A stretch of 64,000 nucleotides of DNA, taken from positions 6,572,001 to 6,636,000 of the forward strand of contig NW_025964361.1 of the NCBI RefSeq assembly GCF_023055435.1. Direction: 5' to 3'. This DNA is from Haliotis rufescens (lineage: Eukaryota). The notes beneath the pieces were generated by a model. That model did no database searches and was not told where the DNA came from. It saw only the letters and a list, made by a program, of their open reading frames with translations. Position numbers and translations under genes: made by a program. This document shows, one piece after another, positions 1 through 64,000 of the stretch (position 1 is its first letter; each line of letters begins with the position of its first letter).

Positions 1-467
1 CGACCACAGAAAATAGCTAATAGGAGAGAAAGATAAATGACAAGCATATTGGTTTTTACTACACTAGGCCTGAGGGGCCGACCATTTCATGTTCCTTTGG
101 AAGGGGGAGTGGGCGACGTTGGATAAGTATGGAGACTAGATATTTTGCAGCTACAAATGCAAAATCAGTTAATATAAACTATGAGCCTAAATAAAACATT
201 TTTCAAAAACCCACCTTGCAACAACGTATTTTTGGTGGCCGACATGTTCTTTTTGTCCAACAGATGGAAGCATATTTAGTTTTCAATCAACTTTGGAGAC
301 AATATATTTTTTTCTGAAAAAATCCTAGCCACCCACACACTCACAGTCAGAGAAATCCTATTGACCGTCCCATTTTGAAAACCTTGATGTGGACGTACAG
401 GGGTAGAATTCAGACCCCTTGTATCATTTAGGTATTTTTGTAGAATGCCAGATACGAATATTACGTC

Positions 468-486
468 ATATATATATATATATATT
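468..486. repeat. (AT)n microsatellite, one per unit, length-variable
   Basis: Short in copy 1; much longer at ~3979-4026 and ~21459-21511. Confidence 0.95.
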
Positions 487-1139
487 AATCTACTCTTGCA
501 TACAAGTGGGTGTCAATATAGGCTATCTACTTGCGCCTGGCTTCGGCCTATGTATAAAAGCATGCCCTCTGCAATTTCTGAAGACCACGGGCCAAAAGAC
601 CAGCAGTGAGGTGATGAGACGAGTGGAATCCAATATTGACTGAGGCGAAGGGAGATCACTCTCAATCCCTTGTCCGACTACTGCTATTAGTTGGGTGAAG
701 TGCTCGTAATATATCCCATGTGGCGACACTTGTGTTTTAGAGAAGAAAGGCAATTCTCGATTCGCACTCCTTTATAAAGGAAGCCACAATTATTGTTACA
801 TTAGAAACGATTAGCTATTATATTGGAATATAAAATTTATTCCAGATAACAAAGTATCAGAGAGCTGTCCTCGGAGAATATCCCGTGTCACAATTGTCGC
901 CACATAAACATTTAGAAGTGTCTGATCTTAAGGTAACCCCACCTATTTAGAAATCTTCTGCTAAGTGCAGATCATGAAATTGGGACACAGCAGCACAGCA
1001 ATATAGAGGCAGCATTCACTTTTTAACAATATCCATATGAATTTATGTCTCATGTTCGGAAATCTTGGGATTTGGCCAATATTGCGATGCTGCTGTCGCC
1101 CATATATTATTAGCTGTAAGGAAGAAACACTGTAGAGAA

Positions 1140-1177
1140 AACAGACGACTTGTGTATACATTACAGAAACATTTATT
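1140..1177 (-). terminator. Putative polyadenylation site of the array gene (present in every unit)
   Basis: The minus strand reads AATAAA (1177-1172), then TGTTTCTGTAATGTATACA, then a GT/T-rich tract GTCGTCTGTTTTCTC. This is the canonical signal / CA cleavage / downstream element layout, ~720 nt past the stop codon. Confidence 0.5.
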
Positions 1178-1365
1178 CAGATGACCGAAAGTCGAAAGTA
1201 ATATGCCTCAAGGGAGATCCAAAAACGGGCCAAAATTGTATAGAAAGTATGGTCTTGTGCCATGCTAATAAGCCAAGAGGTTTGCCGAAAGGAAACTGAA
1301 AGTTGGGCCAAAACTGTGAGCCTAAAAATACGCCAAAAATACGCTAAGAGCGGGTATATGGAATG

Positions 1366-1368
<3 letters not shown>

Positions 1369-1420
<52 letters not shown>

Positions 1421-1860
1421 CATGTATGCTCGTTCATTCACTCTAACCCTCACCTCTAACATGCATCCACTCTCCCTCTCACACATACAAACATACATAC
1501 ACACATTATTATACATACATGCTCATTCACTCTCTCACACTCACACACAAATACACACACACACATGCATACAGACAGACAGACAGACATGCCGATTCAA
1601 TCTTTCATTTACTCTCACACACGCACACAATACACACACACACACACACACACAAACATACATATTCATTCAGTCTCTCTTTCTCACACACTTATACATA
1701 CACACACATGCATGTTCATTCAAACTTATATTTACTCTCACACAAACGCACACATACATACATACATACATACATACATACATACATACATACATACATA
1801 CATACATACATACATACATACATACATACATACATACACACCTGCTCATTCATTCACTCA
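1369..1860. repeat. Compound microsatellite block (CT)n-(CA)n-(CAGA)n-(CATA)n, one per unit, length-variable
   Basis: Directly visible. (CATA)21 at 1753-1836 in copy 1 versus (CATA)9 at 26272-26307 in copy 8. It is the source of the HTYI/THTH/SLSL artefact ORFs. Confidence 0.98.
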
Positions 1861-1895
1861 CTTGCACACATTCAGACATTAAAAGGATAAGGAGT

Positions 1896-2880
1896 CTAAG
1901 AGAAGATCTTCCTAAAGAAGGCAGCCGCTCTCGTCAGCGCCTTTCTAAGGGGATGAATCTCTCTGTCATCCACAAAGCTGTGGTCGTCCTCGTCCTCGTA
2001 CACCCAGTAGTCACTGTCATCGTCGTCACTTGGGGCAGGATAGTAAGCGGCGTGGTTGATGGTGACGGGGGCGGGGAGCGTCTCACCGTAGACAGGGCGG
2101 GCCCAGAACGGAGTGAAAACGCTCAGGGGGTCGGGACAACGGGAAGGGGACACAGCCAGGGAACGCTACACATCGAGGGGTGGAGGGAGGGACAAAGGAA
2201 GTCAAGTGAGACAGAAATACGGGATACTTTTGCAAAGGAAACGAATCACACTTTATTATAGGGACTGGGCAGACTTAATGTGCAACAAATCAGCTATACT
2301 AGACGGAAGAATTTATAGGGTGGGCATGTAAAACTACATACACAGTCGGACTCCTCATCCTGAGACGGCCACAAACTCACAGCCGCAGGAGTGCCATAAT
2401 AGCGAATTATGTCCTCCCGAGCTGAAAAAGAAAAACGAAAGCTAGCCTCAGTTAAATGTACGCCGACGGCTACGTTCAAAAAATCACAATTCATGACTTC
2501 TGACAGCTACAGTATGCCACTCGACCTCGGCCCTTTGACACCTCGAAGTCCAAGTGTATGTAGGGTTACGGGCTGTACTGCAAGACAACATTTAACCAAT
2601 AAAATGGGCCAAACAGCTGCCTTTCACGGAATACGGGTTATCTTACATCTGTACAACATCGCCCGACACTATAATGTACGAACAGGTTTCATCTGAGAAC
2701 CACATGTCAAGTTTACAATCTAACATTTCAAGTTATGACAATTGCAAATGGCGGCCGCCATCTTCAGTCCCGATACTGCTGCCTAACAACGACCAATTTC
2801 ACGTCTAATTTAACATCTTAATACTGTTAAGTGGAATAATTGTGATCTTAAATACCTTGAATGTGAAGCCTTGTATTCAT
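1896..2880 (-). CDS. Predicted 3-exon gene of the array unit, copy 1; unrecognised 111-aa protein
   Basis: Exons 2880-2856, 2421-2381, 2165-1896. Start CCAAGATGA; donor AAG|GTATTT (phase 1); acceptor TTTCGTTTTTCTTTTTCAG|; donor GCT|GTGAGT (phase 0); pyrimidine tract then TGTGTAG|; stop TAG. Joined CDS is 336 nt: MNTRLHIQAREDIIRYYGTPAARSLAVSPSRCPDPLSVFTPFWARPVYGETLPAPVTINHAAYYPAPSDDDDSDYWVYEDEDDHSFVDDREIHPLRKALTRAAAFFRKIFS. No transcript evidence available. Confidence 0.6.
2746..2764. promoter_or_regulatory. Palindromic back-to-back YY1-type motif in intron 1 of the array gene (every unit)
   Basis: AAATGGCGGCCGCCATCTT contains the perfect 14-bp palindrome ATGGCGGCCGCCAT (2748-2761). It matches the YY1 consensus AANATGGCG on both strands. 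Confidence 0.5.
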
Positions 2881-2899
2881 CTTGGAAGAAGACACACTT

Positions 2900-3175
2900 G
2901 GAATGATACAGCAGTGAGCGAAACGTAGAGGTCAGCGGAGCAAAAGCGATCGTTTTTCTGTTGAAAACAGAAGGGACGTCGATAACGGCAACGGTAACTA
3001 CGTTACGGAGTTCGATGAGTCAGAACGAGGCTCATCGCCAGCTTCCGGCGTGGTAAAGCCTAATGGCATTGCCAAGGGTGAAAACTGCCGGGTTTATTTC
3101 GTCTGAACACCGGTATTAAGTTGTATCTTACAACTGAAACGTTGCCTACATCAGTTCAGAGTTTGAAAAAATTGT
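2900..3175 (-). promoter_or_regulatory. Putative promoter of the array gene (every unit)
   Basis: CpG-rich, TATA-less stretch just upstream of the ATG exon. It contains TAACGG/CAACGG (MYB-type, 2983-2994), GGCAAC/GGTAAC (RFX half-site-like), TGAGTCA (AP-1, 3016-3022), CTTCCGG (ETS, 3042-3048) and TTTGAA (CHR-like, 3162-3167). Confidence 0.4.
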
Positions 3176-3976
3176 GCAGGTGAAACTGGGTGTTTTTCGT
3201 GCCTCCATTACCCGAAACAGGGTGAATTTTGTTCACTATGAGATGGACATTAACCTTAAACGTTTGCTATGCCGAATAGCGATACCATATAACGACCCTC
3301 TATTATACTAGCCTTCACAATACCTTTTACATTCGACAAACTGACACGGGCTAGCAGGCTAGTAAGAATGCAAATCTCTGATAATCCAAGTGGGATTTGG
3401 GAATTATTCCCAAGCCTACAGGGATAAAATAAAAGTTCAATGGTACTGGTATTTTCCAACGTGTGCAGCGACAGTTCTTATTTGGTTTGATTTCTAATCT
3501 GGAAACACGACGACCACAGAAAATAGCTAATAGGAGAGAAAGATAAATGACAAGCATATTGGTTTTTACTACACTAGGCCTGAGGGGCCGACCATTTCAT
3601 GTTCCTTTGGAAGGGGGAGTGGGCGACGTTGGATTTTGTATGGAGACTAGATATTTTGCAGCTACAAATGCAAAATCAGTTAATATAAACTATGAGCCTA
3701 AATAAAACATTTTTCAAAAACCCACCTTGCAACAACGTATTTTTGGTGGCCGACATGTTCTTTTTGTCCAACAGATGGAAGCATATTTAGTTTTCAATCA
3801 ACTTTGGAGACAATATATTTTTTTCTGAAAAAATCCTAGCCACCCACACACTCACAGTCAGAGAAATCCTATTGACGGTCCCATTTTGAAAACCTTGATG
3901 TGGACGTACAGGGGTAGAATTCAGACCCCTTGTATCATTTAGGTATTTTTGTAGAATGCCAGATACGAATATTACG

Positions 3977-4029
<53 letters not shown>

Positions 4030-4906
4030 TCTACTCTTGCATACAAGTGGGTGTCAATATAGGCTTTCTACTTGCGCCTGGCCTCGGCCTATGTATTAAA
4101 GCATGCCCTCTGCAATTTCTGAAGACCACGGGCCAAAAGACCAGCAGTAAGGTGATGAGACGAGTGGAATCCAATATTGACTGAGGCGAAGGGAGATCAC
4201 TCTCAATCCCTTGTCCGACTACTGCTATTAGTTGGGTGAAGTGCTCGTAATATATCCCATGTGGCGACACTTGTGTTTTAGAGAAGAAAGGCAATTCTCG
4301 ATTCGCACTCCTTTATAAAGGAAGCCACAATTATTGTTACATTAGAAACGATTAGCTATTATATTGGAATATAAAATTTATTCCAGATAACAAAGTATCA
4401 GAGAGCTGTCCTCGGAGAATATCCCGTGTCACAATTGTCGCCACATAAACATTTAGAAGTGTCTGATCTTAAGGTAACCCCACCTATTTAGAAATCTTCT
4501 GCTAAGTGCAGATCATGAAATTGGGACACAGCAGCACAGCAATATAGAGGCAGCATTTACTTTTTAACAATATCCATATGAATTTATGTCTCATGTTCGG
4601 AAATCTTGGGATTTGGCCAATATTGCGATGCTGCTGTCGCCCATATATTATTAGCTGTAAGGAAGAAACACTGTAGAGAAAACAGACGACTTGTGTATAC
4701 ATTACAGAAACATTTATTCAGATGACCGAAAGTCGAAAGTAATATGCCTCAAGGGAGATCCAAAAACGGGCCAAAATTGTATAGAAAGTATGGTCTTGTG
4801 CCATGCTAATAAGCCAAGAGGTTTGCCGAAAGGAAACTGAAAGTTGGGCCAAAACTGTGAGCCTAAAAATACGCCAAAAATACGCTAAGAGCGGGTATAT
4901 GGAATG

Positions 4907-4961
<55 letters not shown>

Positions 4962-5436
4962 CATGTATGCTCGTTCATTCACTCTAACCCTCACCTCTAA
5001 CATGCATCCACTCTCCCTCTCACACATACAAACATACATACACACATTATTATACATACATGCTCATTCACTCTCTCACACTCACACACAAATACACACA
5101 CACACATGCATACAGACAGACAGACAGACATGCCGATTCAATCTTTCATTTACTCTCACACACGCACACAATACACACACACACACACACACACAAACAT
5201 ACATATTCATTCAGTCTCTCTTTCTCACACACTTATACATACACACACATGCATGTTCATTCAAACTTATATTTACTCTCACACAAACGCACACATACAT
5301 ACATACATACATACATACATACATACATACATACATACATACATACATACATACATACATACATACATACATACATACACACCTGCTCATTCATTCACTC
5401 ACTTGCACACATTCAGACATTAAAAGGATAAGGAGT

Positions 5437-6421
5437 CTAAGAGAAGATCTTCCTAAAGAAGGCAGCCGCTCTCGTCAGCGCCTTTCTAAGGGGATGAATC
5501 TCTCTGTCATCCACAAAGCTGTGGTCGTCCTCGTCCTCGTACACCCAGTAGTCACTGTCATCGTCGTCACTTGGGGCAGGATAGTAAGCGGCGTGGTTGA
5601 TGGTGACGGGGGCGGGGAGCGTCTCACCGTAGACAGGGCGGGCCCAGAACGGAGTGAAAACGCTCAGGGGGTCGGGACAACGGGAAGGGGACACAGCCAG
5701 GGAACGCTACACATCGAGGGGTGGAGGGAGGGACAAAGGAAGTCAAGTGAGACAGAAATACGGGATACTTTTGCAAAGGAAACGAATCACACTTTATTAT
5801 AGGGACTGGGCAGACTTAATGTGCAACAAATCAGCTATACTAGACGGAAGAATTTATAGGGTGGGCATGTAAAACTACATACACAGTCGGACTCCTCATC
5901 CTGAGACGGCCACAAACTCACAGCCGCAGGAGTGCCATAATAGCGAATTATGTCCTCCCGAGCTGAAAAAGAAAAACGAAAGCTAGCCTCAGTTAAATGT
6001 ACGCCGACGGCTACGTTCAAAAAATCACAATTCATGACTTCTGACAGCTACAGTATGCCACTCGACCTCGGCCCTTTGACACCTCGAAGTCCAAGTGTAT
6101 GTAGGGTTACGGGCTGTACTGCAAGACAACATTTAACCAATAAAATGGGCCAAACAGCTGCCTTTCACGGAATACGGGTTATCTTACATCTGTACAACAT
6201 CGCCCGACACTATAATGTACGAACAGGTTTCATCTGAGAACCACATGTCAAGTTTACAATCTAACATTTTCAGTTATGACAATTGCAAATGGCGGCCGCC
6301 ATCTTCAGTCCCGATAATGCTGCCTAACAACGACCAATTTCACGTCTAATTTAACATCTTAATACTGTTAAGTGGAATAATTGTGATCTTAAATACCTTG
6401 AATGTGAAGCCTTGTATTCAT
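5437..6421 (-). CDS. Array gene copy 2 (111 aa)
   Basis: Exons 6421-6397, 5962-5922, 5706-5437; same splice signals and protein as copy 1. Confidence 0.6.
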
Positions 6422-8415
6422 CTTGGAAGAAGACACACTTGGAATGATACAGCAGTGAGCGAAACGTAGAGGTCAGCGGAGCAAAAGCGATCGTTTTTCT
6501 GTTGAAAACAGAAGGGACGTCGATAACGGCAACGGTAACTACGTTACGGAGTTCGATGAGTCAGAACGAGGCTCATCGCCAGCTTCCGGCGTGGTAAAGC
6601 CTAATGGCATTGCCAAGGGTGAAAACTGCCGGGTTTATTTCGTCTGAACACCGGTATTAAGTTGTATCTTGCAACTGAAACGTTGCCTACATCAGTTCAG
6701 AGTTTGAAAAAATTGTGCAGGTGAAACTGGGTGTTTTTCGTGCCTCCATTACCCGAAACAGGGTTAATTTTGTTCACTATGAGATGGACATTAACCTTAA
6801 ACGTTTGCTATGCCGAATAGCGATACCACATAACGACCCTCTATTATACTAGCCTTCACAATACCTTTTACATTCGACAAACTGACACGGGCTAGCAGGC
6901 TAGTAAGAATGCACATCTCTGATAATCCAAGTGGGATTTGGGAATTATTCCCAAGCCTACAGGGATAAAATAAAAGTTCAATGGTACTGGTATTTTCCAA
7001 CGTGTGCAGCGACAGTTCTTATTTGGTTTGATTTCTAATCTGGAAACACGACGACCACAGAAAATAGCTAATAGGAGAGAAAGATAAATGACAAGCATAT
7101 TGGTTTTTACTACACTAGGCCTGAGGGGCCGACCATTTCATGTCCCTTTGGAAGGGGGAGTGGGCGACGTTGGATTTTGTATGGAGACTAGATATTTTGC
7201 AGCTACAAATGCAAAATCAGTTAATATAAACTATGAGCCTAAATAAAACATTTTTCAAAAATCCACCTTGCAACAACGTATTTTTGGTGGCCGACATGTT
7301 CTTTTTGTCCAACAGATGGAAGCATATTTAGTTTTCAATCAACTTTGGAGACAATATATTTTTTTCTGAAAAAATCCTAGCCACCCACACACTCACAGTC
7401 AGAGAAATCCTATTGACCGTCCCATTTTGAAAACCTTGATGTGGACGTACAGGGGTAGAATTCAGACCCCTTGTATCATTTAGGTATTTTTGTAGAATGC
7501 CAGATACGAATATTACGTCATATATATATATATATTAATCTACTCTTGCATACAAGTGGGTGTCAATATAGGCTTTCTACTTGCGCCTGGCCTCGGCCTA
7601 TGTATAAAAGCATGCCCTCTGCAATTTCTGAAGACCACGGGCCAAAAGACCAGCAGTGAGGTGATGAGACGAGTGGAATCCAATATTGACTGAGGCGAAG
7701 GGAGATCACTCTCAATCCCTTGTCCGACTACTGCTATTAGTTGGGTGAAGTGCTCGTAATATATCCCATGTGGCGACACTTGTGTTTTAGAGAAGAAAGG
7801 CAATTCTCGATTCGCACTCCTTTATAAAGGAAGCCACAATTATTGTTACATTAGAAACGATTAGCTATTATATTGGAATATAAAATTTATTCCAGATAAC
7901 AAAGTATCAGAGAGCTGTCCTCGGAGAATATCCCGTGTCACAATTGTCGCCACATAAACATTTAGAAGTGTCTGATCTTAAGGTAACCCCACCTATTTAG
8001 AAATCTTCTGCTTAGTGCAGATCATGAAATTGGGACACAGCAGCACAGCAATATAGAGGCAGCATTCACTTTTTAACAATATCCATATGAATTTATGTCT
8101 CATGTTCGGAAATCTTGGGATTTGGCCAATATTGCGATGCTGCTGTCGCCCATATATTATTAGCTGTAAGGAAGACACACTGTAGAGAAAACAGACGACT
8201 TGTGTATACATTACAGAAACATTTATTCAGATGACCGAAAGTCGAAAGTAATATGCCTCAAGGGAGATCCAAAAACAGGCCAAAATTGTATAGAAAGTAT
8301 GGTCTTGTGCCATGCTAATGAGCCAAGAGGTTTGCCGAAAGGAAGCTGAAAGTTGGGCCAAAACTGTGAGCCTAAAAATACGCCAAAAATACGCTAAGAG
8401 CGGGTATATGGAATG

Positions 8416-8454
<39 letters not shown>

Positions 8455-8669
8455 CATGTATGCTCGTTCATTCACTCTAACCCTCACCTCTAACATGCAT
8501 CCACTCTCCCTCTCACACATACAAACATACATACACACATTATTATACATACATGTTCATTCACTCTCTCACACTCACACACAAATACACACACATACAT
8601 GCATACAGACAGACAGACAGACAGACATGCCGATTCAATCTTTCATTTACTCTCACACACGCACACAAT

Positions 8670-8700
<31 letters not shown>

Positions 8701-8925
8701 TACATATTCATTCAGTCTCTCTTTCTCACACACTTATACATACACACACATGCATGTTCATTCAAACTTATATTTACTCTCACACAAACGCACACATACA
8801 TACATACATACATACATACATACATACATACATACATACATACATACATACATACATACATACATACACACCTGCTCATTCATTTACTCACTTGCACACA
8901 TTCAGACATTAAAAGGATAAGGAGT

Positions 8926-9910
8926 CTAAGAGAAGATCTTCCTAAAGAAGGCAGCCGCTCTCGTCAGCGCCTTTCTAAGGGGATGAATCTCTCTGTCATC
9001 CACAAAGCTGTGGTCGTCCTCGTCCTCGTACACCCAGTAGTCACTGTCATCGTCGTCACTTGGGGCAGGATAGTAAGCGGCGTGGTTGATGGTGACGGGG
9101 GCGGGGAGCGTCTCACCGTAGACAGGGCGGGCCCAGAACGGAGTGAAAACGCTCAGGGGGTCGGGACAACGGGAAGGGGACACAGCCAGGGAACGCTACA
9201 CATCGAGGGGTGGAGGGAGGGACAAAGGAAGTCAAGTGAGACAGAAATACGGGATACTTTTGCAAAGGAAACGAATCACACTTTATTATAGGGACTGGGC
9301 AGACTTAATGTGCAACAAATCAGCTATACTAGACGGAAGAATTTATAGGGTGGGCATGTAAAACTACATACACAGTCGGACTCCTCATCCTGAGACGGCC
9401 ACAAACTCACAGCCGCAGGAGTGCCATAATAGCGAATTATGTCCTCCCGAGCTGAAAAAGAAAAACGAAAGCTAGCCTCAGTTAAATGTACGCCGACGGC
9501 TACGTTAAAAAAATCACAATTCATGACTTCTGACAGCTACAGTATGCCACTCGACCTCGGCCCTTTGACACCTCGAAGTCCAAGTGTATGTAGGGTTACG
9601 GGCTGTACTGCAAGACAACATTTAACCAATAAAATGGGCCAAACAGCTGCCTTTCACGGAATACGGGTTATCTTACATCTGTACAACATCGCCCGACACT
9701 ATAATGTACGAACAGGTTTCATCTGAGAACCACATGTCAAGTTTACAATCTAACATTTTCAGTTATGACAATTGCAAATGGCGGCCGCCATCTTCAGTCC
9801 CGATACTGCTGCCTAACAACGACCAATTTCACGTCTAATTTAACATCTTAATACTGTTAAGTGGAATAATTGTGATCTTAAATACCTTGAATGTGAAGCC
9901 TTGTATTCAT
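8926..9910 (-). CDS. Array gene copy 3 (111 aa)
   Basis: Exons 9910-9886, 9451-9411, 9195-8926. Confidence 0.6.
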
Positions 9911-11012
9911 CTTGGAAGAAGACACACTTGGAATGATACAGCAGTGAGCGAAACGTAGAGGTCAGCGGAGCAAAAGCGATCGTTTTTCTGTTGAAAACAG
10001 AAGGGACGTCGATAACGGCAACGGTAACTACGTTACGGAGTTCGATGAGTCAGAACGAGGCTCATCGCCAGCTTCCGGCGTGGTAAAGCCTAATGGCATT
10101 GCCAAGGGTGAAAACTGCCGGGTTTATTTCGTCTGAACACCGGTATTAAGTTGTATCTTACAACTGAAACGTTGCCTACATCAGTTCAGAGTTTGAAAAA
10201 ATTGTGCAGGTGAAACTGGGTGTTTTTCGTGCCTCCATTACCCGAAACAGGGTGAATTTTGTTCACTATGAGATGGACATTAACCTTAAACGTTTGCTAT
10301 GCCGAATAGCGATACCATATAACGACCCTCTATTATACTAGCCTTCACAATACCTTTTACATTCGACAAACTGACACGGGCTAGCAGGCTAGTAAGAATG
10401 CACATCTCTGATAATCCAAGTGGGATTTGGGAATTATTCCCAAGCCTACAGGGATAAAATAAAAGTTCAATGGTACTGGTATTTTCCAACGTGTGCAGCG
10501 ACAGTTCTTATTTGGTTTGATTTCTAATCTGGAAACACGACGACCACAGAAAATAGCTAATAGGAGAGAAAGATAAATGACAAGCATATTGGTTTTTACT
10601 ACACTAGGCCTGAGGGGCCGACCATTTCATGTTCCTTTGGAAGGGGGAGTGGGCGACGTTGGATTTTGTATGGAGACTAGATATTTTGCAGCTACAAATG
10701 CAAAATCAGTTAATATAAACTATGAGCCTAAATAAAACATTTTTCAAAAACCCACCTTGCAACAACGTATTTTTGGTGGCCAAAATGTTCTTTTTGTCCA
10801 ACAGATGGAAGCATATTTAGTTTTCAATCAACTTTGGAGACAATATATTTTTTTCTGAAAAAATCCTAGCCACCCACACACTCACAGTCAGAGAAATCCT
10901 ATTGACCGTCCCATTTTGAAAACCTTGATGTGGACGTACAGGGGTAGAATTCAGACCCCTTGTATCATTTAGGTATTTTTGAAGAATGCCAGATACGAAT
11001 ATTACGTCATAT

Positions 11013-11052
<40 letters not shown>

Positions 11053-11932
11053 TAATCTACTCTTGCATACAAGTGGGTGTCAATATAGGCTTTCTACTTG
11101 CGCCTGGCCTCGGCCTATGTATAAAAGCATGCCCTCTGCAATTTCTGAAGACCACGGGCCAAAAGACCAGCAGTGAGGTGATGAGACGAGTGGAATCCAA
11201 TATTGACTGAGGCGAAGGGAGATCACTCTCAATCCCTTGTCCGACTACTGCTATTAGTTGGGTGAAGTGCTCGTAATATATCCCATGTGGCGACACTTGT
11301 GTTTTAGAGAAGAAAGGCAATTCTCGATTCGCACTCCTTTATAAAGGAAGCCACAATTATTGTTACATTAGAAACGATTAGCTATTATATTGGAATATAA
11401 AATTTATTCCAGATAACAAAGTATCAGAGAGCTGTCCTCGGAGAATATCCCGTGTCACAATTGTCGCCACATAAACATTTAGAAGTGTCTGATCTTAAGG
11501 TAACCCCACCTATTTAGAAATCTTCTGCTTAGTGCAGATCATGAAATTGGGACACAGCAGCACAGCAATATAGAGGCAGCATTCACTTTTTAACAATATC
11601 CATATGAATTTATGTCTCATGTTCGGAAATCTTGGGATTTGGCCAATATTGCGATGCTGCTGTCGCCCATATATTATTAGCTGTAAGGAAGACACACTGT
11701 AGAGAAAACAGACGACTTGTGTATACATTACAGAAACATTTATTCAGATGACCGAAAGTCGAAAGTAATATGCCTCAAGGGAGATCCAAAAACAGGCCAA
11801 AATTGTATAGAAAGTATGGTCTTGTGCCATGCTAATGAGCCAAGAGGTTTGCCGAAAGGAAGCTGAAAGTTGGGCCAAAACTGTGAGCCTAAAAATACGC
11901 CAAAAATACGCTAAGAGCGGGTATATGGAATG

Positions 11933-11971
<39 letters not shown>

Positions 11972-12186
11972 CATGTATGCTCGTTCATTCACTCTAACCC
12001 TCACCTCTAACATGCATCCACTCTCCCTCTCACACATACAAACATACATACACACATTATTATACATACATGTTCATTCACTCTCTCACACTCACACACA
12101 AATACACACACATACATGCATACAGACAGACAGACAGACAGACATGCCGATTCAATCTTTCATTTACTCTCACACACGCACACAAT

Positions 12187-12217
<31 letters not shown>

Positions 12218-12438
12218 TACATATTCATTCAGTCTCTCTTTCTCACACACTTATACATACACACACATGCATGTTCATTCAAACTTATATTTACTCTCAC
12301 ACAAACGCACACATACATACATACATACATACATACATACATACATACATACATACATACATACATACATACATACATACACACCTGCTCATTCATTTAC
12401 TCACTTGCACACATTCAGACATTAAAAGGATAAGGAGT

Positions 12439-13423
12439 CTAAGAGAAGATCTTCCTAAAGAAGGCAGCCGCTCTCGTCAGCGCCTTTCTAAGGGGATGAA
12501 TCTCTCTGTCATCCACAAAGCTGTGGTCGTCCTCGTCCTCGTACACCCAGTAGTCACTGTCATCGTCGTCACTTGGGGCAGGATAGTAAGCGGCGTGGTT
12601 GATGGTGACGGGGGCGGGGAGCGTCTCACCGTAGACAGGGCGGGCCCAGAACGGAGTGAAAACGCTCAGGGGGTCGGGACAACGGGAAGGGGACACAGCC
12701 AGGGAACGCTACACATCGAGGGGTGGAGGGAGGGACAAAGGAAGTCAAGTGAGACAGAAATACGGGATACTTTTGCAAAGGAAACGAATCACACTTTATT
12801 ATAGGGACTGGGCAGACTTAATGTGCAACAAATCAGCTATACTAGACGGAAGAATTTATAGGGTGGGCATGTAAAACTACATACACAGTCGGACTCCTCA
12901 TCCTGAGACGGCCACAAACTCACAGCCGCAGGAGTGCCATAATAGCGAATTATGTCCTCCCGAGCTGAAAAAGAAAAACGAAAGCTAGCCTCAGTTAAAT
13001 GTACGCCGACGGCTACGTTAAAAAAATCACAATTCATGACTTCTGACAGCTACAGTATGCCACTCGACCTCGGCCCTTTGACACCTCGAAGTCCAAGTGT
13101 ATGTAGGGTTACGGGCTGTACTGCAAGACAACATTTAACCAATAAAATGGGCCAAACAGCTGCCTTTCACGGAATACAGGTTATCTTACATCTGTACAAC
13201 ATCGCCCGACACTATAATGTACGAACAGGTTTCATCTGAGAACCACATGTCAAGTTTACAATCTAACATTTTCAGTTATGACAATTGCAAATGGCGGCCG
13301 CCATCTTCAGTCCCGATACTGCTGCCTAACAACGACCAATTTCACGTCTAATTTAACATCTTAATACTGTTAAGTGGAATAATTGTGATCTTAAATACCT
13401 TGAATGTGAAGCCTTGTATTCAT
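12439..13423 (-). CDS. Array gene copy 4 (111 aa)
   Basis: Exons 13423-13399, 12964-12924, 12708-12439. Confidence 0.6.
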
Positions 13424-14525
13424 CTTGGAAGAAGACACACTTGGAATGATACAGCAGTGAGCGAAACGTAGAGGTCAGCGGAGCAAAAGCGATCGTTTTT
13501 CTGTTGAAAACAGAAGGGACGTCGATAACGGCAACGGTAACTACGTTACGGAGTTCGATGAGTCAGAACGAGGCTCATCGCCAGCTTCCGGCGTGGTAAA
13601 GCCTAATGGCATTGCCAAGGGTGAAAACTGCCGGGTTTATTTCGTCTGAACACCGGTATTAAGTTGTATCTTACAACTGAAACGTTGCCTACATCAGTTC
13701 AGAGTTTGAAAAAATTGTGCAGGTGAAACTGGGTGTTTTTCGTGCCTCCATTACCCGAAACAGGGTGAATTTTGTTCACTATGAGATGGACATTAACCTT
13801 AAACGTTTGCTATGCCGAATAGCGATACCATATAACGACCCTCTATTATACTAGCCTTCACAATACCTTTTACATTCGACAAACTGACACGGGCTAGCAG
13901 GCTAGTAAGAATGCACATCTCTGATAATCCAAGTGGGATTTGGGAATTATTCCCAAGCCTACAGGGATAAAATAAAAGTTCAATGGTACTGGTATTTTCC
14001 AACGTGTGCAGCGACAGTTCTTATTTGGTTTGATTTCTAATCTGGAAACACGACGACCACAGAAAATAGCTAATAGGAGAGAAAGATAAATGACAAGCAT
14101 ATTGGTTTTTACTACACTAGGCCTGAGGGGCCGACCATTTCATGTTCCTTTGGAAGGGGGAGTGGGCGACGTTGGATTTTGTATGGAGACTAGATATTTT
14201 GCAGCTACAAATGCAAAATCAGTTAATATAAACTATGAGCCTAAATAAAACATTTTTCAAAAACCCACCTTGCAACAACGTATTTTTGGTGGCCAAAATG
14301 TTCTTTTTGTCCAACAGATGGAAGCATATTTAGTTTTCAATCAACTTTGGAGACAATATATTTTTTTCTGAAAAAATCCTAGCCACCCACACACTCACAG
14401 TCAGAGAAATCCTATTGACCGTCCCATTTTGAAAACCTTGATGTGGACGTACAGGGGTAGAATTCAGACCCCTTGTATCATTTAGGTATTTTTGAAGAAT
14501 GCCAGATACGAATATTACGTCATAT

Positions 14526-14565
<40 letters not shown>

Positions 14566-15445
14566 TAATCTACTCTTGCATACAAGTGGGTGTCAATATA
14601 GGCTTTCTACTTGCGCCTGGCCTCGGCCTATGTATAAAAGCATGCCCTCTGCAATTTCTGAAGACCACGGGCCAAAAGACCAGCAGTGAGGTGATGAGAC
14701 GAGTGGAATCCAATATTGACTGAGGCGAAGGGAGATCACTCTCAATCCCTTGTCCGACTACTGCTATTAGTTGGGTGAAGTGCTCGTAATATATCCCATG
14801 TGGCGACACTTGTGTTTTAGAGAAGAAAGGCAATTCTCGATTCGCACTCCTTTATAAAGGAAGCCACAATTATTGTTACATTAGAAACGATTAGCTATTA
14901 TATTGGAATATAAAATTTATTCCAGATAACAAAGTATCAGAGAGCTGTCCTCGGAGAATATCCCATGTCACAATTGTCGCCACATAAACATTTAGAAGTG
15001 TCTGATCTTAAGGTAACCCCACCTATTTAGAAATCTTCTGCTTAGTGCAGATCATGAAATTGGGACACAGTAGCACAGCAATATAGAGGCAGCATTCACT
15101 TTTTAACAATATCCATATGAATTTATGTCTCATGTTCGGAAATCTTGGGATTTGGCCAATATTGCGATGCTGCTGTCGCCCATATATTATTAGCTGTAAG
15201 GAAGACACACTGTAGAGAAAACAGACGACTTGTGTATACATTACAGAAACATTTATTCAGATGACCGAAAGTCGAAAGTAATATGCCTCAAGGGAGATCC
15301 AAAAACAGGCCAAAATTGTATAGAAAGTATGGTCTTGTGCCATGCTAATGAGCCAAGAGGTTTGCCGAAAGGAAGCTGAAAGTTGGGCCAAAACTGTGAG
15401 CCTAAAAATACGCCAAAAATACGCTAAGAGCGGGTATATGGAATG

Positions 15446-15486
<41 letters not shown>

Positions 15487-15701
15487 CATGTATGCTCGTT
15501 CATTCACTCTAACCCTCACCTCTAACATGCATCCACTCTCCCTCTCACACATACAAACATACATACACACATTATTATACATACATGTTCATTCACTCTC
15601 TCACACTCACACACAAATACACACACATACATGCATACAGACAGACAGACAGACAGACATGCCGATTCAATCTTTCATTTACTCTCACACACGCACACAA
15701 T

Positions 15702-15732
<31 letters not shown>

Positions 15733-15957
15733 TACATATTCATTCAGTCTCTCTTTCTCACACACTTATACATACACACACATGCATGTTCATTCAAACT
15801 TATATTTACTCTCACACAAACGCACACATACATACATACATACATACATACATACATACATACATACATACATACATACATACATACATACATACATACA
15901 CACCTGCTCATTCATTTACTCACTTGCACACATTCAGACATTAAAAGGATAAGGAGT

Positions 15958-16869
15958 CTAAGAGAAGATCTTCCTAAAGAAGGCAGCCGCTCTCGTCAGT
16001 CACTGTCATCGTCGTCACTTGGGGCAGGATAGTAAGCGGCGTGGTTGATGGTGACGGGGGCGGGGAGCGTCTCACCGTAGACAGGGCGGGCCCAGAACGG
16101 AGTGAAAACGCTCAGGGGGTCGGGACAACGGGAAGGGGACACAGCCAGGGAACGCTACACATCGAGGGGTGGAGGGAGGGACAAAGGAAGTCAAGTGAGA
16201 CAGAAATACGGGATACTTTTGCAAAGGAAACGAATCACACTTTATTATAGGGACTGGGCAGACTTAATGTGCAACAAATCAGCTATACTAGACGGAAGAA
16301 TTTATAGGGTGGGCATGTAAAACTACATACACAGTCGGACTCCTCATCCTGAGACGGCCACAAACTCACAGCCGCAGGAGTGCCATAATAGCGAATTATG
16401 TCCTCCCGAGCTGAAAAAGAAAAACGAAAGCTAGCCTCAGTTAAATGTACGCCGACGGCTACGTTCAAAAAATCACAATTCATGACTTCTGACAGCTACA
16501 GTATGCCACTCGACCTCGGCCCTTTGACACCTCGAAGTCCAAGTGTATGTAGGGTTACGGGCTGTACTGCAAGACAACATTTAACCAATAAAATGGGCCA
16601 AACAGCTGCCTTTCACGGAATACGGGTTATCTTACATCTGTACAACATCGCCCGACACTATAATGTACGAACAGGTTTCATCTGAGAACCACATGTCAAG
16701 TTTACAATCTAACATTTTCAGTTATGACAATTGCAAATGGCGGCCGCCATCTTCAGTCCCGATACTGCTGCCTAACAACGACCAATTTCACGTCTAATTT
16801 AACATCTTAATACTGTTAAGTGGAATAATTGTGATCTTAAATACCTTGAATGTGAAGCCTTGTATTCAT
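15958..16869 (-). pseudogene. Array gene copy 5, truncated by a 73-bp deletion in exon 3 (74-aa product ending ...PSDDDDSD*)
   Basis: The plus strand reads CGTCAG|TCACTG at 15999/16000, lacking the equivalent of 1938-2010. On the minus strand this gives GAC AGT GAC TGA, with the stop at 15998-15996. Exons 16869-16845, 16410-16370, 16154-15996. Confidence 0.55.
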
Positions 16870-17965
16870 CTTGGAAGAAGACACACTTGGAATGATACAG
16901 CAGTGAGCGAAACGTAGAGGTCAGCGGAGCAAAAGCGATCGTTTTTCTGTTGAAAACAGAAGGGACGTCGATAACGGCAACGGTAACTACGTTACGGAGT
17001 TCGATGAGTCAGAACGAGGCTCATCGCCAGCTTCCGGCGTGGTAAAGCCTAATGGCATTGCCAAGGGTGAAAACTGCCGGGTTTATTTCGTCTGAACACC
17101 GGTATTAAGTTGTATCTTACAACTGAAACGTTGCCTACATCAGTTCAGAGTTTGAAAAAATTGTGCAGGTGAAACTGGGTGTTTTTCGTGCCTCCATTAC
17201 CCGAAACAGGGTGAATTTTGTTCACTATGAGATGGACATTAACCTTAAACGTTTGCTATGCCGAATAGCGATACCATATAACGACCCTCTATTATACTAG
17301 CCTTCACAATACCTTTTACATTCGACAAACTGACACGGGCTAGCAGGCTAGTAAGAATGCACATCTCTGATAATCCAAGTGGGATTTGGGAATTATTCCC
17401 AAGCCTACAGGGATAAAATAAAAGTTCAATGGTACTGGTATTTTCCAACGTGTGCAGCGACAGTTCTTATTTGGTTTGATTTCTAATCTGGAAACACGAC
17501 GACCACAGAAAATAGCTAATAGGAGAGAAAGATAAATGACAAGCATATTGGTTTTTACTACACTAGGCCTGAGGGGCCGACCATTTCATGTTCCTTTGGA
17601 AGGGGGAGTGGGCGACGTTGGATTTTGTATGGAGACTAGATATTTTGCAGCTACAAATGCAAAATCAGTTAATATAAACTATGAGCCTAAATAAAACATT
17701 TTTCAAAAACCCACCTTGCAACAACGTATTTTTGGTGGCCAAAATGTTCTTTTTGTCCAACAGATGGAAGCATATTTAGTTTTCAATCAACTTTGGAGAC
17801 AATATATTTTTTTCTGAAAAAATCCTAGCCACCCACACACTCACAGTCAGAGAAATCCTATTGACCGTCCCATTTTGAAAACCTTGATGTGGACGTACAG
17901 GGGTAGAATTCAGACCCCTTGTATCACTTAGGTATTTTTGAAGAATGCCAGATACGAATATTACG

Positions 17966-18002
<37 letters not shown>

Positions 18003-18879
18003 TCTACTCTTGCATACAAGTGGGTGTCAATATAGGCTTTCTACTTGCGCCTGGCCTCGGCCTATGTATAAAAGCATGCCCTCTGCAATTTCTGAAGACC
18101 ACGGGCCAAAAGACCAGCAGTGAGGTGATGAGACGAGTGGAATCCAATATTGACTGAGGCGAAGGGAGATCACTCTCAATCCCTTGTCCGACTACTGCTA
18201 TTAGTTGGGTGAAGTGCTCGTAATATATCCCATGTGGCGACACTTGTGTTTTAGAGAAGAAAGGCAATTCTCGATTCGCACTCCTTTATAAAGGAAGCCA
18301 CAATTATTGTTACATTAGAAACGATTAGCTATTATATTGGAATATAAAATTTATTCCAGATAACAAAGTATCAGAGAGCTGTCCTCGGAGAATATCCCGT
18401 GTCACAATTGTCGCCACATAAACATTTAGAAGTGTCTGATCTTAAGGTAACCCCACCTATTTAGAAATCTTCTGCTAAGTGCAGATCATGAAATTGGGAC
18501 ACAGCAGCACAGCAATATAGAGGCAGCATTCACTTTTTAACAATATCCATATGAATTTATGTCTCATGTTCGGAAATCTTGGGATTTGGCCAATATTGCG
18601 ATGCTGCTGTCGCCCATATATTATTAGCTGTAAGGAAGAAACACTGTAGAGAAAACAGACGACTTGTGTATACATTACAGAAACATTTATTCAGATGACC
18701 GAAAGTCGAAAGTAATATGCCTCAAGGGAGATCCAAAAACGGGCCAAAATTGTATAGAAAGTATGGTCTTGTGCCATGCTAATAAGCCAAGAGGTTTGCC
18801 GAAAGGAAGCTGAAAGTTGGGCCTAAACTGTGAGCCTAAAAATACGCCAAAAATACGCTAAGAGCGGGTATATGGAATG

Positions 18880-18926
<47 letters not shown>

Positions 18927-19375
18927 CATGTATGCTCGTTCATTCACTCTAACCCTCACCTCTAACATGCATCCACTCTCCCTCTCACACATACAAACAT
19001 ACATACACACATTATTATACATACATGCTCATTCACTCTCTCACACTCACACACAAATACACACACATACATGCATACAGACAGACAGAGAGACATGCCG
19101 ATTCAATCTTTCATTTACTCTCACACACGCACACAATACACACACACACACACACACAAACATACATATTCATTCAGTCTCTCTTTCTCACACACTTATA
19201 CATACACACACATGCATGTTCATTCAAACTTATATTTACTCTCACACAAACGCATACATACATACATACATACATACATACATACATACATACATACATA
19301 CATACATACATACATACACACCTGCTCATTCATTCACTCACTTGCACACATTCAGACATTAAAAGGATAAGGAGT

Positions 19376-20360
19376 CTAAGAGAAGATCTTCCTAAAGAAG
19401 GCAGCCGCTCTCGTCAGCGCCTTTCTAAGGGGATGAATCTCTCTGTCATCCACAAAGCTGTGGTCGTCCTCGTCCTCGTACACCCAGTAGTCACTGTCAT
19501 CGTCGTCACTTGGGGCAGGATAGTAAGCGGCGTGGTTGATGGTGACGGGGGCGGGGAGCGTCTCACCGTAGACAGGGCGGGCCCAGAACGGAGTGAAAAC
19601 GCTCAGGGGGTCGGGACAACGGGAAGGGGACACAGCCAGGGAACGCTACACATCGAGGGGTGGAGGGAGGGACAAAGGAAGTCAAGTGAGACAGAAATAC
19701 GGGATACTTTTGCAAAGAAAACGAATCACACTTTATTATAGGGACTGGGCAGACTTAATGTGCAACAAATCAGCTATACTAGACGGAAGAATTTATAGGG
19801 TGGGCATGTAAAACTACATACACAGTCGGACTCCTCATCCTGAGACGGCCACAAACTCACAGCCGCAGGAGTGCCATAATAGCGAATTATGTCCTCCCGA
19901 GCTGAAAAAGAAAAACGAAAGCTAGCCTCAGTTAAATGTACGCCGACGGCTACGTTCAAAAAATCACAATTCATGACTTCTGACAGCTACAGTATGCCAC
20001 TCGACCTCGGCCCTTTGACACCTCGAAGTCCAAGTGTATGTAGGGTTACGGGCTGTACTGCAAGACAACATTTAACCAATAAAATGGGCCAAACAGCTGC
20101 CTTTCACGGAATACGGGTTATCTTACATCTGTACAACATCGCCCGACACTATAATGTACGAACAGGTTTCATCTGAGAACCACATGTCAAGTTTACAATC
20201 TAACATTTCAAGTTATGACAATTGCAAATGGCGGCCGCCATCTTCAGTCCCGATACTGCTGCCTAACAACGACCAATTTCACGTCTAATTTAACATCTTA
20301 ATACTGTTAAGTGGAATAATTGTGATCTTAAATACCTTGAATGTGAAGCCTTGTATTCAT
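19376..20360 (-). CDS. Array gene copy 6 (111 aa)
   Basis: Exons 20360-20336, 19901-19861, 19645-19376. Confidence 0.6.
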
Positions 20361-21456
20361 CTTGGAAGAAGACACACTTGGAATGATACAGCAGTGAGCG
20401 AAACGTAGAGGTCAGCGGAGCAAAAGCGATCGTTTTTCTGTTGAAAACAGAAGGGACGTCGATAACGGCAACGGTAACTACGTTACGGAGTTCGATGAGT
20501 CAGAACGAGGCTCATCGCCAGCTTCCGGCGTGGTAAAGCCTAATGGCATTGCCAAGGGTGAAAACTGCCGGGTTTATTTCGTCTGAACACCGGTATTAAG
20601 TTGTATCTTACAACTGAAACGTTGCCTACATCAGTTCAGAGTTTGAAAAAATTGTGCAGGTGAAACTGGGTGTTTTTCGTGCCTCCATTACCCGAAACAG
20701 GGTGAATTTTGTTCACTATGAGATGGACATTAACCTTAAACGTTTGCTATGCCGAATAGTGATACCATATAACGACCCTCTATTATACTAGCCTTCACAA
20801 TACCTTTTACATTCGACAAACTGACACGGGCTAGCAGGCTAGTAAGAATGCAAATCTCTGATAATCCAAGTGGGATTTGGGAATTATTCCCAAGCCTACA
20901 GGGATAAAATAAAAGTTCAATGGTACTGGTATTTTCCAACGTGTGCAGCGACAGTTCTTATTTGGTTTGATTTCTAATCTGGAAACACGACGACAAAAGA
21001 AAATAGCTAATAGGAGAGAAAGATAAATGACAAGCATATTGGTTTTTACTACACTAGGCCTGAGGGGCCGACCATTTCATGTTCCTTTGGAAGGGGGAGT
21101 GGGCGACGTTGGATTTTGTATGGAGACTAGATATTTTTCAGCTACAAATGCAAAATCAGTTAATATAAACTATGAGCCTAAATAAAACATTTTTCAAAAA
21201 CCCACCTTGCAACAACGTATTTTTGGTGGCCAAAATGTTCTTTTTGTCCAACAGATGGAAGCATATTTAGTTTTCAATCAACTTTGGAGACAATATATTT
21301 TTTTCTGAAAAAATCCTAGCCACCCACACACTCACAGTCAGAGAAATCCTATTGACCGTCCCATTTTGAAAACCTTGATGTGGACGTACAGGGGTAGAAT
21401 TCAGACCCCTTGTATCATTTAGGTATTTTTGTAGAATGCCAGATACGAATATTACG

Positions 21457-21515
<59 letters not shown>

Positions 21516-22731
21516 TCTACTCTTGCATACAAGTGGGTGTCAATATAGGCTTTCTACTTGCGCCTGGCATCGGCCTATGTATAAAAGCATGCCCTCTGCA
21601 ATTTCTGAAGACCACGGGCCAAAAGACCAGCAGTAAGGTGATGAGACGAGTGGAATCCAATATTGACTGAGGCGAAGGGAGATCACTCTCAATCCCTTGT
21701 CCGACTACTGCTATTAGTTGGGTGAAGTGCTCGTAATATATCCCATGTGGCGACACTTGTGTTTTAGAGAAGAAAGGCAATTCTCGATTCGCACTCCTTT
21801 ATAAAGGAAGCCACAATTATTGTTACATTAGAAACGATTAGCTATTATATTGGAATATAAAATTTATTCCAGATAACAAAGTATCAGAGAGCTGTCCTCG
21901 GAGAATATCCTGTGTCACAATTGTCGCCACATAAACATTTAGAAGTGTCTGATCTTAAGGTAACCCCACCTATTTAGAAATCTTCTGCTAAGTGCAGATC
22001 ATGAAATTGGGACACAGCAGCACAGCAATATAGAGGCAGCATTCACTTTTTAACAATATCCATATGAATTTATGTCTCATGTTCGGAAATCTTGGGATTT
22101 GGCCAATATTGCGATGCTGCTGTCGCCCATATATTATTAGCTGTAAGGAAGAAACACTGTAGAGAAAACAGACGACTTGTGTATACATTACAGAAACATT
22201 TATTCAGATGACCGAAAGTCGAAAGTAATATGCCTCAAGGGAGATCCAAAAACGGGCCAAAATTGTATAGAAAGTATGGTCTTGTGCCATGCTAATAAGC
22301 CAAGAGGTTTGCCGAAAGGAAACTGAAAGTTGGGCCAAAACTGTGAGCCTAAAAATACGCCAAAAATACGCTAAGAGCGGGTATATGGAATGGTACTCTC
22401 TCTCTCTCTCTCTCTCTCTCATACATGTATGCTCGTTCATTCACTCTAACCCTCACCTCTAACATGCATCCACTCTCCCTCTCACACATACAAACATACA
22501 TACACACATTATTATACATACATGCTCATTCACTCTCTCACACTCACACACAAATACACACACACACATGCATACAGACAGACAGACAGACATGCCGATT
22601 CAATCTTTCATTTACTCTCACACACGCACACAATACACACACACACACACACAAACATACATATTCATTCAGTCTCTCTTTCTCACACACTTATACATAC
22701 ACACACATGCATGTTCATTCAAACTTATATT

Positions 22732-22879
22732 NNNNNNNNNNNNNNNNNNNNNNNNNNNNNNNNNNNNNNNNNNNNNNNNNNNNNNNNNNNNNNNNNNNNN
22801 NNNNNNNNNNNNNNNNNNNNNNNNNNNNNNNNNNNNNNNNNNNNNNNNNNNNNNNNNNNNNNNNNNNNNNNNNNNNNNN
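22732..22879. other. Assembly gap (148 N) at the (CATA)n position of unit 7
   Basis: Run of N; both flanks are collinear with the unit. Confidence 0.99.
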
Positions 22880-22918
22880 CTCACTTGCACACATTCAGAC
22901 ATTAAAAGGATAAGGAGT

Positions 22919-23903
22919 CTAAGAGAAGATCTTCCTAAAGAAGGCAGCAGCTCTCGTCAGCGCCTTTCTAAGGGGATGAATCTCTCTGTCATCCACAAAG
23001 CTGTGGTCGTCCTCGTCCTCGTACACCCAGTAGTCACTGTCATCGTCGTCACTTGGGGCAGGATAGTAAGCGGCGTGGTTGATGGTGACGGGGGCGGGGA
23101 GCGTCTCACCGTAGACAGGGCGGGCCCAGAACGGAGTGAAAACGCTCAGGGGGTCGGGACAACGGGAAGGGGACACAGCCAGGGAACGCTACACATCGAG
23201 GGGTGGAGGGAGGGACAAAGGAAGTCAAGTGAGACAGAAATACGGGATACTTTTGCAAAGGAAACGAATCACACTTTATTATAGGGACTGGGCAGACTTA
23301 ATGTGCAACAAATCAGCTATACTAGACGGAAGAATTTATAGGGTGGGCATGTAAAACTACATACACAGTCGGACTCCTCATCCTGAGACGGCCACAAACT
23401 CACAGCCGCAGGAGTGCCATAATAGCGAATTATGTCCTCCCGAGCTGAAAAAGAAAAACGAAAGCTAGCCTCAGTTAAATGTACGCCGACGGCTACGTTC
23501 AAAAAATCACAATTCATGACTTCTGACAGCTACAGTATGCCACTCGACCTCGGCCCTTTGACACCTCGAAGTCCAAGTGTATGTAGGGTTACGGGCTGTA
23601 CTGCAAGACAACATTTAACCAATAAAATGGGCCAAACAGCTGCCTTTCACGGAATACGGGTTATCTTACATCTGTACAACATCGCCCGACACTATAATGT
23701 ACGAACAGGTTTCATCTGAGAACCACATGTCAAGTTTACAATCTAACATTTTCAGTTATGACAATTGCAAATGGCGGCCGCCATCTTCAGTCCCGATAAT
23801 GCTGCCTAACAACGACCAATTTCACGTCTAATTTAACATCTTAATACTGTTAAGTGGAATAATTGTGATCTTAAATACCTTGAATGTGAAGCCTTGTATT
23901 CAT
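22919..23903 (-). CDS. Array gene copy 7 (111 aa)
   Basis: Exons 23903-23879, 23444-23404, 23188-22919; one synonymous change (GCG>GCT, Ala) at 22949. Confidence 0.6.
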
Positions 23904-25897
23904 CTTGGAAGAAGACACACTTGGAATGATACAGCAGTGAGCGAAACGTAGAGGTCAGCGGAGCAAAAGCGATCGTTTTTCTGTTGAAAACAGAAGGGAC
24001 GTCGATAACGGCAACGGTAACTACGTTACGGAGTTCGATGAGTCAGAACGAGGCTCATCGCCAGCTTCCGGCGTGGTAAAGCCTAATGGCATTGCCAAGG
24101 GTGAAAACTGCCGGGTTTATTTCGTCTGAACACCGGTATTAAGTTGTATCTTACAACTGAAACGTTGCCTACATCAGTTCAGAGTTTGAAAAAATTGTGC
24201 AGGTGAAACTGGGTGTTTTTCGTGCCTCCATTACCCGAAACAGGGTTAATTTTGTTCACTATGAGATGGACATTAACCTTAAACGTTTGCTATGCCGAAT
24301 AGCGATACCACATAACGACCCTCTATTATACTAGCCTTCACAATACCTTTTACATTCGACAAACTGACACGGGCTAGCAGGCTAGTAAGAATGCACATCT
24401 CTGATAATCCAAGTGGGATTTGGGAATTATTCCCAAGCCTACAGGGATAAAATAAAAGTTCAATGGTACTGGTATTTTCCAACGTGTGCAGCGACAGTTC
24501 TTATTTGGTTTGATTTCTAATCTGGAAACACGACGACCACAGAAAATAGCTAATAGGAGAGAAAGATAAATGACAAGCATATTGGTTTTTACTACACTAG
24601 GCCTGAGGGGCCGACCATTTCATGTTCCTTTGGAAGGGGGAGTGGGCGACGTTGGATTTTGTATGGAGACTAGATATTTTGCAGCTACAAATGCAAAATC
24701 AGTTAATATAAACTATGAGCCTAAATAAAACATTTTTCAAAAACCCACCTTGCAACAACGTATTTTTGGTGGCCGACATGTTCTTTTTGTCCAACAGATG
24801 GAAGCATATTTAGTTTTCAATCAACTTTGGAGACAATATATTTTTTTCTGAAAAAATCCTAGCCACCCACACACTCACAGTCAGAGAAATCCTATTGACC
24901 GTCCCATTTTGAAAACCTTGATGTGGACGTACAGGGGTAGAATTCAGACCCCTTGTATCATTTAGGTATTTTTGTAGAATGCCAGATACGAATATTACGT
25001 CATATATATATATATATTAATCTACTCTTGCATACAAGTGGGTGTCAATATAGGCTTTCTACTTGCGCCTGGCCTCGGCCTATGTATAAAAGCATGCCCT
25101 CTGCAATTTCTGAAGACCACGGGCCAAAAGACCAGCAGTGAGGTGATGAGACGAGTGGAATCCAATATTGACTGAGGCGAAGGGAGATCACTCTCAATCC
25201 CTTGTCCGACTACTGCTATTAGTTGGGTGAAGTGCTCGTAATATATCCCATGTGGCGACACTTGTGTTTTAGAGAAGAAAGGCAATTCTCGATTCGCACT
25301 CCTTTATAAAGGAAGCCACAATTATTGTTACATTAGAAACGATTAGCTATTATATTGGAATATAAAATTTATTCCAGATAACAAAGTATCAGAGAGCTGT
25401 CCTCGGAGAATATCCCGTGTCACATTTGTCGCCACATAAACATTTAGAAGTGTCTGATCTTAAGGTAACCCCACCTATTTAGAAATCTTCTGCTAAGTGC
25501 AGATCATGAAATTGGGACACAGCAGCACAGCAATATAGAGGCAGCATTCACTTTTTAACAATATCCATATGAATTTATGTCTCATGTTCGGAAATCTTGG
25601 GATTTGGCCAATATTGCGATGCTGCTGTCGCCCATATATTATTAGCTGTAAGGAAGAAACACTGTAGAGAAAACAGACGACTTGTGTATACATTACAGAA
25701 ACATTTATTCAGATGACCGAAAGTCGAAAGTAATATGCCTCAAGGGAGATCCAAAAACGGGCCAAAATTGTATAGAAAGTATGGTCTTGTGCCATGCTAA
25801 TAAGCCAAGAGGTTTGCCGAAAGGAAGCTGAAAGTTGGGCCAAAACTGTGAGCCTAAAAATACGCCAAAAATACGCTAAGAGCGGGTATATGGAATG

Positions 25898-25940
<43 letters not shown>

Positions 25941-26366
25941 CTGTATGCTCGTTCATTCACTCTAACCCTCACCTCTAACATGCATCCACTCTCCCTCTCA
26001 CACATACAAACATACATACACACATTATTATACATACATGCTCATTCACTCTCTCACACTCACACACAAATACACACACATACATGCATACAGACAGACA
26101 GACAGACATGCCGATTCAATCTTTCATTTACTCTCACACACGCACACAATACACACACACACACACACACACAAACATACATATTCATTCAGTCTCTCTT
26201 TCTCACACACTTATACATACACACACATGCATGTTCATTCAAACTTATATTTACTCTCACACAAACGCACACATACATACATACATACATACATACATAC
26301 ATACATACACACCTGCTCATTCATTCACTCACTTGCACACATTCAGACATTAAAAGGATAAGGAGT

Positions 26367-27351
26367 CTAAGAGAAGATCTTCCTAAAGAAGGCAGCCGCT
26401 CTCGTCAGCGCCTTTCTAAGGGGATGAATCTCTCTGTCATCCACAAAGCTGTGGTCGTCCTCGTCCTCGTACACCCAGTAGTCACTGTCATCGTCGTCAC
26501 TTGGGGCAGGATAGTAAGCGGCGTGGTTGATGGTGACGGGGGCGGGGAGCGTCTCACCGTAGACAGGGCGGGCCCAGAACGGAGTGAAAACGCTCAGGGG
26601 GTCGGGACAACGGGAAGGGGACACAGCCAGGGAACGCTACACATCGAGGGGTGGAGGGAGGGACAAAGGAAGTCAAGTGAGACAGAAATACGGGATACTT
26701 TTGCAAAGGAAACGAATCACACTTTATTATAGGGACTGGGCAGACTTAATGTGCAACAAATCAGCTATACTAGACGGAAGAATTTATAGGGTGGGCATGT
26801 AAAACTACATACACAGTCGGACTCCTCATCCTGAGACGGCCACAAACTCACAGCCGCAGGAGTGCCATAATAGCGAATTATGTCCTCCCGAGCTGAAAAA
26901 GAAAAACGAAAGCTAGCCTCAGTTAAATGTACGCCGACGGCTACGTTCAAAAAATCACAATTCATGACTTCTGACAGCTACAGTATGCCACTCGACCTCG
27001 GCCCTTTGACACCTCGAAGTCCAAGTGTATGTAGGGTTACGGGCTGTACTGCAAGACAACATTTAACCAATAAAATGGGCCAAACAGCTGCCTTTCACGG
27101 AATACGGGTTATCTTACATCTGTACAACATCGCCCGACACTATAATGTACGAACAGGTTTCATCTGAGAACCACATGTCAAGTTTACAATCTAACATTTT
27201 CAGTTATGACAATTGCAAATGGCGGCCGCCATCTTCAGTCCCGATACTGCTGCCTAACAACGACCAATTTCACGTCTAATTTAACATCTTAATACTGTTA
27301 AGTGGAATAATTGTGATCTTAAATACCTTGAATGTGAAGCCTTGTATTCAT
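26367..27351 (-). CDS. Array gene copy 8 (111 aa)
   Basis: Exons 27351-27327, 26892-26852, 26636-26367. Confidence 0.6.
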
Positions 27352-29346
27352 CTTGGAAGAAGACACACTTGGAATGATACAGCAGTGAGCGAAACGTAGA
27401 GGTCAGCGGAGCAAAAGCGATCGTTTTTCTGTTGAAAACAGAAGGGACGTCGATAACGGCAACGGTAACTACGTTACGGAGTTAAGTGAGTCAGAACGAG
27501 GCTCATCGCCAGCTTCCGGCGTGGTAAAGCCTAATGGCATTGCCAAGGGTGAAAACTGCCGGGTTTATTTCGTCTGAACACCGGTATTAAGTTGTATCTT
27601 ACAACTGAAACGTTGCCTACATCAGTTCAGAGTTTGAAAAAATTGTGCAGGTGAAACTGGGTGTTTTTCGTGCCTCCATTACCCGAAACAGGGTGAATTT
27701 TGTTCACTATGAGATGGACATTAACCTTAAACGTTTGCTATGCCGAATAGCGATACCATATAACGACCCTCTATTATACTAGCCTTCACAATACCTTTTA
27801 CATTCGACAAACTGACACGGGCTAGCAGGCTAGTAAGAATGCACATCTCTGATAATCCAAGTGGGATTTGGGAATTATTCCCAAGCCTACAGGGATAAAA
27901 TAAAAGTTCAATGGTACTGGTATTTTCCAACGTGTGCAGCGACAGTTCTTATTTGGTTTGATTTCTAATCTGGAAACACGACGACCACAGAAAAAAGCTA
28001 ATAGGAGAGAAACAATAAATGACAAGCATATTGGTTTTTACTACACTAGGCCTGAGGGGCCGACCATTTCATGTTCCTTTGGAAGGGGGAGTGGGCGACG
28101 TTGGATTTTGTATGGAGACTAGATATTTTGCAGCTACAAATGCAAAATCAGTTAATATAAACTATGAGCCTAAATAAAACATTTTTCAAAAACCCACCTT
28201 GCAACAACGTATTTTTGGTGGCCGACATGTTCTTTTTGTCCAACAGATGGAAGCATATTTAGTTTTCAATCAACTTTGGAGACAATATATTTTTTTCTGA
28301 AAAAATCCTAGCCACCCACACACTCACAGTCAGAGAAATCCTATTGACCGTCCCATTTTGAAAACCTTGATGTGGACGTACAGGGGTAGAATTCAGACCC
28401 CTTGTATCATTTAGGTATTTTTGTAGAATGCCATATACGAATATTACGTCATATATATATATATATTAATCTACTCTTGCATACAAGTGGGTGTCAATAT
28501 AGGCTTTCTACTTGCGCCTGGCCTCGGCCTATGTATAAAAGCATGCCCTCTGCAATTTCTGAAGACCACGGGCCAAAAGACCAGCAGTGAGGTGATGAGA
28601 CGAGTGGAATCCAATATTGACTGAGGCGAAGGGAGATCACTCTCAATCCCTTGTCCGACTACTGCTATTAGTTGGGTGAAGTGCTCGTAATATATCCCAT
28701 GTGGCGACACTTGTGTTTTAGAGAAGAAAGGCAATTCTCGATTCGCACTCCTTTATAAAGGAAGCCACAATTATTGTTACATTAGAAACGATTAGCTATT
28801 ATATTGGAATATAAAATTTATTCCAGATAACAAAGTATCAGAGAGCTGTCCTCAGAGAATATCCCGTGTCACAATTGTCGCCACATAAACATTTAGAAGT
28901 GTCTGATCTTAAGGTAACCCCACCTATTTAGAAATCTTCTGCTAAGTGCAGATCATGAAATTGGGACACAGCAGCACAGCAATATAGAGGCAGCATTCAC
29001 TTTTTAACAATATCCATATGAATTTATGTCTCATGTTCGGAAATCTTGGGATTTGGCCAATATTGCGATGCTGCTGTCGCCCATATATTATTAGCTGTAA
29101 GGAAGAAACACTGTAGAGAAAACAGACGACTTGTGTATACATTACAGAAACATTTATTCAGATGACCGAAAGTCGAAAGTAATATGCCTCAAGGGAGATC
29201 CAAAAACGGGCCAAAATTGTATAGAAAGTATGGTCTTGTGCCATGCTAATAAGCCAAGAGGTTTGCCGAAAGGAAGCTGAAAGTTGGGCCAAAACTGTGA
29301 GCCTAAAAATACGCCAAAAATACGCTAAGAGCGGGTATATGGAATG

Positions 29347-29385
<39 letters not shown>

Positions 29386-29830
29386 CATGTATGCTCGTTC
29401 ATTCACTCTAACCCTCACCTCTAACATGCATCCACTCTCCCTCTCACACATACAAACATACATACATACACACATTATTATACATACATGCTCATTCACT
29501 CTCTCACACTCACACACAAATACACACACATACATGCATACAGACAGACAGACAGACATGCCGATTCAATCTTTCATTTACTCTCACACACGCACACAAT
29601 ACACACACACACACACACACAAACATACATATTCATTCAGTCTCTCTTTCTCACACACTTATACATACACACACATGCATGTTCATTCAAACTTATATTT
29701 ACTCTCACACAAACGCACACATACATACATACATACATACATACATACATACATACATACATACATACATACACACCTGCTCATTCATTCACTCACTTGC
29801 ACACATTCAGACATTAAAAGGATAAGGAGT

Positions 29831-30815
29831 CTAAGAGAAGATCTTCCTAAAGAAGGCAGCCGCTCTCGTCAGCGCCTTTCTAAGGGGATGAATCTCTCTG
29901 TCATCCACAAAGCTGTGGTCGTCCTCGTCCTCGTACACCCAGTAGTCACTGTCATCGTCGTCACTTGGGGCAGGATAGTAAGCGGCGTGGTTGATGGTGA
30001 CGGGGGCGGGGAGCGTCTCACCGTAGACAGGGCGGGCCCAGAACGGAGTGAAAACGCTCAGGGGGTCGGGACAACGGGAAGGGGACACAGCCAGGGAACG
30101 CTACACATCGAGGGGTGGAGGGAGGGACAAAGGAAGTCAAGTGAGACAGAAATACGGGATACTTTTGCAAAGGAAACGAATCACACTTTATTATAGGGAC
30201 TGGGCAGACTTAATGTGCAACAAATCAGCTATACTAGACGGAAGAATTTATAGGGTGGGCATGTAAAACTACATACACAGTCGGACTCCTCATCCTGAGA
30301 CGGCCACAAACTCACAGCCGCAGGAGTGCCATAATAGCGAATTATGTCCTCCCGAGCTGAAAAAGAAAAACGAAAGCTAGCCTCAGTTAAATGTACGCCG
30401 ACGGCTACGTTCAAAAAATCACAATTCATGACTTCTGACAGCTACAGTATGCCACTCGACCTCGGCCCTTTGACACCTCGAAGTCCAAGTGTATGTAGGG
30501 TTACGGGCTGTACTGCAAGACAACATTTAACCAATAAAATGGGCCAAACAGCTGCCTTTCACGGAATACGGGTTATCTTACATCTGTACAACATCGCCCG
30601 ACACTATAATGTACGAACAGGTTTCATCTGAGAACCACATGTCAAGTTTACAATCTAACATTTTCAGTTATGACAATTGCAAATGGCGGCCGCCATCTTC
30701 AGTCCCGATAATGCTGCCTAACAACGACCAATTTCACGTCTAATTTAACATCTTAATACTGTTAAGTGGAATAATTGTGATCTTAAATACCTTGAATGTG
30801 AAGCCTTGTATTCAT
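29831..30815 (-). CDS. Array gene copy 9 (111 aa)
   Basis: Exons 30815-30791, 30356-30316, 30100-29831. Confidence 0.6.
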
Positions 30816-32809
30816 CTTGGAAGAAGACACACTTGGAATGATACAGCAGTGAGCGAAACGTAGAGGTCAGCGGAGCAAAAGCGATCGTTTTTCTGTTGAA
30901 AACAGAAGGGACGTCGATAACGGCAACGGTAACTACGTTACGGAGTTCGATGAGTCAGAACGAGGCTCATCGCCAGCTTCCGGCGTGGTAAAGCCTAATG
31001 GCATTGCCAAGGGTGAAAACTGCCGGGTTTATTTCGTCTGAACACCGGTATTAAGTTGTATCTTACAACTGAAACGTTGCCTACATCAGTTCAGAGTTTG
31101 AAAAAATTGTGCAGGTGAAACTGGGTGTTTTTCGTGCCTCCATTACCCGAAACAGGGTGAATTTTGTTCACTATGAGATGGACATTAACCTTAAACGTTT
31201 GCTATGCCGAATAGCGATACCATATAACGACCCTCTATTATACTAGCCTTCACAATACCTTTTACATTCGACAAACTGACACGGGCTAGCAGGCTAGTAA
31301 GAATGCACATCTCTGATAATCCAAGTGGGATTTGGGAATTATTCCCAAGCCTACAGGGATAAAATAAAAGTTCAATGGTACTGGTATTTTCCAACGTGTG
31401 CAGCGACAGTTCTTATTTGGTTTGATTTCTAATCTGGAAACACGACGACCACAGAAAATAGCTAATAGGAGAGAAAGATAAATGACAAGCATATTGGTTT
31501 TTACTACACTAGGCCTGAGGGGCCGACCATTTCATGTTCCTTTGGAAGGGGGAGTGGGCGACGTTGGATTTTGTATGGAGACTAGATATTTTGCAGCTAC
31601 AAATGCAAAATCAGTTAATATAAACTATGAGCCTAAATAAAACATTTTTCAAAAACCCACCTTGCAACAACGTATTTTTGGTGGCCGACATGTTCTTTTT
31701 GTCCAACAGATGGAAGCATATTTAGTTTTCAATCAACTTTGGAGACAATATATTTTTTTCTGAAAAAATCCTAGCCACCCACACACTCACAGTCAGAGAA
31801 ATCCTATTGACCGTCCCATTTTGAAAACCTTGATGTGGACGTACAGGGGTAGAATTCAGACCCCTTGTATCATTTAGGTATTTTTGTAGAATGCCAGATA
31901 CGAATATTACGTCATATATATATATATATTAATCTACTCTTGCATACAAGTGGGTGTCAATATAGGCTTTCTACTTGCGCCTGGCCTCGGCCTATGTATA
32001 AAAGCATGCCCTCTGCAATTTCTGAAGACCACGGGCCAAAAGACCAGCAGTGAGGTGATGAGACGAGTGGAATCCAATATTGACTGAGGCGAAGGGAGAT
32101 CACTCTCAATCCCTTGTCCGACTACTGCTATTAGTTGGGTGAAGTGCTCGTAATATATCCCATGTGGCGACACTTGTGTTTTAGAGAAGAAAGGCAATTC
32201 TCGATTCGCACTCCTTTATAAAGGAAGCCACAATTATTGTTACATTAGAAACGATTAGCTATTATATTGGAATATAAAATTTATTCCAGATAACAAAGTA
32301 TCAGAGAGCTGTCCTCGGAGAATATCCCGTGTCACATTTGTCGCCACATAAACATTTAGAAGTGTCTGATCTTAAGGTAACCCCACCTATTTAGAAATCT
32401 TCTGCTAAGTGCAGATCATGAAATTGGGACACAGCAGCACAGCAATATAGAGGCAGCATTCACTTTTTAACAATATCCATATGAATTTATGTCTCATGTT
32501 CGGAAATCTTGGGATTTGGCCAATATTGCGATGCTGCTGTCGCCCATATATTATTAGCTGTAAGGAAGAAACACTGTAGAGAAAACAGACGACTTGTGTA
32601 TACATTACAGAAACATTTATTCAGATGACCGAAAGTCGAAAGTAATATGCCTCAAGGGAGATCCAAAAACGGGCCAAAATTGTATAGAAAGTATGGTCTT
32701 GTGCCATGCTAATAAGCCAAGAGGTTTGCCGAAAGGAAGCTGAAAGTTGGGCCAAAACTGTGAGCCTAAAAATACGCCAAAAATACGCTAAGAGCGGGTA
32801 TATGGAATG

Positions 32810-32860
<51 letters not shown>

Positions 32861-33290
32861 CTGTATGCTCGTTCATTCACTCTAACCCTCACCTCTAACA
32901 TGCATCCACTCTCCCTCTCACACATACAAACATACATACACACATTATTATACATACATGCTCATTCACTCTCTCACACTCACACACAAATACACACACA
33001 TACATGCATACAGACAGACAGACAGACATGCCGATTCAATCTTTCATTTACTCTCACACACGCACACAATACACACACACACACACACACACAAACATAC
33101 ATATTCATTCAGTCTCTCTTTCTCACACACTTATACATACACACACATGCATGTTCATTCAAACTTATATTTACTCTCACACAAACGCACACATACATAC
33201 ATACATACATACATACATACATACATACATACACACCTGCTCATTCATTCACTCACTTGCACACATTCAGACATTAAAAGGATAAGGAGT

Positions 33291-34275
33291 CTAAGAGAAG
33301 ATCTTCCTAAAGAAGGCAGCCGCTCTCGTCAGCGCCTTTCTAAGGGGATGAATCTCTCTGTCATCCACAAAGCTGTGGTCGTCCTCGTCCTCGTACACCC
33401 AGTAGTCACTGTCATCGTCGTCACTTGGGGCAGGATAGTAAGCGGCGTGGTTGATGGTGACGGGGGCGGGGAGCGTCTCACCGTAGACAGGGCGGGCCCA
33501 GAACGGAGTGAAAACGCTCAGGGGGTCGGGACAACGGGAAGGGGACACAGCCAGGGAACGCTACACATCGAGGGGTGGAGGGAGGGACAAAGGAAGTCAA
33601 GTGAGACAGAAATACGGGATACTTTTGCAAAGGAAACGAATCACACTTTATTATAGGGACTGGGCAGACTTAATGTGCAACAAATCAGCTATACTAGACG
33701 GAAGAATTTATAGGGTGGGCATGTAAAACTACATACACAGTCGGACTCCTCATCCTGAGACGGCCACAAACTCACAGCCGCAGGAGTGCCATAATAGCGA
33801 ATTATGTCCTCCCGAGCTGAAAAAGAAAAACGAAAGCTAGCCTCAGTTAAATGTACGCCGACGGCTACGTTCAAAAAATCACAATTCATGACTTCTGACA
33901 GCTACAGTATGCCACTCGACCTCGGCCCTTTGACACCTCGAAGTCCAAGTGTATGTAGGGTTACGGGCTGTACTGCAAGACAACATTTAACCAATAAAAT
34001 GGGCCAAACAGCTGCCTTTCACGGAATACGGGTTATCTTACATCTGTACAACATCGCCCGACACTATAATGTACGAACAGGTTTCATCTGAGAACCACAT
34101 GTCAAGTTTACAATCTAACATTTTCAGTTATGACAATTGCAAATGGCGGCCGCCATCTTCAGTCCCGATACTGCTGCCTAACAACGACCAATTTCACGTC
34201 TAATTTAACATCTTAATACTGTTAAGTGGAATAATTGTGATCTTAAATACCTTGAATGTGAAGCCTTGTATTCAT
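33291..34275 (-). CDS. Array gene copy 10 (111 aa)
   Basis: Exons 34275-34251, 33816-33776, 33560-33291. Confidence 0.6.
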
Positions 34276-36270
34276 CTTGGAAGAAGACACACTTGGAATG
34301 ATACAGCAGTGAGCGAAACGTAGAGGTCAGCGGAGCAAAAGCGATCGTTTTTCTGTTGAAAACAGAAGGGACGTCGATAACGGCAACGGTAACTACGTTA
34401 CGGAGTTAAGTGAGTCAGAACGAGGCTCATCGCCAGCTTCCGGCGTGGTAAAGCCTAATGGCATTGCCAAGGGTGAAAACTGCCGGGTTTATTTCGTCTG
34501 AACACCGGTATTAAGTTGTATCTTACAACTGAAACGTTGCCTACATCAGTTCAGAGTTTGAAAAAATTGTGCAGGTGAAACTGGGTGTTTTTCGTGCCTC
34601 CATTACCCGAAACAGGGTGAATTTTGTTCACTATGAGATGGACATTAACCTTAAACGTTTGCTATGCCGAATAGCGATACCATATAACGACCCTCTATTA
34701 TACTAGCCTTCACAATACCTTTTACATTCGACAAACTGACACGGGCTAGCAGGCTAGTAAGAATGCACATCTCTGATAATCCAAGTGGGATTTGGGAATT
34801 ATTCCCAAGCCTACAGGGATAAAATAAAAGTTCAATGGTACTGGTATTTTCCAACGTGTGCAGCGACAGTTCTTATTTGGTTTGATTTCTAATCTGGAAA
34901 CACGACGACCACAGAAAAAAGCTAATAGGAGAGAAACAATAAATGACAAGCATATTGGTTTTTACTACACTAGGCCTGAGGGGCCGACCATTTCATGTTC
35001 CTTTGGAAGGGGGAGTGGGCGACGTTGGATTTTGTATGGAGACTAGATATTTTGCAGCTACAAATGCAAAATCAGTTAATATAAACTATGAGCCTAAATA
35101 AAACATTTTTCAAAAACCCACCTTGCAACAACGTATTTTTGGTGGCCGACATGTTCTTTTTGTCCAACAGATGGAAGCATATTTAGTTTTCAATCAACTT
35201 TGGAGACAATATATTTTTTTCTGAAAAAATCCTAGCCACCCACACACTCACAGTCAGAGAAATCCTATTGACCGTCCCATTTTGAAAACCTTGATGTGGA
35301 CGTACAGGGGTAGAATTCAGACCCCTTGTATCATTTAGGTATTTTTGTAGAATGCCATATACGAATATTACGTCATATATATATATATATTAATCTACTC
35401 TTGCATACAAGTGGGTGTCAATATAGGCTTTCTACTTGCGCCTGGCCTCGGCCTATGTATAAAAGCATGCCCTCTGCAATTTCTGAAGACCACGGGCCAA
35501 AAGACCAGCAGTGAGGTGATGAGACGAGTGGAATCCAATATTGACTGAGGCGAAGGGAGATCACTCTCAATCCCTTGTCCGACTACTGCTATTAGTTGGG
35601 TGAAGTGCTCGTAATATATCCCATGTGGCGACACTTGTGTTTTAGAGAAGAAAGGCAATTCTCGATTCGCACTCCTTTATAAAGGAAGCCACAATTATTG
35701 TTACATTAGAAACGATTAGCTATTATATTGGAATATAAAATTTATTCCAGATAACAAAGTATCAGAGAGCTGTCCTCAGAGAATATCCCGTGTCACAATT
35801 GTCGCCACATAAACATTTAGAAGTGTCTGATCTTAAGGTAACCCCACCTATTTAGAAATCTTCTGCTAAGTGCAGATCATGAAATTGGGACACAGCAGCA
35901 CAGCAATATAGAGGCAGCATTCACTTTTTAACAATATCCATATGAATTTATGTCTCATGTTCGGAAATCTTGGGATTTGGCCAATATTGCGATGCTGCTG
36001 TCGCCCATATATTATTAGCTGTAAGGAAGAAACACTGTAGAGAAAACAGACGACTTGTGTATACATTACAGAAACATTTATTCAGATGACCGAAAGTCGA
36101 AAGTAATATGCCTCAAGGGAGATCCAAAAACGGGCCAAAATTGTATAGAAAGTATGGTCTTGTGCCATGCTAATAAGCCAAGAGGTTTGCCGAAAGGAAG
36201 CTGAAAGTTGGGCCAAAACTGTGAGCCTAAAAATACGCCAAAAATACGCTAAGAGCGGGTATATGGAATG

Positions 36271-36309
<39 letters not shown>

Positions 36310-36750
36310 CATGTATGCTCGTTCATTCACTCTAACCCTCACCTCTAACATGCATCCACTCTCCCTCTCACACATACAAACATACATACATACACACATT
36401 ATTATACATACATGCTCATTCACTCTCTCACACTCACACACAAATACACACACATACATGCATACAGACAGACAGACAGACATGCCGATTCAATCTTTCA
36501 TTTACTCTCACACACGCACACAATACACACACACACACACACACAAACATACATATTCATTCAGTCTCTCTTTCTCACACACTTATACATACACACACAT
36601 GCATGTTCATTCAAACTTATATTTACTCTCACACAAACGCACACATACATACATACATACATACATACATACATACATACATACATACATACACACCTGC
36701 TCATTCATTCACTCACTTGCACACATTCAGACATTAAAAGGATAAGGAGT

Positions 36751-37735
36751 CTAAGAGAAGATCTTCCTAAAGAAGGCAGCCGCTCTCGTCAGCGCCTTTC
36801 TAAGGGGATGAATCTCTCTGTCATCCACAAAGCTGTGGTCGTCCTCGTCCTCGTACACCCAGTAGTCACTGTCATCGTCGTCACTTGGGGCAGGATAGTA
36901 AGCGGCGTGGTTGATGGTGACGGGGGCGGGGAGCGTCTCACCGTAGACAGGGCGGGCCCAGAACGGAGTGAAAACGCTCAGGGGGTCGGGACAACGGGAA
37001 GGGGACACAGCCAGGGAACGCTACACATCGAGGGGTGGAGGGAGGGACAAAGGAAGTCAAGTGAGACAGAAATACGGGATACTTTTGCAAAGGAAACGAA
37101 TCACACTTTATTATAGGGACTGGGCAGACTTAATGTGCAACAAATCAGCTATACTAGACGGAAGAATTTATAGGGTGGGCATGTAAAACTACATACACAG
37201 TCGGACTCCTCATCCTGAGACGGCCACAAACTCACAGCCGCAGGAGTGCCATAATAGCGAATTATGTCCTCCCGAGCTGAAAAAGAAAAACGAAAGCTAG
37301 CCTCAGTTAAATGTACGCCGACGGCTACGTTCAAAAAATCACAATTCATGACTTCTGACAGCTACAGTATGCCACTCGACCTCGGCCCTTTGACACCTCG
37401 AAGTCCAAGTGTATGTAGGGTTACGGGCTGTACTGCAAGACAACATTTAACCAATAAAATGGGCCAAACAGCTGCCTTTCACGGAATACGGGTTATCTTA
37501 CATCTGTACAACATCGCCCGACACTATAATGTACGAACAGGTTTCATCTGAGAACCACATGTCAAGTTTACAATCTAACATTTTCAGTTATGACAATTGC
37601 AAATGGCGGCCGCCATCTTCAGTCCCGATAATGCTGCCTAACAACGACCAATTTCACGTCTAATTTAACATCTTAATACTGTTAAGTGGAATAATTGTGA
37701 TCTTAAATACCTTGAATGTGAAGCCTTGTATTCAT
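36751..37735 (-). CDS. Array gene copy 11 (111 aa)
   Basis: Exons 37735-37711, 37276-37236, 37020-36751. Confidence 0.6.
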
Positions 37736-40202
37736 CTTGGAAGAAGACACACTTGGAATGATACAGCAGTGAGCGAAACGTAGAGGTCAGCGGAGCAAAA
37801 GCGATCGTTTTTCTGTTGAAAACAGAAGGGACGTCGATAACGGCAACGGTAACTACGTTACGGAGTTCGATGAGTCAGAACGAGGCTCATCGCCAGCTTC
37901 CGGCGTGGTAAAGCCTAATGGCATTGCCAAGGGTGAAAACTGCCGGGTTTATTTCGTCTGAACACCGGTATTAAGTTGTATCTTACAACTGAAACGTTGC
38001 CTACATCAGTTCAGAGTTTGAAAAAATTGTGCAGGTGAAACTGGGTGTTTTTCGTGCCTCCATTACCCGAAACAGGGTGAATTTTGTTCACTATGAGATG
38101 GACATTAACCTTAAACGTTTGCTATGCCGAATAGCGATACCATATAACGACCCTCTATTATACTAGCCTTCACAATACCTTTTACATTCGACAAACTGAC
38201 ACGGGCTAGCAGGCTAGTAAGAATGCACATCTCTGATAATCCAAGTGGGATTTGGGAATTATTCCCAAGCCTACAGGGATAAAATAAAAGTTCAATGGTA
38301 CTGGTATTTTCCAACGTGTGCAGCGACAGTTCTTATTTGGTTTGATTTCTAATCTGGAAACACGACGACCACAGAAAAAAGCTAATAGGAGAGAAACAAT
38401 AAATGACAAGCATATTGGTTTTTACTACACTAGGCCTGAGGGGCCGACCATTTCATGTTCCTTTGGAAGGGGGAGTGGGCGACGTTGGATTTTGTATGGA
38501 GACTAGATATTTTGCAGCTACAAATGCAAAATCAGTTAATATAAACTATGAGCCTAAATAAAACATTTTTCAAAAACCCACCTTGCAACAACGTATTTTT
38601 GGTGGCCGACATGTTCTTTTTGTCCAACAGATGGAAGCATATTTAGTTTTCAATCAACTTTGGAGACAATATATTTTTTTCTGAAAAAATCCTAGCCACC
38701 CACACACTCACAGTCAGAGAAATCCTATTGACCGTCCCATTTTGAAAACCTTGATGTGGACGTACAGGGGTAGAATTCAGACCCCTTGTATCATTTAGGT
38801 ATTTTTGTAGAATGCCAGATACGAATATTACGTCATATATATATATATATTAATCTACTCTTGCATACAAGTGGGTGTCAATATAGGCTTTCTACTTGCG
38901 CCTGGCCTCGGCCTATGTATAAAAGCATGCCCTCTGCAATTTCTGAAGACCACGGGCCAAAAGACCAGCAGTGAGGTGATGAGACGAGTGGAATCCAATA
39001 TTGACTGAGGCGAAGGGAGATCACTCTCAATCCCTTGTCCGACTACTGCTATTAGTTGGGTGAAGTGCTCGTAATATATCCCATGTGGCGACACTTGTGT
39101 TTTAGAGAAGAAAGGCAATTCTCGATTCGCACTCCTTTATAAAGGAAGCCACAATTATTGTTACATTAGAAACGATTAGCTATTATATTGGAATATAAAA
39201 TTTATTCCAGATAACAAAGTATCAGAGAGCTGTCCTCAGAGAATATCCCGTGTCACAATTGTCGCCACATAAACATTTAGAAGTGTCTGATCTTAAGGTA
39301 ACCCCACCTATTTAGAAATCTTCTGCTAAGTGCAGATCATGAAATTGGGACACAGCAGCACAGCAATATAGAGGCAGCATTCACTTTTTAACAATATCCA
39401 TATGAATTTATGTCTCATGTTCGGAAATCTTGGGATTTGGCCAATATTGCGATGCTGCTGTCGCCCATATATTATTAGCTGTAAGGAAGAAACACTGTAG
39501 AGAAAACAGACGACTTGTGTATACATTACAGAAACATTTATTCAGATGACCGAAAGTCGAAAGTAATATGCCTCAAGGGAGATCCAAAAACGGGCCAAAA
39601 TTGTATAGAAAGTATGGTCTTGTGCCATGCTAATAAGCCAAGAGGTTTGCCGAAAGGAAGCTGAAAGTTGGGCCAAAACTGTGAGCCTAAAAATACGCCA
39701 AAAATACGCTAAGAGCGGGTATATGGAATGGTACTCTCTCTCTCTCTCTCTCTCTCATACATGTATGCTCGTTCATTCACTCTAACCCTCACCTCTAACA
39801 TGCATCCACTCTCCCTCTCACACATACAAACATACATACATACACACATTATTATACATACATGCTCATTCACTCTGTCACACTCACACACAAATACACA
39901 CACATACATGCATACAGACAGACAGACAGACATGCCGATTCAATCTTTCATTTACTCTCACACACGCACACAATACACACACACACACACACACACAAAC
40001 ATACATATTCATTCAGTCTCTCTTTCTCACACACTTATACGTACACACACATGCATGTTCATTCAAACTTATATTTACTCTCACACAAACGCACACATAC
40101 ATACATACATACATACATACATACATACATACATACATACATACACACCTGCTCATTCATTCACTCACTTGCACACATTCAGACATTAAAAGGATAAGGA
40201 GT

Positions 40203-41187
40203 CTAAGAGAAGATCTTCCTAAAGAAGGCAGCCGCTCTCGTCAGCGCCTTTCTAAGGGGATGAATCTCTCTGTCATCCACAAAGCTGTGGTCGTCCTCGT
40301 CCTCGTACACCCAGTAGTCACTGTCATCGTCGTCACTTGGGGCAGGATAGTAAGCGGCGTGGTTGATGGTGACGGGGGCGGGGAGCGTCTCACCGTAGAC
40401 AGGGCGGGCCCAGAACGGAGTGAAAACGCTCAGGGGGTCGGGACAACGGGAAGGGGACACAGCCAGGGAACGCTACACATCGAGGGGTGGAGGGAGGGAC
40501 AAAGGAAGTCAAGTGAGACAGAAATACGGGATACTTTTGCAAAGGAAACGAATCACACTTTATTATAGGGACTGGGCAGACTTAATGTGCAACAAATCAG
40601 CTATACTAGACGGAAGAATTTATAGGGTGGGCATGTAAAACTACATACACAGTCGGACTCCTCATCCTGAGACGGCCACAAACTCACAGCCGCAGGAGTG
40701 CCATAATAGCGAATTATGTCCTCCCGAGCTGAAAAAGAAAAACGAAAGCTAGCCTCAGTTAAATGTACGCCGACGGCTACGTTCAAAAAATCACAATTCA
40801 TGACTTCTGACAGCTACAGTATGCCACTCGACCTCGGCCCTTTGACACCTCGAAGTCCAAGTGTATGTAGGGTTACGGGCTGTACTGCAAGACAACATTT
40901 AACCAATAAAATGGGCCAAACAGCTGCCTTTCACGGAATACGGGTTATCTTACATCTGTACAACATCGCCCGACACTATAATGTACGAACAGGTTTCATC
41001 TGAGAACCACATGTCAAGTTTACAATCTAACATTTTCAGTTATGACAATTGCAAATGGCGGCCGCCATCTTCAGTCCCGATAATGCTGCCTAACAACGAC
41101 CAATTTCACGTCTAATTTAACATCTTAATACTGTTAAGTGGAATAATTGTGATCTTAAATACCTTGAATGTGAAGCCTTGTATTCAT
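40203..41187 (-). CDS. Array gene copy 12 (111 aa)
   Basis: Exons 41187-41163, 40728-40688, 40472-40203. Confidence 0.6.
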
Positions 41188-43182
41188 CTTGGAAGAAGAC
41201 ACACTTGGAATGATACAGCAGTGAGCGAAACGTAGAGGTCAGCGGAGCAAAAGCGATCGTTTTTCTGTTGAAAACAGAAGGGACGTCGATAACGGCAACG
41301 GTAACTACGTTACGGAGTTCGATGAGTCAGAACGAGGCTCATCGCCAGCTTCCGGCGTGGTAAAGCCTAATGGCATTGCCAAGGGTGAAAACTGCCGGGT
41401 TTATTTCGTCTGAACACCGGTATTAAGTTGTATCTTACAACTGAAACGTTGCCTACATCAGTTCAGAGTTTGAAAAAATTGTGCAGGTGAAACTGGGTGT
41501 TTTTCGTGCCTCCATTACCCGAAACAGGGTGAATTTTGTTCACTATGAGATGGACATTAACCTTAAACGTTTGCTATGCCGAATAGCGATACCATATAAC
41601 GACCCTCTATTATACTAGCCTTCACAATACCTTTTACATTCGACAAACTGACACGGGCTAGCAGGCTAGTAAGAATGCACATCTCTGATAATCCAAGTGG
41701 GATTTGGGAATTATTCCCAAGCCTACAGGGATAAAATAAAAGTTCAATGGTACTGGTATTTTCCAACGTGTGCAGCGACAGTTCTTATTTGGTTTGATTT
41801 CTAATCTGGAAACACGACGACCACAGAAAAAAGCTAATAGGAGAGAAACAATAAATGACAAGCATATTGGTTTTTACTACACTAGGCCTGAGGGGCCGAC
41901 CATTTCATGTTCCTTTGGAAGGGGGAGTGGGCGACGTTGGATTTTGTATGGAGACTAGATATTTTGCAGCTACAAATGCAAAATCAGTTAATATAAACTA
42001 TGAGCCTAAATAAAACATTTTTCAAAAACCCACCTTGCAACAACGTATTTTTGGTGGCCGACATGTTCTTTTTGTCCAACAGATGGAAGCATATTTAGTT
42101 TTCAATCAACTTTGGAGACAATATATTTTTTTCTGAAAAAATCCTAGCAACCCACACACTCACAGTCAGAGAAATCCTATTGACCGTCCCATTTTGAAAA
42201 CCTTGATGTGGACGTACAGGGGTAGAATTCAGACCCCTTGTATCATTTAGGTATTTTTGTAGAATGCCAGATACGAATATTACGTCATATATATATATAT
42301 ATTAATCTACTCTTGCATACAAGTGGGTGTCAATATAGGCTTTCTACTTGCGCCTGGCCTCGGCCTATGTATAAAAGCATGCCCTCTGCAATTTCTGAAG
42401 ACCACGGGCCAAAAGACCAGCAGTGAGGTGATGAGACGAGTGGAATCCAATATTGACTGAGGCGAAGGGAGATCACTCTCAATCCCTTGTCCGACTACTG
42501 CTATTAGTTGGGTGAAGTGCTCGTAATATATCCCATGTGGCGACACTTGTGTTTTAGAGAAGAAAGGCAATTCTCGATTCGCACTCCTTTATAAAGGAAG
42601 CCACAATTATTGTTACATTAGAAACGATTAGCTATTATATTGGAATATAAAATTTATTCCAGATAACAAAGTATCAGAGAGCTGTCCTCAGAGAATATCC
42701 CGTGTCACAATTGTCGCCACATAAACATTTAGAAGTGTCTGATCTTAAGGTAACCCCACCTATTTAGAAATCTTCTGCTAAGTGCAGATCATGAAATTGG
42801 GACACAGCAGCACAGCAATATAGAGGCAGCATTCACTTTTTAACAATATCCATATGAATTTATGTCTCATGTTCGGAAATCTTGGGATTTGGCCAATATT
42901 GCGATGCTGCTGTCGCCCATATATTATTAGCTGTAAGGAAGAAACACTGTAGAGAAAACAGACGACTTGTGTATACATTACAGAAACATTTATTCAGATG
43001 ACCGAAAGTCGAAAGTAATATGCCTCAAGGGAGATCCAAAAACGGGCCAAAATTGTATAGAAAGTATGGTCTTGTGCCATGCTAATAAGCCAAGAGGTTT
43101 GCCGAAAGGAAGCTGAAAGTTGGGCCAAAACTGTGAGCCTAAAAATACGCCAAAAATACGCTAAGAGCGGGTATATGGAATG

Positions 43183-43225
<43 letters not shown>

Positions 43226-43819
43226 CATGTATGCTCGTTCATTCACTCTAACCCTCACCTCTAACATGCATCCACTCTCCCTCTCACACATACAAACATA
43301 CATACATACACACATTATTATACATACATGCTCATTCACTCTCTCACACTCACACACAAATACACACACATACATGCATACAGACAGACAGACATGCCGA
43401 TTCAATCTTTCATTTACTCTCACACACGCACACAATACACACACACACACACACACAAACATACATATTCATTCAGTCTCTCTTTCTCACACACTTATAC
43501 ATATACATACACACACATGCATGTTCATTCAAACTTATATTTACTCACACACAAATACACAAACATACATGCATACAGACAGACATGCCGATTCAATCTT
43601 TCATTTACTCTCACACACGCACACAATACACACACACACACACACACAAACATACATATTCATTCAGTCTCTCTTTCTCACACACATATACATACACACA
43701 CATGCATGTTCATTCAAACTTATATTTACTCTCACACATACATACATACATACATACATACACACCTGCTCATTCATTCACTCACTTGCACACATTCAGA
43801 CATTAAAAGGATAAGGAGT

Positions 43820-44804
43820 CTAAGAGAAGATCTTCCTAAAGAAGGCAGCCGCTCTCGTCAGCGCCTTTCTAAGGGGATGAATCTCTCTGCCATCCACAAA
43901 GCTGTGGTCGTCCTCGTCCTCGTACACCCAGTAGTCACTGTCATCGTCGTCACTTGGGGCAGGATAGTAAGCGGCGTGGTTGATGGTGACGGGGGCGGGG
44001 AGCGTCTCACCGTAGACAGGGCGGGCCCAGAACGGAGTGAAAACGCTCAGGGGGTCGGGACAACGGGAAGGGGACACAGCCAGGGAACGCTACACATCGA
44101 GGGGTGGAGGGAGGGACAAAGGAAGTCAAGTGAGACAGAAATACGGGATACTTTTGCAAAGAAAACGAATCACACTTTATTATAGGGACTGGGCAGACTT
44201 AATGTGCAACAAATCAGCTATACTAGACGGAAGAATTTATAGGGTGGGCATGTAAAACTACATACACAGTCGGACTCCTCATCCTGAGACGGCCACAAAC
44301 TCACAGCCGCAGGAGTGCCATAATAGCGAATTATGTCCTCCCGAGCTGAAAAAGAAAAACGAAAGCTAGCCTCAGTTAAATGTACGCCGACGGCTACGTT
44401 CAAAAAAACACAATTCATGACTTCTGACAGCTACAGTATGCCACTCGACCTCGGCCCTTTGACACCTCGAAGTCCAAGTGTATGTAGGGTTACGGGCTGT
44501 ACTGCAAGACGACATTTAACCAATAAAATGGGCCAAACAGCTGCCTTTCACGGAATACGGGTTATCTTACATCTGTTTAACATCGCCCGACACTATAATG
44601 TACGAACAGGTTTCATCTGAGAACCACATGTCAAGTTTACAATCTAACATTTTCAGTTATGACAATTGCAAATGGCGGCCGCCATCTTCAGTCCCGATAC
44701 TGCTGCCTTACAACGACCAATTTCACGTCTAATTTAACATCTTAATACTGTTAAGTGGAATAATTATGATCTTAAATACCTTGAATGTGAAGCCTTGTAT
44801 TCAT
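43820..44804 (-). CDS. Array gene copy 13 (111 aa, one D>G change)
   Basis: Exons 44804-44780, 44345-44305, 44089-43820; FVDDRE becomes FVDGRE via the SNP at 43890. Confidence 0.6.
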
Positions 44805-47436
44805 CTTGGAAGAAGACACACTTGGAATGATACAGCAGTGAGCGAAACGTAGAGGTCTGCGGAGCAAAAGCGATCGTTTTTCTGTTGAAAACAGAAGGGA
44901 CGTCGATAACGGCAACGGTAACTACGTTACGGAGTTCGATGAGTCAGAACGAGGCTCATCGCCAGCTTCCGGCGTGGTAAAGCCTAATGACATTGCCAAG
45001 GGTGAAAACTGCCGGGTTTATTTCGTCTGAACACCGGTATTAAGTTGTATCTTACCACTGAAACGTTGCCTACATCAGTTCAGAGTTTGAAAAAATTGTG
45101 CAGGTGAAACTGGGTGTTTTTCGTCCCTCCATTACCCGAAACAGGGTGAATTTTGTTCACTTTGATATGGACATTAACCTTAAACGTTTGCTAGGCCGCA
45201 TAGCGATACCATATAACGACCCTCTATTATACTAGCCTTCACAATACCTTTTACATTCGACAAACTGACACGGGCTAGCAGGCTAGTAAGAATGCACATC
45301 TCTGATAATCCAAGTGGGATTTGGGAATTATTCCCAAGCCTACAGGGATAAAATAAAAGTTCAATGGTACTGGTATTTTCCAACGTGTGCAGCGACAGTT
45401 CTTATTTGGTTTGATTTCTAATCTGGAAACACGACGACAAAAGAAAATAGCTAATAGGAGAGAAAGATAAATGACAAGCATATTGGTTTTTACTACACTA
45501 GGCCTGAGGGGCCGACCATTTCATGTTCCTTTGGATGGGGGAGTGGGCGACGTTGGATTTTGTATGGAGACTAGATATTTTTCAGCTACAAATGCAAAAT
45601 CAGTTAATATAAACTATGAGCCTAAATAAAACATTTTTCAAAAACCCACCTTGCAACAACGTATTTTTGGTGGCCGACATGTTCTTTTTGTCCAACAGAT
45701 GGAAGCATATTTAGTTTTCAATCAACTTTGGAGACAATATATTTTTTTCTGAAAAAATCCTAGCCACCCACACACTCACAGTCAGAGAAATCCTATTGAC
45801 CGTCCCATTTTGAAAACCTTGATGTGGACGTACAGGGGTAGAATTCAGACCCCTTGTATCATTTAGGTATTTTTGTAGAATGCCAGATACGAATATTACG
45901 TCATATATATATATTAATCTACTCTTGCATACAAGTGGGTGTCAATATAGGCTTTCTACTTGCGCCTGGCCTCGGCCTATGTATAAAAGCATGCCCTCTG
46001 CAATTTCTGAAGACCACGGGCCAAAAGACCAGCAGTGAGGTGATGAGACGAGTGGAATCCAATATTGACTGAGGCGAAGGGAGATCACTCTCAATCCCTT
46101 GTCCGACTACTGCTATTAGTTGGGTGAAGTGCTCGTAATATATCCCATGTGGCGACACTTGTGTTTTAGAGAAGAAAGGCAATTCTCGATTCGCACTCCT
46201 TTATAAAGGAAGCCACAATTATTGTTACATTAGAAACGATTAGCTATTATATTGGAATATAAAATTTATTCCAGATAACAAAATATCAGAGAGCTGTCCT
46301 CGGAGAATATCCCGTGTCACAATTGTCGCCACATAAACATTTAGAAGTGTCTGATCTTAAGGTAACCCTACCTATTTAGAAATCTTCTGCTAAGTGCAGA
46401 TCATGAAATTGGGACACAGCAGCACAGCAATATAGAGGCAGCATTCACTTTTTAACAATATCCATATGAATTTATGTCTCATGTTCGGAAATCTTGGGAT
46501 TTGGCCAATATTGCGATGCTGCTGTCGCCCATATATTATTAGCTGTAAGGAAGAAACACTGTAGAGAAAACAGACGACTTGTGTATACATTACAGAAACA
46601 TTTATTCAGATGACCGAAAGTCGAAAGTAATATGCCTCAAGGGAGATCCAAAAACTGGCAAAATTGTATAGAAAGTATGGCCTTGTGCCATGCTAATAAG
46701 CCAAGAGGTTTGCCGAAAGGAAACTGAAAGTTGGGCCAAGACTGTGAGCCTAAAAATACGCCAAAAATACGCTAAGAGCGGGTATATGGAATGGTAGTCT
46801 CTCTCTCTCTCTCTCTCTCTCTCATACATGTATGCTCGTTCATTCACTCTAACCCTCACCTCTAACATACATACACTCTCCCTCTCACACATACAAACAT
46901 ACATACACACATTATTATACATACATGCTCATTCACTCTCTCACACTCACACACAAATACACACACATACATGCATACAGACAGACAGACAGACAGACAT
47001 GCCGATTCAATCTTTCATTTACTCTCACACACGCACACAATACACACACAAACATACATATTCATTCAGTCTCTCTTTCTCACACACATATACATATACA
47101 TACACACACATGCATGTTCATTCAAACTTATATTTACTCACACACAAATACACACACATACATGCATACAGACAGACAGACAGACATGCCGATTCAATCT
47201 TTCATTTACTCACACACGCACACAATACACACACACACACACAAACATACATATTCATTCAGTCTCTCTTTCTCACACACATATACATACACACACATGC
47301 ATGTTCATTCAAACTTATATTTACTCTCACACAAACGCACACATACATACATACATACATACATACATACATACATACACACCTGCTCATTCATTCACTC
47401 ACTTGCACACATTCAGACATTAAAAGGATAAGGAGT

Positions 47437-48421
47437 CTAAGAGAAGATCTTCCTAAAGAAGGCAGCCGCTCTCGTCAGCGCCTTTCTAAGGGGATGAATC
47501 TCTCTGTCATCCACAAAGCTGTGGTCGTCCTCGTCCTCGTACACCCAGTAGTCACTGTCATCGTCGTCACTTGGGGCAGGATAGTAAGCGGCGTGGTTGA
47601 TGGTGACGGGGGCGGGGAGCGTCTCACCGTAGACAGGGCGGGCCCAGAACGGAGTGAAAACGCTCAGGGGGTCGGGACAACGGGAAGGGGACACAGCCAG
47701 GGAACGCTACACATCGAGGGGTGGAGGGAGGGACAAAGGAAGTCAAGTGAGACAGAAATACGGGATACTTTTGCAAAGAAAACGAATCACACTTTATTAT
47801 AGGGACTGGGCAGACTTAATGTGCAACAAATCAGCTATACTAGACGGAAGAATTTATAGGGTGGGCATGTAAAACTACATACACAGTCGGACTCCTCATC
47901 CTGAGACGGCCACAAACTCACAGCCGCAGGAGTGCCATAATAGCGAATTATGTCCTCCCGAGCTGAAAAAGAAAAACGAAAGCTAGCCTCAGTTAAATGT
48001 ACGCCGACGGCTACGTTCAAAAAATTACAATTCATGACTTCTGACAGCTACAGTATGTCACTCGAACTCGGCCCTTTGACACCTCGAAGTCCAAGTGTAT
48101 GTAGGGTTACAGGCTGTGCTGCAAGACGACATTCAACCAATAAAATGGGCCAAACAGTTGCTTTTCACGTAATACAGGTTATCTTACATATGTACAACAT
48201 CGCCCGACACTATAATGTACGAACAGGTTTCATCTGAGCACCACATGTCAAGTTTACAATCTAAAATGTTCAGTTAAGACAATTGCAAATGGCGGCCGCC
48301 ATCTTCAGTCCCGATACTGCTGCCTAACAACGACCAATTTCACGTCTAATTTAGCATGTTAATACTGTGAAGTGGAATAATTGTGATCTTAAATACCTTG
48401 AATGTGAAGCCTTGTATTCAT
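47437..48421 (-). CDS. Array gene copy 14 (terminal copy; CDS identical to consensus, non-coding parts diverged)
   Basis: Exons 48421-48397, 47962-47922, 47706-47437; all splice sites intact. Confidence 0.6.
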
Positions 48422-49040
48422 CTTGGAAGAAGACACACTTCGAAAGATACAGCAGTGAGCGAAACGTGGATATAACCGGAGCAAAAGCGATCGTTTTTCT
48501 GTTGGAAACAGAAGGGGACGTCGGTACCGGCAACGGTAACTACGTTACGGAGTTCGAGGACTCAGAACGAGGCGCCTAGGCTAAACGTATGGCCGCCTTT
48601 AGGGTCATTTGTTTTGTCTTCTTCTTGTTTTTTCTTGAAATTTCAAGACACGAAGCTGAAATTTCAAAATGTAAAGTTTGGAGTTTGAAAAAATTGTTTT
48701 GGTGTTTTTCGTTCCTCCATAACTCGGAACACTGTGAACGTGAATTTCATTCACTTTGATACGGATCATCAATGGTAAACGTTAACCTCACATATTTGCT
48801 ACCCCGAATATCGATACCGTATGGAATCTATATAAGAACAACCTAAAATCTTAAATTCTACTGGCCTTCGGAATACCTAAATTGTTTCATTCCACAAAGT
48901 GAAACGGTGATAGCGGTTAGATCACTGATGATCAAAGTAGGATTTAGCAATTATTCCTTTGTCTAACTTAAAGAGAAAATCTTTCAACGAGCAAGTCGGT
49001 GACTTAAAATGATGAAACAGGGACTGGGTCATTTATTATA

Positions 49041-49281
49041 GGACCCGTGAAGATCCAGGTTGAGAATAGGTCTTCAGCAACCCACGCTTGCTGTAACAGG
49101 CGACTAACGGGATCGGGTGGTCAGACTCACTGACTTAATGATGCATGTCATTGTATCCCAATAGCGAAGATCGATGCTCATGATGTCAATAACTGGATTG
49201 TCTGGTCCAGACGCGATTATTTACAGACAGCCGTCATATAGCTGGACTATTGCTTGGTGCGGCGTTAAACAACAAACAAAC
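49041..49281 (+). mobile_element. Short interspersed repeat (SINE-like family), copy A
   Basis: GGACCCGTGAAGATCC...GGCGTTAAACAACAAACAAA; similar to copies at ~49846-50060 (+), ~52219-52465 (-), ~53980-54060 (-) and ~56125-56285 (-). Confidence 0.75.
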
Positions 49282-49845
49282 ATGTATTATTGGGAAGGGG
49301 TCGGTGAGATTCAGGGGGTGGGAGTCATGGAAATGACAGCGACACACACAGAGAGGTGGCCAAAATGTATCAGTCCTGAAATGAAACGTCTTTGATGGTG
49401 TGTAAGTGAGTGCAAGTATTTTCACAACGTCTGTTTAATGTGGGACAATTTACGTCGATGTTTACCATTCTACAAGCACAAGCATGGTCCTATCAAACAA
49501 AGGGGTAATAAGTTCGAAAGCGCGATTCAAACCCCACGATAAGCAGATTCTGCCAAGACGAAGGAATTAACACTCCACGGCTTATTATTGTGTCCTTTTT
49601 TTAATGGCCGCCATAACTGTACATCTGCTACAAATCATTCTCTTATTTAAGGGCGTACTTTCCCAGTGGCCCAAGGAGAAGTTCGCGTTCACCATCATCA
49701 CATCAAAGAAATACGAAAAAGTGTATTCAGCCACTTCAGAAATTCCTGGTCATGATTCTACTGTTTTATCATCAATGACAAGGTTCAAGAGTGGTCTCAT
49801 TCCCAATATGTGGAGCGTAGTGCAAGGAGTACTAGTAGGGGAGGT

Positions 49846-50062
49846 GACCCAATGGGTTAGAATTGGTCTTCCCATGCTTCTCTAAGAGGCGACCAACCGA
49901 TCGGGTCGTATGGCTCGCTGACCTCGAGATATGATGGTTGTTGCATGTCATTGTATCCCAGTTGCATAGATCGATGCTAATGTCCAGTTCAGATAGGATT
50001 ATTTACAGACCTGTCTTATAGCTTGAACATTGCCGAGTGCTGCGTTAAGCAAAACAGCAGCA
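49846..50062 (+). mobile_element. Same SINE-like family, diverged copy B
   Basis: Shares GCATGTCATTGTATCCCA, GATCGATGCT, GATTATTTACAGAC and GCGTTAA blocks with copy A. Confidence 0.7.
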
Positions 50063-50084
50063 AAACTAGGGGAGTGGGTGAAAT

Positions 50085-50346
50085 GGGGTTTAACATTACG
50101 TTTGTGATTTATTGCACTTTTAACGTCTTGTGTATGCATCTGGGTGGGTGTGACTGCTTGTAATTGTCTGGACTAATTCCAGTTTTAAAGTGCTGACCCA
50201 CAGCGATACCATGTCGCAGCTTCACATAGGTACTGCACTCAAGACACATTGCACTCACTTCCATCCAGTCTCTACTTGTTTTATGCTCTGAATGTGGAGC
50301 GCCAGGCAGGGTTACATTATGTGACCAGAATCGAACCCACGACCTT
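50085..50346 (-). mobile_element. Decayed tRNA-derived SINE
   Basis: The minus strand has a B-box GGTTCGATTC (~50329-50338) and CCCTGCCTGGCGCT, shared with the SINE at 50682-50995. Confidence 0.5.
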
Positions 50347-50590
50347 CATCTTTCAAATATATATATTTCTCTATTGTTGAAAGACTTTGGTTCCCATGAC
50401 GCAATTTTGAACAGTATTTCAGTTATATCCGTGATGTTGCAGTTTAATGTGGGAAGAAAGTCTTCGTCAGGACAAAGGAGGAACTTTGCACAGTGAAACA
50501 TCATGGCAATTCTTTCGGTCACCCCGTGACCCGGAATGCTTGAAATAATGTGTTTCAGCTGCTCAGCTCAAACCTATATGACTACCTCCA

Positions 50591-50683
50591 GGGCCCACTT
50601 GCACAAAGCGATCTTAGCGCTAAGACTATTGTAAGCCTATGCTAAAGTATGGGAGTTACGATCATCTTAGCGCTAAGATCGCT
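50591..50683. mobile_element. Small palindromic MITE-like element
   Basis: Perfect 19-bp inverted repeat AGCGATCTTAGCGCTAAGA (50607-50625) / TCTTAGCGCTAAGATCGCT (50665-50683). Each arm contains the palindrome TCTTAGCGCTAAGA. Confidence 0.65.
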
Positions 50684-50995
50684 AGTGGTAGAGCGTCTGC
50701 CCATAGTGAGCAAGATCCAGGGTTCGACCCCCGTCTTGGCACACGAAAAGATGTAAAAAGATGGAACTTGTTACCCTGCCTGGCGCTTGGCATTAAGGGG
50801 CTAAAACAAGGACTGGTCAGCTCGGGAGTCAGTATGCTCTATGAGTGGGGTATTCATGTTAAACTGGTATCTCAGTTGGCTAGCATTATGAAAACAGTCT
50901 GTACTATTACAAGCAGGTACACATGTACATGATCAAAAGTGCAACAATCTTGGAAACAGAGTTAAAGCCCAATTCACTTCATCTCACCTCACCTC
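50682..50995 (+). mobile_element. tRNA-derived SINE (5'-clipped)
   Basis: tRNA-like head AGTGGTAGAGCGTCTGCC...GGGTTCGACCCC (A-box remnant and B-box), a body, and a (CTCAC)n-type tail. Confidence 0.65.
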
Positions 50996-51289
50996 AAACC
51001 TATATCATCTTACTTCTCTAATGGGTATCCAGGCCTACAAAAATAAGAAAGCAATACTCATTTTGTTTGATATTTTATTCCATGCATCCATTACAGTAAA
51101 TATACTGTAACATCACTGATATTCTGTACATATTAAATATGAGTTGTGGAATCTGGCAGTATGCTGTAATGTAGAATTGTATTACATGTATTTGTAAAAA
51201 TCATAATTTCATGGTAGTGTCACACTGAACAGTTCCTGTGTGGTCTGTTTAATTCTAGACCCCACTAATAGCTATATTTGTTCAGAGTA

Positions 51290-51392
51290 GTGAGTGAGTA
51301 CGGTTTTACACCGCTTTCAGCAATATTCCATCAATATCACGGCAGGGCACACCAGAAATGGTCTTCACACATTGTACCCATGTCTGGAATCA
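51290..51392 (-). mobile_element. SINE 3' fragment
   Basis: GTGAGTGAGT...ACACCGCTTTCAGCAATATTCC tail, similar to the tails at ~51565-51610 and ~52230-52260. Confidence 0.55.
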
Positions 51393-52218
51393 GAGTAAAC
51401 TGACACTATATCTTATACTTTCTGAGAAGAAACCATCAGGGCAGGGGCAGACATTACAGAGTACTTTATCATGGGATCTAGTTCATGTAGTTAGAAACTC
51501 ATGTACAAGGTGTAGGGAATGTGAAATGGGCTTTTGGTTGATTAATGTGGTAAGACAACAGAGAGAGTGAGTGACTTTAGTTTAACACCGCTTAGTCCAG
51601 TTATATCGCAGCCTGTCAGCTTAATGTGGGAGGAAAGCCAGAAGTGGTGCAGGTTTCAGACGATTACCACTTTGGTGAAACCCACGAGCACGGGTATGGT
51701 GCTGACAAACATAGAAACATAATCAGGGTGAGGCAGACCAACAGAGAGATGAACTTCAAAATGAATGATGTGTAATGTGACAGTCTGCAATATTTCAGCT
51801 GTATCATGGTGAGAAATCAAGTCTTGACCAGATAAGAAAACACAACGTTGTGGATAACAACTACTGGTTTATTGCATTTAGCAATGTTTTAATGTTGATT
51901 CTCACACCGTTATCATGGTTATCACTTCAGCTTGATAACAGTGAAAGAATGTACATGAAAACATTTCTAAATGCAAAAAAACAGAAGTTGTTATTCATAA
52001 TGTTCTGTTTTCTTATTTACTCGTCAACTTCTAGAATGACAATGAAATAGATAGACCAGATAAAAGCAATTAATTAAGTCACAGAGCTCATCCCAAGTTT
52101 AGTCATCTCTTGCAACATGTACAAGCGTGAAGTACTAGGGACCTGTTCTGATCTGGAATACCAATGAAGCACACTTCACAAGTGTATTTAATAAATAACA
52201 TCCTGTAATATACAATTA

Positions 52219-52465
52219 GTTTGTTTGTTTTTTAACACCGCACTCAGCAATATTCCAGCTATATGACAGCAGTCTGGAAATAATCGAGTCTGAACCAGAC
52301 AATCCAGTGATTGACATCATGAGCATCGATCCACACAATTGGAAACGATGACATGCATGAACCTAGTCAGCAAGATTGACCACCCAATGCTGTTAGTCGC
52401 CTCTTATGACAAGCATAGTTGCCTTTTATGGCAAGCATGGGTTGCTGAAGACCTATTCTAGCCCA
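52219..52465 (-). mobile_element. SINE-like family of 49041-49281, reverse-oriented copy C
   Basis: The reverse complement aligns by eye along the length of copy A. Confidence 0.75.
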
Positions 52466-52737
52466 GTACCACACCATCACTTGTCCCATCTTCTTCAACA
52501 ACAAGCCATGTATAAATCAATGTCAACATGCACTTTATTGCACAAACGTTCAATGACAACCATAGTGTGTATCTCCAGGTAGCAATCACATCTGCTACAG
52601 AACACTTGTCTTAATGGTTACACAATAAAATCAATAAACAAATAACAGACAAACACCTTTTGCTTGACAGCATCCACTCTGTATCACAACACATGGTCCT
52701 CTCCCACTTTAAAAAGTTAACAGTGATCGTCTTCTTA

Positions 52738-55730
52738 TCAACCTGTGAGATACTTCCTGCCAAAGAACTGGACCTTCTTCTCAAATGGTGATGACTTGAT
52801 GGGAGTGTTTATTTCATAGAAGGGGTTCATGGCCAACTGGAACAAAATCAGACAAACATGACAAATGGAAATCAACTTCATCATCCTCAATAGTTCATGG
52901 TATGCACAATTAACAAATAAAATAAGAAATGTCAAATCAATTTAATAATAATCTTATTACTAACTTGCTTATTGTTGGAAGAGACAGATAAAATACTGGA
53001 AATATATATTTCAGTCTTCATGTTCAAATTAGCAGTGTAGCAAATAGAGTCAATGACTGTCTACCTGAAAATGGGTGACCAATGTTTGACGACTGGCCAA
53101 ATACTCGTACTGCTATATTATACAGTCGTGCCTCGTTTATACGGACACCTGCGTCATTTCACAATTCGTCCGTATAAACGAATTTCCGTATAACTGAAAC
53201 CAGCTTCTTACTGGAAGAGTTACTTCCCTCCAATTATGCAACTCATGACAGATGACAGAGCAAACAGATACATCCACTCAATCTTTATTCAAGACATACA
53301 CGTTTCAAAAGATCTGTCATGGAAGTTTGAACTTTACCACATTTTGAGGTTTGAATTTTAAACAATAATTCCAAATTGTCCAGATCGCCTGTGTTCTCGT
53401 AATATGTTATCAAGGTCTGTGTTCTCGTAATATGTAATCAAGGTCTCTATACAAGCACAAGCTTCCTCGCCATATTTATCGAATGGGATTACATGTACAA
53501 TAAACCAGCTCGTCTCAAACGTAACTCAGTGTCACTGGTTAATTGACTTCTCAGGAATCAAAGGATTACCACCAGCGGAAGGATTACCACCAGCAGAAGT
53601 GTATTGTGCGGTTAAGTGAGACAATTTTGTGTGCATTTCAGTGTTTTGTGTATGAAAATGACCATCCGGTTCCGGAAACTGAATTTCCATACATACGGGT
53701 AAATTTATATAGTAATTATTTCGTTTTGAATGAAAATTGTGGTTTCCGGATATCTGAAGTCTGCATAAGCGGGGCATGACTGTATATCTGAAACCCTTCA
53801 TTCTCCGAGGATATTGGTCACACTAATATGAAGCTCTGAAGTTGTGGTTGCAAGTGAACAATGACATTATTATTATACATTTTGCATTTAATAACGGTAT
53901 TAAAAATGTAAAGTATATCAGGCTCTGTATCACTTAGTAACATTAATAACGCATCGAATGGTTACACTGTGGCGATGCAGTGTTTGCTGTTTAGCACCGC
54001 ACTCAGCAATCTTTCAACTATGTCACTGTGGCCTATTAAAACTTGAGTCTGGACTAAACAAACCACAAGAAAAATTGCTAAATGATATAATTTTATTTTT
54101 TTTATATCAAAATTCAACGAATCAGACATTTTCATTTATCATATTTATGGAATAAGATTCCGAAAATTCCAAATCAAGATCACTGACATTCAGTTTCTTG
54201 AAATTATAGAGAGAAAAAGACATTGATTATAAACATGATAAATGATAATTGATAATTTGTAACACCTGCAACCAATAATACTGGCTATTGCTAACTCAGC
54301 CATAAGCTGTCCCTTACCTTTACGTAAGTGTCATATGTTTCTGTAAAGAAGTTTTTTATGCCATCTTCATTCTTAATATCATGGAGCATCAGCAATCTCA
54401 TTCCTAAAACAATGTCAAGGAAACACAGAAGTAGGTTGTGATGTACTTTCTACATAAAGTTAGTCAAGCCTCAAAAATGATTAAAATCTCTTGATATGTG
54501 AAAATGTATCTACACTAGAGAGTAAATACTAATCACTGTCATGAGTGTAATGATCCTTGAAAGTGTGTCATGCGGTGTTACTGAATTGAACACTCAAATA
54601 CTTTGTCTGGAAATCAGAACCAGTAAAATTCTCACGATATCACTTTTTAAATGTGTAGAGTGGCAAAAGTTTTCCATATCACTTGTTTGTAAATATAGTG
54701 ATCATTTGGTTTAGATGTCATAGAGACCTACACAAAAGTACTATCGCTGTGAAGAACTTGCAGAAACGTAAGGTATTGAGGCCATCAAGAGTTATTCCCC
54801 TTGCAATATGAAGCCTTCTTAAAACCCTATTAAATCAACCATTTCTCTCATGCTGCACATGTCAAGTAGGCCATTACTTGACCACTCCTTGAACTCTGAA
54901 GTAATTAGCAAAGGATACGCCCAGCTGTCACAAATGCTGAGACAAACCACTCGTTGAACTTGTCCACGATCTTGAGATACATGTTGTTGGTGACCCACAT
55001 TTGCTCATCTACCAGATCAAGAGCCGCATGGGCAATAAACTGGTTTAGGTGGCGATGATCATCTCTCTGTAGGACAGAGAAACTGGTTTAATATTCTAAT
55101 AATCATTTCACAGACAGGAGGTTCCAGTAAACACATATCAACAGGTAGTGTACCCTACGATTTTTCACCCATATTCTTCTCCAAATTAATTTAGAAGTTA
55201 CATTGTTTGATCAATTGATCAGTTTTTTTCAGGTTTTCATCCACCATTTGTACACCCAGGTAGATGCAAGGAATGCAGAACACACTAAGGGAGTGGCTCT
55301 TACTTTCTTGTATGTACATCACGACAGACGCTGAAGCTTGTATATGAACCAAATTTCATCACCTTTATCAGTTCAAACTTTACATTACAATGCTCAAAGT
55401 ATTAATTCTATAATGACAATACATGTAAATAATAACTATGATTATTAATAACACAAAATTACCCAGTAAATGATTTATTCAATCATGATAAATAGTTCTA
55501 ACCCCCCATTTCTTAAAGTGAACATAGTGCTATGACAATTGAAACTACTTTAATATGGAATTAAAACAGTCATAAACATATCATGTCAGTAAACATGATA
55601 AACACTGCCTTCCATATCAGGGAATGCAACTTACCTTTGGATCATTTGCCTTATTGGGAGGGCAAAATTCCATCTCAAATATTGGGTTGTCATAGTGTCC
55701 TACTATAACGAAGTAGTAGTTTCCTGACAT
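52738..55730 (-). CDS. TRAPPC2: Trafficking protein particle complex subunit 2 (sedlin), 4 coding exons, 142 aa
   Basis: Exons: 55730-55635 ([32 protein letters not shown]); 55066-54919 ([49 protein letters not shown]); 54403-54318 ([29 protein letters not shown]); 52836-52738 ([32 protein letters not shown]). Total 429 nt in frame, with unmistakable sedlin motifs. AATAAA lies at 52539-52534. Confidence 0.97.
53123..53782. mobile_element. Non-autonomous Tc1/mariner (pogo/Tigger-like) DNA transposon in the last TRAPPC2 intron
   Basis: TA|CAGTCGTGCCTCGTTTATACGGAC ... GTCTGCATAAGCGGGGCATGACTG|TA: TIRs match at 19/24, TA target duplication, no transposase. Confidence 0.75.
54404..54918 (-). other. 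U12-type (minor spliceosome) GT-AG intron in TRAPPC2
   Basis: 5' site GTATCCTTTG (54918-54909); branch site TTTCCTTGAC (54423-54414) immediately upstream of ATTGTTTTAG. Confidence 0.9.
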
Positions 55731-56549
55731 CCTTCAAACACTGTCTATCTACAAACACAAATATATCACAATGCATTTTATACCTGGTTCTCTTGATGAT
55801 TGTTTTTGATATATATCAAATTATTAACATGATTTGGAGGTCATTAAGGTCAAGTAAAAATCTGATCAGAATGAATGTGGCTTTGAAAATATGTCAGTCA
55901 AATCATGATATGTCACCTTAATATGACTGGAAAACATAAACTGATGCAGGTTTTAGATTTCTACCACCTTGGTAAAACCAACAAGCAGAGGTTTGCTGAC
56001 AATAAAGGATCCTATTCAGACCGAATCTGGCATTCAACCAAAAAGCCAGGGTTCCTGTTACAACTTAGAGAGGAAAACTTGAACAACAAATTGTTTTACC
56101 CGAGGCCATATATGTATTCTTGAACACTATACTCAGCAATGTTTCAGATATTATGAGATATATGACGGCGACTTGTAAATAATCAATGTATAATGATATC
56201 GATCCACATCATCTGGGTACGTTGACACACCATCACATCCACAGAGCATGACCACCCGATCCACTTAGTTGCCTCTATTGACCACAATGATCATTGATTA
56301 ATTAATTCATCGGAGAACCATGTATAAATTTTCGTTAATATGCTATCACGTCCAATAAACCTAATCTAACTTTTACATTATGATGTCCAGTTCCCATCAC
56401 ACTCACAAAACTCAGTTTTCAGCTGTGTCTATGATCTAGGCTTCACAACAGTGCAACAGAATCACATTTGTGTCATCCACACATCCCTCCTTGTATAAGC
56501 GATGCAAACAAGCCTGGAATTTACGGCAATGCATAAAAGGCTAGCACTG

Positions 56550-56975
56550 TACCTTGGTGTTTGTATATAAACAGTGTCGACACAAAACTGGCTACAAGGA
56601 CACTTAAGTGTTTGCTTTACATCCGCCTGTTCCCCAAAATTGACAGACACCCTCCCTCTGAGAAAACCGGAAGTGATGTAAAAATTGCCGCTGAACCGAA
56701 CAACGTTCTGTCTGGATCCACTGAAAATAGTTCCCCTTAAAATACGTGATTTCTAAACTGGCATGTCACCTCGATATATGTAGTGATCACTGAAGTAGTA
56801 GAAGTGATTGATCCACATGTTTCATGATAAAACCTAATAATTGATTTTCACATTAAAACGTTGAAGGGCGCACTGGTGTATTCTTTCGCAGGCGTCCAAA
56901 ATGGCGACGAATTCTGCAGCTCTGAACGCTGTTGCTTGATACCGTTTCGTGTTCTGAACACTTTCATTCAAGGTA
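56550..56975. promoter_or_regulatory. Putative bidirectional promoter and non-coding first exons of TRAPPC2 (-) and PCM1 (+)
   Basis: Lies between the two divergent genes. ETS/GABP ACCGGAAGTG at 56666-56675 and YY1 CAAAATGGCG at 56897-56906. Candidate donors AAG|GTACCT (+, 56972/56973) and AAG|GTACAG (-, ~56552). Both ATG exons are preceded by splice acceptors (55749 on -, 58803 on +). Confidence 0.6.
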
Positions 56976-58863
56976 CCTGACCCACCAATGATCAAAACAA
57001 TGTTGTATTATGTGCCATTGATGTTCAAAAGGGATATTGCTGTTGATGACATCAACTGCAGAAGATATTTTGTCTCCTCGTCTGAAAAATGCAGACATTC
57101 CAAAATGTGATCTGACATGCTCCATGTCAACCAACACGGGATTCAGCTTAACGGCAGTTGATGTGAATGTAACACGCAAAAGCAATGCAATATTTTGTAT
57201 TCAATTTGTAGTGATGTTGTTAAATTGAAATACGAATACATTATTTCACGATAAATGTAAATAATGCCATACCAGACATTATTGTAAGCATACTAATCGC
57301 CTGTCTGTTTCATGTAGAATGATACACATGCAAGACGCCATTCGAGATCTATCGGTGCGGTCTCTATTTATATGCATGGTAGCCATTTCTCATTAGATAC
57401 TATTAGACATGTCAGATTGGGATCTACATTTGTGACACTCCGTGATACTTATTGCTAATCATGATACAAGCACTTGTTGAAGCAAGTATTAGTAAAAGGG
57501 TACTGCACTTTACTGGGCACTCTTTTCGGATGTCAATAAGTACTGTGAGCAGTGGAGGATCAAACTCGCATTACCAGCTCAAGACTAATGGAAGTTGAAA
57601 TCCTAGTCAACTCATTCTTTATAACCAAAGCGATTGAGACAGTCTAACTAGCAAACACTTTACCACTACTCACAAATAATGACTGCTCATTTGCCTTGTG
57701 ATCAGCACCTGATTGATTACCTTTATGCACATGCACGGTAACCCCATTATTACATAAAACGTTTTACATATTTACCTCAAATTACATTGGATTAATTCAT
57801 TAAGATGGGCGAATCAATGAAGTCACTGATGCCGAAAACCTGATATATTTAGTTGCCTCTTATGATCATGAAATAACCATTTAGATTCCGAGATGTGTTA
57901 GGGAAAAATATATGACACTTAGAATCAATTTTCCTTCAGCAAGACTGTGTGTATTACAGAAGCACCATTAATCTTTTATGTATCTACAAGACTCATAACT
58001 ACTGTTTTTTGTAAGGTTGTGATTCTCAAATTATTTATTGTCTGTGAAAATTTAGTATATATAGTATATGGATGTTAGGTGCAGATGTAACGAGAAAGAA
58101 AGGTCTTTAATTAAGAATACTATATCACATTTTAGAGACAAATAAAATGTCATTTATATTTTAAAAGTTTCATTACACAGTATCCCATTCATTCCTTGCT
58201 CATAGTCATAGAAGATTTTCTCTGGTATAGACTATCTTCTAGGGTAACCATGGTGAATCTAATGTTCTCATATAATATTATCATGATGTAAATTGACTAT
58301 AATATAGGGTTTTATGCGGTGCACAAATGTTGAGAATGGACGCAGAAAAAGAAAATACTGCGCCTCAAGGGATGCACATTAATATCCATTGTACCTACAG
58401 CGCATCAAGATCAGTTATGGGTGTCTGTCATTTCATCCATCAATCATGGCCACTGTCCACTGGATCCAATACATTCCAGGCTCTAATGTAATTATCAAAA
58501 CGTACAGTACACTACACCATTTCGTTTTCAACAGAACCCTCATATTGCCAGCTTGGACCCTCAAAGTTCATTGGCACCCCCATTGTTGTAAGTCAAGGGA
58601 AAACTCTGAACAATATATACAACAACTTTTTATGTGTAAGTAATTGATTTGTTATTATGTGACAAGAGATCTGTTCACTTTTTGTCGCAAAATGTCAATT
58701 GACAGACTCAATGGCTATTAGCATAATATTAATAAGGAGAGACAAAAGTTGTGTTTTGTTGTGAATAGAACGTCTGATTTTAAACATATGTCTTGTATTT
58801 CAGCAGCTCTAAGGTTTGAGATTTCCTCAGTGAAAGGTATACCCAGGGTATGACTGGATGAAT

Positions 58864-60846
58864 ATGGCAACTGGAGGTATGCCATACTCAAAGAAGGACT
58901 CGAAACAGCGAAGTAACTGGCAGAGATCTACCAGCTATTCAGATCGAGATGATGCCCACAGTCTCAATAGTGTTCCAAATGATGTGCGCATTAACAACTG
59001 GGTATGTGATATTTGCATATTTATGTTGGTGGTGCTACGATCGAGCCCCAAAGTTCCAGCAGCTTGTGTATTCAAAATGAATATGCGTATGAATAGTATT
59101 CAGATGGGTGACACAAGCAATGAATGTACCAGCAGAGACCCTGATGATAATGCATGTCCCTGTCCTTTAAAAAGTTGATCAATGTCTCAGTCTATTCTCC
59201 TGTTGTTCATGATGCCTATCAAGATTTTATATCTGCCAGACCTTTTTGGACGTTAAAATGATTTATTTTGTAGGACTTCTCTGATTGGCGACCTAATTCC
59301 CAATCTGTAGATGTAAAGCGTCGAAAGAAATCAAAAGGTAATCCTGAACGAGAACGTGAACAGTCACTTTCACTCGACTCCCCACCTCACAGAGAAGGTG
59401 AGAAGAAGCAGAGGACGCCGTCTACTTTCCCACGTACAAAGTTTACGCCATCCACACCTACACAACAGAGGGTTGCATTGGAGAATCTACGTCAACAGCT
59501 CACGTTTAGCGATTTTGATGATGTAAGTACACAAGACATGCAGATAGACCTCAGACAAGACATGAGGCTGATCCATAACAATGAAGTTCAGAGAATGTTT
59601 TCCTCAGTTTGAAGAGGCCAAATAGGAACCGTGTAGTTTGAGCTTATTAAGAATGTCTAAAGTTTATTATGCATATTACAAACACATTGAACATGTTCTT
59701 TGTTTCTTGACAATCTTCTGATATAGTGTGCTTTAGGAACCCTGTTTTGTGAATTTATTTTTATTAAGCGTTCTAATCTTGTTGCTTTTGTGTGCTTTGT
59801 AGCAATGCAGCACTGATGGTGAACCAAACAATGAAAGAATAATGAACACACGGAAACGACATGGCTCCAACTACTCCCATCCAGAGAGTGGAAGTCGTGG
59901 AGATGGCAGTCGTGGTCAAAGTGGGAAGAGCACTGATGCTGCTGCTGCAGCTGGTGGTCACAGGGAGGTGAGGAGCAACAGAAATAACAACAGAGATGAT
60001 GCAACTACCAGGGATATTGGGGTACGTAAAATGGGCAATGGCATTTCTCCCCAAAAATACACTACCTTGCAGAATATGGCATTAGAGAGAAGCAATAGGT
60101 TTTGCAGTCGATATGTATGATGACAATATTTCCAATGGGGTGGGTAGGGTTAAACAATGTTGTAACATGGCATTTCAATAATGCAGGAAACTCGTGAAAA
60201 CTTTGAGGTACTGAGCATTTTATCACACTATTGTGTTGGAAGTGTTTTATGTCTTAAAGTATGAATATAAGTAATTTGTACATATTTTTGGGGTCACTGT
60301 TTTTAAGATGAGTTACCTAATATTAGGGTCAGGTTGTTTCAATGTGTGTTCTGTGTGATTGTCACCATGTCACCATGCTGACAGCGTTGATTGTTCATGC
60401 TATCATCATGATCATGACTAGGTTATTTACAGGTCACCATGATGTGCCTTCAATGTTGTTGAATGCATATCATAGTTTATAAAACATTTATTGACTCAAG
60501 CACAGGTGTAGTGTCAGATTAATGATTAATAATGGGTGATGATTATGCTTATGGATTGTGAGATCTCCCATTCCAACCATAGTGTTCAACCTTTTACAGT
60601 TTGACACATTTGAACCACCAGATTTGTTTGCAGCAATCTGAATCCCATAACCAGAATGAATAAATGTTGGTATTCATGAATAACCATGAAAACAGCTGAC
60701 TTTTTACGTAATTGATATTAGATACTGAATGGGATGCTCTCTTTCAGCCTGATAGCAACCAAATCGTGGGGCGACTAATGCAGATTCGAGACTACATCAA
60801 GCAGGCCAACTCAATGATGGACAACCTGAAGAAGAGAGGGGACCCT
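58864..60846 (+). CDS. PCM1: Pericentriolar material 1 homologue, first four coding exons (gene continues beyond the window)
   Basis: Exons 58864-59001 (MATGG...DVRINNW), 59274-59522 (...RTPSTFPRTKF...VALENLRQQLTFSDFDD), 59803-60021 and 60748-60846 (PDSNQIVGRLMQIRDYIKQANSMMDNL). All are GT-AG and phase 0. The blocks match my recollection of the vertebrate PCM1 N-terminus (MATGG, TPHTFP, LEKLKQRINFSDLD, SQIVSRLVQIRDYI). Confidence 0.85.
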
Positions 60847-61464
60847 GTAAGTTGGAAAACCCATCTCATGAATACAAGTTGACACTGATGAATTTGATGA
60901 GAGTATATTTAGAGAGTAAAGAGCTCTGAAGAATAACAAATGATCTGTTTAGGCATACATAATCTGTTGCAAGTAGGTTATTCTATGTATTCCTTGTGTT
61001 ATCCATATATATGTGAATTTAACAGTAAGAAAAATGTATGTTTGCAGCTCATATGAGATGACAGCTTGGTCAATTTGTTGTTGTAACTAGGTGACAAAAA
61101 AATTGAGATGTTATGATGGTGTGGCATTGTTTCCCCAATCATTGAAACAATTTGGAACCACTGGCGTGAATTTGCCAATCAGTTTTTCAGTACTATGTCG
61201 CATTTAGATTTATGAAAAAGGTTGTTTTTTCCCATCTCTTGTATAGCAATATGGTGAAAATATTGATATTACATCATCTGCATATGATATGTATTTACAA
61301 TCGTCTACAAAACTGTTCACATGATCAATAAGGTTGATTACAAGTGTTCGAGGATAGATAGAATTATTAAATTTATCCTAACTCACACTATGCATACCTC
61401 ATTTGTCGTTTGATCCTAAGTGGAAACATGACTAAACAAAGGTCTACAGCTTCACCTGATCACA

Positions 61465-61521
61465 CCTAGCATCACCTTGGTCGCCTAGCATCACCTTGGT
61501 CGCCTAGCATCACCTTGGTCA
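61465..61521 (+). repeat. 19-bp minisatellite, 3 copies
   Basis: CCTAGCATCACCTTGGTC(G/A) x3, near the 5' end of the DIRS-like element. Confidence 0.9.
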
Positions 61522-63089
61522 CCTCCCAACAATCTGGGTCATGCACACTTTTCATATCGGTCGACTTACATGTACTGAACACATGATTTCCCCAGCCAAC
61601 TATTCTCTTTCTAATCGTCATGGTGTAGTGATATGCAAATTGCAAGAGAATCTATTTGGCTTTTTCTTTGTTCATTTTTTTTTCTCTTTATTTCTTCTTC
61701 TTTGTCGTTTTTTCATCATGGACGAACAGTCTACTCATCTTCCCTCGTGTCTTACCTGCAGACGGGTCCTCTCTCCAGCCGACCAACACAATGTTTGTTC
61801 AGACTGTTGTGGACCCTGTGTCAAATGCATTGACTTGCCTGATGAATCCTTCAGTATTTACCTTCACAAATGTTGGCATCGAGTGCATACGATACTCTCT
61901 TAATCTGCTGAAAAAACGACAAACACAAAGAAAACTCTTGAGGAAGTCCCAAAAATCAGCAAAACTATCAACATCTTGGACAATAAGGGAAATGTATAAC
62001 CCCGCGCTTCCCATATTATCTGCTGACAACGGCAGTGCATCTGGCAGCTTTCTGACAGAAGAACTTTCCGCCTTGACCACTCAGCCCATCACAAAGAATC
62101 TACCCTCGTCAGCTATGGTGAACCAAGCTTGGGGTTTGGATGTATGGAAAGTTCTGTCGTATTGGATCCTACCAAACCTGTATTTTTCTGAGTCGGCTGC
62201 GATGCCTCTAGCTTCTATGAAGCCTACTCTAGACCCTAATCTTCCTTCATCGCCCATGGCGAGGGTACTCGTATGACACCGCTTAACTGAAGTTCCATTC
62301 TCTGTCGAGCTACTATCCCTCTCCTTTATGTGATTCTTCTTCTCCTGATCGTTACAGACACAACCCTCGTAGATCTGCTACTAATAGCAGATGACCTTCC
62401 CCAAAAGACATGCATTGCACGCTTTCTTCTACACACCGCTTGGGTTCCCCGTCTCTGCTTCTGGTTTGAAGTCGCCTTCTGTGACTCTACCAGATCATCT
62501 GGTGACACTAAATTCTTCCACACAGATACTTCCTACTTCGTGGAATCCTATTGATTTAACCTCCATCCCAGCACAACAACTTCAGTCTCTCCTATAAGCT
62601 GGTACGTCAGCATGCCTCCCTCAGTCTGGTCCTCCTAAGGATACAGTAACTTTCGTTCCGGCTTCTCTTCAACCTTATTTCATTGATAGTCGTACCTCCT
62701 CCTGTGCCAGTGGATGATTCAATTGATCGTCATGCCTCCCCTGCTTCTTCCTCAGGCAGTTTGAAACTGCAGATCCTTAATTTGGATTCCAGTTTCGAGT
62801 ACTTCAACCAAACCTTCTGCAACTTCGCCAAATATTACGCTCCCTCCCAGGCCGGTTTTAGGGGATATGGCTACAAATCTGGATAAAGCCTTTGCGTCTT
62901 TTCACCAGCTATGCCATCAATTACAGTCTCGTTTTGTGTTTTGATGCTGGCACTCATGGCCTATCAGTTTCTGCTCCTGAATTAGACAGTGACCTAGTGA
63001 CTTAGCGACGGGCATCTAAACGTCCGTTGTCCTTCTCTATGGTGAACGATAGAGAAGTGCACCTTGACATTACTATTCACCAAACTCTA

Positions 63090-63799
63090 CCCCTGGTCTC
63101 CACTATTCTCTCGGCGATGGAGGCTCTTAACACAGTTTTGGATCATGCATCACGCAAGCTTGCTTTCTATGTGTTGATGATCTTATCCAGGACAAGGTTA
63201 CAGCCATTTTAGATCTTCTTGCTCATCACACAGGGTTAATTGAGTGAAATTCATGCATCAGACGTCAACAGAGTTAGCTTCGATTGTACTTTTCATGGGA
63301 AAGTTTTTCTGGGCTTATGATGGAATTTTATTGCCAAAAATCAACTTCCTGGACAACCTGATTGGTTATTTACTATCCCGCCTTTGACGTCAATCTTGAA
63401 GACGTATCCTTGTGTCCCACATGTGCGCTTCAGATCTATCTTGTTGCGGCAAAACCTCTTCTGCGTTCCCGTAAGAGACTTTTTATCTCGCTTTCTGCGA
63501 CAGCTGTTACGGAAGTTTCCCGTACCACAATTTTGGTTTTTCTCCCAACTTATACTTTTGCTGGCCTACCTGCTCCAGTCGCTTCCAACCCTCACGAAAC
63601 TCATGCTGTTGCCTCTACTGTGGCTTTGCACAGTAATTGTACTTTGGCTGCAATTATGGATGGATATTTCTGGAAATTTGATACAGTATTTGCATCCCAC
63701 AACCTCAGTGACATATCTGTGACTGAAGTCCAAGTTCTGCATCAATTTGGGCCAATGGTTCTCACACAACAAGTCTCCAGGGCACATCGGTGCAGATAG
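63090..63799 (+). pseudogene. Tyrosine recombinase remnant of the DIRS-like element
   Basis: SEIHA...L*WNFIAKNQLPGQPDWLFTIPPL, then a frameshift, then LCPTCALQIYL...RKRLFISLS...VSRTTI...PHETHAVAS...WKFDTVFASHNLSDI. These are the DIRS YR motifs (SElHAL, AKNQ, LCPvRAL, LFIS, HstR, W..F..HY) with stops and altered catalytic residues. Confidence 0.8.
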
Positions 63800-64000
63800 G
63801 GCGAGATGTGTACCCGATCGAGTTTCTTGTACTACGTCTCTCTGTGGATACAATAAACCTTGCCTTGATTCTTTGAGTTTATTATAATATTTCGTGTTTT
63901 CCCAGACAGTTTCCCATTGGAGGATACATTCACTCACCTGCAGAGACTTTGGTCTTCATCTGGAAGTCCCTGTCCGGCACGGCCGGGTCCCGGTCCTCTA

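Follow-up and report, generated by a model that had tools for sequence, protein, structure and literature searches.

The 3.5-kb "satellite" present in the 64,000-nucleotide window analyzed here (the whole stretch of DNA under study) is a tandemly repeated three-exon gene of Haliotis rufescens. In our view, the window very probably carries 14 of the 35 units of a single abalone tandem array, the units being self-contained genes for a conserved, acidic and presumably disordered product of 124 residues that belongs to an abalone-only family and whose copies may be kept for dosage. A motif scan finds the 14 units head to tail on the minus strand with a period of 3,446-3,617 bp, and each landmark, namely the promoter, the three exons and AATAAA, occurs once per unit in 14 of 14 units. 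The count of 35 copies derives from the exon 2 motif, and the array ends near 48,950. An earlier, sequence-only reading had described in each unit CCAAGATG with a 25-nt exon ending AAG|GTATTT and, as a second set of motifs, TTTTTCTTTTTCAG followed by 41 nt, GTGAGT and then a 270-nt terminal exon. Its junctions produce a 336-nt open frame of 111 codons in 13 of the 14 copies, 12 of them identical and copy 13 having one D>G replacement. The proposal of a tandem three-exon protein-coding gene, near-identical within the array, is borne out by the 14 units with all landmarks and by an RNA-like joint across intron 1. The accompanying estimate of at least 13 intact copies holds for the window (13 of 14 intact) but is far too low for the array, with 35 copies, and for the genome, with at least 335.

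Taken from ATG to stop on the minus strand, intact copies lie at 5437-6421 (copy 2), 8926-9910 (copy 3), 12439-13423 (copy 4), 19376-20360 (copy 6), 26367-27351 (copy 8), 29831-30815 (copy 9), 33291-34275 (copy 10), 36751-37735 (copy 11), 40203-41187 (copy 12) and 43820-44804 (copy 13, with its D>G). The exception is the broken copy 5 (15958-16869), in which exon 3 has lost about 73 nt, with a junction near 15998-15999 and a premature stop after ...SDDDDSD. Copy 7 has an intact coding part (22919-23903) and an assembly gap (22732-22879) in the (TGTA)n part of its 3'UTR. On the gene strand the gap lies 40 nt past the stop codon, where a (TGTA)n microsatellite of 76-263 nt is present in the other copies. 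Since the flanks of the gap align with neighbouring units in the same register (299/300 and 276-278/278), it leaves coding sequence and splice sites untouched. Copies 1-13 are 0.07-0.64% away from the array consensus. In the terminal copy 14 (47437-48421) the exons show 0 changes over the 302 columns compared with this consensus, and promoter, intron and UTR together show 47 changes over 1,325 columns; the divergence amounts to 19/169 in the promoter, 19/434 in intron 1 and 74/285 in the upstream region.

The anatomy of the gene can be followed in unit 1, again on the minus strand. The core promoter (2881-3070), spanning approximately 190 bp upstream of the ATG, is CpG-rich and conserved between the types described below, with conserved blocks GCCGGAA, GCCTCGTTCTGA, GTAACGTAGTTACCGTTG and ACGTCCC. 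The CpG observed/expected ratio is highest, at 1.46-1.51, in the interval 3120-2821, which includes the ATG and the sequence directly before it (elsewhere in the unit the ratio is mostly 0.4-0.95), in agreement with the CpG-rich promoter-like stretch proposed earlier. Contig depth rises near 2925-2990, which suggests that transcription starts there. The coding part of exon 1 (2856-2880; 25 nt, ATG at 2880, donor AAG|GTATTT) is followed by intron 1 (2422-2855; 434 nt), by exon 2 in its conserved form (2342-2421; 80 nt, acceptor TTTTTCAG, donor TGT|GTATGT), by the apparently part-retained intron 2 (2166-2341; 176 nt) and by the coding part of exon 3 (1896-2165), which has 89 codons plus TAG and a translation 100% identical to RefSeq XP_048243251.1 of H. 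rufescens. The 85-aa "MSPSRC" open reading frame does begin, as had been noted, at a GTG inside the acceptor (at 2153, 12 nt in). The putative 3'UTR (1155-1895) contains (TGTA)n, (GT)n and (GA)n microsatellites, and its AATAAA at 1177-1172 precedes a T/GT-rich stretch, the predicted combination of signal and GT-rich downstream element being found once per unit; the region around this poly(A) signal is 80-81% conserved in the array on contig C1. We picture the unit of about 3.5 kb as a self-contained minus-strand transcription unit, comprising the CpG-rich promoter of about 190 bp, three exons, a microsatellite-rich 3'UTR and the AATAAA.

Transcript data consist of contigs of runs that are only presumed to be RNA, from which strand, transcript ends and expression level cannot be read. 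In contigs of runs X1 and X4, which come from different species and different studies, intron 1 is skipped exactly: they show the joint 2421^2856, whose ends read GT..AG on the minus strand. This is the junction 2856^2421 singled out by the sequence-only reading. The RNA-like contigs cover the exons 10-200 times as deeply as intron 1 and the intergenic parts, through which coverage continues at a low level. No intron 2 joint is listed among the same contigs, and the mature mRNA at this point consequently rests on RefSeq models, which agree with the spliced gene structure, and on conservation. Depth falls at the exon borders of intron 2 in X4 (from 5305 to 111, and 700 versus 224), unspliced contigs span 2091-2390 or 2220-2390, and in X1 the contigs keeping intron 2 are 20-50% as deep as the exons. 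Of the words sampled from 1180-2165, a fraction of up to 0.66 occurs in RNA-like runs; exon 3 by itself could not account for so many, which supports transcription of the putative 3'UTR.

Comparison of diverged copies and database models points to a conserved exon 2 of 80 nt, ending TGT|GTATGT at window position 2342, and to a conserved product of 124 rather than 111 aa. The 41-nt exon 2 of the sequence-only reading would stop at 2381 with donor GCT|GTGAGT and make 111 aa the main product. GTGAGT is a strong donor consensus, and its use preserves the frame in all type A copies of the window; the contig evidence decides for neither donor between the 111-aa and 124-aa models, and in type A alone the site could act as an alternative donor. 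Against it, the same site reads GCGAGT in 5/5 type B paralogues inspected and CTGAGT in two type A copies on contig C1. Beyond it, 5/5 diverged paralogues inspected retain an in-frame extension of 36-39 nt that reaches as far as TGT|GTATGT, which is invariant; the changes in this extension are four substitutions, three of them synonymous, plus one whole-codon deletion. Conservation around exon 2 covers window positions 2439-2331 and stops just past GTATGT. RefSeq models in three species carry the extra 12-13 aa, which are found in the 124-aa isoform P0009 (XP_048243245.1 / XP_048243252.1) as well as in H. asinina proteins, and the product measures 120-124 aa across RefSeq models, H. asinina proteins and diverged paralogues. 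Exon 3 of copy 13 corresponds to residues 36-124 of isoform P0009 and its extended exon 2 to residues 10-35. We thus consider a 41-nt exon 2 with a main product of 111 aa quite unlikely, and the earlier structure has to be amended here.

The gene belongs to a large family. A 26-nt degenerate motif of exon 3 has 335 matches genome-wide versus 0 for the reversed control, indicating at least 335 copies, which form arrays spread over at least 8 contigs and occupy approximately 1.4 Mb, or 0.1% of the genome. By the exon 2 motif, 86 copies are of type A, with units of 3.4-3.6 kb, and the array of the window is of this type; the remaining copies are mostly of type B, with units of 4.3-5.3 kb, and are closest to H. 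asinina proteins. Each subtype occurs in several arrays, with inverted array pairs on contig C1. The identity of other arrays to that of the window is 96%, about 91-93%, about 87% and about 78%. Copies of one array resemble each other more closely than they resemble those of other arrays, and edge copies are the most diverged. All 150 exon 3 matches scored in a six-frame genomic search are open, with 88-113 aa without stops and 76-100% amino acid identity. Between types A and B only 3000-2739 (promoter and exon 1), 2439-2331 (exon 2) and 2199-1816 (exon 3) can be aligned; upstream of the ATG this is limited to the promoter of about 190 bp, introns 1 and 2 do not align between the arrays of the two types, and the rest of the unit is unrelated. 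ATG and exon 1 donor are invariant in 9/9 aligned paralogues, and in the paralogue alignment splice sites are invariant and coding indels are multiples of 3.

Judging from these sequences, the protein is under purifying selection. Most of the 36 pairwise comparisons give a dN/dS ratio of 0.1-0.2 (the full range is 0.02-0.44, and dS reaches 0.8), values that argue against arms-race evolution of the protein itself. The 124-aa product is a 14-kDa acidic protein (pI 4.8) that is predicted to be disordered, in which an acidic block of net charge -11 is followed by a basic amphipathic C-terminal helix of net charge +5. AF2 models have a mean pLDDT of 55 and predict only this helix (residues 107-123), the C-terminal hydrophobic moment being 0.61. 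The protein shows neither signal peptide nor membrane segment (the highest 19-residue Kyte-Doolittle mean is 0.4). Pfam gave no match, either for exon 3 (E up to 10) or for the whole protein (E up to 0.1), the best PDB hit had a non-significant E of 0.29, and Atlas scores of 0.77-0.78 are under chance level. A search of 1.84 billion representative proteins returned Haliotis entries and one weak repeat protein, with no relatives outside Haliotis. On present sequence records, the gene family is seen only in abalone and has no recognizable domain, in line with the earlier reading as an orphan gene. The gene had also been called hidden, which it is not: RefSeq annotates the units as uncharacterized proteins in H. 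rufescens, H. cracherodii and H. asinina, and models such as LOC125376035, LOC125376031 and LOC125376049 of H. rufescens are the same genes as units of the window. These entries are automatic predictions without name, function or family description, and RefSeq documents neither how large the family is, with its two subtypes and at least 335 copies, nor the selection acting on it. For approximately 250 type B copies, no stand-alone entries were found among database proteins of 66-210 aa.

Because edge copies are the most diverged, we infer that the arrays grow and stay uniform by unequal crossing-over or gene conversion; near-identity in arrays could instead mean recent amplification rather than ongoing homogenization. 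By analogy with other tandem gene arrays, many copies may be kept to supply large amounts of transcript, that is, for dosage. As a guess, the protein might bind a partner or a membrane via its predicted C-terminal helix together with aromatic-acidic motifs. A non-coding satellite or transposon-derived repeat, with an open frame that is a chance product or a relic, would share the tandem layout, the microsatellite-rich units and the lack of a known protein domain; this reading has an almost negligible probability in view of the 150/150 open copies at 76-100% identity, the dN/dS mostly of 0.1-0.2, the conservation of promoter and exons alone between subtypes and the splicing at canonical sites in the RNA-like contigs. 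Three other open reading frames of the unit that were tested contain 0 Pfam domains, against a transposon, and the window has 0 Rfam and 0 tRNA matches. An array of RNA genes with a passenger open frame was similarly rejected, since the 64 kb contain no tRNA and no Rfam match that reaches the gathering score. It is also very improbable that the transcript or the array is the functional unit (as lncRNA, source of small RNAs or chromatin element) with the protein incidental: the frequent retention of intron 2, the low-level intergenic coverage and the long, repetitive 3'UTR would suit such a role, but the synonymous excess and indel lengths divisible by 3 are typical marks of translation, and non-exonic parts lack conservation between the subtypes.

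Genetic conflict, which the sequence-only reading had named beside germline and immune roles as a typical setting for such amplification, deserves separate consideration, as many conflict genes show a massively amplified architecture with two subtypes. Types A and B could be co-amplified antagonists in a family that would act in the germline as driver or suppressor, like Stellate/Su(Ste) of Drosophila or Slx/Sly of mouse, which are equally lineage-restricted, massively amplified and divided in two subtypes; the hundreds of copies, the distribution of both subtypes over several arrays and the inverted pairs on contig C1 fit this scheme. The abalone family differs from Stellate and Slx in its low dN/dS, which gives no sign of fast protein evolution. 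Purifying selection and the 87% identity of type B to the H. asinina protein over 75 aligned residues speak against conflict, and we know of no sex chromosomes or drive systems in abalone. We therefore judge this explanation unlikely. A broader proposal, speculative and with a rather low probability, is that selection keeps the family of at least 335 copies either through A/B germline conflict in a broadcast spawner or through bulk need for a disordered acidic protein with an active, possibly membrane-binding helix; if true, either reading would make both the protein family and its cellular role new. A secreted, fast-evolving reproductive protein was rejected, given the absence of a hydrophobic segment and the dN/dS mostly of 0.1-0.2. 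The abalone proteins lysin and sp18 are secreted, single-copy and under positive selection; they share with the present family the restriction to one lineage, whereas the latter is multi-copy, without signal peptide and under purifying selection. Similarity to lysin or sp18 was not detected, database searches having returned this family only.

Returning to tandem genes maintained for dosage, amplified arrays of this kind include fish antifreeze protein genes and sea-urchin early histone genes. These likewise consist of tens to hundreds of tandem, intact and near-identical small genes, thought to give bulk product; for the abalone family, in contrast, the dosage need is only inferred. Coding macrosatellites are represented by the 3.3-kb D4Z4 repeat with DUX4, the 4.7-kb RS447 repeat with USP17 and the TSPY arrays, all with kb-sized head-to-tail units that carry a full open reading frame and are near-identical within the array. 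The abalone units differ from them in containing a three-exon, apparently spliced gene under a conserved promoter of its own, in having nearly all copies intact and in being under purifying selection, and the abalone arrays differ in occupying many sites and in encoding a protein without known domain. Among the properties that define coding macrosatellites or ampliconic genes, a complete gene per unit, open frames intact in most copies and likeness of copies within arrays are found in the abalone family.

The ~3.5-kb repeat of the window carries a real gene family, apparently spliced and so far found in abalone only, in which the frames are kept open and the protein is constrained. Its units lie head to tail on the minus strand, and each landmark listed in a sequence-only reading of this DNA occurs 14 times in the whole window, on that strand, at a spacing of 3,446-3,617 bp, once in every unit. 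The set comprises the coding part of exon 1 (CCAAGATG, then 25 coding nt, then AAG/GTATTT), exon 2 as that reading drew it (TTTTTCTTTTTCAG/, then 41 nt, then /GTGAGT), a terminal exon 3 of 270 nt and an AATAAA followed by a T/GT-rich stretch, the signal of unit 1 lying at 1177-1172. The CpG-rich, promoter-like stretch of the reading is equally apparent, for the observed/expected ratio peaks at 1.5 directly upstream of the ATG and is mostly 0.4-0.95 elsewhere, and the 85-aa 'MSPSRC' ORF does start with a GTG, which lies 12 nt into the exon from the acceptor. With the joins first proposed, a 111-codon frame is found in 13 copies, 12 of which are identical, with copy 13 differing by a single D>G change; in copy 5, ~73 nt of exon 3 are missing (junction near window 15,998), with an early stop.

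Divergence of the window's copies from the array consensus is 0.07-0.64%. Unit length ranges from 3,434 to 3,617 bp, in part through a (TGTA)n microsatellite in the 3'UTR, which spans 76-263 nt between copies; runs of (GT)n, (GA)n and (TA)n share the zones 1440-1860 and 3975-4030 of unit 1, and the same places in every unit. The assembly gap at 22732-22879 falls in copy 7, within the (TGTA)n run of its 3'UTR and 40 nt past the stop codon; its flanks match neighbouring units at 299/300 and 276-278/278 positions with unchanged register, and the gap affects no coding sequence and no splice site. The unit is not explained by any Rfam family, tRNA or Pfam domain: the whole window gave nothing in Rfam at the gathering threshold and no ARAGORN match, and no Pfam match was obtained with exon 3, the RefSeq isoforms or three other ORFs of the unit.

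We searched the protein databases with the exon 3 translation and with the records P0009 and P0002, the joined 111-aa frame being checked by script. The translation of exon 3 is 100% identical to XP_048243251.1, 'uncharacterized protein LOC125376035 isoform X1 [Haliotis rufescens]', and the gene is therefore not hidden, as had been thought, but already annotated in RefSeq, if only as an unnamed prediction. A first cluster is made up of 26 RefSeq entries from H. rufescens and H. cracherodii, with lengths of 124, 130, 140 and 145 aa, and a second contains 13 H. asinina proteins of 120-122 aa with 76-81% identity. Literature searches retrieved no publications on the family, which so far has been found without name, domain or publication.

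Sequencing data are consistent with expression of the gene. Fourteen runs from six studies and five organisms contained 27-66% of the words sampled from exon 3 and the 3'UTR; small contig totals, such as transcriptomes have, led us to guess that these runs are RNA. Four runs were mapped on window positions 1860-3960, the 3'UTR being omitted because of its microsatellites, in the form of contigs that carry no strand, transcript-end or tissue information. In contigs of runs X1 and X4, which represent two species and two studies, positions 2421 and 2856 are directly joined. The 434 nt left out have GT..AG ends when read on the minus strand and coincide exactly with intron 1, and the junction 2856^2421 anticipated from the sequence is thus present in RNA-like contigs. 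In X4, most of exon 3 has a depth of 2,233-5,306 (~590 in the bin of the stop codon), exon 2 one of 700 and exon 1 one of 80, as against 111-225 in intron 2, 25 in intron 1 and 6-25 upstream. For X1, depth in the exons reaches 1,100-2,800, intron 1 is mostly at 80-170 and intergenic sequence at 25-150. The climb of contig depth near 2925-2990 suggests that transcription starts there. The joint of intron 2 is absent among those listed for the mapped runs, in which contigs retaining this intron are fairly deep, and its junction is based on depth steps, RefSeq models and conservation. One X1 contig, with a depth of 338, leaves out 114 nt of intron 2 at 2216-2331; the ends are the non-canonical AT..TA, and the contig probably reflects a deletion variant of a paralogous copy and not splicing. 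The small-RNA run X21 had 0 reads on the mapped stretch and carries no weight as a test.

The family is far larger than the 'at least 13' copies previously counted. On contig C583, where the window is G000:C583:6572001-6636000, the exon 2 motif is found 35 times from 6,497,779 to 6,619,908, giving an array of 35 units, 21 of them to the left of the window; another array, at 4.64-4.73 Mb and 96% identical, has the motif 22 times; contigs C583, C1 and C201 together hold 86 occurrences. A 26-nt degenerate motif of exon 3 has at least 335 matches genome-wide and 0 with the reversed control. A six-frame protein search yielded 405 candidates, and all 150 that were scored are open, with frames of 88-113 aa, no stops and identity down to 76%; they sit in arrays with a period of ~3.4-5.3 kb on contigs C1, C112, C146, C201, C223 and C583, to which the exon 3 motif adds C79 and C101. 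Two subtypes are distinguished: type A, that of the window, and type B, found for example at G000:C112:39.70-39.91 Mb and C146:3.53-3.63 Mb, which is 87% identical to an H. asinina protein over 75 aligned residues. At G000:C1:32.58-32.64 Mb, type A units form two opposed blocks, 4 on the plus strand followed by 12 on the minus strand. In the 4.7-Mb array, the type A copy L014 (G000:C583:4700328-4700594) has +1 and -1 indels ~60 nt apart in exon 3, which change ~19 residues and leave the frame open; either the frameshift is real and compensated or the assembly is in error.

Comparison with these relatives revises the boundary of exon 2. The RefSeq and H. asinina proteins have 12-13 additional residues (VSLWPSQDEESDC) between exons 2 and 3 as first drawn, which places the donor at TGT/GTATGT and makes window 2342 the final base of exon 2, now 80 nt long instead of 41; accordingly, in the 124-aa isoform P0009, which corresponds to copy 13, residues 36-124 derive from exon 3 and residues 10-35 from the 41-nt exon 2 plus 39 more nt. 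We aligned exon by exon nine paralogous copies from other arrays, among which GTATGT is invariant and similarity stops a few bases beyond it. The extension, in frame at 36 nt, has lost a single whole codon and carries four substitutions, of which three are synonymous. The GTGAGT site, in turn, reads GCGAGT in all five diverged type B copies and CTGAGT in two type A copies of contig C1. The 111-aa form spliced at this site could be an alternative specific to type A, but nothing in the present data shows it. The conserved product, as judged from aligned sequences, is one of 120-124 aa; the original exon calls were nearly right, a single splice site being corrected through paralogue comparison.

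In the gene region, types A and B align only in the blocks 3000-2739 (promoter and exon 1), 2439-2331 (exon 2) and 2199-1816 (exon 3), the introns and the remaining unit not being alignable; promoter conservation is confined to ~190 bp with invariant blocks inside. For exon 2 plus exon 3, most of 36 comparisons give a dN/dS of 0.1-0.2, the full range being 0.02-0.44, and dS is as high as 0.8. Copies are near-identical inside arrays and diverged between arrays, a pattern that unequal crossing-over or gene conversion would produce by expanding and homogenising the arrays. Genetic conflict is a less likely driver of the amplification and is not favoured by the low dN/dS; copy number may rather be retained for dosage, by analogy with other amplified arrays of small genes. 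The family ranks among the largest intact, selected, tandem sets of protein-coding genes in this abalone genome. For abalone biology and aquaculture, it is of interest as a candidate for a lineage-specific function with high expression and as a likely source of copy-number variation among individuals.

In annotation, families of this kind are frequently collapsed, turned into chimeras or missed, and a 'satellite' may turn out to be a gene array, as here. The H. cracherodii RefSeq model P0029 (XP_071118469.1, 655 aa) chains nine type B exon-3-like segments and is most likely a chimera spliced across adjacent array units, which makes the annotation of such arrays unreliable. The protein database yielded no type B entry of 66-210 aa for H. 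rufescens, and the ~250 type B copies with an open exon 3 may be unannotated or fused into long chimeric models.

The 124-aa product (14.2 kDa, pI 4.8) has no hydrophobic segment and thus neither a signal peptide nor a membrane span. Its net charge is -11 over residues 81-105 and +5 over the last 19 residues, and the hydrophobic moment of the last 18 is 0.61. AlphaFold2 with the family alignment gave a low-confidence model (pLDDT 55, pTM 0.16) with a single helix at residues 107-123; the protein might act by binding through this C-terminal helix and its aromatic-acidic motifs. Among 1.84 billion representative proteins, a profile search returned three entries, namely the H. asinina cluster, the 655-aa H. 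cracherodii model and a weak repeat protein from an SRA assembly; a profile search of the PDB returned nothing and the ESM Atlas only sub-chance scores. The SRA-derived P0030 (622 aa) has nine ~69-aa repeats and the motifs AA-SL[WF]..EE and PL..FTPFW.[FR]P in common with the family, in the same order. Its profile E-value of 1e-9 is inflated by the repeats, and we rejected it as a relative on its hhalign probability of 22%; it is a remote relative from another animal, or the resemblance is due to chance.

At the array edge, the exons of the terminal copy 14 show 0 changes in 302 compared columns, its promoter, intron and UTR 47 in 1,325, and the sequence farther upstream 74 in 285. The longest ORF in the 48.9-64 kb flank is at most 206 aa, and none of the four flank ORFs tested has a Pfam match. 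Just outside the edge, two diverged SINE-like copies can be recognised by eye on the minus strand, at ~49080-49300 and 49870-50080, with the common blocks ...taacgc.gcac...ctata.gac.g.ctgtaaataatc... and gggatacaatgacatgca.
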